This document shows positions 1 through 64,000 of a stretch of DNA of 64,000 nucleotides, piece by piece. How positions within the stretch are numbered: position 1 is the stretch's first letter; each line of letters opens with the position of its first letter. The translations under genes and the position numbers were made by a program. The notes under the pieces are model-generated. The model made no database searches. It was given only the letters and a program-made list of their open reading frames with translations, and was not told where the DNA came from. Source of the stretch: Rickettsiales bacterium (GTDB lineage: Bacteria; Pseudomonadota; Alphaproteobacteria; Rs-D84); contig JAITCH010000011.1 in NCBI GenBank assembly GCA_031283185.1, positions 69,171 through 133,170 of the forward strand, given 5' to 3'.

Positions 1-453
1 CACAATACCCCACAGAATTCCAAACAAAGTCCAGCCAGTCGCACTTCGTAAATTCACCAGACAAAACGGCGTATATGTTCCCGCAATAAGGGCATAAATC
101 GCCACAGAATCCCATACCTCAAAGAAACTCTCACTCTTTTGCCCAATCATCGCGTGGCACATAGTTGATCCGAAATAAAGGGCAAACATAGTCGCGCCGA
201 ATATAGCCGTCGAAACCACCGCCCAAGGATCTTGCTTTAACACCGCAAACACCACAAGCAGGCACAGCCCCGCAATCGCAAGGCCAATTCCAATGCCGTG
301 CGTCAGCACATCCATTACCCATTCGGATTTGCTTGGTTCCCGTTCCCAGCGAAACAGCCCAGACGCCCGCAGGGCTCTAAGTAATAAATTCCCGCGCGGA
401 TTTTTCTTTATCGCCTTTAATTTTATCTTAACTTCTTTCCTAGTCTTTTTCAT
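1..453 (-). CDS. Hemolysin-III family (YqfA-like) channel protein; N-terminal ~150 aa visible, gene runs off the window start
   Basis: Minus-strand frame from ATG at 451-453 translates to MKKTRKEV...EWVMDVLTHGIGIGLAIAG...; the conserved TH-G-G block of the HlyIII family follows. Start overlaps the gltX stop as ATGA. Absent from the ORF track because no downstream stop falls inside the window. Confidence 0.55.
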   Translation of the reverse strand, partial: MKKTRKEVKIKLKAIKKNPRGNLLLRALRASGLFRWEREPSKSEWVMDVLTHGIGIGLAIAGLCLLVVFAVLKQDPWAVVSTAIFGATMFALYFGSTMCHAMIGQKSESFFEVWDSVAIYALIAGTYTPFCLVNLRSATGWTLFGILWGIV

Positions 454-2072
454 TTTAATCTCCTTTTCACCCTGTCCTCACCCATTACACTTATCATAGA
501 ATACAGATCTGGCGTCTGTTCCCGCCCGCTTAACGCGACCCGCAACGCCATAGCAACATCGCCATTTTTAACGCCCAGTTTTTCCGCGATTCCCTGCACT
601 TTTGCCCACCATTCATCCTTGGTATCCGCCGGATTATACACTGCCAAAAACTCTTTTGTTATTTCATTACCGGGCTGCGCCACAAATCCATCATCAAAGA
701 AAAACGCTATGTTTTCCAAAGTCTGTTTCCAAGTAATAAAGTCCTTACGAACCCGTTTCGGATTATCCCGCTCAATCCCCAATATAGATTTCAGATATTC
801 AATATCTTTCACAGCAGTTCCAAATTCATTCGCCCAATCCACCACGCGCTTGGTCAATTCATTCAACGGCAGTGTCGCAATAAATTCCTTTGCCCACCAT
901 TCCAATTTCTTCATATCAAAAAGCGCGCCGGACATCGGGATTTTCTTCGGTTTCAATTCCCAATCCCAAATGGTCGCCGCCTGCCCTTTGGCTTTCGCCT
1001 CTTCATAACCGCTGGACGCTATATTAAACAGATATTCCAACACCGCCTCTATCGGCCAGCCGTCCGCCACAAACCTTTCAACCGAAGCCTCCGGGTCTTT
1101 GCGCTTTGATAACTTCCTTTGTTTCCCCGTTTCATCATCAATTTTATCCAATGTCGAAGTATGAATATATCTTGGCGGATTCCAACCTAAAACTCCAAAC
1201 ATCTGAATGTGTTTGGGCAAACTACTTAACCATTCTTCGCCGCGAATTACCAATGTCGTCCGCATAAAGTGGTCGTCCACTATATGAGCAAAATGATAAG
1301 TCGGCAATCCGTCATCCGATTTAATCAGCACCACATCTTCATCATCTTCCGGGAAGGCAATAGATCCGCGCACCACATCTTTACAATAAATTTTCTTTGC
1401 CGGATCGCCTTCGGAATATAAACGAATGGTCGGCTTTTCACCAGCAAGCAATCTTTCCGCCACAACTTCGGGCATTATATTTCTATCCCGCGCCCACTGC
1501 CCATAAATCCCGGTCGGCAATCCCAAATTCTTTTGCTCGCTCCTTGTGAGTTCCATATCTTCGGCACTCATAAAGCAAGGGTAAGCCGCGCCGCGTTCCA
1601 ATAATTCGGAGGCAACGCTATGATAAATGTCTTTCCTTTCTGATTGCGAATACGGCGCGTAAGCACCAATCCCCGGCAAATAACCCTTATGCATTTTTTC
1701 CATTGCGGGCGCATATATGGACGAATAAGGGGCATACTCAATAAGCCCGGGCATTTCATCTGGCATCAGATCAAATTGTTTTGCTGAATTTAATATCAAA
1801 CTTACCGCGCCATCTACTTCGCGTTTCGTATCAGTATCTTCAATACGCAAAAAGAAAATACCGCCCGTCTGCTTTGCAATTTTCTTATCAATCAGCATTT
1901 GATACAGCCCGCCAATATGCATAAAGCCAGTCGGACTCGGCGCAAAGCGCGTAATCTCCGCCCCTTCCGCCAGCCCCCGCATCGGATACTTTTCTTCTAG
2001 TTCCGCAATGGAAAACTTCGGCGCGCCGCCCAGAATCTTTTCTATTAAATTTTTATCAAACCCGCTACGCAT
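450..2072 (-). CDS. gltX: Glutamate--tRNA ligase (class I). The first ~30 codons of the ORF may be upstream of the true start; alternative ATG at 1982.
   Basis: HIGH motif RFAPSPTGFMHIGG; KMSKS-type KLSKRK; HFAHIVDDH block typical of GluRS/GlnRS. Confidence 0.85.
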   Translation of the reverse strand: MRSGFDKNLIEKILGGAPKFSIAELEEKYPMRGLAEGAEITRFAPSPTGFMHIGGLYQMLIDKKIAKQTGGIFFLRIEDTDTKREVDGAVSLILNSAKQFDLMPDEMPGLIEYAPYSSIYAPAMEKMHKGYLPGIGAYAPYSQSERKDIYHSVASELLERGAAYPCFMSAEDMELTRSEQKNLGLPTGIYGQWARDRNIMPEVVAERLLAGEKPTIRLYSEGDPAKKIYCKDVVRGSIAFPEDDEDVVLIKSDDGLPTYHFAHIVDDHFMRTTLVIRGEEWLSSLPKHIQMFGVLGWNPPRYIHTSTLDKIDDETGKQRKLSKRKDPEASVERFVADGWPIEAVLEYLFNIASSGYEEAKAKGQAATIWDWELKPKKIPMSGALFDMKKLEWWAKEFIATLPLNELTKRVVDWANEFGTAVKDIEYLKSILGIERDNPKRVRKDFITWKQTLENIAFFFDDGFVAQPGNEITKEFLAVYNPADTKDEWWAKVQGIAEKLGVKNGDVAMALRVALSGREQTPDLYSMISVMGEDRVKRRLK

Positions 2073-2210
2073 TTTTATTTCGCCTTTAATGTTTTACACA
2101 AAAACTGCTCACACCCACCAGCCCAACGAAGAATTATTTTACTGGGCGGGTTGCTACGCAACCCGCTTAGATATTTGCATTATTATATCACCTGCGCTAG
2201 ACTTTGCAAT

Positions 2211-3026
2211 ATGGAACATCTAATTAGAACTTTCGGTAGAATACACGGCAAAAAACTATCCAAACATCAGCAAAATCTGATTGATAGCCTTTTGCCAAAT
2301 TTAATTCCCCGCCAAGGGTGGCGGGGTGGCGGCGCAGCCGACGGGGTGGTTCGAATCCTGGAAATCGGTTTCGGCGCGGGCGAGCATATAATCCACCTGC
2401 TCCAAAATCCGAACTTTCATATAACCGGCGCGGACCCCTTTATTAATGGCGTCGCATCCCTATTGTCTAAATTAATAAAAAATTCTCCTCCTGTGGAGGA
2501 GTCCCCGCGAAGCGGGGGAGGTGGGTCAAACCTTAATATCAAAACGCAGACCCACCCCGGCACGGCAGAGCCGTGCCACCCCTCCACCGGAGGGGAATTA
2601 TTAGATCGTCTCGCAATCCACCCAGGCGATGTCAGAGAACTTCTAATCAAAAACCCCGACATAAAATTTGACCTGATTTATATCCTACACCCCGACCCCT
2701 GGCCAAAAGCAAAGCACGAAAAACGCCGCCTGCTCCAATCCGAATTCCTTAATGTATTAGATGAGCATCTAAATGTCGGCGGTTTGATTATATTCGGAAC
2801 AGACCATACAGATTACTTTAACTGGGCAGAATCTCAAATATTAACTTCCGCATTTATAATGTTGAAACACGATTCGTTTTTTCCGCCCGCATCAGGGCTA
2901 AATACCCGCTATAAAGTAAAAAATAAATTCGGCAGTGAACGCCCGCTTTACGCAGTCCTTGCCCGCCGAACGGAAGATTTTCCCAGTCCAGACCGCTTGG
3001 CCAAACTTGATCTAACGCTTGCATAA
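2211..3026 (+). CDS. trmB: tRNA (guanine46-N7)-methyltransferase carrying an in-frame ~40-aa insertion encoded by a palindromic repeat element
   Basis: SAM-binding ILEIGFGAGEH and PDPWPKAKHEKRR motifs of TrmB. The likely start is MEHLIRTFGRIHGKK at 2211. Residues KNSPPVEESPRSGGGGSNLNIKTQTHPGTAEPCHPSTGGEL are encoded by repeat copy A1. Confidence 0.8.
   Translation: MEHLIRTFGRIHGKKLSKHQQNLIDSLLPNLIPRQGWRGGGAADGVVRILEIGFGAGEHIIHLLQNPNFHITGADPFINGVASLLSKLIKNSPPVEESPRSGGGGSNLNIKTQTHPGTAEPCHPSTGGELLDRLAIHPGDVRELLIKNPDIKFDLIYILHPDPWPKAKHEKRRLLQSEFLNVLDEHLNVGGLIIFGTDHTDYFNWAESQILTSAFIMLKHDSFFPPASGLNTRYKVKNKFGSERPLYAVLARRTEDFPSPDRLAKLDLTLA
2481..2599 (+). mobile_element. RPE-like nested palindromic element, family A copy 1, inserted in-frame in trmB
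   Basis: Termini aattctcctcc-N4-ggaggag and cccctcc-N4-ggaggggaatt with internal GC hairpins. Homologous copies lie at 7922, 14105, 26149, 33925 and 55634. Confidence 0.75.
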
Positions 3027-3334
3027 TTCGGCGCGACAAGCGGATAATCATCCGGCAAACTCCATTTCGCGCGATATGCTTCCGGCGATAAATTAAACTT
3101 CCTTTTCAGATAACGGCGCAGCATTTTGTGCTTTGTCCCATCCTCAAAGCACACTATATAATCGGGCTTAACCGAATCCTTTACCTCCACGGCAGTCAAC
3201 TGATGCGCCGCAACTTTTTTCAATGACGCAAACGCCTCGCGCACCACATCGTCTATATTCAGCGATGGATTTCCCGCGATTTTCGCCGCCGCTATGCTTG
3301 CCGCCGCCGCTAATAATTCATTATCTTTTGACAT
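2948..3334 (-). CDS. MucR/Ros-family transcriptional regulator with a degenerate C2H2 zinc finger
   Basis: C-terminal DYIVCFEDGTKHKMLRRYLKRKFNLSPEAYRAKWSLPDDYPLVAPNYASVRSSLAKRSGLG aligns with Ros/MucR YIVCLECGKKFK...HH...EEYREKWGLP.DYPMVAP.YAE.RS.LAK. The second Cys and both His are replaced. The 3' end overlaps the convergent trmB end. Confidence 0.65.
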   Translation of the reverse strand: MSKDNELLAAAASIAAAKIAGNPSLNIDDVVREAFASLKKVAAHQLTAVEVKDSVKPDYIVCFEDGTKHKMLRRYLKRKFNLSPEAYRAKWSLPDDYPLVAPNYASVRSSLAKRSGLGKSSVRRARTA

Positions 3335-3390
3335 TGAAACTTCTCCAAATTTAGGCTATTATAATAAACATAAAGTAAAAGACAAGTAAA

Positions 3391-4659
3391 ATGACAGAAA
3401 AATCAAATAAACCTCTTGCAGACCTTATGCGCCCAAGCGATATAGACGGCATAGTCGGTCAGAAACTTCTGCTCGGCGACAATGGCTTGGTGCGTCAAAT
3501 GGTCGCATCCAAACATCTCAGCAATATGATTTTATGGGGGCCTCCCGGCTGCGGGAAAACCACCCTCGCCCGCGCACTCGCCAAAACGACCGATATGGAA
3601 TTTATGCAGATGTCCGCAGTATTCTCCGGCACAGCGGACATTAAAAAAGCCGTCGAATCTGCAAAAATGCTCCGCGACATTGGACGCACGACGCTCCTCT
3701 TCATAGACGAAATCCACCGATTTAATAAGACTCAGCAAGACACCTTACTTCCCTATATAGAAGACGGCACGATTATATTTATCGGCGCGACTACCGAAAA
3801 CCCCAGTTTCAATCTGAATAACGCGCTTTTGTCGCGCTGCCATATCGGTGTGTTGGAACCGCTCGGCACCGAAGATTTATTAACGCTACTCAAACGCGCC
3901 GAAGAATTCCTCGGTAAAAAACTCCCCCTCACTAATGAGGCCAAAATCAAACTTGCCCAAATGGCTGACGGCGATGCTCGCTTTTTACTCAATACCGCCG
4001 AATATCTCGCCGCCGCAAAGTTCAATGAAGAATTGGACGCCGCCGCCTTGGTATCCGCCATCAACAAACGCGCACCCCTTTCCGACCGGGATGGGGACGA
4101 ACATTACAATTTAATCTCTGCAATACACAAATCACTCCGAGCATCAGACACTGATGCGGCATTATATTGGGCGGCAAGAATGCTAATATCCGGCCAAGAC
4201 CCACAATATATCTTCCGCCGCCTTTCCAACTTCGCAATGGAAGATGTCGGACTCGCCGACCCCAACGCCCTGGGCATAGTTTTAACCGCTTGGGAAACAT
4301 ATAAACGGATGGGCAGTCCAGAGGGCGACCTCGCCCTAACCCACGCCATCATCTATCTCGGCACCGCGCCAAAATCCACAGCCGGATATAATGCCAAAAA
4401 TGCAGCAATGCTTGCGGCGAAAAAATATGGCACATTAATGCCGCCAAAAAATATCCTTAACGCGCCGACAAAAATGATGAAGGGACTTGGCTATGGCAAA
4501 GATTATATTTACGAGCCTGAAACCGAATCAGGTTTTTCCGGCCAAAATTGCTTTCCAGAAAAAATGGGGAGACTTAGTTTTTACGAGCCACGCGAAATCG
4601 GCTTTGAACGAGAAATTAAAAAGAGAGTTGAATACTGGAACAAGTTAAGAAAGTCATAA
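3391..4659 (+). CDS. rarA: Replication-associated recombination protein A (AAA+ ATPase)
   Basis: Walker A GPPGCGKTTLA, LFIDEIHRFNK, MgsA C-terminal domain, 422 aa. Confidence 0.85.
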   Translation: MTEKSNKPLADLMRPSDIDGIVGQKLLLGDNGLVRQMVASKHLSNMILWGPPGCGKTTLARALAKTTDMEFMQMSAVFSGTADIKKAVESAKMLRDIGRTTLLFIDEIHRFNKTQQDTLLPYIEDGTIIFIGATTENPSFNLNNALLSRCHIGVLEPLGTEDLLTLLKRAEEFLGKKLPLTNEAKIKLAQMADGDARFLLNTAEYLAAAKFNEELDAAALVSAINKRAPLSDRDGDEHYNLISAIHKSLRASDTDAALYWAARMLISGQDPQYIFRRLSNFAMEDVGLADPNALGIVLTAWETYKRMGSPEGDLALTHAIIYLGTAPKSTAGYNAKNAAMLAAKKYGTLMPPKNILNAPTKMMKGLGYGKDYIYEPETESGFSGQNCFPEKMGRLSFYEPREIGFEREIKKRVEYWNKLRKS

Positions 4660-4662
4660 AAA

Positions 4663-4687
4663 ATTCCCCTCCGTTGGAGGGGAATTT
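4663..4687. terminator. Perfect inverted repeat aattcccctcc-gttg-gaggggaatt followed by a T-run; bidirectional terminator-like hairpin between rarA and the PAP2 gene. Same core as the family A termini.
   Basis: 11-bp perfect stem, 4-nt loop, flanked by AAAA and TTTTT. Confidence 0.5.
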
Positions 4688-4688
4688 T

Positions 4689-5369
4689 TTACCTTCCTTC
4701 ACCTTCCAATGCTGCGCGCTTGAAACTTACATAAACAACATCCGCAACTAACAATCCAATAAATGCGCCGAATAAAACATCGCTCGGGAAATGCGCGCCA
4801 ACTATAATTCGGCTAAGACCCAATAAACAAGCAAATGCCCACATAAATTTCTTCGTGGCAGGAAACATCAATCCAATCGCAACCAATGCAGCAAAGGTCG
4901 CAGACGCGTGCGTGCTGGGCATAGATCCCCAGGCATCGTCAAAAGAAAAATTGTTAAAACCCTTCCAATTCATACTTTCATAAAACGCAGGACGGAGCCT
5001 CCCAATCAAAACCTTTAATGTTTCCGATATTATGGTCGCCGATGCAACGCAACATAACACCACGGCAGACGCCGTCAAATATGCCGACCTACCATTGATT
5101 ATAAAGCGCGCCGCCGATCCGGCATTTTTACTAGAAATCCCGGTCGACCACAACTTAAACAGAAATGTGAAGAACGCCAACAACAGCCAGAAATTCGCCG
5201 CGCCAAACATAGTGAACACGCCCCAAAACCTGCCGTCCAAATTCCTCAGTAAATCCGACAGGGGATAATCCAAAAACTCTATCCCTAAGAATACCAACAA
5301 TGCTGCCGCCGCCGTTCCGATTAACAGACGAGGCGCAGACAGACGCGTATAATCATCAACTAGAAACAT
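4689..5369 (-). CDS. PAP2-family membrane phosphatase (undecaprenyl-diphosphatase / phosphatidylglycerophosphatase-like)
   Basis: PAP2 signature GRLRP ... SMPSTHAS ... SRIIVGAHFPSDV; multiple TM segments. Confidence 0.6.
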   Translation of the reverse strand: MFLVDDYTRLSAPRLLIGTAAAALLVFLGIEFLDYPLSDLLRNLDGRFWGVFTMFGAANFWLLLAFFTFLFKLWSTGISSKNAGSAARFIINGRSAYLTASAVVLCCVASATIISETLKVLIGRLRPAFYESMNWKGFNNFSFDDAWGSMPSTHASATFAALVAIGLMFPATKKFMWAFACLLGLSRIIVGAHFPSDVLFGAFIGLLVADVVYVSFKRAALEGEGR

Positions 5370-5371
5370 AT

Positions 5372-6238
5372 TTACACCTGCTTTCTTATATCAAAATTCC
5401 GCAGCAGAGAATTGGAAATCCAAATCGATGTCGCCGTCCCAAGCGCAATGGAAAACAGCATCGCAAGCGCGAATCCGCGCAATGTCTCTCCGCCCCAAAC
5501 AGCCATCGCAACCATCGCCAGCGCAGTGCTGATGGATGTCATCAATGTCCTCCGCAACATTTCATTCACCGATAAATCTATCAATTCATCATTCGGCATT
5601 TTACGATATTTAACGGCATTCTCCTGCACGCGATCGTAATTCACAACCTTGTCATTTACAGAATATCCCAATCCCATAAGTATAACGACTATCGCTACCT
5701 GATTAAACTCCAATCCCGTGATGGAAAAGAATCCGAACATCAAAAAGAATTCCACAAACAATGACAAGAACGCGCCAACCGCATAACCTCCGGCATAGCG
5801 AATCCAAATATATACCGCCATACCGATTAATGAAAACAGCACAGCAAGCAATCCAGACATAATCAATTCATCGCCGATACGCGGGCCCACAACCTGAACC
5901 TGCCGATATTCATATTCATCGCCCAATGATTTTTTAATCTCTGCAACTTTGGCATTCTGCGCCTCGTCAGTCGCATTATCCAATCCAACGCGAATCATAA
6001 CGGCATTCGTCCCGGATATACTTTGCAATTCCGGCTTCCAATCAGAAAGGCGAGTCCGCATTTCATCCATATGAACCAAGCCCGATTTCGGCGCGACTTC
6101 CATCAATATACCGCCCGTAAAATCTATGCCAAAGTTCAAGCTGCGAACCAGCAGACTTGCCACCGATATTAAAATCAGCGCGCCATAGACCATATACGCC
6201 AGCCGCCCATACTTCATAAACTTAAATTGTGTCGCCAT
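5372..6238 (-). CDS. secF: Protein translocase subunit SecF
   Basis: 288 aa, six-TM SecD/F-family C-terminal block, immediately downstream of secD in a yajC-secD-secF operon. Confidence 0.8.
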   Translation of the reverse strand: MATQFKFMKYGRLAYMVYGALILISVASLLVRSLNFGIDFTGGILMEVAPKSGLVHMDEMRTRLSDWKPELQSISGTNAVMIRVGLDNATDEAQNAKVAEIKKSLGDEYEYRQVQVVGPRIGDELIMSGLLAVLFSLIGMAVYIWIRYAGGYAVGAFLSLFVEFFLMFGFFSITGLEFNQVAIVVILMGLGYSVNDKVVNYDRVQENAVKYRKMPNDELIDLSVNEMLRRTLMTSISTALAMVAMAVWGGETLRGFALAMLFSIALGTATSIWISNSLLRNFDIRKQV

Positions 6239-6261
6239 AATTTTACCTTTCGCTGTTAAGT

Positions 6262-6318
6262 CCCCTTCGCGGGCGAAGGGGTGGACGCGAAGCGGACGGG
6301 GTAGTGGTAATTCCGTCC
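6262..6318. repeat. GC-rich hairpin repeat, family D (gtccccttcgc-ggcgaaggggtgga...gacggggtagtgg); second copy at 60290-60345
   Basis: Near-identical ~50-nt palindromic sequence at two loci. Confidence 0.5.
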
Positions 6319-6330
6319 GGCTCCGCTGTT

Positions 6331-7908
6331 TTAATTTGCTGCGCCGGACGAATTATCCTCTACCTTCGCATATCCAATCTTCTTATTCTTACCGCCCATA
6401 TACGCGTCAATTATCAAGCGCGATAACGGAATGCAAGTAAACAAGGTCGTAAATATACCAACCGATAACACCACAGCAAAGCCGCGCACAGGGCCCGATC
6501 CAAACTGGAACAGAACCAACGCGCAAATCAATGTGGTAAGATTCGCATCCAAAACCGTCTTGAACGCACGATTAAATCCAGAATCCACCGCGCGCAATGA
6601 ATTGGAACCAATGCGAATTTCATCCCTTATCCGCTCGAACGGCAAGATATTCGCATCCACCGCCATACCAAGGGTCAACACGATTCCCGCAATGCCCGGC
6701 AATGTCATAGTCGTGCCAAAGAACGAAAGCAGTCCAATCAGCATCGCCAAATTCACCATCAATACCAAGTCCGCAAGGATTCCAAACCGGCGATAAACTA
6801 TCAACATAAACAGCATAACAAATATTATGCCGAATAACGCCGCTATCTTTCCAGCCTTGATTGAATCTTCACCAAGTCCCGGGCCTATCGTCCTTTCTTC
6901 CACCACCACTAATGGCGCGGGCAATGCGCCCGACCGCAACAGAACCGCCAAATCTTTCGCCGCAGCAGCAGTAAAGCCGCCGGAAATCTGTCCGCGGCCG
7001 CCTACAATCGGCTCACGAATTACAGGCGCGCTTAATACCTGCCCGTCAAGAACTATGGCAAATCTTTCTTCCACATGCTCTGTTGTCAGGCGCGCAAATC
7101 TCCGTCCGCCCGCGCTATCAAACACCGTTGTTACAACCGGCTGATTATTCTGATCATATGACACTTGGGAATCGGTCAAACTTTCACCAGACACTTCCAC
7201 ATGAGAATAGACCGCAACCACCGATCCCGGGTCGTTCATATAAGGCAAAAAGTCCGTCCCGGCTGGCGCGCGGCGGCTCCGCTTTTGTTCATCTGACACC
7301 CGCTCATTGACCAAATGAAATGTCATTTTCGCAGTCTTGCCGATTAAGTCTTTTATCCGTTCGGGATTATCCACACCGGGAAGTTGCACCAAAATATATT
7401 CCGATCCCTGCCGCTGAATGGACGGCTCTTTGGTTCCAAGCGCATCAATACGGCGGCGAATAATTTCAATGGAACGCGAAATCGCATCATCCATTTTCTG
7501 CACTTTCGCGCGCGCCGACCATAAAACTTCCACTTTCGCGCCATCTGTTTTTATATCAACGGAGTCGCCAAATTCCGATTTAATGCGGCCTTTGGCGGAT
7601 GACACTTCACCCTTATCCCGAATGTTTAATGACACCACACCGGCTTTTTCTTTCAAGTCCGAAAACCTTATCAACCCTTTATCACGGCGGATCAGCGCGG
7701 AACGCACGCCATCATATAAAGATTGATTTTGATCTTTCTCCATTGACTTGGTATCAACCGCCAATAACAGGTGCGCGCCGCCTTTCAGGTCAAGCCCCAA
7801 CGCTAAGGACTTCATAAAGCCCGGGAAATCGGTAGATGGAAACATCGTTGGCAATGCCATCGCCACACCGAACAACGCCACAAAAATTATCAATATCTTT
7901 TTTAACAT
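6331..7908 (-). CDS. secD: Protein translocase subunit SecD
   Basis: 525 aa, N-terminal TM plus periplasmic domain and C-terminal six-TM block; sits between yajC and secF. Confidence 0.85.
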   Translation of the reverse strand: MLKKILIIFVALFGVAMALPTMFPSTDFPGFMKSLALGLDLKGGAHLLLAVDTKSMEKDQNQSLYDGVRSALIRRDKGLIRFSDLKEKAGVVSLNIRDKGEVSSAKGRIKSEFGDSVDIKTDGAKVEVLWSARAKVQKMDDAISRSIEIIRRRIDALGTKEPSIQRQGSEYILVQLPGVDNPERIKDLIGKTAKMTFHLVNERVSDEQKRSRRAPAGTDFLPYMNDPGSVVAVYSHVEVSGESLTDSQVSYDQNNQPVVTTVFDSAGGRRFARLTTEHVEERFAIVLDGQVLSAPVIREPIVGGRGQISGGFTAAAAKDLAVLLRSGALPAPLVVVEERTIGPGLGEDSIKAGKIAALFGIIFVMLFMLIVYRRFGILADLVLMVNLAMLIGLLSFFGTTMTLPGIAGIVLTLGMAVDANILPFERIRDEIRIGSNSLRAVDSGFNRAFKTVLDANLTTLICALVLFQFGSGPVRGFAVVLSVGIFTTLFTCIPLSRLIIDAYMGGKNKKIGYAKVEDNSSGAAN

Positions 7909-7921
7909 TTTTCTTCCTTAT

Positions 7922-8049
7922 TAATTCTCCTCCATTGGAGGAGTCCGGGCAAAGCCCGGGAGATGGTTTAGCCACATATCACCGCACTGCTCGCCTTAAT
8001 TTGGTTAAACCACCCCGCCCTTCGGGCACCCCTCCACCGGAGGGGAACT
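7922..8049. mobile_element. RPE-like palindromic element, family A copy 2, in the yajC-secD intergenic space (within the operon transcript; opposite orientation to the genes)
   Basis: aattctcctccattggaggag ... cccctccaccggaggggaa termini; internal hairpins tccgggcaaagcccggga and ggtttagccacatatc...gttaaacc. Confidence 0.7.
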
Positions 8050-8055
8050 TACATC

Positions 8056-8340
8056 CTACTTATCCAACCCAATAACACTTTGCCTTAAAACTTCAACCAC
8101 AACACCCTTGGTCAGTTCCACGGATATTTTGTCTTTGCCTAATTTTTTGATGTCGCCAATAAGGCCGCCAGCCACTATAACCCGGTCGCCGACTTTTAAT
8201 GCGCCTTGCATTTCAGCTGTTTCCTGCGCGCGTTTCCTGCCCGGTCTTATTATAAGGAACCATACGACTGCGAATAGCAGAACTATATTCAAGACCAAAC
8301 CCCAAGAATTAGGCTGCGCGACTTCATCCATATTAATCAC
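8056..8340 (-). CDS. yajC: Preprotein translocase subunit YajC
   Basis: ~90 aa, single TM VLNIVLLFAVVWFLIIRP followed by the conserved QGALKVGDRVIVAGGLIGDI block. Confidence 0.8.
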   Translation of the reverse strand: MINMDEVAQPNSWGLVLNIVLLFAVVWFLIIRPGRKRAQETAEMQGALKVGDRVIVAGGLIGDIKKLGKDKISVELTKGVVVEVLRQSVIGLDK

Positions 8341-8374
8341 CTTTATTTATAAGAGAATATAGGAAAAAAGCAAA

Positions 8375-8622
8375 AGCCAGTCAAGCACCCTTTTCCCGCC
8401 CCCGTTGCCGGGGGCATCCCGACCCTCATCCGAACATATTACAAAATTTTCTATGAAAATTTTGTCATTCCTTTGAGGTCGGGAATCTCAAATTGTAAAA
8501 TAATTATAGCGGGTGGGGGTCTCCTGACCCCCACCCGAACATTTTATCAACTTAACTCTTGCGCTTGCCTTAATCTGATAAAACTTTCGGGGCGGGGTCA
8601 GGAGACCCCGCCCCGCATTTAT
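8375..8622. repeat. Composite block of palindromic repeats: a gtcattcc...ggaatgac-type hairpin, a 30-nt motif shared with 53315, and a ~110-bp MITE-like unit with inverted termini gcgggtgggggtctcctgacccccacccg / cggggcggggtcaggagaccccgccccg
   Basis: Inverted and direct repeats read directly; caaaattttctatgaaaattttgtcattcc is repeated at 53313-53342. Confidence 0.55.
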
Positions 8623-10818
8623 CTACCTCTTCCCAACACTCACCTGATCGCCAAACCCAGAAATAACACTACCCGCAACTTTGCATTGCACAGACTCAAA
8701 GCCTTTATCCACTTGGTTCGCCTTAACGAAATGGTTCGTCAAAAAACCACCCAAAGCACCAACCGCCACAGCACCGGCGGCATCAAACCCAAGCCGTTTC
8801 CAGTTGGTCTCACCATCCGTCTTTTTCAGCCACGACGCTTTGTCTAATTGAAACGCCGATAGATCCGCCAGGGTCTCCACCTTATCCGTAGTGTCGTCTG
8901 TTTTAGTTTGCTGGTCGTCCTTTTTATCAGGTTCCGGCTGACAAGCGGCTATAATTTTATCTAATTTCTTATCCGCCGCACCTTCTTCTTTCTTAAACTT
9001 TTCCAATGTCTTGCAAGCCTTACAGACCTCTACGATATTATCCGGGAATTGATCTTTAACCGCTTTTATAAATTGATCGCCATCCTTTCCACAGGCTTCA
9101 CGGATCTCGTCGTTCTTCCTCTTTTCTTCGACTGCCTGTTCACAAGCCTGTATCGCCTGTCCAGCATCTGAAATAGTATCCGGCAATTTAATATTCAACT
9201 TCAACGCATCTTTATTACAAACATTGCAAAGTTGTTCGTTTCTTAAAGCATCTTCTTCGGTAATTTGCAAAAATATATTTCTGATTTCTTGTTTCCATTC
9301 ACACTTGAATTTCTCAACAACATTAAAACCCGCATTTGGGTCGCATATTTTCTTTATGGCTAAATTGGCCTGCCAATACTTATTACAAAGCGATTTATTC
9401 TCCGCATTATTTTTATCCAAATCAAAAGTCTTTTCACAAATTACATCTTCCGGGATTGTTGCAGTCTCCTCATTAATTTTTTTCTTAAATTGCTCGCCAT
9501 ACTTGTTTGGACAAAACTTAGCATTCACTACGGCATTTTTAATGAGAGTCTTAGTAAGTTCACTAGGACATTCACCTGCACATTCCGCATTATTAACCCG
9601 GCACCCGGCTACCCCCCGGTCTCTCCAATTCCACCATCCGTCTTTCTGGCAAACCAAGTGTTCACCTGTCTTGCAATTCGCCTGTGCCTGTGGCCATTTA
9701 CCTTCATTCTGCGTATCGGCGGAACTGAATGAATAAACAAATTGCAACGACTCATATTTTTTACCAACCTCACAGCAGAACCAGTTTCCACCATCGTCCC
9801 GCACGCAATTTCCCTTATCTTTTTCTAAATCTTCCAACAATTTTTGCTTATCTTTATCGCAAGATGCATTCGCGGTCAGTTCCAAATTTATTCCGCTTAT
9901 ATCCCATTTTTGTGTAGTGATATTGTCTTTTTTATATTTTTTCACACAGTCATCAAATTTTACATAACACCCCGACCATACACCTCCGGCTATGTTAAAC
10001 ATTTTTTCGCAAGTCCGCACCTGATTATCCGGGCAAAGATTTTCGACTTCATAATTATCTTTTTGGTAATAATACTTTACTTTTGCCTCATCTTCTTTGC
10101 CTTCCTTCTTCAATTTAAGCGATCCGTATTTATCTTTCCCAACTTCACAGCAAGCCCAGTCCTTATCCCATGTTTGTGTGCAGCGTCCTTTGAGCCTGTC
10201 TTGAAAAAATTGATTTTCTAGTTTCTCATCATCAGTCTTCTTGCACCACGACCATCCGCCTTTTTCACAAGTCTTCACTTCGCCCTGTTTGCTGCAAACA
10301 TCAGGACTTTTGCCGCCGGTTTTAAAGTAATGAAATGTCGCAAGGGTATTGTATTCTTCGGTAAAATTACAGCAAAAATACTCTTGACCTACCTTATCAC
10401 ATCTCTTTTTATATTTATCCAAATTAAACTGCCTCATTAACGGCAGTTCGCACTTCGACCATTGTCGATTTCTCTGACAAATGCTATTTTCGCCAGAATT
10501 TCCACAATTTATTGGGTCGCCTGTATTCTTAATGGTAATATCTTTTCCATTTATAATCAATTGATCAACATTGCAGCAAAAGATTTTGTTGTTTATCTCT
10601 TTGCAAGTTTCATCGTTCTTATATTTATTTAATAATTCTTCACTAGTAAGTTTTTTGGGAGCAATTATAGAATCTGGCTCGTGACTAACAAAATCCTGTT
10701 TGTGAGTGGCATTCGCCCGCGCCCCACCCGTCCAAACGGACGCGCACAATAGAACCGCAAAAATTATCTTTGCAGTATGTATAGGTGTGTGTGTGTGTAG
10801 GTTTCTGCGGGTTTTCAT
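8623..10818 (-). CDS. Large secreted cysteine- and tryptophan-rich repeat protein (731 aa from Met at 10818): Sec signal peptide, internal CCxVG / GWxWC-type repeats, C-terminal glycine-zipper hydrophobic segment. No recognisable family.
   Basis: Signal peptide MKTRRNLHTHTPIHTAKIIFAVLLCASVWTGGARA. More than 60 Cys, with recurring FCCNV, WACCEVGKDKYGSL, WFCCEVGKKYESL, CEKGGWSWCKK and CQKDGWWNWRDR units. C-terminal GFDAAGAVAVGALGGFL. A (GT)7 tract sits in the signal-peptide codons. Confidence 0.6.
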   Translation of the reverse strand: MKTRRNLHTHTPIHTAKIIFAVLLCASVWTGGARANATHKQDFVSHEPDSIIAPKKLTSEELLNKYKNDETCKEINNKIFCCNVDQLIINGKDITIKNTGDPINCGNSGENSICQRNRQWSKCELPLMRQFNLDKYKKRCDKVGQEYFCCNFTEEYNTLATFHYFKTGGKSPDVCSKQGEVKTCEKGGWSWCKKTDDEKLENQFFQDRLKGRCTQTWDKDWACCEVGKDKYGSLKLKKEGKEDEAKVKYYYQKDNYEVENLCPDNQVRTCEKMFNIAGGVWSGCYVKFDDCVKKYKKDNITTQKWDISGINLELTANASCDKDKQKLLEDLEKDKGNCVRDDGGNWFCCEVGKKYESLQFVYSFSSADTQNEGKWPQAQANCKTGEHLVCQKDGWWNWRDRGVAGCRVNNAECAGECPSELTKTLIKNAVVNAKFCPNKYGEQFKKKINEETATIPEDVICEKTFDLDKNNAENKSLCNKYWQANLAIKKICDPNAGFNVVEKFKCEWKQEIRNIFLQITEEDALRNEQLCNVCNKDALKLNIKLPDTISDAGQAIQACEQAVEEKRKNDEIREACGKDGDQFIKAVKDQFPDNIVEVCKACKTLEKFKKEEGAADKKLDKIIAACQPEPDKKDDQQTKTDDTTDKVETLADLSAFQLDKASWLKKTDGETNWKRLGFDAAGAVAVGALGGFLTNHFVKANQVDKGFESVQCKVAGSVISGFGDQVSVGKR

Positions 10819-10904
10819 AAGGTTTATTATATCACATCCAGTCCTATTTTGGAAAAACAAATCTGCCCCCACGAAACAGCATTTTATCTTGACAAATTAA
10901 TTAT

Positions 10905-11396
10905 TTGATTCATAATCGCTATGAAGAAACCATATCAAGGACTAAAATTATGGAAAATACACAACAGATTAACTCTGGCGTTAATGGCGCAAAACCGGGC
11001 AAAATCGCACTGGGGGGGGCATCCGTTATGCCAAAATTCGTAATGCCGAAAATGGACGCCATTACATTCGCCCGTTCGGACGAAATTACAAAGGAAATTA
11101 TGACCAAAGCAGTCAAAATGCAATTATTGCTCGCGGTGAATTCAGACCCTGTTTGCAGTATTTTCAATTATGACCCGTCAACGACCTGTGTAGATGAATC
11201 TGATTATAACCGCTTTATAAACCTGAACGAAGCCATTATAAAAACGGCAGAGGCCCCCTATATCATAGAACTGGCATTGGAATATGACAGAAAAAAGGAA
11301 GATTTAGAGGCGCATAATGTGCCGGATTTGCCGTATAGACCCGATATGCTTGACGCTTATGTTCATAGAAATAAACAGAAAACCCGGGGCAGATAA
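10905..11396 (+). CDS. Hypothetical protein (163 aa; alternative start at MENTQQ around 10950), divergent from the Cys-rich gene
   Basis: ORF with coding-like composition, no recognisable motif; translationally coupled to the next ORF through a TAAnATG junction. Confidence 0.35.
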   Translation: MIHNRYEETISRTKIMENTQQINSGVNGAKPGKIALGGASVMPKFVMPKMDAITFARSDEITKEIMTKAVKMQLLLAVNSDPVCSIFNYDPSTTCVDESDYNRFINLNEAIIKTAEAPYIIELALEYDRKKEDLEAHNVPDLPYRPDMLDAYVHRNKQKTRGR

Positions 11397-11397
11397 T

Positions 11398-11598
11398 ATG
11401 TATGACGAAATAGATATTAAGTGCGGTAATTATGAAAGCAATGGTGTGGGCCAAAAAGTTTTTGTTTATGCCCATCAATATCCCACGACAAGACCTGAAC
11501 CGCGAACCATAACCCTTTGTAGCGATACGGAGATTATGAAAGTAGTTCTGGATGAGGCAGGAATCGTGAATATTTTAAGAATGGCAAGGGTAAGATAA
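11398..11598 (+). CDS. Hypothetical small protein (66 aa, MYDEIDIKCGNYESNGVGQKVFVYAHQYPTTRPEP...)
   Basis: ATG one nucleotide after the upstream stop; no known motif. Confidence 0.3.
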   Translation: MYDEIDIKCGNYESNGVGQKVFVYAHQYPTTRPEPRTITLCSDTEIMKVVLDEAGIVNILRMARVR

Positions 11599-11653
11599 AA
11601 GTTAAAGATAGAAGGGATTTGCCCTCTGGCCTTTTGATTTGCCGGGGCAAATC

Positions 11654-11850
11654 CCACCAAACCTATTAATATCGTGCAAAAAAACAATAATAAATAAACT
11701 CAAAACCCGTTAGGGGAATCGCAACGCCGCGATAGGTCGTCCAATACCAAGGAAACCCGACCTGCGGTGGACTGGATGTCCATAATGTGTCGGGTTTCCG
11801 AAGTGTAGTGGGCGAAAATATCGCGGCGGGATGAAAAATTCCCCTTACGG
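11654..11850 (-). repeat. Family B ~160-bp structured intergenic element, copy in reverse orientation, with a variant core hairpin ggaaacccgac/gtcgggtttcc
   Basis: Reverse complement of the conserved flanks tttttcatcccgccgcg...ggtattgg...ttttttgcacgatat. Core stem sequence differs from other copies but stays paired. Confidence 0.65.
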
Positions 11851-11861
11851 GTTTTGTCCGC

Positions 11862-12275
11862 TTATCTTTCTTGTTTCTCTTTTGCCTCTTGTTCTGCTAT
11901 GGTGATGCGGGCAATCGGTCGAACCATAAGCCGCTTTAATCCAATCTCATCCCCGGATATTTCAGAATATCCATAAGTCCCGTCTTCCAATCTTTTCAAT
12001 GCCGCGTCTATGAACTGGATCATATTACTATCGCGGTTAGCGATTTTGATTTCCATATTAAGAGTCATATCTTTATCGGCGGCGTCTTCCAAATCGCCCG
12101 GCGCATCGTCATTATCGCGCATAGTATTGCGAAGTTCAGATTCTTCCTCAATTAATTCCGCTTTTTCAGCATTAAGAAGTTGATAAAAATACGCCTTTTG
12201 CTCCAAGCACATATATGGCTCTGTTAATCTCGGCTTATATCCGGGCTCTAATGCAAGTGTTTTGTAGTCGTCCAT
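11862..12275 (-). CDS. dksA: DksA-family RNA-polymerase-binding transcription factor, cysteine-free (no C4 zinc finger)
   Basis: Coiled-coil with acidic tip GDLEDAADKD. C-terminal GYSEISGDEIGLKRLMVRPIARITIAEQE aligns with the E. coli GYCESCGVEIG...ADLCIDCKT zinc-finger region, with all four Cys substituted. Confidence 0.65.
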   Translation of the reverse strand: MDDYKTLALEPGYKPRLTEPYMCLEQKAYFYQLLNAEKAELIEEESELRNTMRDNDDAPGDLEDAADKDMTLNMEIKIANRDSNMIQFIDAALKRLEDGTYGYSEISGDEIGLKRLMVRPIARITIAEQEAKEKQER

Positions 12276-12299
12276 AAGTCGCTCCTTTTTATTGGTTGT

Positions 12300-12611
12300 T
12301 TATTTATTAAATGCCTCGGCAAAAAATGCCTCTAAACTGGCGGGATCCATCGCGCCGGAACGCGCGATTTTGAGTTCGCCGTTCTGAAACGCCATAAGCG
12401 TAGGAACCGAACGGATACCGAATTTTTGGGCAATGCCGGGGGCTGTATCTACATCAACTTTGAAAAACGAAATGTCCTGATGGATTTCCGAGGCCGCCTC
12501 GATTATCGGCATAAACATTTTACAAGGTCCGCACCACGGAGCCCAACAATCAACGATTGCATTGCCGCTTGCGATTGATTCTTGAAAATTTGCTTCGGTT
12601 AATTCTCTCAT
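12300..12611 (-). CDS. trxA: Thioredoxin
   Basis: WAPWCGPCKMF active site, 103 aa. Confidence 0.9.
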   Translation of the reverse strand: MRELTEANFQESIASGNAIVDCWAPWCGPCKMFMPIIEAASEIHQDISFFKVDVDTAPGIAQKFGIRSVPTLMAFQNGELKIARSGAMDPASLEAFFAEAFNK

Positions 12612-12699
12612 ATCTTAAACCTCTTGTGTTTTGGCGAACCTGCCCTTATAATGGACAAACAATATGACACCGCGCTTTCATTAGGTCAAGGATTAATAA

Positions 12700-13797
12700 A
12701 TGAAAAATGATTTTGCTGAAATTTCGGGAATTTATGCGGATTCTGCCGCTTCGGCGTTAAAGCCAGAGGTTGTAATCGCCGCGGAATTGGACTTTATTAG
12801 GAATCATTATGCAAATGCGGGGCGCGGAATATGTCGCCGGGCAGAGGCGTCAGACGCCGTGGTTGCGCGGGCGCGGGCGGCGACTGCCGAGTTTATGGGC
12901 GCGGCAGGCGCGGATAATATCATCTTTACCCACGGGGCAAGCGAAGGCCTGAACAGGGTTGCGAATATGCTGAATTTGAGCCCGGACGATGTGGTTATTG
13001 CATCAGATTTGGACCACCATTCTGCGCGCTTGCCGTTTATGATGCGGGCAAGGGTGGAACCTTGCGCGTTGGATAAAGATTTCAATTTGGATGCCGAATG
13101 GCTGCGGGCGCGTTGCGCGCGTGGAGATGTTCGGGCAGTGGTCATAACTGCAATGTCAAATGTTCTTGGGATGCCGCAGGATGTGAAGAAACTGGTGGTG
13201 GCGGCGCAGGGGGCATTTACTTTGGTTGATGCGGCGCAATATGCCGCGCATTCGGATATTGATGTGGCGGATTGGGGCGCGGATGCGGTGGCGTTTTCAG
13301 CGCATAAAGTTTATGGCGGAACGGGGTTGGGCGTTTTATATCTGAAAAATCCATCTGCATTAAAGTCGGATATGATCGGCGGCGGAAGTATCGCCTGGGT
13401 GGATGGTGATAAATGGGAACCGGCGGCGAGCGCGGCTCGGTTCGAGGCTGGAACATTGCCATTGGTGCAGTTGGCGGGTTGGCCGATTGCAATGGAATAT
13501 GCGAAGAAAAACAGCGTTCATAATTTGACAGAACGGCTGCGGGCGGGGCTGGCGGAAATTCCAAATGTGCGGATTATTTCACCGAATGGTGCGGCATTGA
13601 CCACGATTTATCACGAGAAAACTCACGCGCTTGATTTAGGGTCGCGGCTGGGCGCAAAGGGGATTTGCTGCCGCGCAGGCACTATGTGCGCCAGTTGGAT
13701 TCATAAAAAATTGGCATTGCCCGCAACGCTGCGCTTTTCACTTGGCGCGTGGAATGATGACGCGGATGTTGATGCTATTTTAGAGGCTTTGCAATGA
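12700..13797 (+). CDS. sufS: Class V aminotransferase / cysteine desulfurase (SufS-like)
   Basis: PLP-lysine context FSAHKVYGG; catalytic-Cys loop CRAGTMCAS; followed by the sufT and sufE homologs. Confidence 0.6.
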   Translation: MKNDFAEISGIYADSAASALKPEVVIAAELDFIRNHYANAGRGICRRAEASDAVVARARAATAEFMGAAGADNIIFTHGASEGLNRVANMLNLSPDDVVIASDLDHHSARLPFMMRARVEPCALDKDFNLDAEWLRARCARGDVRAVVITAMSNVLGMPQDVKKLVVAAQGAFTLVDAAQYAAHSDIDVADWGADAVAFSAHKVYGGTGLGVLYLKNPSALKSDMIGGGSIAWVDGDKWEPAASAARFEAGTLPLVQLAGWPIAMEYAKKNSVHNLTERLRAGLAEIPNVRIISPNGAALTTIYHEKTHALDLGSRLGAKGICCRAGTMCASWIHKKLALPATLRFSLGAWNDDADVDAILEALQ

Positions 13798-14102
13798 CCG
13801 AACTAGACATCATTAATGCCATCAAAAATGTATATGACCCGGAAATTCCCGTGAATGTTTATGACCTGGGATTGATATATAAAATTGATATTAATGGTGC
13901 GAATGTGAATGTTGATATGACGCTTACTTCGCCGTCTTGTCCAATGGCGGAAGAGATTCCAGTAATGGTGCGGATGGCGGTGCTGGGGGTCAAGGGAGTA
14001 GATAAAGCGGATGTGAAAATTGTATGGGAACCGGCTTGGAATCTTGATATGATGTCGGACGAGGCAAGGTTTCAACTGGATCTGAGCAAAGAGGGCTGGT
14101 AG
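13794..14102 (+). CDS. sufT: Fe-S assembly SufT / DUF59 (MIP18-family) protein
   Basis: IKNVYDPEIPVNVYDLGLIY...TLTSPSCPMAEEI conserved DUF59 block; 4-nt overlap with sufS. Confidence 0.7.
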   Translation: MTELDIINAIKNVYDPEIPVNVYDLGLIYKIDINGANVNVDMTLTSPSCPMAEEIPVMVRMAVLGVKGVDKADVKIVWEPAWNLDMMSDEARFQLDLSKEGW

Positions 14103-14104
14103 AA

Positions 14105-14233
14105 AATTCCCCTCCCCGGGAGGGGTGCCCGAAGGGTGGGGTGGGCAATGAGCATAGTCAAAATGCAGAGCCTGTGATTAATGGTAGACCCACCTCGGCG
14201 GCTACGCCGCCACTCCTCCATTGGAGGAGAATT
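14105..14233. mobile_element. RPE-like palindromic element, family A copy 3, inserted between sufT and sufE (inside the operon)
   Basis: aattcccctccccgggaggggtgcccgaagggtggggtgggc ... ctcctccattggaggagaatt. Confidence 0.7.
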
Positions 14234-14246
14234 AAAAGGATGTATT

Positions 14247-14627
14247 ATGGAAAAGTTTGAGAATATAAAAGAGATTGCGGCCGAGATGCCGGATGATGAA
14301 GCGCGCTTGGAATATGTTATGGAACTCGGCGAAAATCTGCCACCTATTCCGGCGGGCCGCGTTGGCATAGAGGTCAAGGGCTGTTCTTCGCGCGTGCATA
14401 TTTACAGCGAACAGGGCGATGATGGCCGGATGAAATTCTATGCGTCCGCAGATTCGCGTATGGTGGGTGGCCTTGTGCATTGTATGTTAAGTTTGGCAGA
14501 CGGCAAAACCCGCGATGAAATCAAAGGTATTGATTTTAAGATGTCCGTTGGACGATTGGGCTTTCCAATCGGCGCAAGCCGTCTGATCGGTATGGAAGCA
14601 GTGGAGAAGTTGTTAAAGGGGGAATAA
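14247..14627 (+). CDS. sufE: Cysteine desulfuration protein SufE
   Basis: Conserved VKGCSSRVHIY (SufE active-site Cys motif). The ORF-track start at 14181 lies inside the repeat; the real start is most likely MEKFENIKE at 14247. Confidence 0.7.
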   Translation: MEKFENIKEIAAEMPDDEARLEYVMELGENLPPIPAGRVGIEVKGCSSRVHIYSEQGDDGRMKFYASADSRMVGGLVHCMLSLADGKTRDEIKGIDFKMSVGRLGFPIGASRLIGMEAVEKLLKGE

Positions 14628-14903
14628 ATGGAACCGGGGAAGAGATTATTATGGTTTATGATTTTGCTGCTGATGGGGATGGTTTCGCTATCACTCATTC
14701 TGCAATCATTTGCGGCGAAAACTAATAGCCAACTTCGCGCGAAAAATGTGGAAAGTATGAATCTTGACCGGGAATTGGCAGAGGCAAAAAATCAGTTTTC
14801 GGCATTGGTGCATATAGATGTCTTGCGATCCGCCGGGGCGGAAATCTTTCCAAAGCACAAGACGATAAAATTCGGCGGCAAGGTCGGCGCAGGAGAATTA
14901 TAA
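14628..14903 (+). CDS. ftsL: FtsL-like cell-division protein (single TM, coiled-coil), immediately upstream of ftsI
   Basis: 91 aa, N-terminal TM LLWFMILLLMGMVSLSLIL; position upstream of PBP3. Confidence 0.45.
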   Translation: MEPGKRLLWFMILLLMGMVSLSLILQSFAAKTNSQLRAKNVESMNLDRELAEAKNQFSALVHIDVLRSAGAEIFPKHKTIKFGGKVGAGEL

Positions 14904-14913
14904 AAGCGAAAAA

Positions 14914-16509
14914 ATGTTTGAGGTAGGCAGCGATGCGATTTTATCAATTAAAAGCGGAATGAAAAAAAATGATTTCCGCGTGGATTTCGCGCGCATAGTT
15001 TTACTTGTCCTATTCTTTATATTCTCAATCCGTATCGTGCAACTTGGTTTAGAATCGCCAAATGCAAAACGGCGCAGTGTGGGGAATGCCGCTTGGCAGA
15101 CGCTTAGGGCGGATATAGTTGACAGGAATGGCGAATTATTGTCCGGAACTGCGCCTGGATTTTTCATCAAAATCTATCCTGGGCGCATAAAGGATTTGGC
15201 CGCAACGAAAGAGGTTTTAGAAAAAATTTACCCCGGGTTTGACGCGTCATTAGTGGAATCGAAAAAGACCGCGCTTTATCTTAATTATATCCCTCTGGGC
15301 CCGACAGATCCGGCGGTTTTGGCGGCGCGTGAAATTCATCAAAACTGGTTGGATTTGGAAGAGCGGCGCATCCGGCAATATGCGAAAAAGAGAATCTCCG
15401 CGCATATATTGGGCTTTGTCGGCAAGGACGGGGCGGGGTTGGAGGGCGCGGAAAAGTTCTTTGACGCACGGCTGAAATCTTCGGCGGAACCAGTCGCGCT
15501 TTCCATAGATTCGCGGATTCAATCATTGCTTTATCAAGAATTGTCGGATGCTAAAAATAAATATCATGCGAATTTTGCCGCCGGAATTCTAATGGATTCT
15601 ACAACCGGTGAAATTATCGCCGCCGCGCAGGTTCCAGACTTTGATCCGAATGACGCAGGATCGTCCCGCGCAGCCGACAGACAATTTATTCCGATGCGGA
15701 GCGTGTTTGAGATTGGAAGTATTTTCAAGATTTTTAATACCTTGCTCGCGCTTAAAACCGACCCGAATGCAAAAAAGAAATACGATGTGTCAAAGCCCGT
15801 GCAGATTGGCGCGGCAACCATTCACGATAAAAGTTCCCATAGCAAAACCAACTTTATGAATGTAGAAGATATTATGGTGCATTCTTCTAATATAGGTTCG
15901 GCGCGCGTGGCGTTGGCGCAGCCCGCAGGCGTGCAGGCGGAGTTTTTTAGAGAACTCGGACTTTATACGCCGCTGAATGTGGATGGCTTGGGTCGGACGG
16001 CAGTCTGGCCGGAAAGGAAAAATCCTCAGCCGATAGAGGTGGCAAATATGGCGTTCGGCCACGGCATTTCTGTATCAATGATGAATCTAATCGCGGCGGT
16101 AAATGGCGTGGCGAACGGAGGGGTTTTTGTGCAGCCTAGACTTACCAAGGCTATGGCAGGCGAAGGGATTGAAGGTCGGCGCGTGGTATCGGCGGACGCT
16201 TCTAAAACTTTGCGCCGAATGATGCTGCGGGTGTCAGAGGAAACCACAGGCAAGTTAGCGCGAGTCGGCGGGATTGATATAGCTTCAAAAACTGCGACTG
16301 CGGAAAAATTGGTCGGCGGGCGATATTCGGACACAAAGAATCTGAATAGTTTTGTTGCTGTGTTTCCCGTGGAATATCCGCGATATATTTTATTGATTAC
16401 GATTGACGAGCCGCAAGCGATAGATGGCGGCGGGCGGACATCTGCGTTTAATGCGGTGCCGGTTGCTGGGCGTGTTTTAGATGTCGCCGTCCCCTTGTTG
16501 ATGAAATGA
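14914..16509 (+). CDS. ftsI: Peptidoglycan D,D-transpeptidase FtsI (PBP3)
   Basis: SxxK (SIFK), SSN (HSSNIG) and KT(A)T motifs; PBP dimerisation domain; 531 aa. Confidence 0.8.
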   Translation: MFEVGSDAILSIKSGMKKNDFRVDFARIVLLVLFFIFSIRIVQLGLESPNAKRRSVGNAAWQTLRADIVDRNGELLSGTAPGFFIKIYPGRIKDLAATKEVLEKIYPGFDASLVESKKTALYLNYIPLGPTDPAVLAAREIHQNWLDLEERRIRQYAKKRISAHILGFVGKDGAGLEGAEKFFDARLKSSAEPVALSIDSRIQSLLYQELSDAKNKYHANFAAGILMDSTTGEIIAAAQVPDFDPNDAGSSRAADRQFIPMRSVFEIGSIFKIFNTLLALKTDPNAKKKYDVSKPVQIGAATIHDKSSHSKTNFMNVEDIMVHSSNIGSARVALAQPAGVQAEFFRELGLYTPLNVDGLGRTAVWPERKNPQPIEVANMAFGHGISVSMMNLIAAVNGVANGGVFVQPRLTKAMAGEGIEGRRVVSADASKTLRRMMLRVSEETTGKLARVGGIDIASKTATAEKLVGGRYSDTKNLNSFVAVFPVEYPRYILLITIDEPQAIDGGGRTSAFNAVPVAGRVLDVAVPLLMK

Positions 16510-16664
16510 CAAAAAACATAACCTCGGTTTTTCGTTTGTTGTCTATAACGGCTACTAACTTCGGAACGGCAGGGAAACTTATGGGCGGATAGCCCACCGC
16601 GCCCTGCCGTTCCTGGTTATTATCCGTTCTATCCTAACAAACGCGACCTCGTTAATGTTTTTTG
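16507..16664 (+). repeat. Family B structured intergenic element starting on the ftsI stop codon; core stem ggaacggcaggg/ccctgccgttcc
   Basis: tgacaaaaaacataa...ttcggaacggcagggaaacttatgggcggatagcccaccgcgccctgccgttcc...gttctatcctaacaaacgcg...ttttttg. Confidence 0.7.
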
Positions 16665-16723
16665 AGTTTATTTATTATTGTTTTTTGCACGATATTAAAA
16701 TACCCCGCCCGTGCGGGGGATTT

Positions 16724-19204
16724 TTACTGGCGGGAGAGGTGGTCGCAGGTATGGTATTTTGCCTCACCATCAAGATTCGGATACTCCGCGCCGTCCACAC
16801 TATATTTCTCAAACAGCCATTTCACCCTTTCCACAGCGCGGATAATAATCGCCGGATCGGTATAAATATGATTCTTATTCGTCTTTAAATCCAATATCCG
16901 CATCTCGCGGCATTTCGTTTTTCCAAACTCCGTAAATCCGCCGCTTTCTAAAATATAAGCCGTTATCGGAACCTGCGGAGAATTGCCTTCCGTCATTGAT
17001 TTCGCAGATGGAGCGCGCCCGGTTTTTATATCCATAACCACGCCGTCCCAAATCCTGTCAGCCCTTGCCGTAATGCGCCGCCTTGCAATAGTCGCCGCGC
17101 CGGATATTTCAGATTTCGCTCCCGCGCTTTCCTTAATCGTTTCCTCTATTAATGGCAAGGATTCCGCAAATCTCTTTTTCCAAAAATAAAAAGTCGCTGA
17201 TTCCATCGGCGCGAGCGCGGCAGCGAGCATATCAAAATCCGCCGGATTTCCATTCTCTATCAATGAATGCAACAAGATCCCGTAATCGCGGTTATCCGCC
17301 CCAGTCCGAATTGCTTCCATCGGGCGAAGGCGCAAAATATGCTTTGCATAAAACTCAAACGGATTATGCACAAATGTATCCAATGCCGTTGCAGATACTG
17401 GGTCAAATGTCGCAGGCGGCCGCGGCGCAGAAATTAATTCAGGCGCAAAATCCGGCAGGCGAAGTCCAGCATTTCGTAATTGAACGCCCGAAGTTTCAGC
17501 AAATACTTCCGCCCTTGTCAGAAAACGCGATTTGATTGCGGACGCGCCGCCAGTCCGTTTCGATCGCGTCCAAAAGACTTCCGCATTACAAGACAGATTA
17601 ATAAAGTCCATCGCCATAAGTCCCGTCTTGCGTTCCGCCGCTGGCAATCCGATTGCATCCGCAACCTTGCCCGGCAGCCAAGGGTGGCTAAATCCGCGCT
17701 TGGGAAAAAAGCCTTCGTTAAGGCCGCATATAACCACGACATCGGTCGGAACCATTCGCGCTTCTATTGTTCCCAGCACGCGCACGCGAGACAAAGGGTT
17801 TGATATGTTTCTGATTTTTATTCCGCCTGCAATAAATTCGAACAAAGCGGCAAAATCAAAAATGCTTCCATTCGCCAAAACACCCGCCCGCACAACCGCG
17901 CGCCATATATCCGCATTATCCGGCGTCATATTAGGACAAAGATATTCCACTGCCGCAAAAACAGAATTCGCAAAATTATTTTCAGGCGGAATAAATGCGA
18001 TGGATAATTTCGGATCCATTTCCAATATGTCCTGCATCTTGCCCGGGCGATCGCGGAACCGCTCTTTTATAAATTCATCCAGGTTCGGACGCGCATCAAC
18101 CAATCCGTTTTTAAGGATTGCGATGGCGGCGCGGACTTTATCATTCTCGCCAGTCCATAATCTCAGGATGGAAATTATCAGTTTTGATATAGGCAGCATA
18201 GTCGCCGGCTGACCGATGGACAGATCTGCCTCAATTCCAAGTTTCCCAAGTTCCAAACTAAGCCGATATGAAGCACTGACATCCGGCGAAATGGCCAGAA
18301 CGGACTTGCCTGATTTTGCCGCGTCATTAATTATGTTTGCCGCCTCGGTCATCTCGCTTGCCTCTGAATCGCATTCGGTAAGGGTAATTTTGCGCGCGGA
18401 CGCCGGTTCCAAATCGGGCTGGAAAATCAGATTCATAAAGTCGGCATTTGATTCGCCAGTATCTAAAATCCGAACGGACGAATGGGGTGTTTCAGCAGCG
18501 GCGAGCAACTTAGCCTCGGCATTATAAGGGTGCAAATCGGTCAAATTTCCCGGCATTTTCGCAATTTTGCCGGGAAGAAGCACAAATCCGTTAGAAAGGG
18601 AGGCAATTTTGACCAATAAATCGCGTGTCGCGGGAATACTGCCAGTCGAGCCACAGGCAAAAACACGAAAAAAAGCCGGGTTTTGCACTTCGGATAGCCA
18701 AGAACGAATGTCCCGGACGCGTTTTCTTGCATCCGTGTCTTTTAGTTCTGCAACTATGTCAAACAGGTCTGCTTTTTGAGAAAAATGATGTGCGAAATCA
18801 CCCGAAATAAGGTTATGAAAGTCGGGTCGGGGCATTTCTTCGGTGTCCAAATAGTCAATTATATGGATCAGGTCGTTTGTTATGCTGATGGCAAGGCTGA
18901 GATTGCAGTTAAGAGAGCGTTGAATCCTCCTGGCGGCAACGAATACCCGGTCAGCCTGGTTTTCGGCGTCCAAATCGTCTGATTCTTCCACCCCAGTTCC
19001 AAGCGGCACGAGTTTTGGAAGCAGAACTGCGCCACCTGTTTTTTCTACCAGCATTTCTTCAATGGCGATCGCGCTGCGGCGAGATGGAACGAAGATCAAA
19101 TCGCGCGAATAATCGTTATCAAACGGACGACCCATCAACTGCCAAAGACCATCTAAGATCTTTGCAGGATTGGTGCAGCAGAAAAAACCATTTTGATATG
19201 TCAT
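16724..19204 (-). CDS. addB: AddB-type double-strand-break repair nuclease (PD-(D/E)XK family); no addA adjacent
   Basis: 826 aa; C-terminal RecB-like nuclease motif VMDIKTGRAP and a terminal Cys cluster (YHTCDHLS); degenerate N-terminal helicase-like region typical of alphaproteobacterial AddB. Confidence 0.6.
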   Translation of the reverse strand: MTYQNGFFCCTNPAKILDGLWQLMGRPFDNDYSRDLIFVPSRRSAIAIEEMLVEKTGGAVLLPKLVPLGTGVEESDDLDAENQADRVFVAARRIQRSLNCNLSLAISITNDLIHIIDYLDTEEMPRPDFHNLISGDFAHHFSQKADLFDIVAELKDTDARKRVRDIRSWLSEVQNPAFFRVFACGSTGSIPATRDLLVKIASLSNGFVLLPGKIAKMPGNLTDLHPYNAEAKLLAAAETPHSSVRILDTGESNADFMNLIFQPDLEPASARKITLTECDSEASEMTEAANIINDAAKSGKSVLAISPDVSASYRLSLELGKLGIEADLSIGQPATMLPISKLIISILRLWTGENDKVRAAIAILKNGLVDARPNLDEFIKERFRDRPGKMQDILEMDPKLSIAFIPPENNFANSVFAAVEYLCPNMTPDNADIWRAVVRAGVLANGSIFDFAALFEFIAGGIKIRNISNPLSRVRVLGTIEARMVPTDVVVICGLNEGFFPKRGFSHPWLPGKVADAIGLPAAERKTGLMAMDFINLSCNAEVFWTRSKRTGGASAIKSRFLTRAEVFAETSGVQLRNAGLRLPDFAPELISAPRPPATFDPVSATALDTFVHNPFEFYAKHILRLRPMEAIRTGADNRDYGILLHSLIENGNPADFDMLAAALAPMESATFYFWKKRFAESLPLIEETIKESAGAKSEISGAATIARRRITARADRIWDGVVMDIKTGRAPSAKSMTEGNSPQVPITAYILESGGFTEFGKTKCREMRILDLKTNKNHIYTDPAIIIRAVERVKWLFEKYSVDGAEYPNLDGEAKYHTCDHLSRQ

Positions 19205-19773
19205 TCTATCCCTAATGCTTTGCGAACCTCTTCTGCTCCGATTTTTTTTGCTGCTGATGTAATGATAACATCTGCGCGCGCGGCAGGTCTTTTCTGTATC
19301 TCCGCCTTGACCGATCCCAAAACTTCTTTCAATTCGGACGAATTTAATTTATCTGTTTTCGTTAATATGATTTGATAATTCGTCCCGGTGCGATCAAACG
19401 CATCCATAACTTCTATATCGCTTTGCATAAAGCCGCGGCGCGAATCTATCAACAGCATTACCGCAACCAAGTTCGGTCGTCCGCCTATATATTCCGCAAC
19501 CATTTCCTGCCACGCGCGCACATCAGATTTTGACGCAACGCTATATCCATATCCCGGAAGATCCGCGAGTGTTCGCCCTCCGAACTCGAAAAGATTAATC
19601 GTCTGTGTTCGGCCGGGAGTATTGGATGCGCGCGCCAAATGCGAAAAGCCGGTCGCAAGATTTATAAGCGTTGATTTGCCGACATTAGACCGCCCAAGGA
19701 AGGCGTATTCGGGATTATTTAATACGGGCAATTCGCCCGCGTCAGTCCAACTGCCAATGAATTCTGGTTTCAT
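19201..19773 (-). CDS. engB: Ribosome biogenesis GTPase YihA/EngB
   Basis: G1 GRSNVGKSTLIN, 190 aa. Confidence 0.85.
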   Translation of the reverse strand: MKPEFIGSWTDAGELPVLNNPEYAFLGRSNVGKSTLINLATGFSHLARASNTPGRTQTINLFEFGGRTLADLPGYGYSVASKSDVRAWQEMVAEYIGGRPNLVAVMLLIDSRRGFMQSDIEVMDAFDRTGTNYQIILTKTDKLNSSELKEVLGSVKAEIQKRPAARADVIITSAAKKIGAEEVRKALGIE

Positions 19774-20582
19774 TTTTTTGCTCCCAACGCCAAGTCGTAA
19801 GCGTCTTTTTTAGATATGCCGGATCGGGCGGAGATTTCTTCGGCCGCATCTTTGGTTTTTATATTTCGTTTTGCAACATCTTCTACGATTTCTTTTATTG
19901 CCTCATCGGATAATGCGGCGCGCGGCGCAGGCTCTATCAGCAAGACCATTTCTCCGCGACACTCGAATTCTGGAAAGTCAGCGGGGTATCCGACAACGAC
20001 TTCTTCATATATTTTGGTTAATTCCCGCGCGACTGCGATTTTCCGTTCCGGCATAATTTTCGCCAATGCGGCGATGGTATCCATAATGCGATTCGGCGAT
20101 TCGTAATAAATGATTGTTATGGGAATGCGCGCTGCAATGCTAAGTTCTTTATCCCGCGCCATATCTTTTGCTGGCAGAAACCCCAGGAATGAAAATCGGT
20201 CGGTTGGAAATCCAGACAGCACCAATGCGGATACCAATGCGGATGCCCCCGGCACAACGGATATTAAAATTTTGCGCGCCCGCGCTTCGCGCACCAACTT
20301 AAATCCCGGGTCGGATACCAATGGCATTCCGCTATCGGATATTAATGCGACAGCCATTCCGCCATCTATTTTATCAATTATATCGGGAATGGACTGACCT
20401 TCATTATGTTCGTGAAAAGCGGATAATTTGGTCTTAATATCAAAATTAGCGCATAATTTGCCGGAAACCCGCGTATCTTCGCATAAAATCAGGTCGGCGT
20501 CCCGTAATGTCTGGACTGCCCGCGAAGACATATCGGATAGATTTCCGATTGGCGTGCCGACTATGTAAAGTCCCGCTTGCAT
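19770..20582 (-). CDS. rsmI: 16S rRNA (cytidine1402-2'-O)-methyltransferase RsmI
   Basis: Tetrapyrrole-methylase fold; LYIVGTPIGNLSD ... LILCEDTR. Confidence 0.8.
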   Translation of the reverse strand: MQAGLYIVGTPIGNLSDMSSRAVQTLRDADLILCEDTRVSGKLCANFDIKTKLSAFHEHNEGQSIPDIIDKIDGGMAVALISDSGMPLVSDPGFKLVREARARKILISVVPGASALVSALVLSGFPTDRFSFLGFLPAKDMARDKELSIAARIPITIIYYESPNRIMDTIAALAKIMPERKIAVARELTKIYEEVVVGYPADFPEFECRGEMVLLIEPAPRAALSDEAIKEIVEDVAKRNIKTKDAAEEISARSGISKKDAYDLALGAKK

Positions 20583-20629
20583 TTCGCGTCCTTTTCTTTT
20601 ATCTTAAACCAACCCAACAGGAATCTCAA

Positions 20630-22396
20630 ATGAAAATTACTAAAATATCAGTATTAATGCTTGGTTTGCTTGCCGCTTGCGGCGGACAGCAGGAACTATA
20701 TAAACCGATGCCGGTATCATATGATGTCCCGGCCGACCTGCTTTACGGCACATACCGCGGGTCGGATGCCGAGGGCGGCTATTCTGGACGCGGGAAAATC
20801 GCCGCAGTTCTGCCTTTATCCGGGAAATTCGCATCCGCCGGAACAGGCATACAAAAAGCCATAGAAATGGCCGCGCTTAAATCCAAGGACGCGCCGGTTA
20901 TAGAATTCTTTGATTCCGGCGCGGATAAAGAAGGCGCGGTCAAAGACGCGTTAAACTCCGGCTCGGACATAATCATAGGTCCCGTATTCGCTGACGAGGC
21001 TATGATTCTACGCGGGCGGAATTATAATAGAATCCCCGCGCTTACATTTACTTCGGATGCCGAAGCATTGGGATCTGGCGTTTATTCCATCGGAATTATG
21101 CCGGGACAGCAAGCAGAACGCATAGTTAAATACGCCGCCGCTATGGGAAAAAATAATATGCTTATCCTTGCGCCGGATTCCAAACAGGGCAGAGTATTGG
21201 CGACAGCATCTGTTGCAGCCGCCGATGTTTATGGCGTGAACATAGTCGGGCTTTATTACCACGATGAAAATGGAAGTCCAGATAAACTCCGCGAACTTGC
21301 AAAAAAAGTTTCCCTTAACAAAGCTCGGAACGCCGCCAATAACGAGGCAAAAAGCATAATCTCCGATATTCTGTCCGAAGGCAAAATCAGCGGATCAGAA
21401 CGAGATATGCTGGAAACGGAATTGAAAGCCCGCACACAGGAAGATTCGCTTGGGGCGTTGCCATATGATTCCGTGCTGATATTGTCTTCCGGCAATGATG
21501 TGAAGAATATCGCCTCGTTCCTGCGCTATTATGATGTGAAGGCAAATGATGTGCAGTTCTTTGGCACGGCTGCGTGGGATTCGGACGATACGCGGCACGA
21601 TATGATCTTGGTCGGCGGCGCATTCCCCGGAATGCCCGTCAATATGCCCGAATTTGCAAATAGTTATACCGCATTGGACGGGCGCGCTCCGTTTCGTATG
21701 GCCAGTATGGGATATGACGCGTTTATGATCGCATCCAAGGTGCTGGGACGCGGACAGAAAGTAGAAGATGTCTTACGCGACCCGGCGGGCTTTAAGGGCG
21801 CGGATGGCATAATCCGATTCGGCGAAAACGGGGAATCGGAACGGGGACTTGCAATATATAAATTAAACGGCTTGTCGAAACCGATGGTATCCGACCTGCC
21901 GCCCAGCAGTTTTATGAAGCCGATATATAAGGTGTCCAAAGTCCCGTTCTTGGCGGGGAATTTGGTGGACTTGCCAACGATGGATATAGATCCGATTGAT
22001 TATATAAATGTGCCGGAACGATTAAAGGGTAAATGGCGGCGCAGCCATAATTCGGCGACAGCGGGCGCGAAAATGACCGGGACGAATCTTATACATGCGG
22101 AAGATATGTCCGGCGAAGTAATTGTTGAAGAAGATTTTTCAGGCTCTGCAATGCCTGAAAAAATAGAACAACAATTATTGGATAATGTGGAAATTGTGGA
22201 AAAGCCCAAGGCGGCAAATAAGAAAAAGCCCGCGCCGGTTATAAAGAAAAAGGCAGATGCTGCTAAACCCGCCGCGCCAGTTGCATTGAGATCTGCGGCT
22301 GCGGCGGCAAAAAAGCCGGAAACCAAGAAGGGGAAGACCAAGACGCGGCCATTACCCCCAAAGAACGACGACTACATAGATGTCGATCCGATGTAA
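20630..22396 (+). CDS. LpoA-like / periplasmic-binding-protein (type 6) family lipoprotein with a C-terminal Lys/Ala/Pro-rich tail
   Basis: Lipobox LLAAC|GG; GKIAAVLPLSGKFASAGTGIQKAIEMA ... ILAPDSKQGR; last ~90 aa KPKAANKKKPAPVIKKKADAAKPAAPV...KKPETKKGKTKTRPLPP. Confidence 0.5.
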   Translation: MKITKISVLMLGLLAACGGQQELYKPMPVSYDVPADLLYGTYRGSDAEGGYSGRGKIAAVLPLSGKFASAGTGIQKAIEMAALKSKDAPVIEFFDSGADKEGAVKDALNSGSDIIIGPVFADEAMILRGRNYNRIPALTFTSDAEALGSGVYSIGIMPGQQAERIVKYAAAMGKNNMLILAPDSKQGRVLATASVAAADVYGVNIVGLYYHDENGSPDKLRELAKKVSLNKARNAANNEAKSIISDILSEGKISGSERDMLETELKARTQEDSLGALPYDSVLILSSGNDVKNIASFLRYYDVKANDVQFFGTAAWDSDDTRHDMILVGGAFPGMPVNMPEFANSYTALDGRAPFRMASMGYDAFMIASKVLGRGQKVEDVLRDPAGFKGADGIIRFGENGESERGLAIYKLNGLSKPMVSDLPPSSFMKPIYKVSKVPFLAGNLVDLPTMDIDPIDYINVPERLKGKWRRSHNSATAGAKMTGTNLIHAEDMSGEVIVEEDFSGSAMPEKIEQQLLDNVEIVEKPKAANKKKPAPVIKKKADAAKPAAPVALRSAAAAAKKPETKKGKTKTRPLPPKNDDYIDVDPM

Positions 22397-22398
22397 GG

Positions 22399-22658
22399 CC
22401 AAAAAACATAAGGTGCATTTTTGAGATATTTATTGGATGGCCTATCAAGCCGTTGCGATGTCGCTGGATTTTTTGAGATTATTATTATAATTAATATCGT
22501 GCAAAAAACATTAACGAGGTCGCGTTTGTTAGGATAGAACGGATAATAACCAGGAACGGCAGGGCGCGATGGGCTATCCGCCCATAAGTTTCCCTGCCGT
22601 TCCGAAGTTAGTAGCCGTTATAGACAACAAACGAAAAACCGAGGTTATGTTTTTTGGC
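22399..22658. repeat. Two family B elements in tandem: a core-less flank-only copy followed by a full inverted copy
   Basis: aaaaaacataaggtgcattttt...gttgcgatgtcgctggatttttt, then the reverse complement of the 16507-16664 element. Confidence 0.65.
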
Positions 22659-24339
22659 ATTTAGGCAATAAAGAATTAATAGCTGGGCGCAAGTTGGATG
22701 CGTTGAATAAATAACTCCCGCTGACCAACTCATCCGCCCCGGCGCGCCAGCATAACTGCGCCGTCTCTTCATTTATCCCGCCATCCATTATTATCTGAAA
22801 TTTCAATCTGCCCTTGGCGCGGACTTTACAAAGCCTTCGCACCTTATCCAAAACCTCTATCATAAACTGCTGCCCGCCGATTCCCGGCACCACCGACATC
22901 ACAATAATTCTATCAAGGTGTTTTATTATCGGCGCAATCGTATCAATTTCATCTTCCGGGTTTAGAGCAATGCCGCATTTGACCCCCGCCTGCTTTATAT
23001 GGGCAAGGTTCTGGGCAAGGTTTCGAGACCCGGTGATGAGGACAATTGAATCCGCCCCCGCCCGGATGAATTTCGGAATTTCAGGCGCAGGATCGCCCGC
23101 CATTAAATGCGCCGAAAATTTCAATGCGGAATCACGGGTTATATTTGCGGCATCCTTTGCCGAACCTGTTTTTTGCGGCGTCCATTTTCCATCCATAAAG
23201 TCATAATGGATTTCGCGCACACCGGCTTCCTCGAATTGGCGGAGAAGACTTCGGGTCATTCTACCAAAAGAAAGCGAGCTGGGCTGGATGGGACATTTCG
23301 GACTGGCCAAGCGATATATAATTCTTCTTAAAAACATAACGATGCGCGAACGGGATGGTTGCTGCGAAGTGCTGCGGCAAGCGGCGGCGATGGCGGTATC
23401 CGCTGCGGCGGCGATGGCGGTGCCATCCAAAGTTTCGGATATGATTTTGGACGCGACTTTGACATTGCTGCCGCCGCCGAAGAGAATGATTTTTTTAGGA
23501 ATTTCACCTGGAAATTTAGCCGCCAATTCGTCCGAAATTTTCCCGGCCAAAATCTTGAAAAAGCCGGAGATTTCGTCCTTTATATCTGCGGCATTTACAG
23601 ACCCGATTGTATCAAATTGGTCTTCCAATTTAAGGGGGGAAACGGCGGCCTGGATTTTCAATTTTTCCGCATCTAAAAAACTGATGTCAAACCTGTCCGC
23701 GATCTGTTTGGTCAAGTCCATTTGTCCGATGCCCAGTTCATCCATATGGACTATGCCGGCGTCATTTCCGACCGCAATGCGGGTTGCGGATCCGCCGAGA
23801 TGAATGAGTAATGCTTCGCCTGAAAATTTATACATAACCTGCATCATATCTATAAAGCCGACTGGTTCCAGATAAGATGCCTCCGCCGTTCGGGCGAGGC
23901 ATTCGGTTTCTTGGCGCGGGCAAAGGATGGCGAAAAAATCGCCCCTAAGATCTGCTGTTCTGATGCCGACGGGCGAGTCTACATTTTGTCCATCCGCATC
24001 CCAGCGAATAGGGACAAGATGAATGGTTGAGAGTTCCGGGTTTTGGAGTTCTGGTAATGCCGCGATCATTTTGCGGACATCCGATTCCGTTATTTTCTTG
24101 GGGTATGGAAAGGCGAGGCTGTTAGACACTATGCCCGAAGTTTGTCCGCCGAAATATCCCGCGATAAAGGCGCGTTTGAATCGGCTGCGGGTTTCGGCCT
24201 CCAATTCGTCCAAGACTGCGTTTAATGCGTCCCCGGGATTGGCTGAAATATCTTTTGTTTTGATGATTATTTTATCGTTAAAGGATGCGGCTGCCTTGAC
24301 CCGGTTTCTTCCGAAATATATGACGATTGCATCGCTCAT
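22645..24339 (-). CDS. Single 564-aa reading frame: truncated FtsA-like actin-family domain (residues 1 to ~335) fused without a stop to a complete ribulose-phosphate 3-epimerase
   Basis: FtsA blocks LLIHLGGSATRIAVGNDAGIVHMDELGIGQMDLTKQIA and KKIILFGGGSNVKVASKII. The first phosphate loop is degenerate (VIYFGRNR) and the FtsA C-terminus is missing. After an Ala-rich linker the Rpe blocks follow: IHYDFMDG, HLMAG, MSVVPGIGGQ, IIMDGGIN, AGADELVSGS. Confidence 0.6.
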   Translation of the reverse strand: MSDAIVIYFGRNRVKAAASFNDKIIIKTKDISANPGDALNAVLDELEAETRSRFKRAFIAGYFGGQTSGIVSNSLAFPYPKKITESDVRKMIAALPELQNPELSTIHLVPIRWDADGQNVDSPVGIRTADLRGDFFAILCPRQETECLARTAEASYLEPVGFIDMMQVMYKFSGEALLIHLGGSATRIAVGNDAGIVHMDELGIGQMDLTKQIADRFDISFLDAEKLKIQAAVSPLKLEDQFDTIGSVNAADIKDEISGFFKILAGKISDELAAKFPGEIPKKIILFGGGSNVKVASKIISETLDGTAIAAAADTAIAAACRSTSQQPSRSRIVMFLRRIIYRLASPKCPIQPSSLSFGRMTRSLLRQFEEAGVREIHYDFMDGKWTPQKTGSAKDAANITRDSALKFSAHLMAGDPAPEIPKFIRAGADSIVLITGSRNLAQNLAHIKQAGVKCGIALNPEDEIDTIAPIIKHLDRIIVMSVVPGIGGQQFMIEVLDKVRRLCKVRAKGRLKFQIIMDGGINEETAQLCWRAGADELVSGSYLFNASNLRPAINSLLPKCQKT

Positions 24340-25022
24340 TGTGAAACCAGGGTTCTCGCGCTGTCGCGCAGATCAAGTGTCTTTAATTTCTTGCCAAGTA
24401 TTTTATCTGATTTTTGGAGCGCGGATAAACGCGCCAGCGATTTATCCAAATCTTCGCCAAGCAGGACGCGCCCCCCGCCCTTTATATTGATGTTATATCT
24501 GCGGGTTTCTATCAATTCCACGCTGCGGATAAAGGGGTTCAGGTCTGGGAATTTAGCGAATGCACGGATTATGATTTCAGCATCGGTCGGGCGAAGGCCT
24601 TCAAATAACAGGCCGTTGAATTTTTTAACAGGGATGCGGACGATTGCGCCATTGCTTGCCATCGGATATATGTCTCGTCCGTCTGTCCAAAATGCGATGG
24701 GTTTGAGTTCTTCGATGAGTAATACTATGCGTCCGTTAGGGAATCGCTTGGCGCGGGCGCGGGATATTTCTGGCAATGATATAGCGGCGGACGCAAGGGT
24801 ATTAAGGTCTATGTCGTAAACGGAAGAGCCTTTTTTTATACCGAGTTTACCGACTACTTTATCACTGGTTATGGTTTTTGGGGCGGGCATTATCAGGATG
24901 GATCGGATTGGGGCGGCACCTGTAAGTCCTGCGGAAATCATAATACCGCGGATACAGGCATATCCTGCCGCGATAAGGGTAGCGATGGCGCAAAGCCATA
25001 AAACGGGTTTATTGCTGGTCAT
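24336..25022 (-). CDS. ftsQ: Cell-division protein FtsQ (POTRA domain)
   Basis: N-terminal TM LWLCAIATLIAAGYACI; POTRA-like region; ATGA overlap with the downstream ftsA-like gene. Confidence 0.6.
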   Translation of the reverse strand: MTSNKPVLWLCAIATLIAAGYACIRGIMISAGLTGAAPIRSILIMPAPKTITSDKVVGKLGIKKGSSVYDIDLNTLASAAISLPEISRARAKRFPNGRIVLLIEELKPIAFWTDGRDIYPMASNGAIVRIPVKKFNGLLFEGLRPTDAEIIIRAFAKFPDLNPFIRSVELIETRRYNINIKGGGRVLLGEDLDKSLARLSALQKSDKILGKKLKTLDLRDSARTLVSQ

Positions 25023-25093
25023 ATAAGGATTATATCATAAAGAGCGCAAAGTATGAAGTGGAGAGTGGAAAGTGGAGAGTGGAAATGTGAAAT

Positions 25094-25150
25094 ATGAGTC
25101 TAACCACCCCGGCGGCTTTGCCGCCACCTCGCCACCATTGGCGGGGAATT
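25094..25150. repeat. GC-rich hairpin repeat, family C (accaccccggcggctttgccgccacc...ttggcggggaatt); second copy at 33311-33360
   Basis: Near-identical 50-nt palindromic sequence at two loci. Confidence 0.5.
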
Positions 25151-25154
25151 GTCT

Positions 25155-26075
25155 TTATAGTTTGGAATAAAGTTCTATGTATTCAGATGCGGTTTTATTT
25201 ATGTCTAAAAACTTCTTCGCAAACTTGGCATTATCCATTGCAATTTGTGATTTTTCCCCGGTGGATAAATCAAGCGCGGCAGAAAACGCATCACGGAATT
25301 CTTCCACATCATCCGGGTCAATTTCCCAGTTCGTTGGAATTTCCGGAGCAAGCCCCCGCTTCATCGCAATAACAGGCGTCCCAAGGCTAAGCGCGGCCGG
25401 CATATATTTGTGATCATATAAAGACAGCACAAAGAATGCAGAGCGCAGCAAACTTGGCATATCCGGCTCTACCCCGATGAATATGATTTTATCCCCGAGA
25501 CCGGCTTTACGGGCATCTTTGGTAAGTTTCTTGCCGCTGGCTGGGGAAAGTTCGCCAACCATTGCGATTATGAAATCCTGGCGATCTAAATCTTCGGCCA
25601 TATCAATAATATCCGGCAGGCTGTCTTTGACGGGGCCGAGTGCCACAATCATCTTCCTGTCGTGCGGGATATTGTATTTTTGGAATATGTCGGTTTGGCG
25701 GCGGGCAGGTATGGCGTCGGGATTGAATATGGCAAGGTTTAGCCCTGTGCGGATGACTGATTTGATCCCCCAACCATTCCCGATGAATTTGGAAGTCGCA
25801 ATAAGTTTTGCGCCGCGAATCCAGGACTTTTGCCGCCATTTGGCCATAAAATGGTTGTCGGGTTCTTCGGACAGGGTAATGACGCGCGGGTTTTTAAGGC
25901 GGTGCGTGGCCTGCGCGGCGCGCAGCCCAAAGCAATGGACGATGGCGTTTTTGTCGGTTATTTTATCGCCTGTGCGAAGAGAGTCCACGGCGACACCCAT
26001 AACGGATAATGATTTAGCCAACGGCGCGACTGAACGCGATAAAGGATTGTCTGAGACGAGTATTACTTTTTTCAT
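25155..26075 (-). CDS. Glycosyltransferase (GT-B fold, GT4-like C-terminal half)
   Basis: 306 aa; C-terminal ...IGVEPDMPSLLRSAFFVLSLYDHKYMPAALSLGTPVIAMKRG... resembles the GT1/GT4 nucleotide-sugar-binding region. Confidence 0.4.
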   Translation of the reverse strand: MKKVILVSDNPLSRSVAPLAKSLSVMGVAVDSLRTGDKITDKNAIVHCFGLRAAQATHRLKNPRVITLSEEPDNHFMAKWRQKSWIRGAKLIATSKFIGNGWGIKSVIRTGLNLAIFNPDAIPARRQTDIFQKYNIPHDRKMIVALGPVKDSLPDIIDMAEDLDRQDFIIAMVGELSPASGKKLTKDARKAGLGDKIIFIGVEPDMPSLLRSAFFVLSLYDHKYMPAALSLGTPVIAMKRGLAPEIPTNWEIDPDDVEEFRDAFSAALDLSTGEKSQIAMDNAKFAKKFLDINKTASEYIELYSKL

Positions 26076-26148
26076 TTTTTGTTTTATGCCTTTCTATTCA
26101 TTATCATTATAGATAAATAATTTCCAAAAATCCAGTGGTATAAATAAA

Positions 26149-26277
26149 AATTCCCCTCCGATGGAGGGGTGCCCGAAGGGCGGGGTGGTTTAACCACATA
26201 TTACCACAATACTTGCCAAAATGTGGCTAAACCACCTCCCCCCACTTCGTGGGGGACTCCTCCACAGGAGGAGAATT
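26149..26277. mobile_element. RPE-like palindromic element, family A copy 4
   Basis: aattcccctccgatggaggggtgcccgaagggcggggtgg...gggggactcctccacaggaggagaatt. Confidence 0.7.
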
Positions 26278-26282
26278 TTTCT

Positions 26283-26663
26283 TTATGAAGCCCTTAATAA
26301 ATAGCCCTTCTTAAACATACATTTCCGATAGACGCCTACCGAATTGGACGACATATTAGATGGGGCGGATACCAAAACCCGCTGACCCACCCCTTGGAAT
26401 TCATTTGACTGGAACGACACCCATAATCCGTCCCATTCGGGCAAAGAACTGATTTGTCCGGGCATAAGGAGTTTGGCAAGTTTAGATCTCGGTTCATTCA
26501 TATCCCGGTTTATCCCCAAACATTCCTTATGGTCGCTGGTAAAGCGGTCTTGGGTAACAGATTCGTTTTCCCAATTCATAATGGTGGCGTTATCCAATCG
26601 CCCCCGGCTGGTGGAAGAGCAAGCGGCAAGAATAACCAGTAAAGATATTGCGTATTTATTCAT
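26283..26663 (-). CDS. Hypothetical lipoprotein (126 aa)
   Basis: Signal and lipobox LLVILAAC|SS; no known domain. Confidence 0.4.
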   Translation of the reverse strand: MNKYAISLLVILAACSSTSRGRLDNATIMNWENESVTQDRFTSDHKECLGINRDMNEPRSKLAKLLMPGQISSLPEWDGLWVSFQSNEFQGVGQRVLVSAPSNMSSNSVGVYRKCMFKKGYLLRAS

Positions 26664-26687
26664 AGGTCAATTATAACTAAAAAGGGG

Positions 26688-26716
26688 TTGATTGGCAAGG
26701 CTGATATTTCTATAAT
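26688..26716 (+). promoter_or_regulatory. Consensus sigma-70-type promoter (TTGATT-17 nt-TATAAT) upstream of the 26784 / 27098 gene pair; a tcccgc-cttc-gcggga hairpin lies in the predicted 5' UTR
   Basis: ttgattggcaaggctgatatttctataat: hexamers matched, 17-nt spacer counted directly. Confidence 0.4.
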
Positions 26717-26783
26717 GAAAAAAGATATTTACAATTTGAGATTCCCGCCTTCGCGGGAATGACGATGAGGTAGAGGGAAATTT

Positions 26784-27101
26784 ATGGATTCTGCGGGAAG
26801 ATTTGAGTTTTTAGCGGATTTATACGAACGCACGGACAGGGCGGCGGATGCCGTTTGCGCGGCCAAGGGGCTTGACCGCGATAATTATGCCCCGCGCGTC
26901 TTCGTTTATGACCTGCTGGAATTGGCCGTGCGTGCCGGTGAATTGGCGGCGTCATCCAATTCAGGAATCAAAACGCGCCTGAATCCGCTGGTTAAAAAAT
27001 TAGAAAAAGTAAAGGGCGAGACGACCCCGTCTGCAAAGCCCATTCATAAAATGACTATGGAAGAGTTCCTAAAACTCATCGCTCCGGGGGAGAATAAATG
27101 A
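26784..27101 (+). CDS. Hypothetical small protein (105 aa), translationally coupled (ATGA) to the downstream lipoprotein gene
   Basis: ORF preceded by an RBS gaggtagaggg; no recognisable motif. Confidence 0.35.
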   Translation: MDSAGRFEFLADLYERTDRAADAVCAAKGLDRDNYAPRVFVYDLLELAVRAGELAASSNSGIKTRLNPLVKKLEKVKGETTPSAKPIHKMTMEEFLKLIAPGENK

Positions 27102-28399
27102 AAAATTGGGCATTATATTTCGCGGCTTTGGTCGCCTTGTCAGCCTGCAATAATCAAGCGGTGGATTTCGTAGAGGTTCGCACGACCAATAACTATGTCG
27201 TGGACAGCCGCAGCGTTCCCATATTCCCGAAAAAGGCCGCGCTTACCACAGATACAGCGCGTAGATTCTCCATAGAACTGCCGAAACGCTGCCATGTGGA
27301 TTGGGATAACCAAAGCGTTTTATCAATTTTGCCGTTCGAGGAAATAAATATCTATCGCGCCGATTTGGGCGATACTATGCCGAACTTGGCCGTCAAAGAT
27401 TATACTTTCGAGAAGATGAAAACCGAAGACGCATTGGCCGGTCTCTTGGACGGCACAGGCATTTCAGTTGTTTTGGATTCCGTCATAGAAACAAAAATTT
27501 CGGGCGAGATAAAGTCCGGCAGTTTGGCTGACTCGGTAGAACTGCTGACGCGGATGGGCAAGACATATTATAGTTATGACGCGTTCGCCAAGGAACTTCA
27601 TTTATTCTCCCGCACCAAATGGGTTATGAAAATGCCCAAAGACCAGCAGATTATAATCGCGTTGATTGACGCAATGCGCGGAGTTGAAAAACGCAATCTA
27701 ATAGTCAACTGGGAAGACAAGACATTAATGTTCGAGGGCGATTTCACAACAGAGAAATCCGTCCGCCGCCTTATATCCGAACTGGGATCTAAGAAGAACT
27801 TGATTGCATTTGATATGGACATATATCGCATTTATCCGCGGCAGAATGATGCCGTTGCATGGATGGATATTCTTCCTGCGTTCGGAACGAACAATATAAA
27901 GATGTCGGTGCCGGGCGTGGTCGGCAGAATGCTTGTCGTATCGCCCGAAATAAACACCAAGACCTTGCAGTCGTTTATGGCGCGGAATTCCAGTGCCGTC
28001 CTTATATCGCAGGGAACATTCATAATTCCAAACGGCTGGAATTCAAGATTTGATATTGGGCAATGCTCCAAGGAAGATCGCTTGGAAACGGAATTGATAA
28101 TCGGCGCAAGGGCGAAATTCGTGGACTTTGCCGGACTGGGGAAAAAGAAAGTTGATTCAGAAATCGTGCTTTATACCAAGCGCGGCGAATTGTCTTCATT
28201 CAAGGTTCCATCAACCCTCGGCGACAATTATGTCGTAATCGGCATACCAACCCATTCGTTTGTGTCTGAACCCGAAACCCTGGTCTCTCCGTTTGCAGAA
28301 CTGGTGGTATTCATCAGCCCGCGCGTTATAGAGGTCTTGCAGCCGGAAGATAATTTACAGGACTTGCCGGGTGATATAGTCCGCGCGATGTCGGATTAA
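27098..28399 (+). CDS. Hypothetical outer-membrane lipoprotein with a secretin-like C-terminus (433 aa)
   Basis: Lipobox LVALSAC|NN; C-terminal ...YVVIGIPTHSFVSEPETLVSPFAELVVFISPRVIEV resembles the secretin C-terminal ...LGG...vlfITPrIV signature; immediately upstream of lolCDE. Confidence 0.35.
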   Translation: MKNWALYFAALVALSACNNQAVDFVEVRTTNNYVVDSRSVPIFPKKAALTTDTARRFSIELPKRCHVDWDNQSVLSILPFEEINIYRADLGDTMPNLAVKDYTFEKMKTEDALAGLLDGTGISVVLDSVIETKISGEIKSGSLADSVELLTRMGKTYYSYDAFAKELHLFSRTKWVMKMPKDQQIIIALIDAMRGVEKRNLIVNWEDKTLMFEGDFTTEKSVRRLISELGSKKNLIAFDMDIYRIYPRQNDAVAWMDILPAFGTNNIKMSVPGVVGRMLVVSPEINTKTLQSFMARNSSAVLISQGTFIIPNGWNSRFDIGQCSKEDRLETELIIGARAKFVDFAGLGKKKVDSEIVLYTKRGELSSFKVPSTLGDNYVVIGIPTHSFVSEPETLVSPFAELVVFISPRVIEVLQPEDNLQDLPGDIVRAMSD

Positions 28400-28403
28400 A
28401 AAT

Positions 28404-29657
28404 ATGGCGAATATAGAAAAATTCATTGCATTCAGATTCCTGCGGTCAAAGAAAAAAGACGGCTTTATATCCCTTATATCTTCCATCTCATTGGTCGGAA
28501 TCGCATTGGGCGTGGCGACATTGATTGTCGTGATGTCCGTAATGGGCGGATTTCATAAAACATTATTGGGCCGCATCATCGGTATGAACGGGCATTTGGT
28601 CGTGTATTACGAAGGCGGCGCGCTTAAAGATTATGACTTCCTTATATCAAAAATCGAATCTAATGCGATGGTTATGAAGAATTTGGTTGGAATAATGCCG
28701 GTCGCCGAAGGGCAAGTAATGGTATCGGCAAACGGCAATGCAAAGGGCGCGATATTGCGCGGCGCGCGCCTGGGCGACCTGAACAGATTTACCGAAGTCG
28801 GCAAGCGGCTATTTGGCAAAGATTTGGACAAGGTCAAAGAAGGCGAATTGATAATGGGCAGCGTTCTGTTCAGATCTCTTCGCATTCCGCACGGGGAGCC
28901 CGCCACATTGATGTCAATGTCCGGCGGACAGCAGACGGCATTTGGCACTATGCCGCGGGTGCAGTCTTATCCGATTGTATCTAATTTCAAGATTGGAATG
29001 TATGAATATGACGCGGGCTTTATATTTATGCCGCTGGAATCAGCGCAAACATTCTTGAATATCCCGGGCGGCGCGACCCATATAGATATATTTATCAAAG
29101 ATCCGGAAAATACCTTTGCTGTGAAAAGCGCGCTCCGCGGCATATTGCCGGACGGCTTTGTGGTGCGCGATTGGAAGGAATTAAACGCAGGCTTTGTCGG
29201 CGCATTGGAAGTCGAAAAAAATGTTATGTTCCTAATTCTGATGCTGATAATTCTTGTCGCGGCATTCAATATCATTTCAACCCTTGTGATGATGGTCAAG
29301 GATAAGGGGCGCGACATCGCAATTATGCGGACAATCGGAATGCCCCGCTCATCCGTATCGCGCATATTCATTATCAACGGGACATTGACCGGCTTTATCG
29401 GCGCGTTCTTTGGAACGACCTTGGGCGTCTTGGTGGCGATGCATATAGAACAGATCAGAAAAATCGTGCAGCATTTGACAGGGCGCGATCTCTTCCCGGC
29501 TGAAATATATTTCCTCAGCGAACTGCCCGCAGAAATTAATGCCGTGGAAGTATTTGCAGTATTCGGATTCGCAGTGGTGCTGTCGTTCCTTGCGACTTTA
29601 TATCCGGCGCGGCGCGCGGCAAAATTGGAACCGGCAGAGGTGTTGAAATATGAGTGA
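28404..29657 (+). CDS. lolC: Lipoprotein-releasing system permease (LolC/LolE; FtsX/MacB fold)
   Basis: 417 aa; N- and C-terminal TM segments with a large periplasmic loop; FtsX-like C-terminal helices; followed by lolD. Confidence 0.75.
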   Translation: MANIEKFIAFRFLRSKKKDGFISLISSISLVGIALGVATLIVVMSVMGGFHKTLLGRIIGMNGHLVVYYEGGALKDYDFLISKIESNAMVMKNLVGIMPVAEGQVMVSANGNAKGAILRGARLGDLNRFTEVGKRLFGKDLDKVKEGELIMGSVLFRSLRIPHGEPATLMSMSGGQQTAFGTMPRVQSYPIVSNFKIGMYEYDAGFIFMPLESAQTFLNIPGGATHIDIFIKDPENTFAVKSALRGILPDGFVVRDWKELNAGFVGALEVEKNVMFLILMLIILVAAFNIISTLVMMVKDKGRDIAIMRTIGMPRSSVSRIFIINGTLTGFIGAFFGTTLGVLVAMHIEQIRKIVQHLTGRDLFPAEIYFLSELPAEINAVEVFAVFGFAVVLSFLATLYPARRAAKLEPAEVLKYE

Positions 29658-30372
29658 GATATTGAAATCACTTGCAAAGGCGGAAAGAATGGCCGGATCC
29701 AAAGATGCGGCGTTGGAAACATACGGATTATCCAAAGTCTTCAAGGATTCCAGCCGTCCACTACCCATATTAAAGGGCGGCGACCTGCGCGTGAACAAGG
29801 GCGAAATAGTCGCGCTTGTTGGACCATCGGGCTGCGGCAAATCAACTTTTCTGCAATGCGCGGGACTTCTTGATAAAGCAAGCGGCGGAAACATATTTAT
29901 TGGCGGCGTTCCTGCGGCAAGCCTTGGTGATAACGAACGGACAAAACTCCGCCTTCTCAAAATCGGATTTATATATCAGAAGTATAATTTGCTGGGGGAT
30001 TTTTCCGCGCTGGAAAATATAATGATGCCGATGCTGGTAGCCGGAGTGCGCCGCGTAGAGGCGGAATTTCGGGCAAAAAAATTAATTCGCGCAGTGGGAT
30101 TAGGCGCGCGGGAAAATCATAGACCAGCGCAATTATCCGGCGGCGAACAGCAGAGAGTTGCATTCGCGCGCGCTTTGGCAAATAACCCGGATATTATTAT
30201 GGCGGACGAGCCGACAGGGAATTTGGATCCTTCCAATGCTGGCGCAGTGTTTGATTTGGTGCTGGATTTGGTGAAGAAGACGGGGCTGGCGATGTTGATT
30301 GTCACCCACGATTCTGACATAGCCGCCCGCGCCGACCGCATAGTATCCATCAAAGACGGCATCATCGGTTAA
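29650..30372 (+). CDS. lolD: Lipoprotein-releasing system ATP-binding protein LolD
   Basis: Walker A GPSGCGKST, ABC signature LSGGEQQRVAFARAL, Walker B IIMADEPTGNLD. Confidence 0.85.
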   Translation: MSEILKSLAKAERMAGSKDAALETYGLSKVFKDSSRPLPILKGGDLRVNKGEIVALVGPSGCGKSTFLQCAGLLDKASGGNIFIGGVPAASLGDNERTKLRLLKIGFIYQKYNLLGDFSALENIMMPMLVAGVRRVEAEFRAKKLIRAVGLGARENHRPAQLSGGEQQRVAFARALANNPDIIMADEPTGNLDPSNAGAVFDLVLDLVKKTGLAMLIVTHDSDIAARADRIVSIKDGIIG

Positions 30373-30465
30373 TGCCAAAAAATCCTATCGTTGTATTTCA
30401 TCCTGCCGGGCAAAATCGCTTCTCCGTCATCAAATGCCGACACCTTATGTATATAAAATACACCG

Positions 30466-30541
30466 CGGGTCGGGTTTCCTTGGTATTGGACGGTCTATCA
30501 AGCCGTTGCGATGCCGCTGGATTTTTTGCACGATATTATTG
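30466..30541 (+). repeat. Family B element, 3' half only
   Basis: gtcgggtttccttggtattggacggtctatcaagccgttgcgatgccgctggattttttgcacgatattattg. Confidence 0.55.
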
Positions 30542-33229
30542 TTGAGTTTGACCTTCCGAAATAGTGGTTTCTTCGTCTGGCTCTTCTTCGGCTTTGGTAG
30601 TTGGAATTGCTGAAACAATCTTTTCGCCGTCATCCAATCTAAACAAAATGACACCCGCTGTTGCGCGGCCTGCTATGCGAATAGATGCGGCAGGCGTGCG
30701 GATAATTTTTCCGCCGTCCGTCACCATCATAATATCATTATCGTCATTCACCGGGAAACTTGCCGCAACGGCGGTATTCTTCGTCCCAAGTTTAATCGCC
30801 GCATAGCCGCCGACTCCGCGATGGGTGGCGCGATATTCATACGCGGAACTGCGCTTGCCAAAGCCGTTTTGCGATACGACCAAAATAAATTGTTCAGCCG
30901 CTTTCATTTCCGCATATTTTTCAGCGGATAATGTTATATCTGCGACGCCTTCTTCAACCTCGGTCGGTTCGTCTTCGTCCCTGCGTTCCGCGCGGGATTG
31001 TTTGATATAGGCAGCGCGTTCTTCGGGGCTATATTTGCCAGTTGCCAGCAATGCGGAACTGATTACTTCATCCCCTGCGGATAGTTTAACACCGCGGATT
31101 CCGTCTGAATTGCGGCTGGCGAATACGCGGCATTCGCTTACATTAAATCTGATACAGCGACCGAGTTTGGTGGATAGGAAGAGATCTTGCGACTCATCGC
31201 AGATAAGGACATCTACAAGTGATTCGCCGTTCTCTAACTTCATAGCGATTTTGCCGCCTGCGCGGATATTCTCGAAGTCCGCGGCTTTGTTGCGGCGGAC
31301 ATTTCCGCCCGAAGTGATGAACATCAAACTCTTTTCTTCACTGCCTTCTGGCACCGGGAGTATGGTCGTGATTACTTCGCCCGCTGTCAGCGGTAATAGA
31401 TTGACCAATGGGCGACCCTTGCCTGCGGCTGCGCCAACCGGGAGTTTATAGGTTTTGATGCGGTAGACGAGTCCCTTATTAGAGAAGAACATCAATGGAG
31501 TATGGGTATTGGCCACGAACATTTGGGACACATAATCTTCGTCTTTGGTGGTCATAGCGTTCCGTCCCTTGCCGCCGCGTTTTTGGGCGCGGTATGTATC
31601 GGATGCAACGCGTTTGATATAGCCGGTATTGGAAATGGTGACGACCATATCTTCTTTGGCAATTAAGTCTTCAATATCAATATCGCATTCCTGGTCGGAT
31701 ATTTCTGTGCGGCGCGCCCCGCCGTGTTGCGTGCGGATCCCAAGGGTTTCGTTCCGAATGATTTCAACTACCTTGGCCTTGTCCCCAAGGATGGTGAGCA
31801 GGCGTCTGATTTCTTCGCCAAGTTCGGTAAGGTCGCCGTGAATCTTGTCGCGTTCCAAGCCGGTTAAGCGATGCAGGCGAAGTTCCAAAATTGCCTTTGC
31901 CTGGTCTTCGGACATATAGAAGAGGCCGTCCCTGAAATCGGTATTTGGATCGGCGATTAGATTGATATATTCTGCTATGTCGCTGGCTTTCCAGCCGCGT
32001 CCGACAAGTGCCGCCTTGGCAGCCTCTGGCGTTTCAGAGCCCTTAATAAGCGCAATTACTTCGTCTAAATTGCCGCAGGCGACCGAAAGCCCCAATAATA
32101 CATGAGCCTTAGAGCGGGCTTTGTTTAACTCGAATATCGTGCGGCGGCGAATTACATCGTGGCGGAAGTCAATAAACGCATCCAAGACGCCGCGAACATT
32201 AAATAGCGCGGGCCGTCCCTGGTTGATTGCCATCATATTGACTGGGAAACTGATTTGCATCTGTGTTTTCTCGAACAGATGGTTAAGGACTATATCCGGG
32301 ATGGCATCGCGCTTTAATTCAATTACAACACGCACGCCAGCGCGGGAAGATTCATCCCTGAGTTCCGATATGCCCTCTACGATTTTTTCCTTTGATAGGT
32401 CGTTTATTTTGATAATAAGTTGGGATTTGTTCACCTGATATGGCATTTCGGTTATGATAATTGCCGAATGGTCTTTATATTCTTCTATTTCTGTCCGTGC
32501 GCGGAGTATGACAGAGCCTTTACCTGTGGTATGCGCCTTCCACGCGCCGCTGCGCCCCATAATGATTCCGCCTGTCGGGAAGTCTGGCGCGGGCAGGATT
32601 GCAAATAGTTCTTCGTCAGTTATGCCGGGGTTATCAAGAACGGCAAGAGTTGCATCGCATACTTCGGCGAGCGAATATGGAGGAACATTGGTAGCCATAC
32701 CGACAGCGATACCCGATCCGCCGTTGACCAAAAAGTTCGGGAATTTAGCGGGCAGCACTTCGGGTTCCGATAAGCTTTCATCAAAGTTCGGACGCATATT
32801 GACGGTTTCCTTGTCCAAATCGTCCATAAGGAAATTGGAAATTTTTGCAAGTTTAGCCTCGGTATAACGCATAGCCGCCGCGCCGTCTCCGTCCATAGAG
32901 CCGAAGTTTCCTTGACCTGTTACCAGCATTTCGCCCATAGAAAAGTCCTGAGCCATACGAACCATTGACTCGTAGATCGCGCTATCGCCGTGGGGATGGT
33001 ATTTACCCATAACATCACCGACTATGCGCGCGGACTTTACATAACTTTTTGCGACATCGTTCATAACGAAGAGGATTCTGCGGTGGACGGGCTTGCAGCC
33101 GTCCCTGACATCGGGCAGCGCGCGGTCAATTATAACAGACATAGCATAGTCTAAGAACGAGGTCTGCATTTCCTTTTCGATGGCGGCGACAGCGACCTGC
33201 GGAGCGGCTTTAATTTCCATTTCGGACAT
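30536..33229 (-). CDS. gyrA: DNA gyrase subunit A
   Basis: GKYHPHGD catalytic-region motif, 897 aa, C-terminal beta-pinwheel repeats and acidic tail [17 protein letters not shown]. Confidence 0.9.
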
Positions 33230-33310
33230 AGTATTTCCTTTTTCTTTTTTGTCTTAAAAATCTACTATAAAAGGCTGGGCATTTCAAGTTATTTATTCGG
33301 TAATAAGACG

Positions 33311-33360
33311 AACCACCCCGGCGGCTTTGCCGCCACCCCGCCACCCTTGGCGGGGAATTT
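33311..33360. repeat. Family C GC-rich hairpin repeat, copy 2
   Basis: gaaccaccccggcggctttgccgccaccccgccacccttggcggggaattt. Confidence 0.5.
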
Positions 33361-33429
33361 ATATTTGTAGTTGAAATGTTAAATTAAATAGTTATAATGG
33401 GCGTTAATCTAATAATAAAGGTTAAAGAA

Positions 33430-33582
33430 ATGGCAACGAAAAGAACTTATCAGCCGTCCAAGACAAGACGCGTAAAAACCCACGGATTCCGTGAAAAGAT
33501 GGAAACCCGCAGCGGCCGCGCCGTTTTATCGCGCCGTCGTGCCAAAGGCCGCGCCCGTGTTGCGGTTTCGGCGGTAAATTAA
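33430..33582 (+). CDS. rpmH: 50S ribosomal protein L34
   Basis: [41 protein letters not shown] matches the bL34 consensus; rnpA follows. Confidence 0.85.
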
Positions 33583-33587
33583 ATGAT

Positions 33588-33926
33588 ATGGCGGTATTTC
33601 GCCGTAGTTTTAGCAACAGGGCAGATTTTATCCGCTTGAAAGAAAGCGGAAAATTTGCTCGCACTTCATTTTTTATTATGAATTTTGCGCCTGCCCGGGA
33701 GATTCCCGCGCGGTATGGTTTGATTGCGGTTAAAAAATCGTTTGGCACGGCCATTAGTCGTAATCGCGCCCGGCGTCTGATGCGGGAATGGTTAAGGTTG
33801 TCTGCGGGGCTGCTTGACCCAAATATGGATTACGCGTTGGTATTGATGCCAGAGATTTTAAGGGCGAAAAAGGAAGATGGCCTTAGGGAATTAGAAAGGG
33901 CGGTTAAAAAGTTGAGAGTAAAATAA
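33588..33926 (+). CDS. rnpA: Ribonuclease P protein component
   Basis: Conserved RNR motif (ISRNRARRLMRE); canonical rpmH-rnpA linkage. Confidence 0.8.
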   Translation: MAVFRRSFSNRADFIRLKESGKFARTSFFIMNFAPAREIPARYGLIAVKKSFGTAISRNRARRLMREWLRLSAGLLDPNMDYALVLMPEILRAKKEDGLRELERAVKKLRVK

Positions 33927-34039
33927 TTCCCCTCCGGTGGAGGGGTGGTCGCGGAGCGACCAGGGTGGGTCAAGCGTGTGGTATTAAGGGTAGACCCACC
34001 TCCCCCGCTTCGCGGGGACTCCTCCCAAGGAGGAGAATT
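33925..34039. mobile_element. RPE-like palindromic element, family A copy 5, abutting the rnpA stop
   Basis: aattcccctccggtggaggggtggtcgcggagcgacc...gactcctcccaaggaggagaatt. Confidence 0.7.
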
Positions 34040-34054
34040 AATAAGGAATATAGG

Positions 34055-34498
34055 ATGAAATATATCATTTTTATTTTGGCATTTATGATGGCGGGATGTT
34101 CTTCGGTAATGGTCAAAGAGGGGACATTGGATAAAACCCAAGGCAAGGTATGGGTTCAGCCGGGCGGATACCAAATGCGGCACGCCATAAAGCATTCGTT
34201 AGAGGAAAGAAATTTTGATTTGGTTGTTGGGAAATTATCCACGGCAAAATCATTAAAAGATATTGCGGAAATAGATACATATACATCTGACGCCAGATAT
34301 GCGGTTAGGATTGAAGAGGGCGGGCGTTGGCTGAATCCCGTATGCCTGTTTAACGGCTTTTGGTATTGGAGTTTTAACGCATCTATAAGCGATAACCAAA
34401 CGGGCAAAGAACTGCTTAGTTGGAATGCAAGGGGCTGTCAGGGATATGTCTTGCGGCGGTTAGAAGACTACCTTGATAAATTAGAAGGGAAGAAGTAG
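34055..34498 (+). CDS. Hypothetical lipoprotein (147 aa)
   Basis: Signal and lipobox LAFMMAGC|SS. Confidence 0.4.
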   Translation: MKYIIFILAFMMAGCSSVMVKEGTLDKTQGKVWVQPGGYQMRHAIKHSLEERNFDLVVGKLSTAKSLKDIAEIDTYTSDARYAVRIEEGGRWLNPVCLFNGFWYWSFNASISDNQTGKELLSWNARGCQGYVLRRLEDYLDKLEGKK

Positions 34499-34507
34499 GA
34501 TTACATT

Positions 34508-36841
34508 ATGGATTACAAAATAATAGAAAAGAAATGGCAGGATAAATGGTTTAACTCCGATGTCTTTACAGCGGGTCTGCCGGTTAATTCCAAAAAAGAA
34601 AAGAAATATGTGTTGGCGGAATTTCCATTCCCAAGCGGGGACGGGCTTCATTTGGGGCATATATTGAATTATTCAGGATTGGATGTTGTGGCGCGGTTTT
34701 GGAGGATGATGGGGCGCGATGTCCTGTTTCCATTCGGCTTTGATTCTATGGGTATAGCGGTTGAGAATTACGCCGTAAAAAATAATATGACGCCGCAGGC
34801 GGCACTTGCCAAGTCTTCGGCGAATGTTCTGCGGCAGGCCAAGGCGTTTGGGCTGAGTTATGATTATTCCAAAGTGTTGATGACTTCCGACCCGGAATAT
34901 GTGAAATGGACGCAATGGCAGTTTATTCAACTCTTTAAGTTGGGTCTATTATATAAAGCCCCATTGCCGATTAATTGGTGCCCTGCTTGCCGGACGAATT
35001 TAACCAATGAAGAATTGGATGAAAATGGCTGCTGCGACAGATGCCACGGGCCAATGGAAAAGAAGAATAAAGAGCAATGGAATTTTGCCATAACGAAATA
35101 TGCCGACCGCCTTGTGGATGACCTTGCGCTGGTGGACTTTCCAGAAAATGTGAAAGAAGCGCAAAGGAATTGGGTGGGTCGTTCCTATGGGGCAGAGATA
35201 GACTTTAATGCTTTCCGTGTTTATACAACGCGTCCTGATACTATATTTGGCGTGTCGTTCTGTGCTATATCGCCGGAACATAATTTGGTTGCGGAATGGT
35301 TGGCGGCGGGTCGCGTTAAGAATGCGGATGCGGTTAAAAAATATATAGCGGATGCCAAGGCGAAAACACTGATTGAACGCACCGATATTACGAAAGAGAA
35401 AACGGGCGTGAAGATTGAAGGGGTGGTTGCGACCAATCCATATAATAAAAAAGAAGTTCCGATTTTTGTTGCGGATTATGTCTTGGCAAATTACGCAACC
35501 GGCGCGATTATGGCAGTGCCGTCAGAGGACGAACGCGATAGGGAATTTGCAGAAAAATTCGGCATAGAAATTATAGAAGTAAAGGACGCGGATGGACGCG
35601 CAATAAACTCTGATTTTATGAATGGAATGGACAAAGATGCGGCGATAAAAAAAGCCATAGAAAATGGTGAAAAAGCCGGGTTTGCAAAGGCGGCAAAAAA
35701 GTATAAAATGACGGATTGGGGCTTTTCGCGCCAGATGTATTGGGGCGAGCCGATTCCGCTGGTATATTGCCCTGAACACGGATGGCAGCCGGTGCCGGAA
35801 AATGAATTGCCTTTGTTGCAGCCGGTTATGGATAATTTCAGACCGACCCCGGAAGGCGAATCGCCATTGGCGCGCGCTACTGATTGGGTCAAGGCGAAGT
35901 GTCCCGTATGTGGTGGCGCGGCAATGCGTGAAACGGATACTATGCCGCAATGGGCTGGTTCCTGCTGGTATTATATCCGTTTTATAGATCCGAAAAATGA
36001 CAAGGCTTTTGCCGACAAAGAATTGATAAAAAAATGGCTGCCGGTTGACCATTATAATGGCGGCTTTGAACATGTAACGCGCCATATGATCTATGCCCGT
36101 TTTTGGTATAAGGCATTATTTGATTTGGGTTTGGTGCCAAGCCCCGAGCCGTTTGCAAAGCGCACCATTAATGGATTGGTATTGGGCAAAGACGGATTTA
36201 AGATGTCTAAATCGCGCGGGAATGGAATTAACCCGGATGATTTGATTTCCGAGATGGGCGCAGACGCGGCGCGTTTATTCGTGCTATTCTTGGGTCCCTG
36301 GGATCATAATACCCTGCCGCTAGATGATGTGAAGACGGGCGTGAAAAGGTTCTTGTCAAAGGTAGAAGGTTTAGCCGCCCGCGTGCAAGATGTGGATGGT
36401 GATGTTGCGGCGCGGATGAAGTTTATAAAGGATATTACAGAACGGATTCCCGATATGCGGTTTAATACTTCGATTGCCAGAATGATGGAATATGCGAATG
36501 AATTGGGTAAAACGGACGCGGTGCCGCGTGCAGGTTATGAATCCCTGATAAAGGCTTTATCTATATTCGCGCCACATTTTGCCGAGGAAATCTGGGAAAA
36601 TCTAGGGCATAAGGACTTTATTGCATCCGCAGATTGGGATAAGTTTGACGCAGCGTTGGCAGAATCCGGCGATATAGTAGTCGTAGTATCAGTTAATGGA
36701 AAACGCCGCGCGGAAATAAATGTTAAGAAAGACGCAAAAGACATAGAAGAATTGGCGCGTGATGCGGCGTCCAAATTTATAAATGCGCCGGTTAAACGCG
36801 TGGTGGTGGTTCCGAATAAAATGGTGAATTTTGTCCTATGA
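34508..36841 (+). CDS. leuS: Leucine--tRNA ligase
   Basis: HIGH-region PFPSGDGLHLGHILNYSGLDVVARF; KMSKS FKMSKSRGNG; Zn-binding CPACRTN...CCDRCH; 777 aa; canonical leuS-lptE-holA order. Confidence 0.9.
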   Translation: MDYKIIEKKWQDKWFNSDVFTAGLPVNSKKEKKYVLAEFPFPSGDGLHLGHILNYSGLDVVARFWRMMGRDVLFPFGFDSMGIAVENYAVKNNMTPQAALAKSSANVLRQAKAFGLSYDYSKVLMTSDPEYVKWTQWQFIQLFKLGLLYKAPLPINWCPACRTNLTNEELDENGCCDRCHGPMEKKNKEQWNFAITKYADRLVDDLALVDFPENVKEAQRNWVGRSYGAEIDFNAFRVYTTRPDTIFGVSFCAISPEHNLVAEWLAAGRVKNADAVKKYIADAKAKTLIERTDITKEKTGVKIEGVVATNPYNKKEVPIFVADYVLANYATGAIMAVPSEDERDREFAEKFGIEIIEVKDADGRAINSDFMNGMDKDAAIKKAIENGEKAGFAKAAKKYKMTDWGFSRQMYWGEPIPLVYCPEHGWQPVPENELPLLQPVMDNFRPTPEGESPLARATDWVKAKCPVCGGAAMRETDTMPQWAGSCWYYIRFIDPKNDKAFADKELIKKWLPVDHYNGGFEHVTRHMIYARFWYKALFDLGLVPSPEPFAKRTINGLVLGKDGFKMSKSRGNGINPDDLISEMGADAARLFVLFLGPWDHNTLPLDDVKTGVKRFLSKVEGLAARVQDVDGDVAARMKFIKDITERIPDMRFNTSIARMMEYANELGKTDAVPRAGYESLIKALSIFAPHFAEEIWENLGHKDFIASADWDKFDAALAESGDIVVVVSVNGKRRAEINVKKDAKDIEELARDAASKFINAPVKRVVVVPNKMVNFVL

Positions 36842-37326
36842 AAAAGTTAACCTGCATTTTTGCTGTTCTTGTTTCCGCTTGCGGATGGACGCCGCTTTAT
36901 TCCACTGGCGAAAAGAATCAGTTGGAATATCCTGTGCATATAAAGGCGATTGCCGGTGCGGAAGGTGTGGTGCTGAGAAACCGAATTCGGACGGAATTAA
37001 ATCCTTTTGGCGAGCCTAACGACCCGCGCTATACATTGGCTGTTAAATTAAATCCCCGGGCGGAGACATATAAGGGCATTCAGAGGACGGGGGATGCAAC
37101 CTGGCAGGAGATTCGTATAACGGCTTCGTTTGACTTGATTGATTCTGTGTCCGGCAAGGCTGTTCTCAGCGACTCTGCCGAGGTGTCGGAATCCTATACA
37201 TTTGTGCAGAATTTAATAGCGGCGAATTCTGCGTCAGAGGCGGCGACTTCGTCCGCATTAAGAATTCTATCAGAGAAGATTTCCATGCGGATAAAGATCT
37301 TTATCAAATCCGGGGCGGCGATATGA
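36838..37326 (+). CDS. lptE: LPS-assembly lipoprotein LptE (RlpB)
   Basis: Lipobox LVSAC|GW; 162 aa; conserved position between leuS and holA. Confidence 0.55.
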   Translation: MKKLTCIFAVLVSACGWTPLYSTGEKNQLEYPVHIKAIAGAEGVVLRNRIRTELNPFGEPNDPRYTLAVKLNPRAETYKGIQRTGDATWQEIRITASFDLIDSVSGKAVLSDSAEVSESYTFVQNLIAANSASEAATSSALRILSEKISMRIKIFIKSGAAI

Positions 37327-38312
37327 AGTGGAAAGAAATTGATTTGGACACCGCTGTCGCCAATAAAATGGCAGGGTTAAGGGGTGTTTTATTGGCCGGA
37401 CAAGATGCCGGTAAAATTTCCGAAAATGCCGGGAGAATTGTGAAATCTTTGGGCTTGCAGAAAGACTGCATAATCAAATGCGCCCTGACCGAATTGAAGT
37501 CTGATTCCGATCGCCTTTTTGCAGAGGCCTGTTCCGATTCATTATTCGGAGACAGGCGCGGCATTGTTATAACCGATGCGACTGCAACCAAAGGGGACGC
37601 GAATGTTATAATGGATTTATGTCGTGAACCGACCTTATCCGCGTTTGTAATCGTGCAGGCCGGAGATATGAAAAAAGATGCGGAATTAAAAAAGTTTTTT
37701 GAGGCTGCCGCGGACTTTGCGTCCGTGGATCATTACCTGGATACCGAGCGGGATTTGCCCAATATCATCAAAAACATTTTGTCAGCGGAAGGGGTCATAG
37801 ACATTTCAAGGGACGCGATGGTTTATATGTCGAGATCCCTGGGGGGCGACCGGGGACAGACGCGCCGCGCATTGGAAAAACTTGCGATGTTCGTCCAGGG
37901 GCGGAAAGTCGAATTGGAAGATGCTGTCGCTTGTATTGGGGATTCTGGCGCGGCGGCGATTGATCAACTGCTTTATTCTGCGACTGCCGGGCGGGCGTCT
38001 GATACGGCGTCTGCATTTGACCGATTAATAGAAGATAAAATTGTTCCAGCCCAAATTATCCGCGCGCTGTCCCGACATCTTAAAACATTGTTGGCGGCGA
38101 AATCATCCAATCTGCCGCCGGTGGTGTTTTGGAAATATAGGGATTTGGCGGCCGAGGCTTGGAAATTATGGACCCCGGACAGATTGTCGCAGGTCTTGGC
38201 GAGGGTGCCCGAGGTTGAAAAGGATTTGCGCGGATCAAAGTCCGAAGAAGCCGTATTATCCAAGTTCTGTTTGGATATTGCGGTTTATGCGGCGAAATTC
38301 AAGAAGAGGTGA
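37323..38312 (+). CDS. holA: DNA polymerase III subunit delta
   Basis: 329 aa; position after leuS-lptE; delta N-terminal domain pattern (MKWKEIDLDTAVANK...). Confidence 0.55.
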   Translation: MKWKEIDLDTAVANKMAGLRGVLLAGQDAGKISENAGRIVKSLGLQKDCIIKCALTELKSDSDRLFAEACSDSLFGDRRGIVITDATATKGDANVIMDLCREPTLSAFVIVQAGDMKKDAELKKFFEAAADFASVDHYLDTERDLPNIIKNILSAEGVIDISRDAMVYMSRSLGGDRGQTRRALEKLAMFVQGRKVELEDAVACIGDSGAAAIDQLLYSATAGRASDTASAFDRLIEDKIVPAQIIRALSRHLKTLLAAKSSNLPPVVFWKYRDLAAEAWKLWTPDRLSQVLARVPEVEKDLRGSKSEEAVLSKFCLDIAVYAAKFKKR

Positions 38313-38315
38313 GAT

Positions 38316-39083
38316 ATGCTTCCCAGCGTTTATGCACCAAAGGATTTTAAGAGATTGCGTCAGGCGGGGGCGATAGTCGCCCGGGCATTGGAATATATCG
38401 GGCAGTTTGTGAAGCCCGGCGTGTCCACGGCGGAATTGGATGAGATAATTGCAAAATTCTTAAAGGAAAATGATGCCAGGTCAAGTTGCCTTGGATATAA
38501 GGGTTTTCCGAAATCTGTATGCACTTCGATCAATGATGTTATAGTCCACGGGATTCCGAGCGACAAGGATATATTGAAAGAAGGCGACATTATTAATATA
38601 GATTTAACGGCGGAGTTTAAGGGCTTTCATGCGGATTCTTCACGGATGTTTGCCGCAGGGCGCATCTCGGACAATGCAAAGAAAATCAATCAAACGGCGT
38701 TGGATGCCTTGATGACATCTATATCTGCTTGCGAACCGGGCGTGCCTCTGTCGGAAATCGGCAGGATCTGCGAAGGCCTGGCCAAGGCGCGGGGATTCTC
38801 AGTGTCCAAGGACTTTGTGGGGCACGGCATAGGCAAAGTTATGCACGACGAGCCGCAGATCTATCACTTTTATGATAAGAAAATGGATTCCGTTATTATG
38901 TGCCCGGGATTGGTCTTTACCATAGAGCCGATGTTATGCGAGCATTCCGCAGCGATGAAAATTGATGCGGATGGCTGGACTGCACGGACAAAGGACGGGG
39001 GATTATCCGCGCAATGGGAACATACAATCGGTATAACCGAAGACGGCTGCGTTATCTTTACAGAATTGCCGGACGAGGGATAA
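38316..39083 (+). CDS. map: Type I methionine aminopeptidase
   Basis: Metal-ligand blocks ...CLGYKGFPKSVCTSINDVIVHGIP, DIINIDLTAEFKGFHAD, VGHGIG, EPM; 255 aa. Confidence 0.85.
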   Translation: MLPSVYAPKDFKRLRQAGAIVARALEYIGQFVKPGVSTAELDEIIAKFLKENDARSSCLGYKGFPKSVCTSINDVIVHGIPSDKDILKEGDIINIDLTAEFKGFHADSSRMFAAGRISDNAKKINQTALDALMTSISACEPGVPLSEIGRICEGLAKARGFSVSKDFVGHGIGKVMHDEPQIYHFYDKKMDSVIMCPGLVFTIEPMLCEHSAAMKIDADGWTARTKDGGLSAQWEHTIGITEDGCVIFTELPDEG

Positions 39084-39088
39084 TAAAA

Positions 39089-39763
39089 ATGAGCGGATGG
39101 AGAGAGGGGCATAGAAAACGGATTTTTGATAAATTTGATAAGGGATTGGATATGTCGCCTTATGAAATTTTAGAGATAATTTTATGTTATTGTATTCCGC
39201 GGATGGATGTGCGGGGAACGGCTTCGCAATTGGTGAAAAAATATGGCAGTCCGTTGGCTGCTTGTATTCAATCTGAAAAATCATTGTTGGAAAACGAGGG
39301 AATTGGAATTTCTTCTGCGCGGTTGTTGCGGGCAATAGGCGGGCTTTATGAAGATAGTTTTGCGATTAATATGAAGGCAGAGCCGATATATCATAATATC
39401 CAGATTCTTTATGATTATTGTAGGATTAAGATGGCGGCGTTGGAAGAAGAGCGGGTTTTAGTGCTTTATTTGGACGCGAATATGAAGTTGATAAAGTCGG
39501 AAGAGCATACCAAAGGATCGGCGGCGGAATCTGCGTTGTATAAGGATAAAATTGCGAAGAACGCATTGGTTATGGGCGCAAGGAATGTGGTGGTTGTGCA
39601 TAATCATCCTGCTGGCGGGGATTTTTCGATTGATGATTATAATGTTTCGTGCGCGCTTAGGGACGCGCTGGGAACGATTGATGTGAAGTTGTTTGATCAT
39701 CTGCTGGTGAGCGATGGCAGAGTTCTATCTGCGAAAGAAAAATGGCCCGAATTGGGCGTATGA
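39089..39763 (+). CDS. radC: RadC-family JAB-domain protein (UPF0758)
   Basis: JAMM motif VHNHPAGG; N-terminal HhH-like region. Confidence 0.75.
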   Translation: MSGWREGHRKRIFDKFDKGLDMSPYEILEIILCYCIPRMDVRGTASQLVKKYGSPLAACIQSEKSLLENEGIGISSARLLRAIGGLYEDSFAINMKAEPIYHNIQILYDYCRIKMAALEEERVLVLYLDANMKLIKSEEHTKGSAAESALYKDKIAKNALVMGARNVVVVHNHPAGGDFSIDDYNVSCALRDALGTIDVKLFDHLLVSDGRVLSAKEKWPELGV

Positions 39764-39928
39764 CAAAAAACATAAGGTGCATTTTTCGTTTGCGGTCTAT
39801 ATCGCCCAGAATCAAGGAAAATGGGGGCACACTCATTGGCATACAGCCAACTTCACCCCCATTTTCCTTGATTCTGGGCGTTCTATCCTAGCAAACGCGA
39901 TGCACCTAATGTTTTTTGCACGATATTA
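39761..39928 (+). repeat. Family B element starting on the radC stop codon (core ggaaaatgggggcac...cccccattttcc); followed at 39929-39953 by a terminator-like aattcccctcc hairpin shared with argS
   Basis: tgacaaaaaacataaggtgcatttttcgtttgcgg...ttttttgcacgatattaaaattcccctccgatggagtggaatt. Confidence 0.65.
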
Positions 39929-39955
39929 AAATTCCCCTCCGATGGAGTGGAATTT

Positions 39956-41647
39956 TCACATCCCTTTCGGCACTTCCATACCTAATAATTCAATAGCCTT
40001 GCTCAGTATCCTATGCGTCCGCCAAATCAACGCCTTCCTCTTCGCCGTTACCGCCTCATCAATACCGCCTTTCAATACTGGATATTCGTGATAATAACCA
40101 TTCGCAAGTTGCGCCAAATCATATACGAAATTTGCTACAATGGATGGATCAAAATTCTCCCCGGCTCGTTGCACCGCCCTATCAAATTCCAATAACTGCA
40201 AAATCAAAGCCCGCTCAGCCGCGCCTTCTATCGCACCGCTCGGCATATATATTCCGAAATCCTCCCCCGCCTTGGCCATAATGGACGCCAGCCGCACCGC
40301 CGTATAAAGCACATAAGGCCCCGTATGCCCCTCAAAACTTGTAATCTGCTCTGGATCAAATGCAAAATTATCCAACGCCCCATGCGAAAGATAATTGAAT
40401 TTCAACGCCGCAATGCCAATCTTTTTAATATCTTCCGCGGGCAGTGATTTACCAGCCTCGGCCACTCGCGCCGCCGCCGCGTCTATTGTCGCATTTATTA
40501 CATCGCGGAGGTTGGGCGCGCCGCCATCCCGCGTCTTAAACACCCGCCCGCCTTTGGCCACCACCGCCCCATATCCAATATGCGTCATTCCATCCGCGGG
40601 CGCAAAGCCCGCCCGGGTAGCAACATCAAACACCTGGGACAGATGAAGTTTCTGCCGCACATCCACAATATAAACCAATTTGTCCGGTGTATATTCTCTT
40701 TGCCAAGTCCTAACATTCGTCAGATCCGCAGTGGCATAAGTTTCCGCCCCCGCGCCCGTCCTGAATAATAACGGCGGCGCGTCAAATGAAACGCGAACAA
40801 CTTCCGCCCCGGCATCCGTCTCTAATAATCCTTTATCGCGCAATATCTTCTCTACATCCTTAACAAACGGCGCGCTATATCTCTCGCCGTGCCAATTATC
40901 AAACGGCAATATATCCAGCATCGAAATAGTCTCTTTTATATCAGCAATGGAGATGGCCAAAAACTGCTCGTAAATTTTCATATATTCAATATTCCCGTCT
41001 TGAAATTCGGCTGTAATTTTCCGAACCTTTTCCAGATATTCCGGGTCATCTTTCGCGCGAATGGAAGACGATGGATAAAATCCATTTAATTCTTCGGCCG
41101 ATAAATTATTCGGCAAACCACCCGGATATTTCTCAACTATCCAGGCGATAACCATACCCATATTCCTGCCCCAATCGCCAATGAAGTTGTTGGATATAAC
41201 GCGATGCCCAACGGCAGTCAAAATGCGCGAAATAACATCGCCCAGCAGGGTCGTGCTGAGATGCCCGATGTGCAAGGCCTTGGCTATATTGTATCCGGCA
41301 TATTCAAGACCAATGGTCGCAGGCTTTGCCACAGGGGAAATCACGCCCGCGCCCTGCGCGGATTCCATCAGAAAGTTATCCGTTAAACAAAAATTCACAA
41401 AGCCCGGGGCTGCGACAATAATTCTATCGACTTCGGGGATCATTGTTAATTCGACTGCCAAATCGGCGGCGACTTCCATTGGTTTTTTACCCAGTGTTTT
41501 GGCGGCAATCATTGCGAAGTTAGTGGCGTAATCGCCGTGTTCCGGACTTTTGGAAGTTTCAACGGCAAAGCGCGCGACCAAATCCGCTGGGTATTTGGAT
41601 TTAAGAATAGTTTTCGCCTTGTCCGTAATAAAATTCTGAATGTTCAT
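39956..41647 (-). CDS. argS: Arginine--tRNA ligase
   Basis: 563 aa; HIGH-type AKALHIGHL; ArgRS N-terminal additional domain and DALR anticodon-binding C-terminus. Confidence 0.85.
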   Translation of the reverse strand: MNIQNFITDKAKTILKSKYPADLVARFAVETSKSPEHGDYATNFAMIAAKTLGKKPMEVAADLAVELTMIPEVDRIIVAAPGFVNFCLTDNFLMESAQGAGVISPVAKPATIGLEYAGYNIAKALHIGHLSTTLLGDVISRILTAVGHRVISNNFIGDWGRNMGMVIAWIVEKYPGGLPNNLSAEELNGFYPSSSIRAKDDPEYLEKVRKITAEFQDGNIEYMKIYEQFLAISIADIKETISMLDILPFDNWHGERYSAPFVKDVEKILRDKGLLETDAGAEVVRVSFDAPPLLFRTGAGAETYATADLTNVRTWQREYTPDKLVYIVDVRQKLHLSQVFDVATRAGFAPADGMTHIGYGAVVAKGGRVFKTRDGGAPNLRDVINATIDAAAARVAEAGKSLPAEDIKKIGIAALKFNYLSHGALDNFAFDPEQITSFEGHTGPYVLYTAVRLASIMAKAGEDFGIYMPSGAIEGAAERALILQLLEFDRAVQRAGENFDPSIVANFVYDLAQLANGYYHEYPVLKGGIDEAVTAKRKALIWRTHRILSKAIELLGMEVPKGM

Positions 41648-41690
41648 TTTTGCCCGCCTAGATAAACTTTAACCGCCACTCGGGCGGTTT

Positions 41691-41720
41691 AATTTGGTTG
41701 CGGGAATAGGATTTGGATTT
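41691..41720 (-). repeat. Degenerate duplicate of the tRNA-fMet 3' end (20 of 24 nt identical), 157 bp upstream of the intact tRNA
   Basis: tttggttgcgggaataggatttgga compared with tttggttgcgggagttggatttgaa at 41851-41875. Confidence 0.45.
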
Positions 41721-41852
41721 CGCCCTTACGGGCTCATCCGACCTTGGCCAATTCTCGCTCCGCTCGAACCGGCATCCTTTCGTCTGCCTTTGGCCGGCGG
41801 TTGAACCAACTTTTTCATTGGTTCAAATCCCGTTTGTCTTTTGGATTAACTT

Positions 41853-41929
<77 letters not shown>

Positions 41930-41970
41930 ATACATAGACATTATCTATTTGATGCCCAGAAAAGTCAAGA

Positions 41971-42858
41971 TTATATTATCTCATAATTATCCGGGTCGGA
42001 AAATAACATCCTTAACGCCAGATTATTCAACGCGTGCGAGCCTTTATAACTCTCCACCCTGCCTTGCAACACACCGCCAGCCAACGCAAAATCCCCCAGC
42101 ATATCCAGCACCTTATGCCGCGCAAATTCATTCTTCCATCTCAGTCCCCAAGGCTTCGGATTCGCCACTCTATCCCCATCCAATGCAATAACATTCTCTT
42201 CATTCGCACCCCGCGCCATACCGCGCTTTTTCAACGCATCCCACTCCGCCAAGTTCCCAAAAGTCCTTGCCCTTGCCACATCTTTCTCAAAATCCTTAAT
42301 ATCTTTCAGGGCAAATTTCTGGTCGCCAATGATTTTATTATTATAGACCAACCGCGCTGAAAATTCCGCCTTTCGCGCTGGCGAAATCTTTACATATCCA
42401 TCCCTGCCCCCGCGCCGAAACAGCCCCAAAATCCGCATCAATAACGGCATTTTCAAGCGCAAATCCCTTGCCCGCGCCACAATCTCTTTTTTAACAATTA
42501 TCGTTTTGGGCTTTCTGCCCGCCACCACCGGCTTTAACTTTTTATAAAACTCCTCGGCGCAGCCATCCATAATCGGAATCTCCGCCCCGTCCGTTTCCAC
42601 CACCGCATTATCAATCCCCAAAGCATAAAAAGCCGCCATCAAATGCTCTATCGTCTGAACCCGCGCCTTGCCATCCTCCAACGAAGTGCTTCGCATCTCC
42701 GTCCCGACTACATTATCAAACCGCGCCAAAACACTTTTGCCCAAATCGGAACGCGTAAAGACCACCCCGCCATTTCCCGGCCGTAGAGTCATATTAAACG
42801 CCTCGCCCGAATGCAATCCCACGCCGCGAAATTTGACTATATTTTTGATGCCAGCCAT
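41971..42858 (-). CDS. lpxC: UDP-3-O-acyl-N-acetylglucosamine deacetylase
   Basis: N-terminal IVKFRGVGLHSGEAFNMTLRP and later LpxC Zn-site blocks; 295 aa. Confidence 0.8.
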   Translation of the reverse strand: MAGIKNIVKFRGVGLHSGEAFNMTLRPGNGGVVFTRSDLGKSVLARFDNVVGTEMRSTSLEDGKARVQTIEHLMAAFYALGIDNAVVETDGAEIPIMDGCAEEFYKKLKPVVAGRKPKTIIVKKEIVARARDLRLKMPLLMRILGLFRRGGRDGYVKISPARKAEFSARLVYNNKIIGDQKFALKDIKDFEKDVARARTFGNLAEWDALKKRGMARGANEENVIALDGDRVANPKPWGLRWKNEFARHKVLDMLGDFALAGGVLQGRVESYKGSHALNNLALRMLFSDPDNYEII

Positions 42859-43748
42859 TTATAAAACCCCTCCTCAATCACCGCTTTCATTTTCAAGATT
42901 TTCACTTTTTCCAATGCCCATCCAGGCAGACGCGCGGCATCCTTTTCAGTCGTCCAAATTTCCCCCGGCATTGCAAAAATCTTCTTCAATTCTCTCTTCG
43001 TCCAATTATGATGATCTGGAAACGGAAGTCTTTTTATCGCCCGCTCTGATAATTCTTCCAATGACGCAAAGAACTTTTCAGGATAGCCCAGCCCCGAAAA
43101 AGCCACTATCTTTTTTCCAAATTCCGCAGGCTCGAAAACCCGCTCCGCACTAAATACAGGTATCGAAATTTTATCCCTTAACCCCGTTTCATCTTCCCCG
43201 ATTATGATCGCCGCGTCCGCCCTTTTCAGTCCCGAACGCAATGTCTCACGCAGGGGTCCCGCAGGCAAGACAAATCCGTTTCCAATTCCGACCACCCCAT
43301 CAAAAACCAAAATCGACACATCTTTTTTAACAATCGGATTCTGAAATCCATCGTCCATTATTATGTAGTCATATGTCTCCATCAGCGGCAAATTATCCTG
43401 CCGCTTTGCTCCTACAAATACATCAAAATGCTCTGCCATCATACGCGCCTCATCACCCACTTCGCGCGCCGTGTCGATTGGCAAAACCCTCCCCGTTTTC
43501 TTACCCCCATATCCCCGGGTCAGCACAGCAGAATTTTTTAACCGCCCCGCTACCTCCATAACAATCGGCGTTTTTCCAACCCCTCCCGCAAGGATATTCC
43601 CGATGCAAATTACCGGCTTTTTTGCACTTTTTGCTCGAAAAAGCCGGGTTTTATAAACAATTTTAGAGACTATTAAATACAGCCACGACACCGACAGCAA
43701 AGCCTTGGCAATCCAATTTCTTTTCATAAACCATTTCGGAGTTTTCAT
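42837..43748 (-). CDS. lpxK: Tetraacyldisaccharide 4'-kinase
   Basis: P-loop GNILAGGVGKTP; 303 aa. Confidence 0.8.
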   Translation of the reverse strand: MKTPKWFMKRNWIAKALLSVSWLYLIVSKIVYKTRLFRAKSAKKPVICIGNILAGGVGKTPIVMEVAGRLKNSAVLTRGYGGKKTGRVLPIDTAREVGDEARMMAEHFDVFVGAKRQDNLPLMETYDYIIMDDGFQNPIVKKDVSILVFDGVVGIGNGFVLPAGPLRETLRSGLKRADAAIIIGEDETGLRDKISIPVFSAERVFEPAEFGKKIVAFSGLGYPEKFFASLEELSERAIKRLPFPDHHNWTKRELKKIFAMPGEIWTTEKDAARLPGWALEKVKILKMKAVIEEGFYKWLASKI

Positions 43749-44455
43749 ATCTGTCCCTTAAATTCGCCCTGCGTTAACGCATCGTATCCAAATTCCGCGT
43801 CCAATTTATGCAGCTGATCTACCATCGTTTTTTCCAGATCTTCACGAATCAAATTCCACTCGTTTTCGGTCGCATTCCGCGGCACAAAAACCGGATTTCC
43901 CAAATTAAATTTTATCCGACCAAACGGCAACGCCAGCATATATTTATCCCAATTTTTATTAAACCTGGCGCGCGAACAAGAATAGCATATCGGAATAATC
44001 GGCACCCCTGTCATTTTGGCAAAATATAAAATCCCGTCTTTTAATTGCATCCGGGGACCCCGCGGACCATCCGGCGTCATCATCAAAACCTTGCCCTTTT
44101 TAAGCACGGAAAGCCCCCCTCTTAACACCGACAAACTATCCCTTTTACTTGACCCCTTTATCGGTTTTAATCCGAACAATCTTTGCAACTTTGCCATCAA
44201 TCTTCCATCTTCGTGAATGGATGAAACCGCGTATCCATCCAGGCCGTAAAGATATACCAGCGGGGATAAGACAAAACTTCTCCCGTGCCAAAAAGCAAAT
44301 ACCGCCGGCTTGCCTTTCAGGTTTTTCAAGATCTCTTCGCCCTCTATTTTTCGTCTGCTGCTAAGGAATATGAACCATATGACGAAGGCCGCAAAAACGG
44401 CAATCATCCATTGCACCAGCGCATTCTTGAAAATAGATTTCATTATTTTCTTCAT
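43745..44455 (-). CDS. DUF374 / lysophospholipid-acyltransferase-like membrane protein (commonly linked to lpxK-kdtA)
   Basis: N-terminal TM, FAFWHGR and MTPDGPRGP blocks; 236 aa. Confidence 0.5.
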   Translation of the reverse strand: MKKIMKSIFKNALVQWMIAVFAAFVIWFIFLSSRRKIEGEEILKNLKGKPAVFAFWHGRSFVLSPLVYLYGLDGYAVSSIHEDGRLMAKLQRLFGLKPIKGSSKRDSLSVLRGGLSVLKKGKVLMMTPDGPRGPRMQLKDGILYFAKMTGVPIIPICYSCSRARFNKNWDKYMLALPFGRIKFNLGNPVFVPRNATENEWNLIREDLEKTMVDQLHKLDAEFGYDALTQGEFKGQI

Positions 44456-44469
44456 AAGGGAATTATAAC

Positions 44470-44898
44470 TTACTTCGTGCGGTTTTCAATGCTTATTTCC
44501 CGCCGGGCTCCGCCCGCATCCCTAATCATAATATCTATCGCCGGTCTGAGATCCGCTATCAATTCCGGCCATTCCACCAGCACTATCCCTTCTTTTATAT
44601 GCTCAAACATCCATAATTCTTCCAATTCATCCCTGGATTTCACCCGATAAAGGTCAAAATGCGCCAGATTTCCGCCATCCGCCGTCTGATAAGTCTGCAC
44701 GATATTAAAGGTCGGACTGGGCACAACCAGTTTCTTATCCCCGCATAATTCCCGAATAACCGCGCGGCAAAACTCAGTCTTACCCGCGCCCAAATCGCCC
44801 GTTATCCGCACCAAGCACGGCGATTTTAACTTTGCCGCGAATTTCTCCGCGAAGTTTTTCATTTCCGTCAAAGATGCAATTTTCTTTTTCATTTGCAT
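44470..44898 (-). CDS. tsaE: tRNA threonylcarbamoyladenosine biosynthesis protein TsaE
   Basis: P-loop GDLGAGKT; 142 aa. Confidence 0.75.
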   Translation of the reverse strand: MQMKKKIASLTEMKNFAEKFAAKLKSPCLVRITGDLGAGKTEFCRAVIRELCGDKKLVVPSPTFNIVQTYQTADGGNLAHFDLYRVKSRDELEELWMFEHIKEGIVLVEWPELIADLRPAIDIMIRDAGGARREISIENRTK

Positions 44899-45473
44899 TC
44901 CGCCAAGTGATCGCTATGTGGATTTTTATCTAAATTCCTGTTCCGCACCCCTGCCTCGGCCTCTATTTTCCGCAGCACCATTACCAATTCCGGGTCGGAT
45001 TTTATATCTTCTGCGCGCGCTGATTTCGCCGCAGATTTCAACGCTTTCTCAAATTCCGCAGCAAAATCCCGCAATGTCGCCATATATATATTAATATGAT
45101 CTTGTTCGTGGCGCAATACCGCATTATATTCGCAACTGCCTTCATTAAATCTGCCATCAATCCTTATATCAAAATCATATCCAATTTCAGCGCGCACCGA
45201 TTTCAGCGCAGTGCAGCCATCAAATTCTTCCATTTTCAGGTCGTATTTCGCCCGAAAAACCGCCTCAACATCGCCAAAATGATCGGACAAGTCCGCGCCC
45301 TGAGACACGGAAATCTCCGGCTTTAATACCCTCACCCCCACCAAAACAGACGATTTCGGACAGGCGGCAATCGCAGGCATTACCAAAATCAGACTAGCCG
45401 CCAAAAGACCGCAGATATTCCCAAACAAAGCCACTTCCTTGTTTTTTATAAATCTCTTCCGCCAATAATACAT
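44889..45473 (-). CDS. Putative secreted/lipoprotein Zn-metallopeptidase-like protein (HExxH; DUF922/COG5661-like). Start at MYYWRKRF (45473) overlaps the virB4 end; alternative start at MPAIAAC (45380).
   Basis: Signal peptide with lipobox LVMPAIAAC; HEQDH motif (RHEQDHINIY). Confidence 0.35.
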   Translation of the reverse strand: MYYWRKRFIKNKEVALFGNICGLLAASLILVMPAIAACPKSSVLVGVRVLKPEISVSQGADLSDHFGDVEAVFRAKYDLKMEEFDGCTALKSVRAEIGYDFDIRIDGRFNEGSCEYNAVLRHEQDHINIYMATLRDFAAEFEKALKSAAKSARAEDIKSDPELVMVLRKIEAEAGVRNRNLDKNPHSDHLAECK

Positions 45474-47802
45474 TTTTCCGCCCGCTCTCAAATAGTCTTA
45501 TATAGCCACCAAGTCCCGCCAATTCCGTATTCAATATGACCGATTCCCCGGTAATTGGCCGCCGTAGCAATAATCCGCGTTTAAGATTTGGATAAAGTTT
45601 CCCCTGGATAAACGCCTGCTCCATCGGATTCAGACGCCAATGCTCGTAATCCGAAATATCCGCCGCCGGATTACGGAAGAACAATATAGTCTGCGCCTGA
45701 CCACGCACAACATCCCCAATCCCCAGTTTATCCAATATATTCGCCCGCTGAAACGCCGCCATATACGCCTGCCGGTTTTTCCGCCCCTCTTGTAATCCTA
45801 TGATAAAGTTCTTTCTGAACTGCTCGTTTTCCAACATCGGCGCGGTTTCGTCTATCATTACCAAACTGGGATTTCCGCCCGACAGGGTTATATTATTCAC
45901 CCTTTGCAGCAAATAACTCAGCACCGCCGGAGACAGAGTTTTATCCTCTAATATATTCGTAAAGTCAAAAGTTGTGAGCCGCGACCTTAGATCCACATTA
46001 TCTTCTTTGGCATTAAACACAGATCCATATTGGTTGTCATCAATCCATTTCTTCATATTCGCGCGGACATCACCCTGGCTGGAAAAGCACGCAGGCACAA
46101 GGTTTTTCAGATTCCTGTCGTCTTTATCTATATAATCAAATACGACTTCCACAGCCTCTGCAATTTCGTCCATTGCCGCCGCGCCATTCGCCTCTGAAAT
46201 TATCCCCAGCCATCTTTTAAGAAAGTCTCTGTTCGCCGCGCTATCATCCATCATCAACGGATTCATACTGGCTTTTACACCGGCCGCTATATTATCCGCA
46301 TTTTCGGATTTGCTATCAAATGTAATGTATTTCCCGCCGATCCCAAGAGTAAATATCTCCGCGCCGCGATTCCTGTCGAAAAAGAAGGTTTTTAATTTCT
46401 GATGTCTTAACGATTGCGAAATCAAAAATGAAAATAAAGTCGTCTTACCAGTTCCTGTCGGCCCTATCACAAGACTATGCGCCACCGCCGCCGGGGCATT
46501 CGACACATGGAACTGGAATTTATACGGCGTTCCTTCCGCAGTCGGGAACACCGCGATCGCCCCGTTTCCCCAATCCGAATTATCATTGCCCTCGGGCACT
46601 GATGCCAGCGGAATACTCGCGGACGCAGCATTGGTCAGCATTGCAAAACTTCGCGGGAACATATCAAATCCCGGCATAAGCGAAAAGAACGCTGGCTTTA
46701 ATGCAAAATTTTCCGCAACCGAAGACACGCCAAAACTCGCGCAGATCTTTCCAAATTCCGCCGCCGCAATTTTTAACTCTTCTTTTGTATCGGACATAAT
46801 CATAAACAGCGGATAATAATCTATCAGATTTTGATTGCCGGCAGTTTCCTCATCCATTCTATCCCGCGTTTCTTCAATCTGTCTGTTTAAGGTATCAAAT
46901 GCCCGCTCGTCATCCGCCGATACTTGTTTTCTCTTAAATAAATTCTCCGCCGCTTTTTTCGACATAAACTTCATACCATTCATTACCACCATCTCGCTCT
47001 GCACCGCCGATAACGAAGTAAAGAAATCTTCATCCATAAAATCCGGCGCAGTGCGATATGATAATATATTCGCATATTTTACCCCGGTGCCGGATGAAAA
47101 CACCAATGTTCCATTATCAAATGATACCGAATCTGTCGCTACAATTTCAGATATATCTAAATTCTTCATCAACACATTATGTCCCGAAACCGGGGATAAA
47201 ATTTTTGCATAAAATGATGCAAAATTTTCCCTTTCCGAATGCCTTGCAACCCGCGGATTATAAGGCGCGAACATATTCTCGAATAATTCAGATACTTTGG
47301 ACAGCGAACTTATATCCGGCGCGTCTATTACCATATAATGTTCGTTCTTATATAGTTTCATCCCTTGGCTATTCCAAGCGTCATGAATTTCCTGTAATAT
47401 CTTTTCATCAAACTCGAAATTCGTCCGCGCATCATCCTTCGTTCGCGTCATAAAGAAACGAAGTGTCGCGCCATCAACGCCCGCCATATTCAAGAAGCGA
47501 GATCTCAGGTCAAAATACTGCGCTCTTTTATTTTCATCCTGCATCGCCAACTGCACACCTGAAATTTTATAAATCCGCGCATAATGTTTATTTTTTAATG
47601 TAATCGTAATATCGTCTTCCAATGCATTCATAAACGGCAGATAATTTCCATATCTTAAAAATCCAAATTTGGGAAACAAAATTTTCGACAGCACAGATGC
47701 ATATAAAAGAAACAAAATAAACAGCGTGAACAATCCACCCATAACCGAAAGCAAGGTTATATAATCGCTATTCGCCGTAAAAACATTTATCAGATTTTCC
47801 AT
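45394..47802 (-). CDS. virB4: Type IV secretion system ATPase VirB4/TrbE
   Basis: 802 aa; Walker A IGPTGTGKTTL; VirB4 C-terminal blocks; preceded by virB3. Confidence 0.75.
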   Translation of the reverse strand: MENLINVFTANSDYITLLSVMGGLFTLFILFLLYASVLSKILFPKFGFLRYGNYLPFMNALEDDITITLKNKHYARIYKISGVQLAMQDENKRAQYFDLRSRFLNMAGVDGATLRFFMTRTKDDARTNFEFDEKILQEIHDAWNSQGMKLYKNEHYMVIDAPDISSLSKVSELFENMFAPYNPRVARHSERENFASFYAKILSPVSGHNVLMKNLDISEIVATDSVSFDNGTLVFSSGTGVKYANILSYRTAPDFMDEDFFTSLSAVQSEMVVMNGMKFMSKKAAENLFKRKQVSADDERAFDTLNRQIEETRDRMDEETAGNQNLIDYYPLFMIMSDTKEELKIAAAEFGKICASFGVSSVAENFALKPAFFSLMPGFDMFPRSFAMLTNAASASIPLASVPEGNDNSDWGNGAIAVFPTAEGTPYKFQFHVSNAPAAVAHSLVIGPTGTGKTTLFSFLISQSLRHQKLKTFFFDRNRGAEIFTLGIGGKYITFDSKSENADNIAAGVKASMNPLMMDDSAANRDFLKRWLGIISEANGAAAMDEIAEAVEVVFDYIDKDDRNLKNLVPACFSSQGDVRANMKKWIDDNQYGSVFNAKEDNVDLRSRLTTFDFTNILEDKTLSPAVLSYLLQRVNNITLSGGNPSLVMIDETAPMLENEQFRKNFIIGLQEGRKNRQAYMAAFQRANILDKLGIGDVVRGQAQTILFFRNPAADISDYEHWRLNPMEQAFIQGKLYPNLKRGLLLRRPITGESVILNTELAGLGGYIRLFESGRKNVLLAEEIYKKQGSGFVWEYLRSFGG

Positions 47803-47803
47803 C

Positions 47804-48094
47804 TTACCCTATTAAATTCTTTGGAATCTTCATACTTATCATTCCCATTTTCGCCGCAATCATTTTTCCCAGTTGCGGTTCCGACTTTGATACATTCGCC
47901 AATATATAATGCATAATTATAAACGGCATCACAAACCAAAGCGGATTTATCCCATCCCCAAATACCACAAAATGCGCCATAAAAGCCCCTATGAAAATAA
48001 GGAAAAAGACAAAAAAATTAACCATAGCAATGCCATACGGCACACCCAAAATCCTTATCGGATTCGTAATCGCTTTATATATCGGTTCTCTCAT
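47804..48094 (-). CDS. virB3: Type IV secretion system protein VirB3/TrbD
   Basis: 96 aa with two TM segments (GIAMVNFFVFFLIFIGAFMAHFVVF...), directly upstream of virB4 with a 1-nt gap. Confidence 0.6.
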   Translation of the reverse strand: MREPIYKAITNPIRILGVPYGIAMVNFFVFFLIFIGAFMAHFVVFGDGINPLWFVMPFIIMHYILANVSKSEPQLGKMIAAKMGMISMKIPKNLIG

Positions 48095-48389
48095 CTCTCC
48101 CTCTCATCCCAATTCTAACATTTTCAACAATTTTTAACAAGAGATTACCCCATATTCTCAATAATTGTTAAATCAACATTTTATCCACAATAATTAACAT
48201 ATCTGTTAATAATGTGTTTTATTGGCTTAAATCAATGATTTATTATGTTAATATATCTGTTTATAAGTTTTATTAACTGATTTAACACCCTAAACAACAA
48301 AAACAATAATACTTATTTGTTATATGAAAAATCCCCATTGCAAGCAAAGGGGATAATGACACAGGCATTTTGAGTTATGATAATCAAGA

Positions 48390-48524
48390 TTATTTCTTCT
48401 TATAACCCTGTTTTGCCTTGAACTTAGGATTCTTTGGATCCAATAATATAACCTGTTTTCCGCGTCTGACCTGTTTCAGATCGCCGCGCTTTTTCCAACC
48501 TTTTAACGAACTTAATATTTTCAT
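48390..48524 (-). CDS. rpmJ: 50S ribosomal protein L36, type B (zinc-independent paralog); 44 aa, absent from the ORF track
   Basis: Minus-strand translation MKILSSLKGWKKRGDLKQVRRGKQVILLDPKNPKFKAKQGYKKK aligns along its full length with bL36 ([37 protein letters not shown]). The four Zn ligands are replaced, as in the E. coli YkgO-type C-minus form. A TTGATT-17-TATAAA promoter-like sequence lies upstream at about 48545-48575. Confidence 0.7.
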   Translation of the reverse strand: MKILSSLKGWKKRGDLKQVRRGKQVILLDPKNPKFKAKQGYKKK

Positions 48525-48622
48525 CATAAATTCCTTTGATAAATTTTCCGTATATTTATAATATAATTATCTTGAAAAATCAAGCAATAAGGATAAACTT
48601 CTAAAATAGGGGTTATAAAACT

Positions 48623-49483
48623 ATGTCTATGATTAAAACTTATAGCAGTTCGGACTATATGAATATGGTCTGGAACGCCATCAAAAAAACAGCCGCTTGG
48701 ATTGCCGCGCCGGCATTTTTTATCTATATTATGATTTCCAAGCCTGACCACGATTTCCTTAACGCGCTTCATAAACCAGTCGCATCTATATTTATTCCAG
48801 TCGGTCAAGCGTTAACCTGGCCAATCCGCAGTTCCGGCAGATTTTTAACAACAATAGCCGAATATCACGACATTCACAAGGAAAACGAAATGCTTCGCAA
48901 GCAACTTGATGAACGGCTGCGCGACAATTCCGACTGCGAAGTTTTACGCGAAACAAACGCCAAACAAGCCCGCCTCCTTGGAATCCCAGAACGCGAACGG
49001 ATGAAATCAGCATATGGCGAAATCGTCAGCAGCAATTCATTCGGCGGCAACTCTTTCATAACCAACATTGGATTCAAAGACAACATTCACGAAGGCGATA
49101 TGGTATTATCATCTCGTGGAAATGTTATTGGATTTGTATCTTCCGCAACAGATAACTATTCCAAAATTAAATCCCTTACCGACATCAATTCACAGATCCT
49201 GGCCAAAGTATCCGGCACGGAGATATTTGCATTTTTACAAGGGAACAACACTGAATATCCATATTTGGAATACTATTCCAATCCTGATTTTGTCCCGGAA
49301 ATCGGCATGAAAATATCAACTTCTTCGGTTAATTCATTAATGCCCGAAGACATTCCAATCGGCGAAATTAAAAAGATAGTGAACAAATCCCGCGCGCTGA
49401 TTGAACTTTATGACAATCCGCAAAAAATTATAAATGTCCAGATACTCAAATATAATTTCCGCGATAAATACAAGGCCCTATAA
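48623..49483 (+). CDS. mreC: Rod shape-determining protein MreC
   Basis: 286 aa; N-terminal TM, coiled-coil (ENEMLRKQLDERL), beta-domain; followed by mreD-mrdA-rodA. Confidence 0.7.
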   Translation: MSMIKTYSSSDYMNMVWNAIKKTAAWIAAPAFFIYIMISKPDHDFLNALHKPVASIFIPVGQALTWPIRSSGRFLTTIAEYHDIHKENEMLRKQLDERLRDNSDCEVLRETNAKQARLLGIPERERMKSAYGEIVSSNSFGGNSFITNIGFKDNIHEGDMVLSSRGNVIGFVSSATDNYSKIKSLTDINSQILAKVSGTEIFAFLQGNNTEYPYLEYYSNPDFVPEIGMKISTSSVNSLMPEDIPIGEIKKIVNKSRALIELYDNPQKIINVQILKYNFRDKYKAL

Positions 49484-49981
49484 ATGCTGAAATGGATGAT
49501 AAAAGATCTTATCCATAAATGTAAGGCCATACTTCCGGCGACACTCGCCATATTTTTTATATTTACGCCCAGCAGTTTCTTAAATCCGGGCGGAATCATC
49601 GCGCTTATTCCTATATTTTATTTTCTGCTGATTTCTGAAAAATATATGCCGCCTTTACTTGCATTCGCGCTGATTATGTTTTTAGATTATATGCAGAATT
49701 CCGTTTATATATGGACTTTTATTTTTATGATTTTCGTATCGGTTGAAAGCATCCAAAAGATATTCGTCCTCCGCGAACAGAAATTAAATGCGGCCGTAAT
49801 TTTCACCGCGCTTATATTTATCGGCTGCATATTACAATGGATAATTGCTATGAATGTCGCGGGACTTGGCTGGTCGGCATCCTTCCTGCTTTTATTCAAG
49901 GCGATATTCGCCATAATTTGGACAAGCGCGATTTACATCCCCGCCAGTTATCTATTCAGAGGAATCTTCCATGATAGATAG
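49484..49981 (+). CDS. mreD: Rod shape-determining protein MreD
   Basis: 165-aa polytopic membrane protein between mreC and mrdA. Confidence 0.5.
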   Translation: MLKWMIKDLIHKCKAILPATLAIFFIFTPSSFLNPGGIIALIPIFYFLLISEKYMPPLLAFALIMFLDYMQNSVYIWTFIFMIFVSVESIQKIFVLREQKLNAAVIFTALIFIGCILQWIIAMNVAGLGWSASFLLLFKAIFAIIWTSAIYIPASYLFRGIFHDR

Positions 49982-51773
49982 CGAACAGAGTTTTGTATTT
50001 GATCGAAGAAGTTTCATTGTTTTGGCGGCCGGCGGCGCATTATCAATGCTGCTGATATTTCGTATGGCGCAATTACAAATCGTAGGCGGCGGCAGATACC
50101 GCAGGCAATCTGAAAAAAGCTTGATGAAGGTTCGTATAAATGTTCCGCCCCGCGGAATTATTTATGCGCGGGATGGCAGCGCGCTTGCGACAAATATAAC
50201 TTCATACCGCGCTTACATTATTCCGCGCGAAGTCCAGGATATAAATTTGGTTTTGGATTTGCTGCGTTATAAATTCGGATTTCGGCAATCAAAACTTGCA
50301 TTTGTTGAAAAGAACTATCGCAAAAATCGCAGATCATATTCACCATTATTCGTCAAAGAAAACATTTCCTGGAAGGATATGAGTGATTTAAGAACGCATA
50401 ACAAAACCCAGGGATTTTATGTAGAACAAAGTTTATCCCGCAGTTATCCGAATGGCGCGCTTGGGGCGCATGTAATCGGCTATGTTGGAAATGTGGATGA
50501 AAACGATCTGAAAACCCGCTTTGATCCGAATAGTGAAATTTTATATTTTAAGATTGGTAAAACGGGACTTGAAAAGAAATTTGACGCGCAACTTCGCGGC
50601 ATAGCCGGGCGCAGTATGTATATGGTTGATGTTCTTGGTCGCGTTGTTCGGGACGGCGTGGCGGTGCGGGACGGCGTGGCGGGTGAAAACCTGCATACCA
50701 CCATATCACCATCTATTCAGAAATCCCTTGAAACCGCATTTGCAGATTATCCATCCGTCTCCGGCGTTGTTATGGAAATAGAAACAGGCGAAGTTCTTGC
50801 TATGGCATCCACCCCGAACTTTAATCCTGAAAAATTCCAATCGGACGAACTGGGCGAATATTTCGAGGAACTTAAAAACGATAAACATAAACCATTTGTG
50901 AACAAGGCAATCGAAGGCGGCTATCCCCCAGGATCCACCTTCAAGATTGTTGTCGCAATGGCCGCCTTAGAGGGCGGCGCGATTACCCCTCAGGAATCTG
51001 TCGTCTGCACGGGCGAATGGATGTATGGAAATCATAAATATCATTGCTGGAAGAAAAACGGCCACGGACGGCAGAATATGTTTGACGCCATCGCCCATTC
51101 CTGCGATATATATTTCTATCAGTTGGCTCTTAAAATCGGAATGGACGCGATAAAGGCTATGGCGTTAAAACTTGGCTTTGGCGTAGTATTACAAAATGAT
51201 TTGGCGGGCGAAATCCCGGGTATTATTCCAGACCGCAAATGGAAAGAAAGGCGTGTCGGTTCCAACTGGGTGCACGGAGACACCGTTATCTCCGGCATTG
51301 GCCAAGGATTTGTAGTCGCAACGCCGATACAGATATGCACGATGATGTGCCGTCTTATATCCAATACCAAAGTTGTTCCGAAAATCGTTAATTATTCGGA
51401 TCATTCCGCGCCCGCGCCGAAATTGGATTTACATGAACCGAATGTCCAAATTGTTTTAACTGGACTTGGCAATGTTACAAAAAAAGGCGGAACCGCCGAA
51501 ATCGCCAATATCAATGTGAATGGCAAAACTATGGGTGGAAAAACCGGAACTTCACAAGTCCGCCGCATATCAGAACAAGAACGAGACAGCGGCGTCCGCA
51601 CCAACGACCAACTGCCGTGGCATCTTCGCAACCACGGACTCTTTGTCGGATTTGCACCGACGGACGCACCGAAATATGCAGTGATGGTTGTTACAGAACA
51701 CTCCGGTGGCTCCACCAATGCGGCCCTCATCGCCTCCCGTGTAATGCGTGATATACTCAAAGGTGAGAAATGA
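49971..51773 (+). CDS. mrdA: Peptidoglycan D,D-transpeptidase MrdA (PBP2)
   Basis: SxxK GSTFKIV, SxN and KTGT (GGKTGTSQV) motifs; PBP dimerisation domain; 600 aa. Confidence 0.85.
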   Translation: MIDSEQSFVFDRRSFIVLAAGGALSMLLIFRMAQLQIVGGGRYRRQSEKSLMKVRINVPPRGIIYARDGSALATNITSYRAYIIPREVQDINLVLDLLRYKFGFRQSKLAFVEKNYRKNRRSYSPLFVKENISWKDMSDLRTHNKTQGFYVEQSLSRSYPNGALGAHVIGYVGNVDENDLKTRFDPNSEILYFKIGKTGLEKKFDAQLRGIAGRSMYMVDVLGRVVRDGVAVRDGVAGENLHTTISPSIQKSLETAFADYPSVSGVVMEIETGEVLAMASTPNFNPEKFQSDELGEYFEELKNDKHKPFVNKAIEGGYPPGSTFKIVVAMAALEGGAITPQESVVCTGEWMYGNHKYHCWKKNGHGRQNMFDAIAHSCDIYFYQLALKIGMDAIKAMALKLGFGVVLQNDLAGEIPGIIPDRKWKERRVGSNWVHGDTVISGIGQGFVVATPIQICTMMCRLISNTKVVPKIVNYSDHSAPAPKLDLHEPNVQIVLTGLGNVTKKGGTAEIANINVNGKTMGGKTGTSQVRRISEQERDSGVRTNDQLPWHLRNHGLFVGFAPTDAPKYAVMVVTEHSGGSTNAALIASRVMRDILKGEK

Positions 51774-51930
51774 CAAAAAATCCTAACTTTGTTTTTCATC
51801 CCGCCGCGATATTTCCGTCCACTACACTTCGGAAACCGGGGGCACACTCATTGGCATCCAGCCAACTTCGCCCCCGGCTTTCCTCGGTATTGGACGGCCT
51901 GGCGCGCCGCTCAGACAAAGTTGGATTTTT
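51771..51930 (+). repeat. Family B element starting on the mrdA stop codon (core ttcggaaaccggggg/cccccggctttcc)
   Basis: tgacaaaaaatcctaac...tttttcatcccgccgcg...ttcggaaaccgggggcacactcattggcatccagccaacttcgcccccggctttcctcggtattgg. Confidence 0.7.
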
Positions 51931-51951
51931 AGAATTTATTAGAGGGGGTGT

Positions 51952-53133
51952 TTGATGGGTTTAGCAGTTCGCATCACTCGCGCAGAATCTCTATCCATTA
52001 TGGACAAGATACCGCGCATCAACAAACCGCTCCTCGGCTGTATGTTTCTATTACTCTTCATATCAATCGCCACGCTCTATTCAATCGGCGGACGCCCCTG
52101 CAATGCATTAATAGAATGCACTTTCGGCGGATGGAATCCATATGCCTGGCAGCAACTACTTAAAATCGGACTTGGTCTTATCGTCTTCGCCATCGCCGCA
52201 TTAATCAATATAAAATTCGTCATCCGTTCCAGTTATATAATGTTCACTATCGCGCTTGTAATGGTTCTAATGGTCAGCCTTTGGGGACATACAGGAATGG
52301 GCGCGGCCAGATGGCTTGATTTATGGCTATTCAAGGTTCAACCCTCCGAATTTATAAAAATATCTATGGTCGTATGTATCGCCCGATATTTTTCCTGGCT
52401 TAATTCGGCCGAGGTCAAGGATTGGAAACAATATCTTATCCCCATCATACTATTCGCCGCGCCATTCGTTTTGGTGTTAAAACAGCCTGATTTGGGCACA
52501 GCAATATCCCTCTTTTTGATAATCAGCACTATGTTTTTTATGATTGGCGCGCCGCGCAAATGGTTTATCGTAATCATTTCGCTGGTTTTATTATCTTCGC
52601 CTGTCGTTTGGAAATTCGCAATGCATGATTACCAGCGCGACCGCATTTTAACCCTGATTGACCCGGCCAAGGATCCAAAAGGCAAGGGATACCAAATCAT
52701 TCAATCCAAAATGACAATCGGATCGGGCGGCTTTGCCGGCAAGGGTTATTTGTCCGGCGCGCAAGCGGCATTGAACTTTTTACCCGAAAAACAAACCGAT
52801 TTTATCTTCGCAGTATGGGGCGAACAATTCGGATTCCTTGGCGCGATTTTCCTGCTTGCCATTTATACAATCATATCCGTCTTGCTTTATAGAACGGCGC
52901 GAAGTTCTAAAAACCGATTCGGACAATTATTATCCATTGGCTTTATGGTGAGTTTATTTGTATATTATTTTGTGAATATGGCGATGGTTATGGGACTTAT
53001 GCCGGTGGTTGGCACGCCGCTGCCTTTATTAAGTTTCGGCGGATCGTCTTTAATCTCACTGATGCTGGGCTTTGGGCTTGTCCAGAACGCCCATATCCAC
53101 AAAGACATCCAACTTTCCGGCAAAGGGAACTAA
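51952..53133 (+). CDS. mrdB: Peptidoglycan glycosyltransferase RodA (SEDS family)
   Basis: 393 aa, 10 TM segments, SEDS blocks (PSEF.K, GSGG..G.G); follows mrdA. Confidence 0.85.
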   Translation: MMGLAVRITRAESLSIMDKIPRINKPLLGCMFLLLFISIATLYSIGGRPCNALIECTFGGWNPYAWQQLLKIGLGLIVFAIAALINIKFVIRSSYIMFTIALVMVLMVSLWGHTGMGAARWLDLWLFKVQPSEFIKISMVVCIARYFSWLNSAEVKDWKQYLIPIILFAAPFVLVLKQPDLGTAISLFLIISTMFFMIGAPRKWFIVIISLVLLSSPVVWKFAMHDYQRDRILTLIDPAKDPKGKGYQIIQSKMTIGSGGFAGKGYLSGAQAALNFLPEKQTDFIFAVWGEQFGFLGAIFLLAIYTIISVLLYRTARSSKNRFGQLLSIGFMVSLFVYYFVNMAMVMGLMPVVGTPLPLLSFGGSSLISLMLGFGLVQNAHIHKDIQLSGKGN

Positions 53134-53135
53134 AT

Positions 53136-53310
53136 GACAAAAAACATAAGGACAATTTTTCATCCCGCCGCGTCATTTCCGTTCACTACACTTCGGAACG
53201 GCAGGGAAACTTATGGGCATCCAGCCCACCGCGCCCTGCCGTTCCTTGGTATTGAACGCAATGCCGCGCCGTTGCGATTGTCCTAATGTTTTTTGCGGGT
53301 TATTAAAACA
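53136..53310 (+). repeat. Family B element after rodA (core ggaacggcaggg/ccctgccgttcc), followed by a gtcattccc-gcgaaggc-gggaat hairpin shared with 8440
   Basis: atgacaaaaaacataaggacaatttttcatcccgccgcg...ttcggaacggcagggaaacttatgggcatccagcccaccgcgccctgccgttcc...ttttttgcgggttattaaaac. Confidence 0.7.
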
Positions 53311-53398
53311 AAATTTTCTATGAAAATTTTGTCATTCCCGCGAAGGCGGGAATAGGGCTAAAAATCGCGGGCAAAGCCCGCCACGAAGGAACCAACTT

Positions 53399-55633
53399 AT
53401 GAACTTACTAATAGTCGAATCACCGGCAAAATCTAAAACAATCGAAAAATACTTGGGCGCGGACTTCAAGGTAATGGCATCTATCGGCCATGTCCGCGAC
53501 CTACTCCCAGAAGACGGCTCCGTTGACCCAAATAATAACTTTAAGATGATCTGGCAAATTATGCCCGATAAAGAAAAACAAATAAAGGCCATATCCGACG
53601 CGCTTAAAAAATCCGATACGCTCTATCTCGCAACCGACCAAGACCGCGAAGGAGAGGCCATCGCTTGGCATCTCTATGATATATTGTCCGAACGCGGATT
53701 ACTTGTCGGCAAAAAAGTATATCGCATAACATTTAATGAAATTACCAAACGCGCAGTTCAAGCCGCTTTGGAATCCCCGCGCGAAATAGACCAAAGTTTG
53801 GTTAATGCCTACCTTGGCCGCCGCGCTTTGGATTATCTTATGGGATTTAACCTGTCCCCCGTTCTATGGCGCAAGGTTCCGGGCGCGAAATCCGCAGGCC
53901 GCGTTCAATCCGCCGCGCTCGCATTATTGGTCGCCCGCGAGCGTGAAATTGAAGAATTTAACCCGGTTGAATACTGGTCAGTTGACGCGGATGTCAAGGC
54001 CAAGGGCGGAAAATTTAATGCCAAACTTTCCGAATCAAATGGCAAAAAAATAGATAAACTATCCATTTCTACCAAGGATCAAGTTGATGAAATCCTATCC
54101 GCGCTTGTCCCGAACCTGCCGGGCGTGGTTAAAAAAATAGAGAAAAAGCAAACCTCGCGCCGCCCCGCCGCGCCGTTCACCACTTCCACCCTGCAACAAG
54201 AGGCATCTCGCAAACTTCATTTTGGCGCGCAGCGCACTATGCGTGCCGCTCAAAAACTTTATGAAAAGGGATTTATAACTTATATGCGAACGGACGCAGT
54301 CAACCTTTCCGAAGACGCACTTTCCGCTATCCGTTCTTACATTTCTTCCAGTTTTGGCGCGCCATATTTACCCGCCGCGGCCATTCGCTATGCAAACAAG
54401 TCTAAAAACGCGCAGGAAGCGCATGAAGCCGTCCGCCCTACTGATTGCGCCAAGACATCCGTAATCGGCCTTGTGGAGCATACCGATGAAGAGAAATTAT
54501 ATGAATTGATTTGGAAACGCACCTTGGCCTGCCAAATGACAGACGCAAAATTTGATGCGGTCGCCGTGGACATTATCCCGGCCAAAGTATCCGCAGTATT
54601 CCGCGCAACCGGCAGCACCCAAACCTTTGACGGATTCCTTAAATTATATCAGGAAGGCGAAGACGATAAGGAAGACGAGAACGAGGTTAAAATCCCGCCG
54701 CTTACCGAAGGCGAAGAAATAGTATTTACGGCATTCAATTCCGAACAGCATTTCACTATGCCGCCGCCGCGCTTTACCGAAGCGACCCTGGTTAAAAAAC
54801 TGGAAGAACTTGGCATAGGACGGCCTTCAACTTATGCGACCATTTTGGGTGTCATAGTTGACCGCGAATATGCAAAATTGGAAAAGCAGAGATTTTTCGC
54901 AACAGAAAAAGGTTGGATAGTCGCCGCATTCCTCGGTAAGTATTTCGAGCAATTTGTCGCGTCAGATTTCACCGCAGGCGTAGAAGACAACCTTGACCAG
55001 ATTGCAGAATCCAAAGCCGAATGGACAAAAGTTTTGCGCTCTTTCTGGGATTTGCTCTCATCCAAAATCGCCGCGGCCAAGGAAGTATCAACAGCGGATG
55101 TTATGACTGAAATAAACAAAATCCTTAGCCCCCATTTATTCAAGGACGGCGGCGACATTTGCCCTGAATGCAAAAAGGGCAAGGTCGGATTACGGCTGGG
55201 CAAATTCGGCGCGTTCCTCGGATGCGGAAATTATCCCGACTGCAAATACATCAAAAACATTGGCGATAACGCCGCGCCCGCAGGCGGATCCGCAAACAAA
55301 GACTTGGGAGACGGAGTATTCTTCAAGGTCGGACGATACGGCCCCTATGTTGAGCAAGGCGACAAACGCGCATCGGCAAAAAACGAAACTTCGGAAACCA
55401 TAACTCTTGAAAAGGCACTTGAACTTTTATCAACCGGCGGACGGGCGGAGGCCGAAGAACTAGGCGATCATTCCGGCACCCCGATAAAATATCACGCGAC
55501 TGGAAAATTCGGCCCCTATATTTCTTGGGGCAAGGTCAACGCCTCGGTCAAAACCCGCCCAGAGTTAGAGGACGCAATCGAAATCATAGAAAAGAAAAAA
55601 CTCGCCCCTAAAAAGTTTTTTAAGAAGAAATAA
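53399..55633 (+). CDS. topA: DNA topoisomerase I
   Basis: TOPRIM N-terminus MNLLIVESPAKSKTIEKYLG, catalytic region, C-terminal C4 zinc ribbon CPECKKG...CGNYPDC; 744 aa. Confidence 0.9.
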   Translation: MNLLIVESPAKSKTIEKYLGADFKVMASIGHVRDLLPEDGSVDPNNNFKMIWQIMPDKEKQIKAISDALKKSDTLYLATDQDREGEAIAWHLYDILSERGLLVGKKVYRITFNEITKRAVQAALESPREIDQSLVNAYLGRRALDYLMGFNLSPVLWRKVPGAKSAGRVQSAALALLVAREREIEEFNPVEYWSVDADVKAKGGKFNAKLSESNGKKIDKLSISTKDQVDEILSALVPNLPGVVKKIEKKQTSRRPAAPFTTSTLQQEASRKLHFGAQRTMRAAQKLYEKGFITYMRTDAVNLSEDALSAIRSYISSSFGAPYLPAAAIRYANKSKNAQEAHEAVRPTDCAKTSVIGLVEHTDEEKLYELIWKRTLACQMTDAKFDAVAVDIIPAKVSAVFRATGSTQTFDGFLKLYQEGEDDKEDENEVKIPPLTEGEEIVFTAFNSEQHFTMPPPRFTEATLVKKLEELGIGRPSTYATILGVIVDREYAKLEKQRFFATEKGWIVAAFLGKYFEQFVASDFTAGVEDNLDQIAESKAEWTKVLRSFWDLLSSKIAAAKEVSTADVMTEINKILSPHLFKDGGDICPECKKGKVGLRLGKFGAFLGCGNYPDCKYIKNIGDNAAPAGGSANKDLGDGVFFKVGRYGPYVEQGDKRASAKNETSETITLEKALELLSTGGRAEAEELGDHSGTPIKYHATGKFGPYISWGKVNASVKTRPELEDAIEIIEKKKLAPKKFFKKK

Positions 55634-55762
55634 ATTCTCCTCCGATGGAGGAGTCCCGGCGTAGCCGGGGAGGTGGGTCTACCCTAAATCAAAGGCTCAA
55701 CATAGGGACTACGCTCATTGCCCACCCCGCCCTGCGGGCACCCCTCCCGGGGAGGGGAATTA
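55634..55762 (+). mobile_element. RPE-like palindromic element, family A copy 6, filling the whole topA-dnaG spacer
   Basis: aattctcctccgatggaggagtcccggcgtagccggggaggtgggtctaccc...cccctcccggggaggggaatt. Confidence 0.7.
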
Positions 55763-55771
55763 AAGGAACAA

Positions 55772-57340
55772 ATGGCAAACGACTACAAATCTTTTAGGGA
55801 CGAACTCTTAGGCCGCATCTCTATCGTAGATGTAGTCGGCCGCCGCGTCCCGCTTAAAGCCAAGGGTCAACATTTTTGGGGCTGCTGTCCGTTCCACAAT
55901 GAAAAAACCCCCTCATTCTCTGTCAGCGAAGAAAAAGGATTTTACCATTGCTTTGGCTGCGGCGCGCACGGCGGCGCGATAGACTTTTTAATGAAGACCG
56001 AAAACCTGCCGTTTATGGAGGCTATGGAACATTTGGCGCAGATGGCCGGAATGGAAATGCCGAAATTCGCGCCCGTTGATCCCGCCCAGGCCGCCCGCGC
56101 AATGGGTTATGTTGATATTATGGCGGAGGCGGCGCAGATTTATTCGCAGGCTCTGTTTCAACCCGAAGGGAAACAAGCATTGGAATATCTTCGGGGTCGC
56201 GGCTTTACGGATGAAATGATTGGCAAATATCAACTCGGCTTTGCGCCGAAGGGGAATAAAATCGCCGCAAAATTTGCCGGGCGCGACCGCAAATTATTAT
56301 TATCCACTGGGATTGTCCGTCCGTCCAACACTCCCGGCGGCGCGGATTATGACTTTTTCCGCGGCCGCGTAATGTTCCCGATATTGGACGCCAAAAACCG
56401 CGTCATTGCTTTTTCCGGCCGCTCTATGGACGGCGAAGAGCCCAAATACATCAACATAGCCGAAACCGAATTTTTCCATAAGCGGCGCACCCTTTATGGA
56501 TTCAACTTCGCCCGCAGCGACATAATTAAAAACCGCCGCGCCATAGTAGTCGAAGGCCAAATAGACGCACTCCAAATGCAATGCGCGGGATTCGGCGAAA
56601 CCATCGCGCCACTCGGTTCCGCATTAACAGATGACCACGCACAGATATTACTGAAAATAACCAAATCAATCGTCCTCTGCTTTGACGGCGATAATGCGGG
56701 TAAAAAAGCCGCCGCCCGCGCAGTTGATGTAATACTGCCATTTATGACAGCTGAAATGGATATAAAAATTTTGACCCTGCCCGGCGGCAAGGATCCCGAT
56801 GACATCATCCGCAATTCCGGCGCGGCGGGTATGCAGGATTTATTAAATGGCGCGACTCCACTCCCCGAGTATTTATGGAATATGGCATTAAATAATTTTG
56901 CTGTGCAGACTCCGAACGGACGGGCACTCGCTGAAAAGTTTTTAATAGAGCGCAGCGATATGATTGGAGACGACACATTGCGCCGCCATATGTTCACGAC
57001 GCTTAAAAATATGATGTGGGATAATTGGAAGGGCGGAAAGACAATTTCCAAAACCAATATCAAAATTCCCGTTATAAAAACCGAGGAAGATTTTTTATCC
57101 GAAATCGCAGAAACATACCCGGAACTTAGGGATAAATACTTTGAGTTGTTTGCCAGTAAAAATTGCAAAAAAGCCGGGGTTAAAACCACAATACCCGAAC
57201 AGGACGCCGAGAAATTTATCCGTAAAATAAAACTCAAAGATTATATAAGCGGGCTTAAAGCGGATTATGAACAATCTCAATCTGCCACCCTCCTCTCCGA
57301 AATCGTCAAAATGGAAAAAGCCTTGGAAGAACTTGTATAA
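55772..57340 (+). CDS. dnaG: DNA primase
   Basis: Zn-ribbon CCPFHNEKTPSFSV...YHCFGCGAHG, TOPRIM EGQIDAL; the true start MANDYKSFRDEL lies downstream of the repeat-derived ORF extension. Confidence 0.85.
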   Translation: MANDYKSFRDELLGRISIVDVVGRRVPLKAKGQHFWGCCPFHNEKTPSFSVSEEKGFYHCFGCGAHGGAIDFLMKTENLPFMEAMEHLAQMAGMEMPKFAPVDPAQAARAMGYVDIMAEAAQIYSQALFQPEGKQALEYLRGRGFTDEMIGKYQLGFAPKGNKIAAKFAGRDRKLLLSTGIVRPSNTPGGADYDFFRGRVMFPILDAKNRVIAFSGRSMDGEEPKYINIAETEFFHKRRTLYGFNFARSDIIKNRRAIVVEGQIDALQMQCAGFGETIAPLGSALTDDHAQILLKITKSIVLCFDGDNAGKKAAARAVDVILPFMTAEMDIKILTLPGGKDPDDIIRNSGAAGMQDLLNGATPLPEYLWNMALNNFAVQTPNGRALAEKFLIERSDMIGDDTLRRHMFTTLKNMMWDNWKGGKTISKTNIKIPVIKTEEDFLSEIAETYPELRDKYFELFASKNCKKAGVKTTIPEQDAEKFIRKIKLKDYISGLKADYEQSQSATLLSEIVKMEKALEELV

Positions 57341-57354
57341 AAGGTCATTCCAAT

Positions 57355-57452
57355 CTAAATCGTCACCCCGGCGGAGGCCGGGGTATATTGTAGATACACA
57401 GACGCGACACTTACGACAAAATATCCCGGCCTTCGCCGGGATGACGAATAGT
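57355..57452. repeat. Two GC-rich hairpins (cgtcaccccggcggaggccggggta and atcccggccttcgccgggatgacga) between dnaG and the SufD-like gene
   Basis: Inverted repeats read directly; related to the gtcattcc / ccggc hairpin families elsewhere in the window. Confidence 0.45.
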
Positions 57453-57465
57453 TTAGGATTGCACA

Positions 57466-58155
57466 TCAGACGGGTAAATGAGAAAAGGTTTCATTCCGAA
57501 ATGCTTCCCTCAGCGCTGCGCGCGCCTCTGCATTATCCAATCCAGCCTCGCTTAAAAATATAATCTGTTTTTCATCCGTTCCGAATGTCGCCGCTTCGTG
57601 CCCCGCTTTAACCTCCGCCGAACTGATTTTTTGATTCGGCGAAATCTTTAATGATTTTAATTTCTCATCCGCCAATACCTTAAAGCCAATCAAACTTTCC
57701 GCGCCCTTAACACCACGCCCCATAATCGCCTCCGCCTCCGCCAAAGTTTCTGACCCCACGCCCGCCTCTATATGCACCCGCACCTTTATCAATGTATTAT
57801 CCGCCTCGTGCCGCACCTTTATTTTTATATCCGCGCTCCCTTTATTTTCCAAAAACAATCCGGCTTGCAATTTTGCCCCCGTCCCCCGCGCTACCACATC
57901 CACTGCCCCCAAATCTGTAACAGCCCCGGACATATACGCACCCGCATCTTCATTCAATACTACGCGCAAATTTTCCGCCGCCGCGCCCTGCATAATAATA
58001 TGCAGGGGCAAATCATCCTTAAACACCTCAATATCCGCGCCTTGCACCACTGCCCTGCCCAAATCCGACAGATCAGCCCGAAACGCCCCGCCCAAAAAAA
58101 CTGCGGTGCGCGCCTTAAATACGGGGACGGCAAATTGTTCCCAAAGATAATTCAT
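57466..58155 (-). CDS. SufB/SufD-family Fe-S assembly protein, short form (C-terminal beta-helix domain only; 229 aa)
   Basis: C-terminal GHEATFGTDEKQIIFLSEAGLDNAEARAALREAF matches the SufB/SufD conserved sHGaa.G.l...lFYL.sRGi block. Confidence 0.5.
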   Translation of the reverse strand: MNYLWEQFAVPVFKARTAVFLGGAFRADLSDLGRAVVQGADIEVFKDDLPLHIIMQGAAAENLRVVLNEDAGAYMSGAVTDLGAVDVVARGTGAKLQAGLFLENKGSADIKIKVRHEADNTLIKVRVHIEAGVGSETLAEAEAIMGRGVKGAESLIGFKVLADEKLKSLKISPNQKISSAEVKAGHEAATFGTDEKQIIFLSEAGLDNAEARAALREAFRNETFSHLPV

Positions 58156-58207
58156 TTGATTTTCGCTCGGTTTCGGTTATGCTTATCGGCATTATAGGAG
58201 TTTTACA

Positions 58208-59269
58208 ATGGGATTCAAGTGCGGCATAGTCGGATTGCCAAATGTCGGCAAATCTACAATCTTTAATGCGCTGACCGCAAGTCGGTCGGCAGCGGCCGCC
58301 AATTACCCATTTTGCACCATTGAACCCAACGAAGGCTCGGCTGTCGTCCCAGATGAAACCCTTCATCGCCTTGCCGCAATCGCCAAATCCGCAAAAATCA
58401 TTCCCGCCCAAGTAGAGTTCGTTGACATAGCAGGACTTGTCCGGGGCGCGAGCACTGGCGAGGGCCTCGGGAACAAGTTCCTCGGCCATATCCAAGCCGT
58501 GGACGCAATCGCCCATGTAGTTCGTTGCTTTGTTGACGATAACATCATTCATGTCGCAGGCGAAGTGAATCCGCTTGGCGATATAGAAACCATAGAACTG
58601 GAATTACAACTTAGCGACTTGGAGTCTATTGAAAAGCAAATCGCGGGGCTTTCCAAACGCGCCAAGGGTCAGGATAAAGACGCCATTAAATCTCTCGCCG
58701 CCGCCGAACAGATTCGGGACGGGCTAAAATCTGGCAAATCCGCCCGCGATATATCGGACGGCAATCCCTTTAATCTTTTAACCGCCAAACCCGTAATGTT
58801 CGTCTGCAATGTGGACGAGATGGATGCCGCAACCGGCAACGCGCTTTCCAAATCTGTCATTGATAAATTCGGCGGGGTAATAATATCTGGCAAAATAGAA
58901 CAGGAAATTTCCGAATTATCAAGTGAAGAAAAGATTGAATTTATGAAGGAACTCGGGCTTGCCGAGTCCGGCCTAGATCGCGTTATAAAGGCAGGATATA
59001 AACTCCTCGGCCTACAAACATTCTATACCATTGGCCCCAAAGAGGCGCACGCTTGGACTATCCGCACGGGGGACACCGCGCCGCAGGCGGCCGGACGAAT
59101 TCATACGGATTTCGAGAAGGGCTTTATTCGCGCCGAAGTGATTAATGCAACCGACTTTATCGCCCTTGGCGGCGAAGTTCCCGCAAAGGAAGCAGGTAAA
59201 ATGAGGGTCGTTGGAAAAGATTATGTAATGTCCGAGGGCGACATCTGCCATTTCCTTTTCAATAACTGA
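58208..59269 (+). CDS. ychF: Ribosome-binding ATPase YchF
   Basis: G1 GIVGLPNVGKSTIFNALT, TGS C-terminal domain, 353 aa. Confidence 0.9.
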   Translation: MGFKCGIVGLPNVGKSTIFNALTASRSAAAANYPFCTIEPNEGSAVVPDETLHRLAAIAKSAKIIPAQVEFVDIAGLVRGASTGEGLGNKFLGHIQAVDAIAHVVRCFVDDNIIHVAGEVNPLGDIETIELELQLSDLESIEKQIAGLSKRAKGQDKDAIKSLAAAEQIRDGLKSGKSARDISDGNPFNLLTAKPVMFVCNVDEMDAATGNALSKSVIDKFGGVIISGKIEQEISELSSEEKIEFMKELGLAESGLDRVIKAGYKLLGLQTFYTIGPKEAHAWTIRTGDTAPQAAGRIHTDFEKGFIRAEVINATDFIALGGEVPAKEAGKMRVVGKDYVMSEGDICHFLFNN

Positions 59270-59270
59270 A

Positions 59271-59440
59271 TGACAAAAAATCCTAGCGACATTTTTCATC
59301 CCGCCGGGCTATAACGACCACTACCTTCGGAAACCGGGGGCACACTCATTGGTAGACACCAACATCGCCCCCGGCTTTCCTCGGTATTGATCGTTCTATC
59401 CTTGGCGTTGCGATGTCGCTGGATTTTTTGCAGGTTAATT
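59271..59440 (+). repeat. Family B element immediately after the ychF stop
   Basis: tgacaaaaaatcctagcgacatttttcatcccgccggg...ttcggaaaccgggggcacactcattggtagacaccaacatcgcccccggctttcc...gttgcgatgtcgctggattttttgcagg. Confidence 0.7.
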
Positions 59441-59534
59441 AATTCCTCTTGCATTTTACAAATTTTCCCCCATAATCCAACCGAACTCCCCATGGGTCTT
59501 TCGCATACCCCAAGGAAAGCAAAAGGAAAATAAA

Positions 59535-59735
59535 ATGCCGAAACTGAAAACAAAGTCGAGCGTTAAAAAACGATTCGCAACTACCGCATCCGGTAAGGTC
59601 AAAGCCGCCGCTTGCAATAAAAACCACTTCAAGTCCAAGAAATCATCTCGCGCCCTCGCAGACATCTGCCACGGCAAAACGCTGAATTCTACAAACGCTA
59701 AGAAGATGAAAAAACTCGCCCCATACGGGCTTTAA
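59535..59735 (+). CDS. rpmI: 50S ribosomal protein L35
   Basis: MPKLKTKSSVKKRF...KKSSRALAD consistent with bL35; followed by rplT. Confidence 0.8.
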   Translation: MPKLKTKSSVKKRFATTASGKVKAAACNKNHFKSKKSSRALADICHGKTLNSTNAKKMKKLAPYGL

Positions 59736-59758
59736 ACCGAGATTGAAGAGGTAATAAA

Positions 59759-60127
59759 ATGGCAAGAGTAAAACGCGGAACATCCGTAAAAAAATCACAT
59801 AAGAAAACATTGGCGATGGCAAAAGGCTATATCGGCCGCCATCACTCAGATATAACAATCGCACGGGAAAAAGTCGAAAAGGCCGGGCAATACGCTTACC
59901 GCGACCGCAAGGTTAAAAAACGCGATTTCCGCAGTCTGTGGATTATCCGTATCAATGCCGCCGTCCGCGAAGCAGGCCTGTCGTATTCATTGTTTATGAA
60001 TGCGCTCAAAGGTTTGGGGATTGGGCTGGACCGCAAGGTCCTCGCCGAAATGGCATACGACAAAGATCCGTCGTTAAAAGAAATAATTGCCCGCGCAAAA
60101 CAATTCGTAGCAGCCAAAAAATCCTAA
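59759..60127 (+). CDS. rplT: 50S ribosomal protein L20
   Basis: [27 protein letters not shown]... bL20 consensus. Confidence 0.9.
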
Positions 60128-60285
60128 CGGCATTTTTCATCCCGCCGGTCTAAATCGTCCACTATCTTCGGAAACCGGGGGCACACTCATTGGCAGACGC
60201 CAACTTCGCCCCCGGCTTTCCTTGATATTGAACAATTTATCCTCGGCGTTGCGATGCCGTTGGATTTTTTGCACGATATTATTGG
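60121..60285 (+). repeat. Family B element after rplT; followed at 60290-60345 by family D hairpin copy 2
   Basis: cctaacggcatttttcatcccgccgg...ttcggaaaccgggggcacactcattggcagacgccaacttcgcccccggctttcc...gttgcgatgccgttggattttttgcacgatattattgg. Confidence 0.7.
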
Positions 60286-60413
60286 TGCAATTAAGTCCCC
60301 TTCGCTGGCGAAGGGGTGGATGCCGAAGGCAGACGGGGTAGTGGTTAATAAAATTTTCCTGCCCCCAGAAATGGGGGCGGGATGTCCGGCAAAGCCGGAC
60401 AAGGTGGGGGACT

Positions 60414-60788
60414 ATGAACTTTCTAAAACGACTATTTTTCGGAAGGAAAACCGATGCGCCTTTAATCATAACCGCTAAAATTATTTCAATCGTTAAACAC
60501 CATAACTCCGACCACCTTAATATCCTATCCGTCTATATCGGCACAAACGAACCACAACAAATCGTCTGCGGCGCGCCTAATGTCCGGGTCGGACTTGTCG
60601 GCGTCCTCGCCCGCCCGGGCGCGAAACTCCCCTGTTTTCCAGAGCCCCTAAGTATTCGTGAAATCCGCGGAATCAAATCTTTCGGTATGATGTGCAGCGA
60701 ACAAGAACTCGGAATCAGCGATAATCACGACGGAATAATTGAACTCCCCTCTAACAGCAAGATAGGTGTAAAATATGAACGATCTTAA
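60414..60788 (+). CDS. Stand-alone tRNA-binding (OB-fold, EMAP/Trbp111-like) domain protein corresponding exactly to the N-terminal tRNA-binding domain of PheT
   Basis: HHNSDHLNILSVYIG...QIVCGAPNVRVGL...KLPCFPEPLSIREIRGIKSFGMMCSEQELGISDNHDGIIEL aligns with E. coli PheT residues ~45-150 (HPNADKL...DIVCGAPNCRQGL...[29 protein letters not shown]). Overlaps the pheS start. Confidence 0.65.
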   Translation: MNFLKRLFFGRKTDAPLIITAKIISIVKHHNSDHLNILSVYIGTNEPQQIVCGAPNVRVGLVGVLARPGAKLPCFPEPLSIREIRGIKSFGMMCSEQELGISDNHDGIIELPSNSKIGVKYERS

Positions 60789-61764
60789 AAAAGAATTATC
60801 AGAAGTCAAAACCCCTCAGGATTTAGACAATATCAAATCCAAATGGCTGGGTAAAAAAAGCGAAATCCGCAATCGTATGGACGCGCTTAAAAATCTGCCC
60901 GATGAAGACCGCAAAACCGAGGGCGTCAAAATCAATAAAGATAAAGAAAAAATCGAACATCTAATCGAAGAAACCAAGGCGGATCTTACCAAAAAACTCA
61001 TCGATGCAAAACTTAACACCGATAATTTCGATATAACCCTTCCCGGCCACGGCGGAAATGTCGGCGCGCTTAACCCAGTCTCCATAATAGAACAAAAATG
61101 TATCGCCGCTATGCGCCGCCTTGGATTCCAAGTCGTAGTCGGCCCAGAAATTGAAACCGCAGAAAATTGCTTTGATTTGCTGGATGTCCCGCCGCACCAC
61201 CCTGCCCGCGACCTGCAAGATACCTTTTGGATTGAAGACCAAAAAATCCTACCGCGCACACACACAACCTCCGTCCAATCCCGCTTTATGTTATCCCTTA
61301 ATGGGGACGAAACCAAACTGCCAATCCGCATCGTTTCCCCGGGCAAGGCTTATCGCAACGAAGCCGTTGATGCCACCCACCTTGCGATATTCCATCAGTT
61401 CGAGGGGCTTTATGTCGGAGTGGATGTCAAAATGCCGGAACTGAAAGGCACATTGGAATTTATATTACGAGAGATTTACGGCGCGGAAATTAAAATCCGA
61501 TTCAAGCCTAAATTTTACCCATATACCGAACCATCAATCGGCGCGGATATTTTCGCCGATGGCAGATGGATAACAATAGTCGGCGCAGGTATGGTCAGCC
61601 CGAAAGTATTACAGAATTTCGGCTTTGACCCATCGCGCGTATCCGGCTTTGCATTCGGATTCGGCACTACGCGTTTGGCGAGTGAATTCTCGGGCGCAAC
61701 ACCCCGCGAATTATATGGAATGGATCTACGCGTTCATAAAAGGATAAAAAATGAAGAACAATAA
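60775..61764 (+). CDS. pheS: Phenylalanine--tRNA ligase alpha subunit
   Basis: Class II motifs (HPARD, FRxE, GxGxGxER-type C-terminus AFGFGTTRLA); 329 aa. Confidence 0.9.
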   Translation: MNDLKKELSEVKTPQDLDNIKSKWLGKKSEIRNRMDALKNLPDEDRKTEGVKINKDKEKIEHLIEETKADLTKKLIDAKLNTDNFDITLPGHGGNVGALNPVSIIEQKCIAAMRRLGFQVVVGPEIETAENCFDLLDVPPHHPARDLQDTFWIEDQKILPRTHTTSVQSRFMLSLNGDETKLPIRIVSPGKAYRNEAVDATHLAIFHQFEGLYVGVDVKMPELKGTLEFILREIYGAEIKIRFKPKFYPYTEPSIGADIFADGRWITIVGAGMVSPKVLQNFGFDPSRVSGFAFGFGTTRLASEFSGATPRELYGMDLRVHKRIKNEEQ

Positions 61765-61772
61765 ATCAAAAT

Positions 61773-61900
61773 CGGTCTATAACGACCACTACCTTCGGAA
61801 ACCGGGGGCACACTCATTGGCGGACGCCAACATCGCCCCCGGCTTTCCTGGGTATTGTTCGTTCTATCCTCGATTTTGCGATTGTTCTAACATTTTTTAA
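61773..61900 (+). repeat. Family B element after pheS, lacking part of the 5' flank
   Basis: cggtctataacgaccactaccttcggaaaccgggggcacactcattggcggacgccaacatcgcccccggctttcctgggtattg... Confidence 0.65.
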
Positions 61901-61920
61901 TTTATTAATAAGGATAAAAA

Positions 61921-63840
61921 ATGAAATTCTCTAAAAAAATTCTTGAAAAATTTATCAAACTCCCGGCCAACTGGGTTGATCTATTTGAGGACTTGGGACT
62001 TGAAATAAAATCCCGGGATGGCGATAACTTTACACTTGAACTACTCGCTAACCGCGGCGACCATTACTGCTATAACGGCATCGCCCGCGAAATCGCCGCG
62101 CGCCTTGGCATTCAGCACAATGCGCCCGATATATTACCCCTAAGCGAGGTTAAAAATACCGGCATTTTCGCAATAAAAACCGAGAAATGCCTCGCTTTCT
62201 CCCTAACAAAATTTGATATATCCCACGCGAAAAAATTTGACGCATCCGAAATGCTTTCGGCAAGTGGCGTCAACACCATTTCGCCCGCCGTGGACATAAC
62301 AAATGTTGTAATGCTTGAACTTGGCCAGCCCACACATATCTATGACGCAGATAAAATCAAGGGTCAAATAGTCATCCGCGAATCCGTTCGCGGCGAAAAA
62401 GCCGAATTGCTTTTCCACGAAGGCGAAACCGCGCTACCCACCGGCACAATGGTAATCGCAGACGAAGAAAAGATTTTATGTATCGCCGGCGTAATCGGAT
62501 GCCGCGCAGCCGAAGTAGATGAAAACACCACCAACATTTTATTCGAAGCCGCGTGTTTTGATCCCGTTTCCGTCCGTAAAACTGCCCGCGCCCTGGGTGT
62601 CTGCACAATTTCCAGCCAAATTTTCGAGCGCGGCGCGGACATCGCCAATGTCCGCATTGCACCACAACGCGCAAATAAACTCTATTACAGCATCGGCGTG
62701 AAGATATCAGGCGACATAAACATCATAACCCGGGAAATGCCCGGAAAACCTATTGAAATGAAGGGTGATTATGTGCGTGCAGCTCTCGGATTAAAAATAA
62801 CTGACGAGAAAATTGCCGAAATACTTGCCAGATATGGATTTTCGCAACACGGCAATACATACTCAGCCCCCTCCTGGCGCGTCTGGGACATCAAGAATTC
62901 ACCCGCGGATCTGGTCGAAGAACTCGCCCGCGGCATCGGATACAACAAAATCCCCTCCGTTTTACCGCCCGTCGTCCTTGGCGCAGCACCAACCGCCGTG
63001 GACGCCCGCAAAACCGCAATAGAAAACTATTTAATCAGCAACGGATTCTATGAAGTCTTGATTGATAATATGTATTCGCCGAAACATGCAGACTTATCCC
63101 CGGATTCCAAGCATATAAAAATCATAAATTCGATTGAGGGCGGCTATGCCTTTATGCGAAACAACGCGATTGTCCAGGCGGCCGAACTGGTTTATGAGAA
63201 TTTATGCGTCAAAAATGCGGCCATACGCGCATTTGAATGGGGCAAGATCTTCCCGACCGCAGGCGAAAAGAATGTTTTATGGGGCATTATGACCGATGCC
63301 GACCCGCTGGAACTAAAAGGAATCTTAAACGGCCTCGCCGCAACCCTAGACATATCAATAGAATTCCCACAAAATAGTGTCGGTGTTGCACCAAAGGTCG
63401 CAGGCTGGTTTGATTCTTCCGTTCAGAAATTATTATCCCCAAAACGGAATTCCAAAATAACGGCAAACGGCTCGCCCATCGGAATTTTTGGCGAACTGCA
63501 TCCGACATTGCTCGCCGCTTGGGACATCAAAGGGGCCCAGCCGGTTTATTTCGAGTTTGGGACAGACGCCCTACTCGCCCTGTCCCCACGCCAAGTTCAA
63601 TATACGCCGCCGTCCAAGACTCAATCGTCAGTGCGCGATTTGACCTTGGCTGTGCCGTATGGCACGACTGCGGCCGACACCACTGCCCGAATCCTTAAAA
63701 CCCCGGAAATAACCGCCGCGAAGATAACGGATGTATTTGATAAGCCGACCGAATCCGTCCGCAATATAACCTTTGCCCTGACCTTTACCGATGGCCTAAG
63801 CACAGATGAAATCAATAAAATTCTGGTAAGCATAAAATAA
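61921..63840 (+). CDS. pheT: Phenylalanine--tRNA ligase beta subunit lacking the N-terminal tRNA-binding domain (639 aa)
   Basis: The N-terminal 40 aa (MKFSKKILEKFIKLPANWVDLFEDLGLEI) match the PheT start, then run directly into the B3/4 domain (NRGDHYCYNGIAREIA, compare NRADCLGIIGVARDVA), skipping the ~105-aa tRNA-binding domain. B5, catalytic-like and FDX-ACB domains follow. Confidence 0.85.
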   Translation: MKFSKKILEKFIKLPANWVDLFEDLGLEIKSRDGDNFTLELLANRGDHYCYNGIAREIAARLGIQHNAPDILPLSEVKNTGIFAIKTEKCLAFSLTKFDISHAKKFDASEMLSASGVNTISPAVDITNVVMLELGQPTHIYDADKIKGQIVIRESVRGEKAELLFHEGETALPTGTMVIADEEKILCIAGVIGCRAAEVDENTTNILFEAACFDPVSVRKTARALGVCTISSQIFERGADIANVRIAPQRANKLYYSIGVKISGDINIITREMPGKPIEMKGDYVRAALGLKITDEKIAEILARYGFSQHGNTYSAPSWRVWDIKNSPADLVEELARGIGYNKIPSVLPPVVLGAAPTAVDARKTAIENYLISNGFYEVLIDNMYSPKHADLSPDSKHIKIINSIEGGYAFMRNNAIVQAAELVYENLCVKNAAIRAFEWGKIFPTAGEKNVLWGIMTDADPLELKGILNGLAATLDISIEFPQNSVGVAPKVAGWFDSSVQKLLSPKRNSKITANGSPIGIFGELHPTLLAAWDIKGAQPVYFEFGTDALLALSPRQVQYTPPSKTQSSVRDLTLAVPYGTTAADTTARILKTPEITAAKITDVFDKPTESVRNITFALTFTDGLSTDEINKILVSIK

Positions 63841-63865
63841 AAACGGCGCAACGCGCCGTTTTTGA
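63841..63865. terminator. Bidirectional rho-independent terminator (aaaaacggcgc-aac-gcgccgttttt)
   Basis: 8-bp GC-rich stem, 3-nt loop, A-run and T-run on either side; sits between pheT and a convergent partial ORF. Confidence 0.6.
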
Positions 63866-63883
63866 TTATTCTGACTCGCTTTA

Positions 63884-64000
63884 TTACGCCGCTTGTCTTG
63901 CGTGCAAATTCAACAAAAATTCCTGCAACTTTGCATCGTGTTCCAACCATTTCGGCGTTCCGGCTACGGATTCTTTTCGCACTTTTACCCTATAAGTCGC
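63884..64000 (-). CDS. C-terminal end of an unidentified minus-strand gene (partial; ...KVRKESVAGTPKWLEHDAKLQEFLLNLHARQAA*)
   Basis: Open frame running from the window end to TAA at 63884-63886, convergent with pheT and sharing its terminator. Confidence 0.2.
   Translation of the reverse strand, partial: ATYRVKVRKESVAGTPKWLEHDAKLQEFLLNLHARQAA

What the first reader, a model, noticed from the sequence alone, without database searches (positions are those of the whole stretch)
2481..2599. RPE-like nested palindromic elements (family A, six full copies), one inserted in-frame inside trmB
Full copies at 2481, 7922, 14105, 26149, 33925 and 55634 share termini aattc[tc]cctcc-N4-ggagg[ag]g ... cccctcc-N4-ggaggggaatt around two or three internal GC hairpins. 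Solo terminal hairpins at 4663 and 39929 look like terminators. Copy 1 lies inside the TrmB reading frame between the SAM-binding motif and the PDPWPK motif. It adds about 40 residues (KNSPPVEESPRSGGGGSNLNIKTQTHPGTAEPCHPSTGGEL) without breaking the frame. Copies also extend the 5' ends of the sufE and dnaG ORFs in the six-frame track. Every full copy lies in transcribed DNA between co-directional genes or inside an ORF. They occur in both orientations, which points to a DNA-level mobile element and not an RNA gene. This is the behaviour described for Rickettsia palindromic elements. If the lineage is outside Rickettsia this would be an independent or novel RPE-type family.
Basis: partly seen in the sequence, partly recalled or inferred. 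Interest (0 to 1): 0.7.

Follow-up and report, generated by a model that had tools for sequence, protein, structure and literature searches.

The report
Mobile palindromic mini-element inside trmB
The repeat inside trmB is a real, gene-less miniature copy of a palindromic mobile element found across many bacterial phyla, whose full-size form carries a small Vsr-like (DUF559) DNA-cutting enzyme and can sit in frame inside genes without breaking them.

Summary
Six 115-129-nt nested-palindromic copies are at the stated places. One lies in frame in trmB and adds a 40-residue loop that the model predicts to be disordered. Two syntenic sister genomes lack the trmB, yajC-secD and sufT-sufE insertions.

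The interpretation needs revision. This is not a lineage-restricted RPE family. Each element is two inverted "arms": box CCACC(C/T)C, a hairpin of free sequence, then hairpin C(C/T)CCTCC-N3-GGAGG(G/A)G-AATT. Near-identical arms occur in at least 15 phyla, including cultured isolates and viral contigs. About 440-nt versions enclose a DUF559/Vsr-like endonuclease gene. One of these, in an Oscillospiraceae MAG, has the same X/Y arm asymmetry as the window copies. Whole cassettes sit in frame inside restriction-modification genes (HsdR, MTases, Type ISP), and 74% of close DUF559 homologues carry arm-encoded peptides.

My best reading is that family A is the non-autonomous derivative of a palindrome-flanked endonuclease cassette. 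Mobilisation by DUF559 is inferred, not shown. I found no description of this association in the searchable literature.

The parts
2481..2599 (+). Family A full copy c1 (X arm, centre, Y arm), in frame in trmB. Encodes residues 91-130: NSPPVEES...HPSTGGEL.
2303..2357 (+). Solo arm of the CCCCGCC/GGCGGGG subtype, also in frame in trmB (about residues 32-49, PRQGWRGGGAADGVV).
   Evidence: (I9, I10)
2211..3026 (+). trmB (tRNA m7G46 methyltransferase), 271 aa. All 48 columns that are invariant in the 22-sequence alignment are kept. NCBIfam scores fall below their cut-offs.
7923..8049 (+). Full copy c2 in the yajC-secD spacer (147 nt here, 9-12 nt in sister genomes).
14105..14233 (-). Full copy c3 between sufT and sufE. 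These genes overlap in sister genomes.
26149..26277 (-). Full copy c4 between two co-directional minus-strand ORFs.
33925..34039 (-). Full copy c5. It starts inside the rnpA stop codon, and the next gene's ATG is at 34055.
55633..55761 (+). Full copy c6 between topA (its stop overlaps the first base) and dnaG (ATG at 55772).
4662..4686 (.). Solo terminal hairpin AATT-CCCCTCC-GTT-GGAGGGG-AATT between convergent rarA and PAP2 genes. Terminator-like. Possibly a collapsed element.
39930..39954 (.). Solo terminal hairpin (one mismatch) between convergent radC and argS.
25096..25150 (+). Solo arm (inner box, hairpin, then CCTCGCC..GGCGGGGAATT).
33309..33359 (+). Solo arm, 91% identical to the arm at 25096.
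6256..6312 (+). Variant arm (CCCCTTCG/CGAAGGGG terminal stem, GGGGTAGTGG box) in the secD-secF spacer.
   Evidence: (D16)
60291..60346 (+). Second copy of the variant arm (94% over 33 nt).
   Evidence: (D16)

Best explanation
The feature is one of six miniature, gene-less copies of a palindromic mobile element. Each copy consists of two inverted arms around a variable centre. An arm is a conserved box CCACC(C/T)C, a hairpin whose sequence is free but whose pairing is kept, a conserved terminal hairpin C(C/T)CCTCC-N3-GGAGG(G/A)G, and AATT. The arms belong to a family spread across bacterial phyla. Its longer form (about 440 nt) carries one small gene between the arms, a DUF559/Vsr-like PD-(D/E)XK endonuclease with an invariant E-x-D-x3-H...D motif. 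The arms are G+C-rich and open in several reading frames, so insertions into coding DNA can survive as extra loops. In this genome two such insertions sit in surface loops of TrmB. The others fill stop-to-Shine-Dalgarno spacers of operons. Shown here: the anatomy, the copy number, the absence of three insertions from sister genomes, the cross-phylum arm conservation, the physical association with DUF559, and in-frame residence of arms and whole cassettes in genes. Inferred, at roughly 45%: the DUF559 nuclease acts on the arm hairpins, in cis or in trans, and drives copying of both cassette and miniatures, in the way RAYT is hypothesised to mobilise REP/REPIN repeats or a homing endonuclease drives its own gene. 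The ends, the target site and the chemistry are unknown.
For: Window anatomy and significance.
Absence from relatives: 40 kb of syntenic sister loci hold no arms. The yajC-secD, sufT-sufE and trmB sites are empty there.
Almost all extend beyond the searched 21-mer to the full arm. Full two-arm elements score E down to 9e-16.
Structure under constraint: the 251 arms hold 135 distinct inner segments, and 121 of these fold as hairpins.
Cargo: the mid-size elements enclose PF04480 DUF559 at E=2e-30. The gene is present in 14 of 120 genome loci and 4 of 54 metagenome loci that were seeded only by the arm pattern.
Reverse test: 82 of 111 close DUF559 homologues carry arm-encoded peptides in their called ORFs.
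Shared asymmetry: L182 has a Y arm, a Shine-Dalgarno sequence and ATG, DUF559, then an X arm. This is the same X/Y asymmetry as family A.
Catalytic residues are invariant in 36 diverse members, and the closest solved structure is 3hrl. Vsr-like nucleases are established homing endonucleases (PMC3239194, PMC2677866).
In-frame cassettes lie in HsdR, MTases and Type_ISP_C. In-frame arms lie in HsdM, Era, an MFS transporter and a terminase.
Strain polymorphism next to a DUF559 gene.
No RAYT in 1.3 Mb of arm-bearing DNA.
Arms and one complete cassette occur on viral contigs.
Distant DUF559 genes in Azospirillum and Neisseria also abut multicopy palindromic repeats.
Against: No DUF559 gene lies in the 64-kb window. 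None from a Rickettsiales genome appeared among the top homologues. The rest of the MAG could not be searched.
No target-site duplication or exact element end could be defined.
The only polymorphism seen is explained by recombination between arms, not by transposition.
Arms also flank unrelated fragments (an integrase fragment and a Fic-like fragment). One DUF559 gene lies between outward-facing arms, so the geometry is not uniform.
The in-frame cases were found by a search that selected for spanning ORFs, so the frame bias is not quantified.
Nuclease activity on the arms is untested.
Confidence: 0.6

Rival explanations
1. The arms are an independent REP-like repeat family spread by some other, unidentified mechanism. 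DUF559 is a homing-type selfish gene that targets those repeats, or the genes that hold them, and is therefore found nested in them. On this view the nuclease does not move the miniatures.
For: DUF559 is found between inward-facing arms and also between outward-facing arms (L138). Many arms are solo or lie in tail-to-tail pairs without any gene. The window has many copies and no DUF559. Vsr-like nucleases are known homing enzymes (PMC3239194). The same position of Type_ISP_C is occupied in two organisms, which is homing-like behaviour.
Against: The cassette ORF uses the arms for its start region and its C-terminal tail, which indicates long co-evolution. The arms keep near-identical sequence across phyla together with a 58-77% identical DUF559. 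No other candidate enzyme recurs next to the arms.
Confidence: 0.25
2. This is a classical MITE: a deletion derivative of an insertion sequence, moved by that IS's transposase through its terminal inverted repeats.
For: The size, the inverted termini (AATTC(C/T)CCTCC...), the A/T-rich insertion sites and the multiple subfamilies all fit.
Against: No target-site duplication was recognisable. No transposase gene lies between arms in any of the 7 mid-size elements or elsewhere. The conserved part is a pair of local hairpins rather than a plain TIR.
Confidence: 0.05
3. These are REP/REPIN elements mobilised by a RAYT (an IS200/IS605-like tyrosine transposase).
For: The elements are hairpin units found single, head-to-head and tail-to-tail, and a single gene is flanked by inverted units. 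This is the REPtron geometry (PMC3733652).
Against: The arms have no GTAG tag. tblastn with the E. coli RAYT found nothing in 1.3 Mb of arm-bearing loci, whereas DUF559 was found in 34 loci.
Confidence: 0.03
4. This is a lineage-specific member of the Rickettsia palindromic element (RPE) families.
For: NCBI names the MAG as Rickettsiales. The element is a palindrome of about 120 nt, sits in frame in a housekeeping enzyme and forms a loop.
Against: The family is cross-phylum. It is G+C-rich, unlike the peptides and sequences listed for RPE-4 and RPE-6. Sister genomes lack it. The window separately holds classic CGTC-1-type hairpins of the RPE-6 kind.
Confidence: 0.03
5. These are host-selected structural signals (terminators, mRNA stabilisers or insulators) rather than mobile DNA.
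For: The solo hairpins sit between convergent genes and score as terminators. The outward-facing terminal hairpins are followed by T-runs on the antisense strand. Pairing is conserved while sequence is free.
Against: The elements are present inside ORFs. They are absent from orthologous spacers of sister genomes. Identical 40-mers occur in unrelated phyla and on viral contigs. The elements are linked to a nuclease gene.
Confidence: 0.04

Closest known systems
Rickettsia palindromic elements (RPE-1 to RPE-8)
   Same: Palindromic repeats of about 105-146 nt, many copies per genome, some inserted in frame in housekeeping genes and tolerated as extra peptide segments (PMC3184786 table; PMC3733652 background).
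   Different: The arms here are G+C-rich and conserved across phyla, and they are linked to a DUF559 gene. No sequence relation was found to the RPE-4 and RPE-6 peptides listed in PMC3733652. No partner enzyme is known for RPEs.
REP/REPIN elements with RAYT genes (REPtrons)
   Same: Short hairpin units occur single or as inverted pairs and are dispersed in tens of copies. One enzyme gene is flanked by the units in inverted orientation.
   Different: The flanked gene is a Vsr-like PD-(D/E)XK nuclease, not an HUH tyrosine transposase. The arms lack a GTAG tag. They are nearly identical across phyla, whereas REPs are species-specific. Units and whole cassettes are often translated.
CGTC-tagged REPs (Di Nocera et al. 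2013; includes RPE-4, RPE-6 and Neisseria dRS3)
   Same: In many arms the inner hairpin is preceded by CGTC and followed by CCA. In Chryseobacterium it has an 8-bp stem starting with A:T pairs and a 4-nt loop. This class is reported to lack a dedicated transposase and to occur inside genes.
   Different: This is a resemblance of form only. Many arms have CGCC or other tags and G+C stems. The conserved boxes and the second (terminal) hairpin are not part of the CGTC definition. The published consensus figures were not available to me.
EDxHD / Vsr-like homing endonucleases (I-Bth0305I; 'fractured genes')
   Same: Same nuclease superfamily and catalytic motif. These are selfish genes that reside inside conserved host genes and spread horizontally (PMC3239194, PMC2677866, PMC3424549).
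   Different: The cassette has no intron, no intein and no NUMOD DNA-binding domain. The gene is bounded by palindromic arms, is read through in frame with the host protein, and spawns gene-less miniatures at unrelated sites.
Neisseria REP2 repeats
   Same: The N. gonorrhoeae DUF559 gene (PDB 3hrl-like) is flanked by a 120-nt repeat with two internal stem-loops, present 22-26 times per chromosome. REP2 is described as 120-150 bp with two stem-loops, 23 copies in FA1090, and an unexplained origin (PMC3184786).
   Different: Identity with REP2 is inferred from size, copy number and structure. I had no REP2 sequence to compare. The repeats flank the gene as direct, not inverted, copies, and their sequence differs from the arms.

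Membership tests
Rickettsia palindromic elements (RPE) | Sequence similarity to one of the RPE-1 to RPE-8 consensus sequences | tested here: inconclusive
The peptides listed for RPE-6 (SFLRKQES..LDSRFRGND) and RPE-4 (VIPWLDHGI) in the PMC3733652 supplement are unlike those encoded here (NSPPVEES.., HPSTGGEL).
Rickettsia palindromic elements (RPE) | Palindromic repeat of about 100-150 nt, multicopy, with some copies in frame in ORFs | tested here: met
Rickettsia palindromic elements (RPE) | Restricted to the genus Rickettsia or close relatives | tested here: not met
   The arms occur in Bacteroidota, Firmicutes, Cyanobacteria, Planctomycetota, Chlorobi, Cloacimonadota and others. They are absent from two sister MAG loci.
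REP/REPIN with RAYT | Unpaired GTAG tag next to the hairpin | tested here: not met
   Arm alignment. There is no GTAG, and the boxes are CCACCCC.
REP/REPIN with RAYT | A RAYT (Y1 HUH) gene flanked by the repeats | tested here: not met
   No tblastn hit to the E. coli RAYT in 191 sequences totalling 1.3 Mb. The whole MAG was not searchable.
CGTC-tagged REPs | CGTC tag, 8-9-bp stem starting with A:T pairs, 4-5-nt loop, CCA tail | tested here: inconclusive
   64 of the 135 distinct inner segments start GTC after a C. The Chryseobacterium arms fit all four points, but the window's arms have CGCC or CCCC tags and G+C stems.
MITE | Terminal inverted repeats and no coding capacity | tested here: met
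MITE | Target-site duplication | tested here: not met
   The flanks of 26 full copies and two empty-site comparisons show none. AATT is palindromic, so it cannot be assigned to the element or the target.
MITE | A parent IS with a transposase and the same ends | tested here: not met
   The longer forms carry DUF559, not a transposase.
DUF559 / Vsr-like PD-(D/E)XK nucleases (cargo of the long form) | Match to PF04480 above the gathering score, with catalytic residues conserved | tested here: met
   105 bits against a cut-off of 20.6. PDB 3hrl at E=1.8e-15. E74, D76, H80 and D87 are invariant.
Homing endonuclease genes | Resides in a self-splicing intron or an intein, or is free-standing next to its target | tested here: not met
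   The cassette is about 440 nt, arms plus ORF, which leaves no room for an intron or intein. It is read through in frame.
Homing endonuclease genes | Recurrent occupation of one conserved site in a host gene across taxa | tested here: inconclusive
   Type_ISP_C is split at profile position about 182-186 in both L011 and L031. hsdS-DUF559 operons occur in two Betaproteobacteria. Other sites are diverse.
Homing endonuclease genes | Sequence-specific cleavage of the empty site | not testable with these tools
   This needs biochemistry.

The most novel reading that the evidence does not exclude
DUF559/Vsr-like endonucleases may be the partner enzymes of a whole class of palindromic repeat families that lack a transposase. 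Candidates are the arms described here, the Azospirillum 131-nt element, the Neisseria REP2-like repeat, and possibly the CGTC-type REPs and RPEs. Together they would form a new kind of mobile element: a hairpin-bounded nuclease cassette that moves between phyla (partly on phages), inserts in frame into genes, preferentially restriction-modification genes, and sheds gene-less miniatures that decorate proteins such as TrmB.
Probability: 0.35. Interest if true: 0.9.

Novelty: new variant of a known kind. Interest (0 to 1): 0.78.

Why it matters
In-frame palindromic insertions such as RPEs have been known since 2000. What moves them, and what moves other REP-like repeats that lack a RAYT, has remained open. 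[quoted passage not shown] PMC3184786 raises the same question for REP2. This window leads to a concrete and testable candidate: a small Vsr-like nuclease that is physically bounded by the repeats in many phyla. If the link is functional, three things follow. First, it would define a mobile element that uses a repair-type nuclease rather than a transposase. Second, it would explain a common class of mis-annotated proteins: 'hypothetical' proteins and apparent fusions carrying NSPPLEGW, FPSxGGV, TPPxEGN or HPSxGGEF peptides. This TrmB, which NCBI calls hypothetical, is one example. Third, the element's frequent residence inside restriction-modification genes would point to an interplay with host defence. 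Even if the nuclease turns out not to be the mobilising enzyme, the cross-phylum conservation of a 40-nt hairpin module still needs an explanation.

Tried and rejected
1. Searching with an N4 loop gave 0 matches. The loop is N3.
2. Rfam at gathering and at permissive thresholds gave only a tRNA and sub-threshold noise. This argues against membership of any described RNA family.
3. Literature searches by DNA strings and by arm-encoded peptides returned nothing relevant. None of the DUF559 papers I opened describes flanking repeats.
4. One script with an over-strict regular expression returned 0 arms and was replaced.
5. The plasmid collection holds only distant DUF559 genes (43% identity or less) and no cassette of this subfamily. 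Those distant hits did lead to the Azospirillum and Neisseria repeats.
6. A look-up of the window's own TrmB found no record, so I could not reach the rest of the MAG or its sample.
The distribution figures are therefore lower bounds.
8. I looked for a target-site duplication in 26 copies and at two empty sites and found none that was convincing.
9. RAYT was rejected as the partner enzyme.
10. A reading as an assembly artefact was rejected. The arms occur in cultured isolates and complete chromosomes: Chryseobacterium spp., Flavobacterium soli, Serratia microhaemolytica, Maribacter halichondriae and Sulfurirhabdus autotrophica.
Full report
1. THE OBSERVATION

The sequence at 2481-2599 reads AATTCTCCTCC-TGT-GGAGGAG, then a second hairpin, then GGTGGGTC...GACCCACC, then a third hairpin, then CCCCTCC-ACC-GGAGGGG-AATT. 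Five further copies lie at 7923-8049, 14105-14233, 26149-26277, 33925-34039 and 55633-55761.

The end motif AATTCYCCTCC-N3-GGAGGRG occurs 16 times in the window, against 0.01 expected from shuffles. A profile built from the six copies recovers each at E=6e-34 to 5e-26. Beyond these it finds only partial arms and two solo hairpins.

Every copy has one 'X' end (TCTCCTCC/GGAGGAG) and one 'Y' end (CCCCTCC/GGAGGGG). The copies fall into three centre subtypes: c1/c5, c2/c4 and c3/c6. As single-stranded DNA all six fold into the same five helices, with z-scores of -2.8 to -8.0. The second and fourth hairpins differ in sequence between copies but keep their pairing.

Rfam has nothing for them.

2. GENE CONTEXT

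The window comes from a MAG that NCBI names 'Rickettsiales bacterium'.

- Copy 1 lies in the TrmB reading frame (ATG 2211 to 3026) and encodes residues 91-130.
- The other five full copies fill spacers between co-directional genes: yajC-secD, sufT-sufE, rnpA and the next gene, topA-dnaG, and two unnamed ORFs.
- These copies typically start at or within the upstream stop codon and end 10-15 nt before the downstream ATG.
- The apparent 5' extensions of sufE and dnaG are therefore ORF-calling artefacts.
- The two solo hairpins sit between convergent genes. One of them scores as a terminator.

3. ARE THESE INSERTIONS?

The closest TrmB orthologues (59% identity, 224-229 aa) lack both inserts.

Two syntenic sister loci, 20 kb each with the same gene order, contain no arm at all. 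There yajC-secD is 9-12 nt (147 nt here), sufT and sufE overlap (144 nt apart here), and secD and secF overlap in one of the two loci, L192 (93 nt here, holding a variant arm).

TrmB keeps all 48 columns that are invariant in the alignment. An AlphaFold model (pLDDT 78.8, pTM 0.79) has the TrmB fold. Its best PDB matches are E. coli and B. subtilis TrmB. The 40-residue insert is modelled as a coil with pLDDT below 50.

NCBIfam TrmB models fall below their cut-offs, and NCBI lists the protein as hypothetical.

4. THE FAMILY IS NOT LINEAGE-SPECIFIC

Nearly all matches extend, beyond what the pattern required, to the full arm CCACCCCG-[hairpin]-CACCCCTCC-N3-GGAGGGGAAT.

Complete two-arm elements of 106-175 nt occur in Gammaproteobacteria, Clostridia, Cloacimonadota, Chlorobi, Planctomycetota and others. 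Carriers include cultured Chryseobacterium, Flavobacterium, Serratia, Maribacter and Advenella, so assembly artefacts are excluded.

Over all the DNA fetched up to that analysis there are 251 arms with 135 distinct inner segments. Of these segments, 121 fold as hairpins with unrelated stems. This means the pairing is constrained, not the sequence.

Arms occur singly, as inward pairs (the miniature form), as tail-to-tail pairs and in tandem.

5. THE CARGO

Seven inward pairs are 430-690 nt long. Five of them enclose one ORF that matches PF04480 DUF559 at E=2e-30.

DUF559 lies within 14 of 120 genome loci and 4 of 54 metagenome loci that were chosen only by the arm pattern. It does not occur in the window.

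The reverse test agrees. Of 111 close DUF559 homologues from diverse phyla (58-77% identical), 82 have arm-encoded peptides in their called ORFs. These peptides are NSPPLEGW..DGVV, FPSxGGV..GRGG, HPAL.GTPPxEGN and HPSxGGEF. The TrmB insert begins NSPPVEES and ends HPSTGGEL.

In L182, from an Oscillospiraceae MAG, the order is Y arm, Shine-Dalgarno sequence, ATG, DUF559, X arm, with the stop codon right after the terminal AAT. This is exactly the X/Y asymmetry of the window's copies. The X-arm scan found 54 loci, most of them by contig prefix from a few JGI metagenomes (Ga0099364 appears to be a termite-gut sample, judging from a MAG title). About 26 of these are full two-arm miniature copies, and most of those whose ends were inspected are X/Y.

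The nuclease family is closest to PDB 3hrl. It keeps E, D, H and D invariant in 36 diverse members. It belongs to the Vsr/DUF559 clade, which also contains the EDxHD homing endonuclease I-Bth0305I (PMC3424549, PMC3239194, PMC2677866).

No RAYT was found in 1.3 Mb of arm-bearing DNA.

6. IN-FRAME RESIDENCE IS GENERAL

Single uninterrupted ORFs contain the whole cassette inside host proteins:

- HsdR: HSDR_N, then DUF559, then SWI2/SNF2 and the C-terminal domains (L055).
- An Eco57I/MmeI-type methyltransferase (L031).
- An N6_N4 methyltransferase (L113).
- A Type ISP C-terminal domain (L011). It is split at the same profile position at which L031 carries arm pairs.

Arms alone lie in frame in HsdM, Era, an MFS transporter, a glycosidase-like protein and a phage terminase.

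In two Betaproteobacteria the cassette sits between hsdS and the rest of a type I operon.

This census selected for spanning ORFs, so the frame bias and the restriction-modification bias are impressions, not measurements. As an independent hint, DUF559 proteins are enriched together with R-M methylases among predicted inversion targets flanked by inverted repeats (PMC9881135).

7. DYNAMICS AND SPREAD

In one Clostridium population a 243-nt arm-bounded unit next to DUF559 is present 0, 1 or 3 times. The change is explained by recombination between arms.

Viral contigs carry 16 arms and one complete cassette.

More distant DUF559 genes show a similar pattern:

- Azospirillum has a 131-nt palindromic element, built from similar C-rich and G-rich boxes and hairpins, directly upstream of the gene. 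It is present at 38 or more places in that replicon and at 430 places in 43 replicons.
- The N. gonorrhoeae gene is flanked by a 120-nt repeat present 22-26 times per chromosome. By size, copy number and two stem-loops this is probably REP2 (PMC3184786). I did not verify this by sequence.

8. HOW IT MOST LIKELY WORKS

Shown: family A is the gene-less form of a hairpin-bounded DUF559 cassette. It entered this lineage after the split from its sisters and multiplied as three subtypes. Its arms are open in one to three frames per copy, so insertions into loops of proteins survive.

Inferred: the Vsr-like nuclease recognises or cuts the arm hairpins and drives copying. I rate this at about 45%.

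The main rival, at about 25%, is that the arms spread by other means and that DUF559 merely homes into them.

No target duplication or exact end could be defined.

9. COMPARISON WITH KNOWN SYSTEMS AND NOVELTY

The behaviour is RPE-like. In-frame REP insertions are already known in several phyla (PMC3733652). Membership in the RPE families is not supported.

The geometry is REPtron-like but with a different enzyme class. The inner hairpins of many arms have the form of CGTC-tagged REPs, a class reported to lack a dedicated transposase. This is a lead, not a test.

I found no paper describing DUF559-flanking repeats. I therefore rate the finding a new variant of a known kind.

Noticed in passing
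window 11700-11858, 16495-16664, 22502-22671, 30371-30528, 39758-39902, 51768-51932, 53132-53294, 59269-59437, 60110-60278, 61742-61905: A second, unrelated repeat family of about 165 nt has about ten copies in both orientations (one pair is 96% complementary over 170 nt). Most copies start right at the stop codon of a gene (AATGACAAAAAA...) and contain a conserved hairpin GGAAACCGGGGGCAC...GCCCCCGG. It matches no Rfam family at gathering score.
   Followed up: no
window 8464-8486, 26741-26763, 53331-53353: Three classic CGTC-1-type hairpins (GTCATTCCCGCGAAGGCGGGAAT). This is the kind that Di Nocera et al. equate with Rickettsia RPE-6 and Neisseria dRS3. The window therefore holds an RPE-6-like repeat that is distinct from family A.
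   Followed up: partly
window 8509-8616: A pair of very strong 12-bp hairpins (CGGGTGGGGGTCTCCTGACCCCCACCCG and CGGGGCGGGGTCAGGAGACCCCGCCCCG) in inverted arrangement around an A/T-rich centre, upstream of yajC. This looks like another palindromic element type, and both hairpins score as terminator-like.
   Followed up: no
proteins P0012, P0014, P0016, P0024, P0027, P0079, P0118 (alignment A1): More distant TrmB homologues carry different inserts (VGAHTCAP...YAPLQ, VGANNYSPLQ, VGAGLARP...TPPLQ) at the same two loops. These look like translations of GTAG-type REP palindromes. The TrmB loops seem to be recurrent landing sites for unrelated palindromic repeats.
   Followed up: no
L031 3935-5713 and 684-3539: In one uncultured bacterium a Type ISP gene pair carries several tail-to-tail arm pairs, a DUF559 cassette and a tandem duplication of a host segment of about 105 aa bounded by arms, all in one open frame.
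   Followed up: partly
L190 (N. gonorrhoeae NZ_CP119142.1 48962-50613) and L189 (Azospirillum brasilense NZ_CP032346.1): Distant DUF559 genes are bordered by multicopy repeats. In Neisseria this is a 120-nt direct repeat present 22-26 times per chromosome, probably REP2. In Azospirillum it is a 131-nt palindrome present 38 or more times per replicon. Both PLSDB 'plasmid' records for Neisseria are 2.17-Mb chromosomes.
   Followed up: partly
L209 58-502 (IMG/VR contig IMGVR_UViG_3300013123_000988): A complete arm-DUF559-arm cassette on a viral contig. Arms also lie in frame in a phage terminase large subunit (L133).
   Followed up: partly
L130, L136, L141, L149, L153, L157, L178, L180 (metagenome Ga0099364, apparently termite gut): Many X/Y miniature copies share identical flanks (TAGGGCAAAA-element-TAATTTACRA). 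There they are part of a larger repeated unit, or of one locus assembled many times.
   Followed up: no
window 46000-50000: G+C drops to 0.37-0.42 against about 0.47-0.49 elsewhere. This could be a foreign or unusual segment.
   Followed up: no
window 16697-16725: A terminator-like hairpin AAAATACCCCGCCCGTGCGGGGGATTTTT that resembles the solo terminal hairpins but has a CCCCGCC stem. It lies next to a copy of the 165-nt repeat.
   Followed up: no

Follow-up and report, generated by a model that had tools for sequence, protein, structure and literature searches.

In Neisseria, the Opa proteins undergo phase variation via CTCTT repeats in the leader-peptide coding region. The gene considered here, ORF 8623-10818 on the minus strand of a 64-kb stretch of DNA (this whole stretch is called the window below, and all positions are counted within it), resembles the opa genes in two respects: it belongs to a set of dispersed paralogues in one genome with conserved ends and variable parts (exposed in Opa), and a simple repeat lies within its signal-peptide codons, so that the number of units sets the reading frame. 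However, Opa are eight-stranded outer-membrane β-barrels with pentamer repeats, while the present genes have dinucleotide or homopolymer tracts and the 731-aa product combines a 600-aa, putatively disulfide-rich ectodomain with a C-terminal tether predicted to be helical; the two are not similar in sequence, and switching is read here from the sequence as a candidate property only. The variant-specific surface proteins (VSPs) of Giardia are eukaryotic, dominated by CXXC motifs, end in a five-residue CRGKA tail and switch by means not based on repeats. They also form a large family in which variable, Cys-rich ectodomains precede a C-terminal hydrophobic helix that is conserved and a short tail that is invariant, and a disulfide-rich coat fits a gut rich in proteases, but with only two CXXC motifs here, a tail of about 33 residues instead of 5 and no homology, the likeness is an analogy only.

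Several bacterial C-terminal domains are comparable in layout. The tags of the PEP-CTERM/exosortase, GlyGly-CTERM/rhombosortase and LPXTG/sortase systems are short (about 25-35 aa), with a terminal basic cluster following the helix directly; as in the present family, unrelated exported N-terminal domains precede one helix-bearing tag, which is lineage-restricted and present in multiple copies per genome. In contrast to these tags, the domain found here is about 70-83 aa long, with a juxtamembrane W..G.FN..RL..D motif and the conserved tail of about 33 aa. The YadA anchor of trimeric autotransporters (PF03895) is likewise a conserved domain at the C-terminus (about 65-70 aa) that follows variable passengers, often with a helical or coiled stretch ahead, and the last 25 or so residues form amphipathic β-strands in both; unlike in YadA, the central segment here is predicted by AF2 to be helical with a GxxxG pattern, and not β. 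Membership of PF03895 was rejected: there was no match at E<=1, and the protein ends in VGKR (in the family VGIQ, VGVK and similar), not in an aromatic residue. The glycine-zipper envelope proteins (SlyB/Pcp, Rickettsia 17-kDa antigen) are exported too and have a zipper segment that is rich in Gly/Ala, weakly hydrophobic and able in principle to attach to a membrane after export, but the SlyB/Pcp type has a two-helix hairpin, where the present protein ends in one helix and a conserved β-hairpin tail. Assignment as a glycine-zipper outer-membrane lipoprotein was also rejected, as no lipobox is present (V-L-L-C25 does not fit) and no Pfam match was obtained at E<=1 (models compared: PF05433, PF13488, PF13436 and PF13441). 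Finally, fungal and bacterial 'CysRRep' repeats have the spacing Cx6-9Cx5-7Cx8-11Cx7-8CC (bioRxiv 10.64898/2026.06.07.730663); a regular-expression search found no occurrence of it in the 731-aa protein.

The gene comprises the following features:

8623-10818, minus strand: CDS of the exported Cys-rich 731-aa protein ('BIG'), stop codon included; intact ORF with the best coding score of the six frames
10826-10855, minus strand: promoter-like site TTTCCA-18-TGnTATAAT; the TATAAT-N5-7-ATG layout recurs in paralogues P0005 and P0008
10714-10818, minus strand: signal-peptide codons (aa 1-35, cleavage after ARA), from sequence and hydropathy
10785-10798, minus strand: (AC)7 tract in signal-peptide codons 7-11 (LHTHT), candidate slipped-strand on/off switch
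9601-10605, minus strand: four tandem six-Cys modules (aa 72-406), C-x8-9-CC-x22-37-C-x7-8-C-x7-15-C
8941-9513, minus strand: three four-Cys modules (aa 436-626), from cysteine spacings
8626-8874, minus strand: conserved C-terminal domain (aa 649-731), the sole part kept across 777 clusters
8725-8793, minus strand: glycine-zipper hydrophobic helix (aa 676-698), from hydropathy; helix also predicted by AF2
8588-8615, minus strand: likely intrinsic terminator, a GC-rich hairpin with a T-rich tail 8 nt past the stop codon

The uninterrupted reading frame was confirmed over 2.2 kb, with an ATG start giving 731 aa and an upstream GTG start that would give 749 aa, and the ORF is a real gene. The predicted Sec signal peptide was also found, with an n-region containing K2/R4/R5/K17, the h-region IIFAVLLCASVW and the cleavage site A33-R34-A35|N36. 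The -10 element ends 7 nt before the ATG, which suggests a leaderless mRNA, and the terminator-like hairpin is one arm of an inverted repeat at 8509-8616. It is extremely unlikely that the ORF is non-functional or a pseudogene, albeit most of its length is without any homologue in database searches, it scores some 2 SD lower as coding sequence than the genes of the window and one paralogue is frameshifted: against this stand the open frame with its own promoter-like and terminator-like signals, a six-Cys pattern that is invariant across the modules, an exactly even number of ectodomain cysteines and purifying selection on the C-terminal domain.

The original prediction described a giant protein with more than 60 cysteines in recurring Cys/Trp units. 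At 731 aa the protein is not giant, and it contains 42 Cys (41 after signal-peptide cleavage) and 17 Trp; all the motifs quoted for it (FCCNV, WACCEVGKDKYGSL, WFCCEVGKKYESL, CEKGGWSWCKK, CQKDGWWNWRDR and GFDAAGAVAVGALGGF) are present, and the Lys/Asp/Glu-rich composition holds (K 96, D 58, E 56), with Asn also numerous (52). The results agree with the view that the protein is exported, of the disulfide type and not a housekeeping one, and that it carries a hydrophobic glycine-zipper segment towards its C-terminus; no curated family covers it: searches of Pfam, NCBIfam, PHROG, PADLOC and PDB gave no match.

The recurring units were confirmed. A six-Cys module is present in four copies (aa 72-123, 140-192, 213-284 and 338-406), which have in common six invariant Cys and one invariant Trp, the latter 2-9 residues ahead of the last Cys; an AF2 model of this region was all-beta at low confidence, the models made of the protein's parts reaching a pLDDT of only 55 and 60. 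Two of the three four-Cys modules have the form C-x22-24-C-x2-C-x23-24-C, and a helical fold may be proposed for them from our reading of the sequence, not from computation. Similar units were read by eye in the sequences of P0002 and P0003. The ectodomain has 40 Cys in total, in addition to a single invariant Cys in the tail, and among the signal-peptide-bearing family members the number of ectodomain Cys was even in 101 of 114 (median 18 Cys), which points to disulfide-bonded, exported domains; in the present protein the ectodomain is likewise probably disulfide-bonded.

The Cys-rich repeats and the K/D/E-rich composition superficially resemble eukaryotic extracellular modules, and the original prediction suggested on this account a toxin, effector or adhesin module that is released and conceivably derives from eukaryotes. 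This origin is unsupported and the whole reading very unlikely: no EGF, TNFR, laminin, kringle or other eukaryotic family matched the protein in Pfam at E<=1, a phmmer search of the PDB produced no match, Foldseek with the six-Cys module model (a poor one) found nothing at E<=0.001, CXXC motifs number only two and the published fungal CysRRep spacing is absent, while all relatives with a source name are alphaproteobacterial MAG proteins. The conserved C-terminal tether also argues against release.

This C-terminal domain (the last ~83 residues) consists of a glycine-zipper helix followed by a β-hairpin tail, in the pattern LADLSAFQLD..W..DG..N..RL..D, helix, VK..Q..KGFE..C..G....GD..VG. A phmmer search against 1.84 billion representatives at E<=1e-3 resulted in 777 clusters ending in it: the shared part was always the extreme C-terminus, while the N-terminal parts in front were unrelated. 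The family-wide motif is W..(D/E)G.(F)N..RL..D, G-zipper helix, K..Q...GF(E/D)...C...G....GD.(F).VG, and its invariant residues R, D, G, K, Q, G and C (those other than K read from the three alignments A1, A2 and A5) are all present in the 731-aa protein, which the family profile matched with E = 3e-29. Each source name seen among the members pointed to an Alphaproteobacteria MAG from gut or rumen. No family in Pfam, NCBIfam or PDB covers the domain (20 of its sequences gave no Pfam match at E<=1), and it was not found on viral contigs; near the inspected family genes there was no outer-membrane translocation device, no conserved partner gene and no sortase-like gene. The family appears to be an undescribed kind of exported, disulfide-rich protein with a conserved tail that would tether it to the envelope; the membrane that would hold the anchor and the presumed outward exposure are both judged from sequence features, and the indirect hints on exposure go in either direction.

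At least eight dispersed copies of the family are present in one MAG of an uncultured, probable gut symbiont (NCBI "Rickettsiales bacterium", locus tags LBB23_), including LBB23_03855, LBB23_03995 and LBB23_04120 on the same 142-kb contig as ORF 8623-10818, together with LBB23_04680, LBB23_01650, LBB23_02480 and LBB23_02640. They are scattered, with ftsK, an M23 peptidase and other genes among the neighbors. Over the C-terminal 85 aa, identity is 84% with P0002 and 73% with P0263, in contrast to the ectodomains, which share no more than 30% identity or are unalignable; the 5' end is again a common cassette, TATAAT-N-ATG-AAACCCGCAGAAAC-(AC)n. In comparisons of paralogues over the 83-84 domain codons, 30-40 codon differences were synonymous and 13-30 non-synonymous, and the C-terminal domain is under purifying selection among them.

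With a probability of roughly 0.5, the gene is one member of a lineage-specific multigene family of variable, switchable envelope proteins, whose location and function we infer from sequence as follows. The product of a probably leaderless mRNA would be exported by Sec via a cleavable signal peptide; the ectodomain of about 600 aa, with its four six-Cys and three four-Cys modules (40 Cys), would be locked by some 20 disulfides outside the cytoplasm; and the conserved C-terminal module, a weakly hydrophobic GxxxG-type helix with an invariant-Cys β-hairpin tail, would tether the protein to the envelope. The 5' leader with the signal peptide and the C-terminal module stay constant among the paralogues, the ectodomains diverge almost completely, and in this genome slipped-strand changes in simple repeats probably switch individual copies on and off. 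For a symbiont or parasite of the gut with a reduced genome, such a family might form an outer face that can be changed and resists proteases, possibly helping the organism to contact a host or partner cell or to evade it.

A possible, though doubtful, alternative is that the C-terminal domain is a generic inner-membrane tether with a role like that of a lipobox, used by many unrelated periplasmic proteins, and that the present protein has a structural or binding role in the periplasm; the paralogues would then differ because their functions do, not through variation driven from outside, and the simple repeats would be no switch but mutational hot spots or signs of gene decay. A signal peptide, a hydrophobic helix and then K/KK correspond to the default N-out/C-in topology, and the one invariant Cys of the tail has no partner, which would be expected in the cytoplasm. 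An OmpA-like peptidoglycan-binding domain was found in the N-terminal part of 3 of the 100 family members scanned, which argues for a periplasmic rather than a surface location of at least those members, and the other N-terminal domains (ankyrin, collagen, CarboxypepD_reg, Big_1) are very heterogeneous. However, compared with true inner-membrane helices of this genome, the hydrophobicity of the helix is much lower (Hessa-scale sum +5.35 here and +4.4 as the family median, against -2.9 for YajC), so the helix is not a confident inner-membrane stop-transfer anchor. Periplasmic proteins do not usually contain 5-7% Cys, which, like the conserved 5' cassette of the paralogues, counts against such a tether.

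The variable, switchable family rests further on the simple repeats. The (AC)7 tract is the only dinucleotide tract of at least seven units in the window, and none like it appeared in 100 shuffles; it is currently in the ON frame, and a gain or loss of one unit would shift the frame and leave products of 18 or 43 aa. Long simple repeats occur in all four readable genes of the family in this genome, the others being (AC)9, G9 and C10; the P0002 protein carries THTHTHT, and the P0005 gene is split exactly at its own G9 tract, where G8 would fuse both frames. Repeats in four of four readable paralogues, together with the split at G9, suggest phase variation through changes in tract length, and contrast with a single comparable repeat in 885 kb of relatives, a density that also speaks against the generic inner-membrane tether. 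Family genes at six loci of other genomes had no simple repeats, in agreement with that alternative; switching, if real, would thus be lineage-specific. A second, independent assembly of the locus (n=1) was 100% identical, with the same tract length.

The original prediction placed the gene in a repeat-bounded accessory island. Palindromes indeed lie on both flanks, but the description is true only trivially, and the two flanks fall into separate repeat families. On the left, the block consists mainly of two GC-rich hairpins that resemble terminators and come straight after the stop codon; on the right lies a copy of a dispersed repeat:

11701-11856, no strand assigned: dispersed long-hairpin repeat of ~160 nt, one copy, not part of the gene; MFE -91.9 kcal/mol, z = -9.3

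This hairpin repeat has no Rfam family and occurs at ordinary intergenic sites, with 10 copies within the window, and similar repeats occupy many other intergenic gaps, such as 7914-8050 between secD and yajC. It is very unlikely that the gene is the cargo of a mobile genomic island or of a MITE-flanked insertion between yajC and dksA. Apart from the repeats on both sides, the low G+C of the segment (0.34-0.43 against ~0.47 in the surroundings) and a GC3 of 0.40 in the ORF against 0.51 +/- 0.03 in other genes would fit such an origin, as would the nearest public relatives, Ca. Enterousia of the order Rs-D84 (SecD 66-69% identical), in which the genes upstream of yajC differ; two collections contained no relative closer than 69% SecD identity. 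However, G+C is low only in the variable parts of the ectodomains, and this in all paralogues, while the C-terminal domain has a genome-typical GC3 of 0.54 and, as stated, no viral occurrence; no integrase or transposase was found among the window ORFs, the sole tRNA of the window is at 41.9 kb, and there is no target duplication at the flanks. With bounding repeats that are genome-wide, nothing marks the segment as mobile, and it is most probably not a mobile element; nor is the gene singular, being one of the dispersed paralogues described above. Members of the order Rs-D84 have genomes below 1 Mb, are predicted to be partner-dependent and encode many hypothetical membrane proteins (PMC12306168).

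Divergently from the gene, two small ORFs are preceded by their own promoter-like site:

10889-10916, plus strand: promoter-like site TTGACA-16-CATAAT (11 of 12 matches)
10950-11396, plus strand: orphan ORF of 148 aa, with neither a signal peptide nor a transmembrane segment
11398-11598, plus strand: orphan ORF of 66 aa, translationally coupled (TAA-T-ATG), scoring as coding

The two coupled ORFs without recognisable motif exist as predicted and score as coding in their own frames. The first had been drawn from 10905, but its start is most likely the ATG at 10950, because the TTG start lies inside the predicted promoter, AAGGA is found 9 nt ahead of the ATG and public gene callers also give 148 aa. 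Searches of Pfam, NCBIfam, PHROGs and PADLOC for toxin-antitoxin or defence families were all empty for both ORFs; neither has a homologue (the sole database match of the 148-aa ORF is itself, LBB23_04195) or a counterpart beside the other paralogues. They are a separate divergent transcription unit, and no link to ORF 8623-10818 was found. The 148-aa ORF contains a G8 tract at 11012-11019, and the public gene caller starts the 66-aa ORF at 11359, which results in 79 aa.

The large open reading frame is a real gene. It ran without interruption on the minus strand from 10818 to 8623, encoding 731 aa from an ATG, and window positions 8589–11655 were matched at 100% by an independent Logan assembly of run SRR14710906; with a codon model trained on the long genes of the window, all three ORFs of the segment scored best in their own frame. 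The protein started with a Sec-type signal peptide (MKTRRNLHTHTPIHTAK-IIFAVLLCASVW-TGGARA|NA), was rich in K, D, E and N, and contained every motif quoted in the original prediction together with its hydrophobic Gly/Ala-rich stretch (aa 676–698). The cysteine number given there, more than 60, was wrong: the count was 42 Cys and 17 Trp, with exactly 40 of the Cys in the ectodomain and the remaining two divided between signal peptide and tail. The order of parts behind the signal peptide was as follows:

aa 72–123, 140–192, 213–284 and 338–406: four 6-Cys modules, C-x8-9-CC-x22-37-C-x7-8-C-x7-15-C, directly after the signal peptide
next: two isolated Cys pairs
aa 436–626: three 4-Cys modules, recognized like the pairs by cysteine spacings
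next: an acidic/Lys linker
last 83 residues: the C-terminal domain

The six Cys and one Trp were invariant in the 6-Cys modules (four copies here and three in P0002, a paralogue from the same MAG). Two of the three 4-Cys modules had the form C-x22-24-C-x2-C-x23-24-C, and, read by eye, these modules may be helical. The AF2 model of the 6-Cys module, made from a seven-sequence module alignment, was all-β with low confidence (pLDDT 60) and had no match in the PDB by Foldseek. For the C-terminal domain (100 sequences, pLDDT 55) AF2 gave a single long helix that spans the hydrophobic stretch and then a short β-hairpin; only the tail was predicted with fair confidence (pLDDT about 80). Both models were too uncertain for a fold to be assigned.

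A PDB sequence search and a genome-collection scan with the full 731-aa protein gave no match, a word-indexed homology search returned only the protein itself, and Pfam, NCBIfam, PHROGs and PADLOC contained nothing for any of the three ORFs. When 1.84 billion representatives were searched exhaustively by phmmer with the 731-aa query, 777 proteins scored E ≤ 1e-3. Nearly all of these aligned only with query positions ~640–731, and did so by their own extreme C-terminus, while their N-terminal parts differed greatly in length and sequence. The domain consensus was ..SVWK..DG.FNTARLASDS.AGVVLGTAGGLITS.VVKKNQV..GFEDI.CTVGGQ.VAGWGDEF.VGI., with R, D, G, Q, G and C invariant in the alignments. It was covered by no family in Pfam, NCBIfam or the PDB and was not found on viral contigs; the protein family is undescribed and its conserved C-terminal domain is new. 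Where inspected members had a source name, it was always 'hypothetical protein [Alphaproteobacteria bacterium]' or else 'Rickettsiales bacterium', and the neighborhood of one (locus L056) was syntenic with the window at 22.6–30.4 kb (52–60% identity). No conserved partner gene was evident beside family members in other genomes. Known domains were rare among 100 members searched with Pfam: OmpA-like in three, CarboxypepD_reg in two, and ankyrin, collagen and Big_1 in one each.

Among the members with a signal peptide and a length of at least 200 aa (n = 114), the number of Cys between signal peptide and C-terminal domain was even for 101 members, odd for the other 13, and had a median of 18. 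Even parity is expected if the Cys of an exported domain form intramolecular disulfide bonds, and the even ectodomain count leaves the invariant tail Cys unpaired.

Several further observations concern the family members elsewhere. Short proteins lacking a signal peptide were considered as a different topology and rejected in the case checked, P0241 (82 aa; locus L065, 9700–9990), which represents the end of a longer gene cut by an assembly gap; the parent gene is signal-peptide-bearing, Cys-rich and broken by a run of N, and many 'short' members in protein databases are fragments. In other alphaproteobacterial gut genomes the family genes often form divergent adjacent pairs or lie two within 10 kb (L063 8476–10378; L068 8652–11395; L067 2844–4298 and 10001–12175). 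Loci L066 and L067 contain the same family gene with a different left flank, which suggests rearrangement near family members. A likeness of the domain profile (alignment A2) to prion protein in the PDB, at the AGAAAAGAVVGGLGG segment, was non-significant (E = 0.19) and regarded as compositional; the stretch concerned, W-K..K.N...AG.AAGAVVGGLGG, was aligned with the hydrophobic core of mammalian prion protein, itself a glycine zipper.

The seven best matches to the 731-aa protein all came from the same MAG:

LBB23_03855 (P0005), LBB23_03995 and LBB23_04120: on the same 142-kb contig as the large gene
LBB23_04680; LBB23_01650; LBB23_02480 and LBB23_02640: the other matches

These paralogues were scattered without clustering among housekeeping genes (ftsK, M23 peptidase). 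No second family copy was found in the window, and a search of the window and three paralogue loci revealed no silent ectodomain cassettes, extra 6-Cys modules or extra C-terminal domains. The ends of the paralogues were constant and the middle variable: the last 85 residues were 73–84% identical, while the ectodomains were at most 30% identical or could not be aligned. At the 5' end the DNA shared a cassette, TATAAT-N5-7-ATG...AAACCCGCAGAAAC-CTA-(CA)n. In three paralogues TATAAT ended 5–7 nt before the ATG (window 10819–10831; L060 ~5680–5690; L062 ~55–69), a spacing which suggests translation of the family from leaderless mRNAs. Over the 83–84 codons of the C-terminal domain the synonymous differences (30–40) equaled or exceeded the non-synonymous ones (13–30) and the nucleotide identity was 58–74%, indicating an old domain under purifying selection without recent homogenization by conversion. 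The genes were mosaic in GC3 (window 8626–10713 and loci L060–L062): 0.32–0.40 in ectodomain codons and 0.54 in the C-terminal domain, near the 0.51 ± 0.03 of the genome. Since the ectodomain-coding parts were AT-rich in all paralogues, the local G+C dip is explained without horizontal transfer.

The signal-peptide codons 7–11 of the large gene contained an (AC)7 tract (10785–10798), the sole dinucleotide run of at least seven units in the window; no such run appeared in 100 dinucleotide-preserving shuffles. With one AC unit gained or lost, translation ends after only 18 or 43 aa. Long tracts were present in all three other paralogues whose DNA was read: (AC)9 in P0003 at locus L061, directly 5' of the ATG, G9 in P0005 at L060 and C10 in P0008 at L062; the signal peptide of P0002 had THTHTHT at the position matching (AC)7. 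P0005 was split exactly at G9 into two frames, which would be fused if the tract were G8:

L060 5686–6186: upstream frame, containing the leaderless start seen in the family together with a signal peptide and a Cys-rich part, and closed by a stop just past G9
L060 6001–8109: downstream frame, reaching the C-terminal domain

The annotation of LBB23_03855 gives a length of 702 aa (or 661 aa), but it appears to be an ~800-aa gene interrupted by one additional G at G9, the annotated N-terminus being probably spurious. In the 885 kb of related genomes examined there was only one comparable repeat, and simple repeats were lacking from the family genes at six loci of other genomes. The repeat pattern is the signature of contingency loci, and the tracts here would vary in length; the proteins would make up a variable, probably switchable envelope family.

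Compared with the SecD of Candidatus Enterousia and of further MAGs named 'Alphaproteobacteria bacterium' (sources rumen, gut and termite gut), the SecD of the window showed 66–69% identity, and scans of genome and metagenome collections revealed no SecD relative closer than 69%. A YajC scan of the metagenome collection gave no match, so the contig itself is absent from that collection. Enterousia is placed in the order Rs-D84. Alphaproteobacteria of Rs-D84 or of Enterousia-like type occur widely in animal guts and are uncultured, with genomes below 1 Mb, and are thought to depend on other cells (PMC12306168).

The evidence on the location of the protein was mixed and pointed both ways. A signal peptide followed by a hydrophobic helix and K/KK is the default stop-transfer arrangement, and some family members have a peptidoglycan-binding OmpA-like domain, both of which would suit an inner-membrane tether with a periplasmic N-terminal domain; we rate the purely periplasmic alternative as less likely, though plausible. 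Hydrophobicity spoke against a simple inner-membrane anchor: on the Hessa biological hydrophobicity scale, summed position-independently over 19 residues, the C-terminal helix scored +5.35 here (family median +4.4), whereas the true inner-membrane helices of YajC, SecD, SecF and a PAP2 protein from the same window ranged from -2.9 to +2.1. Weakly hydrophobic glycine zippers are able to pass through Sec and later associate with membranes as oligomers. We lean toward an outward-facing, envelope-tethered protein, given the very high disulfide content, the rapid ectodomain divergence, the multiple copies in a ~1-Mb genome and the repeat tracts.

For the outward-facing protein a more specific reading, to which we assign a probability of about one in four, is that the ~70–83-aa C-terminal module is an unrecognized anchor (possibly display) device of diderm Alphaproteobacteria, made of an oligomerizing glycine-zipper helix and a β-hairpin tail. 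Here it would carry disulfide-armored, repeat-switched variable coat proteins, a bacterial counterpart of Giardia VSP-type variation used for partner attachment or hiding in reduced-genome gut symbionts or parasites. As analogies without sequence similarity, the nearest known system in logic is Neisseria opa (a repeat in leader-peptide codons, several dispersed paralogues), and the nearest in protein design is Giardia VSP (Cys-rich variable ectodomain, conserved C-terminal helix, invariant tail). The protein was also tested as a YadA-type anchor and as a glycine-zipper lipoprotein and belonged to neither. The eukaryotic derivation considered in the original prediction does not hold. The protein did not fall among eukaryotic Cys modules; the spacing tested for fungal CysRRep was absent from it. 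A genome of about 1 Mb that retains eight or more exported proteins which are large, disulfide-rich and fast-diverging and which share a tether is investing in its interface, and in this lineage such genes also carry repeat tracts potentially able to switch expression on and off. The C-terminal domain provides a handle for cataloguing the family, for localization tests of exported proteins and for a phase-variation search in metagenomic reads; should it turn out to anchor or sort proteins in a new way, bacterial envelope biology would gain a mechanism.

The description of the segment as a repeat-bounded island did not hold: it did not qualify as a mobile island when tested, and the palindromes at its flanks belong to families dispersed over the window:

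11701–11856: the right-hand 'block', a 156-nt near-perfect hairpin (MFE -91.9 kcal/mol, z = -9.3)
16500–16679, 22487–22668, 30370–30539, 39747–39934, 51762–51941, 53121–53312, 59260–59442, 60098–60283 and 61754–61913 (all approximate): further copies of the long hairpin
8509–8616: main part of the left-hand block, two 28-nt GC-rich hairpins in inverted orientation, followed by a promoter-like site for yajC
8615–8588: hairpin with a T-rich tail, 8 nt past the stop codon of the large gene
7914–8050: secD–yajC gap, filled by GC-rich palindromes
2477–2537, 7919–7979, 14103–14144, 26145–26205, 33921–33981 and 55629–55689: REP-like repeats, among others

The long hairpins (~160–180 nt, near-perfect, with 19-nt terminal inverted repeats) numbered 10 in the 64-kb window, about one per 6.4 kb, all intergenic. 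None occurred in the ~1.1 Mb of loci taken from other sources; they had no Rfam family and look like a lineage-specific MITE- or Correia-like element; sub-threshold Rfam matches of the flanking hairpins to miRNA and rpsL_ricks were dismissed as hairpin artefacts. With GC-rich palindromes in many gaps and 10 long hairpins, the flanking repeats are uninformative on the large-gene segment. The hairpin at 8615–8588 is a likely terminator, given its position and T-rich tail. Short GC-rich double-hairpin (REP-like) families occupied many intergenic gaps of the window, making the small genome, together with the long hairpins, unusually repeat-dense, and assemblies break at the long-hairpin repeats.

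The two small ORFs on the plus strand, the second of which encodes 66 aa, formed a separate, divergent, translationally coupled pair, and nothing was found in support of a functional tie to the large gene. Neither had a signal peptide or transmembrane segment, a paralogue in the window or a counterpart adjoining other family genes. For the first, 163 aa long from its TTG, a start at ATG 10950 (148 aa) is more probable: TTGACA-16-CATAAT (10889–10916) would start transcription past the TTG, the ATG is preceded at a distance of 9 nt by AAGGA, and 148 aa is also the length assigned by public gene callers. Its sole match in the word-indexed search was itself (NCBI LBB23_04195, on the 142-kb contig). 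The G8 tract within it (11012–11019) was not counted as a switch, about one being expected by chance in 64 kb by our own estimate. In the adjacent DksA homologue (11862–12275) the N-terminal domain was matched and the C4 zinc finger fell below threshold; the C4 region was without cysteine (GYSEISGDEIGLKRL), likewise in the relative at locus L023, and the protein looks like a Cys-less, DksA2-like variant.

Follow-up and report, generated by a model that had tools for sequence, protein, structure and literature searches.

Among elements known from the ends of bacterial genes, MIRUs are intercistronic and oriented with their operon, with ends that overlap the upstream stop codon and the downstream start codon. 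The attC sites of integrons conserve structure and unpaired bases, stand behind an ORF in a fixed orientation and often hold a stop codon inside the site. Palindromic repeats of other kinds have been described near genes as well. SPRITEs are MITE-like elements with A-run and T-run ends that fold into a long duplex with a U-rich tract behind it, and they are enriched near the 3' ends of coding sequences (PMC3049150). ERIC/IRU and Correia (NEMIS) elements are palindromes co-transcribed with the genes beside them, RNase E or RNase III cuts their hairpin RNAs, and the effect of ERIC depends on orientation (PMC2229807). In Escherichia coli, REPs lying <16 nt from a stop codon stall ribosomes and lower upstream expression (Liang et al., 2015, as cited in PMC12306157), and the Rickettsia palindromic elements (RPE) are ~150-bp palindromic selfish repeats (PMC10969869). 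Small palindromic repeats are thus common. The family that we describe here is most likely a small mobile element that is unusually strict about where it lands, rather than a new regulatory RNA, and its near-absolute insertion rule sets it apart.

Repeat Copies in the Window and in Related Genomes

An nhmmer search found the hairpin repeat 11 times in the window, by which we mean the whole 64-kb stretch of DNA analyzed; 10 of the copies are full length and one has collapsed (Table 1). These include a copy at every site listed in the original prediction, which had been made from the sequence alone, and a core pattern matches eight copies against 0.00 expected in shuffled sequence. The stems given there (ggaaaccggggg/cccccggctttcc and others, with inner stems ttggc/gccaa, tgggc/gccca and tggac/gtcca) are all present. 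Two of the sites had to be redrawn: the copy at 30466 is real, however, it is not partial but spans the full length and has a degraded left arm, and the one placed at 61773 in fact starts at 61740 and is also full length, with a divergent outer stem. The repeat is small (<300 bp; copies are 160-198 nt long, for a repeat of 160-175 nt or ~165 bp), multi-copy (11 in the 64 kb window) and non-coding: its left arm contains stops, and no ORF is conserved among the copies. The genes hosting the window copies are functionally unrelated, and the window genes scanned are all housekeeping genes.

Related termite-gut MAGs hold ~22 further non-redundant copies, about two thirds of which come from one MAG, Emb289P3bin18. 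Judging by these genomes, the family appears to occur only in a few uncultured, termite-gut Rickettsiales-like alphaproteobacteria that make up a small clade, with four carrier MAGs; ~35 genomes have a PheS at 62-72% identity. Two copies within the window (16504-16700 and 22490-22663) are 96% identical and others are mosaic. A variable stem can be common to several copies inside one genome, and right-arm remnants are stacked behind full copies. Short Logan contigs of the source region end inside repeat copies.

Table 1. Repeat copies in the window, with the gene at whose end each one lies (window coordinates)
Copy	Type	Strand	Gene context	Other features
11664..11861	full copy	-	after dksA-like gene; stop TAA 8 nt ahead of CAAAA anchor	additional 23-nt segment AGTTTATTTATTATTGTTTTTTTG separates hairpin from CACGATATTAA tail
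16504..16700	full copy	+	TGA of AATGAC terminus is the stop of an ftsI-like PBP gene (14914-16509)	also has the 23-nt segment described for the 11664 copy; separate GC hairpin and T-run at 16705-16727, beyond the copy
22395..22490	collapsed copy	+	after 629-aa ORF (stop TAA 22394-22396)	left end (22395-22422) fused to tail, then right-arm remnant (22431-22486)
22490..22663	full copy	-	rpe-fusion ORF (22645-24339, minus strand) runs 12 nt into the copy and ends at the element's CATAA	tail-to-tail with the collapsed copy 22395..22490
30371..30540	full-length copy, left arm degraded	+	after lolD (stop TAA 30370-30372)	dG -44; entire spacer between lolD and convergent gyrA, whose stop (30536-30538) lies inside the right tail
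39759..39931	full copy	+	radC ends on the terminus TGA (39761-39763)	closest of all copies to a perfect palindrome, dG -90
51768..51944	full copy	+	whole mrdA-rodA intercistronic region; terminus TGA is the mrdA stop (51771-51773)	rodA ribosome-binding site immediately 3' of the tail
53131..53308	full copy	+	immediately after rodA stop (TAA 53131-53133)	mosaic: core resembles the 16504 copy (91%), left arm the 51768 copy (93%)
59268..59442	full copy	+	directly behind ychF stop (TGA 59267-59269)	RNA fold -74.5 kcal/mol (z -8.25); DNA fold z -7.23
60109..60284	full copy	+	rplT terminates within (..GCC AAA AAA TCC TAA, stop 60125-60127)	lacks the usual AATGA tail
61740..61912	full copy	+	after pheS, which extends ~25 nt into the copy (stop 61762-61764)	divergent outer stem TAAAAAATGAAGAACAAT / ATTGTTCTAACATTTTTTA; 16-nt AAGGATAAAAAATGAA at left end, again in pheT RBS/start just right of the copy

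A Whole-Length Covarying Hairpin

Each copy forms a single imperfect hairpin of ~70 bp (z = -8), bounded by CAAAA(AA)/(TT)TTTTG, and the stem beyond this A/T run varies among copies. The 5' tail, (T)AAKGA, contains a stop codon and the 3' tail reads RGRTTATTA, giving constant ends of the form KGACAAAA ... TTTTG-RGRTTATTA with the right-end sequence TTTTGRGRTTATTA. Constant motifs are also found among the unpaired positions (TTTTTCG, TCTAT, ACTAC-CTTCGGAA, TTCCTTGGTATTGGACGAT and GCGA), and unpaired non-apical columns of the alignment are conserved at 80% vs. 71% for paired columns.

Compensatory change is extensive, with double changes in 29 of the 37 pairs. The covariation score of 0.533 was not reached in any of 500 shuffled controls (0.184), and partners slid out of register scored at most 0.221. 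Stems had been predicted to be replaced wholesale while pairing is kept, and this is borne out, as 90.1% of cells are paired vs. 70.0% in shuffles; double-change cells number 226 vs. 74 +/- 7, again with 0/500 shuffles reaching the observed value. The covariation is Watson-Crick only and one-sided (wobble) changes are rare. The compensatory changes of the original prediction are real, however, they are not confined to a core hairpin but run the whole length of the element, and the flanks that it took to be conserved in sequence also pair and covary (CAAAAAATCC../..GGATTTTTTG, CAAAAAACAT../..ATGTTTTTTG and CAAAACCCG../..CGGGTTTTG).

Position Relative to Genes

With gene ends taken from raw ORFs, a long sense-strand ORF ends 0-14 nt ahead of the hairpin in 29 of 32 copies, at a median gap of 3 nt. 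Expressed against the anchor, the end of an ORF with 100 or more codons falls between -20 and +12 nt in the same proportion of copies (29/32), vs. 4.5% of random positions. The two sides of the element differ: gaps on the left are short (median 3 nt, IQR 0-6), and those on the right are longer (median 32 nt, IQR 7-129), reaching up to several hundred. All 29 upstream ORFs are sense relative to the repeat, the repeat is in sense orientation in 14/14 co-directional contexts (p = 6e-5), and the stop codon is in frame with the repeat's TGA/GGA triplet in 22 of the 29 (p = 3e-6). An exception lies just outside the window (L026 4523-4587), where a copy is not behind an ORF.

Within the window, the TGA of the terminus is itself the stop of the gene in three copies (ftsI-like, radC and mrdA), five copies have the stop 1-5 nt upstream (dksA-like, the 629-aa ORF, lolD, rodA and ychF), and the ORF enters the element by 12-25 nt in the remaining three (rpe fusion, rplT and pheS). 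The element supplies at most 4-8 terminal codons to the ORFs that it abuts. An association with stop codons had been proposed for six copies; the association stands but the count was too low, as it extends to all 11. The proposal that the element sits in the sense orientation at the stop of the preceding gene likewise fits all 11 window copies, the two on the minus strand included.

Site Polymorphism and the Search for a Mobilizing Enzyme

The upstream genes of ~35 repeat copies all differ between genomes, and no orthologous conserved copy was found between the genomes compared. Five window sites are empty in relatives (ychF, rplT, pheS/pheT, mrdA/rodA and rodA/topA, in L009 and/or L023-L025) and three syntenic relatives are entirely without the repeat. 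Comparison of the flanks gave no copy-specific signal of target-site duplication, with 7.57 of 15 positions matching between a copy's own left and right flanks and 7.61 of 15 against the flanks of other copies. The sole clean flanking repeat is the 16-nt one at the 61740 copy. AATGAC or TAAGGAC recurs to the right of a few copies; such repeats were considered as duplications and rejected, since they are no better than between-copy matches, and templating of the variable stem by flanking DNA was also rejected (8.31 vs. 8.13 of 12 matches).

No transposase or integrase is found among the 20 window proteins scanned, all of which are housekeeping. A motif scan of the loci analyzed found no long element bounded by the repeat's ends, and a blastn search of PLSDB plasmids (Rickettsia plasmids included) with one copy gave no match. 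The original prediction had not recognized the repeat as a known element, and this agrees with the lack of an Rfam match; nor did the repeat match any family already described together with its transposase.

Alternative Explanations

We lean, at slightly better than even confidence, toward a non-autonomous, non-coding mobile palindromic family of the MITE/REP/SPRITE kind that is aimed at the 3' boundaries of ORFs. An alternative is that the copies act in cis as structured RNAs, whether as 3'-UTR regulators, attenuators or sRNA precursors, with a fold under selection and a presence that reflects function rather than mobility. Strong covariation, loops that are more conserved than stems, a very stable fold and strictly sense copies abutting stop codons would all fit such RNAs, and the compensatory changes had originally been read as selection on structure rather than on sequence. 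However, the covariation does not indicate a sense-strand RNA, because the sense strand shows no significant excess of G.U pairs over A.C (86 vs. 73, p = 0.34) and, in 28 of the 32 copies, the more stable fold is that of the antisense strand, by ~5 kcal/mol. The rarity of wobble changes speaks against functional RNAs too, as do the absence of a copy at an orthologous gene in any two genomes compared, the three syntenic relatives without the element, the near-identical and mosaic copies, and the unrelated functions of the host genes. A tRNA was the sole match in an Rfam search of the window at gathering score, and a relaxed search (E <= 5) of positions 59200-62000 returned nothing relevant. We consider a family of regulatory RNAs unlikely. 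Of the three options first offered for the element, the best fit is a MITE that prefers TGA/TAA as its target, and an efficient terminator fits poorly. In all aligned copies the stem is followed by a T-run of at least 4 (T160-T161 invariant), the ~70-bp stem has an A:U base, and a simple terminator scan flags only the internal sub-hairpins of the element. The repeat makes up the whole spacer ahead of rodA, pheT and an L009 gene, and because it fills tight operon junctions before essential genes (mrdA-rodA and pheS-pheT), where read-through is needed, it is hardly an efficient terminator.

Mobility could also be of a more ordinary sort, in which a cut-and-paste MITE inserts near-randomly, and purifying selection and compaction leave only the copies at gene ends. 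The genomes of the relatives are indeed very compact, with lengths of <=13 nt for half of their non-divergent spacers, several copies make up a whole intergenic spacer, and none was seen between divergent genes. Yet in the element-free syntenic relatives 18% of non-divergent intergenic bases lie 0-11 nt from a stop, and under length-proportional insertion the observed left-end distances have P = 4e-20. Random insertion also sits poorly with the asymmetry of the gaps, the invariant sense orientation in co-directional contexts, the frame-locked stops and the lack of a detected target duplication, and four copies (53131, 59268, 60109 and 11664) abut the stop even with 90-490 nt of spacer downstream. 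Such a MITE is very unlikely in our estimation. The hairpins might otherwise be attC- or dif-like tyrosine-recombinase sites that mark gene-sized units and are not transposons. They share with attC a variable-sequence imperfect palindrome of constant structure, conserved unpaired bases, a fixed place and orientation right after an ORF, and a stop that is often inside. An attC identity was nevertheless rejected, as the core sites RYYYAAC ... GTTRRRY are missing from the ends of the consensus, and the flanks are essential housekeeping genes, syntenic with element-free relatives, and not cassettes. No integrase occurs among the window genes scanned and the consensus has no IHF site, an IHF-like TATCAAGCCGTTG being found in two copies only. 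Recombination sites are the least likely of the explanations that we weighed.

Other candidate roles were rejected. No sigma-70-like site lies inside the copies and candidate hexamers are not conserved across subfamilies, which disfavors an outward promoter in the right end. The right tail could serve as the Shine-Dalgarno sequence of the next gene at L009 5130, but the genes downstream of the 51768 and 61740 copies keep their own ribosome-binding sites beyond the tail, so this role does not hold generally. A small conserved ORF from the ATG of AATGAC is contradicted by most copies in other MAGs, which read AAGGAC and have no ATG. A SECIS-like hairpin after UGA does not fit either, as the stop ahead of many copies is TAA and the orthologous proteins terminate at the same residue.

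Comparison With Described Elements

SPRITEs resemble the repeat in their A-run and T-run ends, their duplex and U-tract and their place at the 3' ends of coding sequences, and target duplication is established for neither. They belong to a different phylum, however, and have an 18-bp duplex vs. ~70 bp here and a modest strand bias (63% leading strand), with no stop-codon abutment, frame locking or stem covariation reported. REPs and BIMEs are likewise extragenic palindromes in 3' UTRs, and the base of the stem in our family lies about 0-11 nt from the stop. REPs differ in their size (20-40 nt), their GTAG/CGTC head and their link to RAYT transposases, whereas the REP/REPIN test of our repeat gave a single ~160-nt hairpin with KGACAAAA/TTTTG ends and no Y1 transposase among the window genes scanned. 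Only ~11-50% of REPs are near stops, and their orientations alternate within BIMEs. ERIC/IRU and Correia (NEMIS) elements are whole-length imperfect palindromes of 127-155 bp and so are closer in build, but their sequence is largely constant and not covarying, they occur in both orientations, Correia duplicates TA on insertion, and no coupling to stop codons is reported for either.

The RPEs share a broadly similar host lineage (Rickettsiales) and a similar palindromic size, as compared by description. They insert in frame within ORFs and are translated as peptide segments, whereas the repeat here ends ORFs through stops in its left arm and is placed at or after their ends. Overlap with an upstream stop and a downstream start, as in MIRUs, is seen in the L009 5130-4959 copy, although MIRUs are 46-101-bp direct tandem repeats with small ORFs and are not hairpins. 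Of the classical MITE traits, the family has the small size, the multiple copies, the terminal inverted CAAAA(AA)/TTTTG ends and the site polymorphism, but not the target duplication. Lack of duplication, fixed orientation and conservation of structure rather than sequence are compatible with an IS200/IS605-type (PATE-like) element, though that type has two subterminal hairpins where this repeat has one long one, and no TnpA is found among the window genes scanned.

Proposed Mechanism and Significance

Copies of the repeat come to lie at ORF 3' boundaries, oriented with the ORF and usually with their own T(A/G)A in frame. The stems are too variable for sequence-specific binding of the ends and no target duplication was detected, which together point to probable mobilization in trans by an enzyme that reads the folded single strand and the conserved loops. 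Its chemistry may be nearer to that of IS200/IS605, attC or REP-RAYT than to cut-and-paste DDE transposition. Insertion probably takes place beside a short, strand-specific target that resembles the element's own left end, that is, a stop codon or a Shine-Dalgarno sequence plus an A-run. After insertion the element would be co-transcribed with the upstream gene, and its RNA would form a ~70-bp hairpin that runs out into a string of U and whose base is covered by the ribosome as it terminates. Such a hairpin and U-run at that position could act as a leaky terminator, a 3'-end stabilizer or an RNase III-type processing site rather than as a strong terminator.

A more specific proposal, which we hold tentatively and think somewhat unlikely, is a structure-recognizing, duplication-free mobilization that takes the ORF 3' boundary as its landmark and fixes both orientation and frame. 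The landmark could be the stop codon, a stop plus ribosome-binding site, or DNA exposed where translation and transcription uncouple. If this is true, the element would be a self-spreading form of gene punctuation that brings its own stop codon and hairpin and spaces off the gene that follows. To our knowledge, no bacterial transposable element targets stop codons genome-wide in this manner.

The family is also a warning that covariation in a palindromic repeat is not evidence of a functional RNA, and its copies break short-read assemblies of the carrier MAGs right at gene ends. The insertion rules of REP, ERIC, Correia, SPRITE and RPE are mostly loose or statistical, whereas the rule here is nearly absolute. 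Overall, these repeats offer a clean natural case of how a non-autonomous element finds the ends of genes, and they bear on what a giant hairpin at the terminating ribosome means for termination, mRNA decay and read-through within operons.

Structure and copies of family B

Family B, a hairpin-forming repeat of about 160-175 nt, was located by a repeat search and by an nhmmer profile built from the copies listed in the original prediction, and these gave 10 full-length copies and one collapsed copy in the window (see table). The existence of the repeat is upheld by both searches and by the core pattern ACTA-N1-3-CTTCGGAA-N38-50-TTCCTNGNTATT, which matched 8 window copies and nothing in shuffles; the stems quoted for it are also present. 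The copy at 30466, thought to be partial, is in fact full length with a degraded left arm, and that at 61773 is real, but the family-wide profile makes it full length with a different outer stem. Pairing had been assigned to the core stem-loop only; instead, each copy pairs end to end as a single imperfect hairpin of ~70 bp (-65 to -90 kcal/mol as RNA; fold z-scores for the 59268 copy of -8.25 as RNA and -7.23 as DNA), with CAAAA(AA) as its left and (TT)TTTTG as its right boundary. Polarity is set by two unequal tails outside the hairpin, a 5' tail (T)AAKGA, found as TAAGGA-C or AATGA-C, and a 3' tail RGRTTATTA(A), mostly CACGATATTAA in the window genome. In the 16504 and 11664 copies an additional AGTTTATTTATTATTGTTTTTTG separates the hairpin from the CACGATATTAA tail; this segment is either the leftover of an earlier occupant or an ancestral long form. 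The outer stem takes at least 8 different sequences inside the one window.

Repeats and associated features in the window and in related loci (L023-L025, syntenic relatives without family B)
Feature	Position	Strand	Source
Family B, full length	11664-11861	-	nhmmer
Family B, full length	16504-16700	+	nhmmer
Family B, full length	22490-22663	-	nhmmer
Family B, full length	30371-30540	+	nhmmer
Family B, full length	39759-39931	+	nhmmer
Family B, full length	51768-51944	+	nhmmer
Family B, full length	53131-53308	+	nhmmer
Family B, full length	59268-59442	+	nhmmer
Family B, full length	60109-60284	+	nhmmer
Family B, full length	61740-61912	+	family-wide profile
Family B, collapsed copy	22395-22490	+	nhmmer
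Second GC-hairpin repeat family	2303-2357, 2467-2621, 7914-8071, 14103-14235, 25094-25150	both orientations in family	
Second GC-hairpin repeat family	26145-26205, 33303-33359, 33921-34053, 55629-55783	both orientations in family	
46-nt unit	8441-8486, 53308-53353		
Inverted repeat	8509-8616		
rpe-fusion	22645-24339	-	
tRNA gene	41856-41929	-	Rfam
VirB4/TrbE-family ATPase	45394-47802	-	
Non-B junction repeats	L025 10985-11125; L024 10988-11049, 9529-9632; L023 9924-10000		

Position at stop codons

The position and orientation of family B are the strongest and least ordinary result. A sense ORF spanning 100 codons or more terminates between -20 and +12 nt from the CAAAA anchor at the hairpin's left base in 29/32 full copies, compared with 4.5% of random positions, with a median ORF-to-anchor gap of 3 nt (IQR 0-6) and with the orientation of the element shared by the upstream ORF in 29/29. 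On the other side, a median of 32 nt (IQR 7-129) separates the element from the next gene, which is co-directional at 14 copies and convergent at 15; no divergent context was found among these 29 copies. Because the stretch 0-11 nt from a stop takes up only 18% of the non-divergent intergenic bases in three element-free syntenic relatives, the observed proximity has P = 4e-20 under length-proportional random insertion. Orientation is sense in 14/14 co-directional contexts (p = 6e-5), and in 22 of 29 copies (p = 3e-6) the stop that the gene actually uses shares its reading frame with the TGA/GGA triplet of the element.

The ftsI-like gene, radC and mrdA use the terminal TGA of family B as their stop codon; the dksA-like gene, a 629-aa ORF, lolD, rodA and ychF have theirs 1-5 nt upstream; and the ORFs of rpe-fusion, rplT and pheS extend 12-25 nt inside the element. 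Abutment holds even with 90-490 nt of spacer downstream (copies c53, c59, c60 and c11, named by their starts), and at c16 and c39 the element lies upstream of separate GC-rich terminator-like hairpins. The right tail provides the reverse-strand stop of convergent gyrA (30536-30538) and of pheT in L009, a locus of a related bacterium, where the next gene's ATG directly follows a right tail at 4959. One exception was seen, a twelfth copy ~2.3 kb past the window, at 4523-4587 of L026 (a short-read contig of the same organism), which is not behind an ORF; a minus-strand 791-aa gene starts ~55 nt from it. This copy still begins TAAGGAC, so the stop triplet is part of the element. The 564-aa rpe-fusion has a ribulose-phosphate 3-epimerase domain at residues ~361-557, weak FtsA/actin-like similarity in its N-terminal region, and its last 4 codons and stop derived from family B.

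Covariation

RNAalifold placed 37 pairs on alignment A1 of 29 family-B sequences, and 29 of the 37 show double-sided changes with pairing kept. Paired cells amount to 90.1% vs 70.0% in shuffled alignments and double-change cells to 226 vs 74 +/- 7; 0/500 shuffles attain the observed score, and pairing falls to 38-62% when partner columns are slid by 1-3. The claim that structure is kept despite stem changes is therefore correct, but the further step to a functional or regulatory RNA is not supported: G.U positions are not commoner than A.C in the sense transcript (86 vs 73, p = 0.34), and the antisense folds ~5 kcal/mol better on average (28/32 copies). The arms are nearly pure Watson-Crick, and the pair table holds few wobble (one-sided) changes. 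RNA function does not follow from these data; a palindrome kept as DNA or single-stranded DNA yields identical covariation. Conservation is higher in unpaired non-apical columns (80%) than in paired ones (71%), so that internal loops, bulges and ends are the most constant parts (TTTTTCG, TCTAT, ACTAC-CTTCGGAA, TTCCTTGGTATTGGACGAT, GCGA and both ends). With so many outer-stem sequences in one window, reading of these variable positions by a protein in duplex DNA is unlikely, and the property under maintenance appears to be the folded form together with the constant loops.

Distribution and mobility

When the core pattern was searched against one genome per species and JGI metagenomes, matches beyond the window organism came from termite-gut MAGs only (Alphaproteobacteria bacterium Emb289P3bin18, Rickettsiales bacterium Coa324_bin6 and Rickettsiales bacterium Cyl330_bin36), and nhmmer on the carrier loci brought the total to ~35 non-redundant copies. 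The search pattern sits in the element core, so the sample is unbiased as to gene context; the upstream genes all differ between genomes. Emb289P3bin18, whose genes are ~68-70% identical to the window at the nucleotide level, lacks family B behind ychF, behind rplT and in the pheS-pheT spacer. Three further relatives obtained via PheS homologues (20 kb each) retain the ychF-dnaG-topA-rodA-mrdA-mreC / rpmI-rplT-pheS-pheT neighbourhood with zero copies, and at mrdA/rodA, rodA/topA, rplT and pheS/pheT their spacers are short or the genes overlap. The 16504 and 22490 copies share 96% identity across 170 nt, parts of two other window copies are combined in the mosaic copy at 53131, one variable stem is common to several Emb289P3bin18 copies with different cores, and right-arm remnants lie behind full copies. 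These marks fit recent movement and recombination, not an ancient gene-specific regulator.

The mrdA-rodA-topA-dnaG block (49971-57340) is inverted relative to the ychF-rpmI placement in L023-L025 (1100-9155), and several of its junctions carry family-B copies. The short-read Logan contigs L001 (window 57418-59301), L026 and L027 of the same organism (SRR14710906) start and end inside copies, L026 beginning in the 61740 copy and finishing in a further one at 4523-4587; the repeat breaks assemblies exactly at gene ends. Both the tRNA gene, the window's sole Rfam hit, and the VirB4/TrbE-family type IV secretion ATPase fit a Rickettsiales-like host, and the annotation of the window's PheS assigns it to a Rickettsiales bacterium MAG.

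Proposed mode of insertion and role at the gene end

Flank comparison revealed no copy-specific target duplication, and copying of the variable stem from flanking DNA was ruled out. There was no transposase or integrase among the 20 window proteins scanned (including gyrA, leuS, argS, gltX, secD, virB4 and PBPs), and no long element bounded by family-B ends in the window and retrieved loci. rplT ends ..GCC AAA AAA TCC TAA vs ..AAA AAA TAA in relatives, with the AATGA tail absent there, and the native-looking pheS 3' end AAGGATAAAAAATGAA doubles as the left end of family B and is repeated before pheT. Both junctions hint at pairing of the element's left end with a similar target, and natural junctions in element-free relatives resemble that end (for example, TAAGGAATGACAAAAAAG in L024). 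From these junctions and the lack of duplication we infer, with modest confidence, that insertion depends on structure, makes no duplication and uses a short, strand-specific target (stop/SD plus A-run). The putative mobilising enzyme would be supplied in trans, and the nearest precedent for such chemistry is that of IS200/IS605, REP-RAYT or attC style.

Directly after the stop, in sense and often before a canonical terminator hairpin, family B would have to be transcribed together with the upstream gene. Its predicted RNA is a very long hairpin with a U-run at the end, and the A:U-rich base would fall inside the 3' footprint of a ribosome on the stop codon. REP hairpins <16 nt from the stop cause ribosome stalling and lower expression in E. 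coli (Liang et al. 2015, cited by PMC12306157). RNase E or RNase III acts on ERIC and Correia hairpins, and the effects of ERIC depend on its orientation (PMC2229807); the terminator-like MITE SPRITE is enriched at the 3' ends of CDSs (PMC3049150). Ahead of rodA, pheT and other genes the spacer is family B throughout, and no promoter-like site was found inside the element; judged from sequence, it thus cannot terminate transcription strongly. A terminator sensitive to translation, with its stem base beside the U-run melted by the ribosome on the stop, would account for the distance rule but would leave the orientation rule unexplained. The most economical reading is a putative leaky terminator, 3'-end stabiliser or processing site.

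Other repeats at gene junctions

A second repeat family, unrelated to B, consists of 1-2 short GC-rich hairpins with AATT flanks (for example, AATTCCCCTCC-GATGG-AGGGG..GCCCGAAGGGCGGGG) in intergenic spacers, frequently a short way downstream of family B, and its members resemble multiplied copies of canonical terminator hairpins. A 46-nt unit, 89% identical at its two sites, combines an AT palindrome (ACAAAATTTTC-TATG-AAAATTTTGT) with ATTCCC-N8-GGGAAT, the latter part being built like neisserial dRS3 repeats; the unit at 53308 is directly behind the family-B copy after rodA. A GC-rich inverted repeat (GCGGGTGGGGGTCTCCTGACCCCCACCC...; 47-nt arms, 83% complementary, 14 nt apart) lies at the end of a 749-aa ORF without a Pfam match. 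In relatives without family B, the corresponding rplT-pheS and pheS-pheT junctions are occupied by palindromes or simple repeats unrelated to it (CTGGATTGC..TCGCAATGACAAT...ATTGTCATTGCGAGCG..GCAATCCAG in L025; CGTAATTCG-type in L024). The clade's gene junctions seem to be repeatedly colonised by different hairpin elements.

Relation to known families

Family B is most alike in its working to SPRITE, stop-proximal REPs and ERIC/Correia, has junction behaviour in common with MIRUs, and shares formal properties with attC sites. It has neither the head nor the size of a REP, lacks both attC core sites and the target duplication of classical MITEs, and shows none of the in-frame insertion inside ORFs known from RPEs; Rfam and plasmid searches gave no match. 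Among the options originally proposed, a MITE-like element with a landing preference for stop codons stands, and a regulatory RNA argued by covariation alone does not. We class family B as a palindromic non-autonomous repeat whose association with ORF ends is unusually strict, oriented and frame-aware; the positional rule, seen in an uncultured host, is striking and testable.
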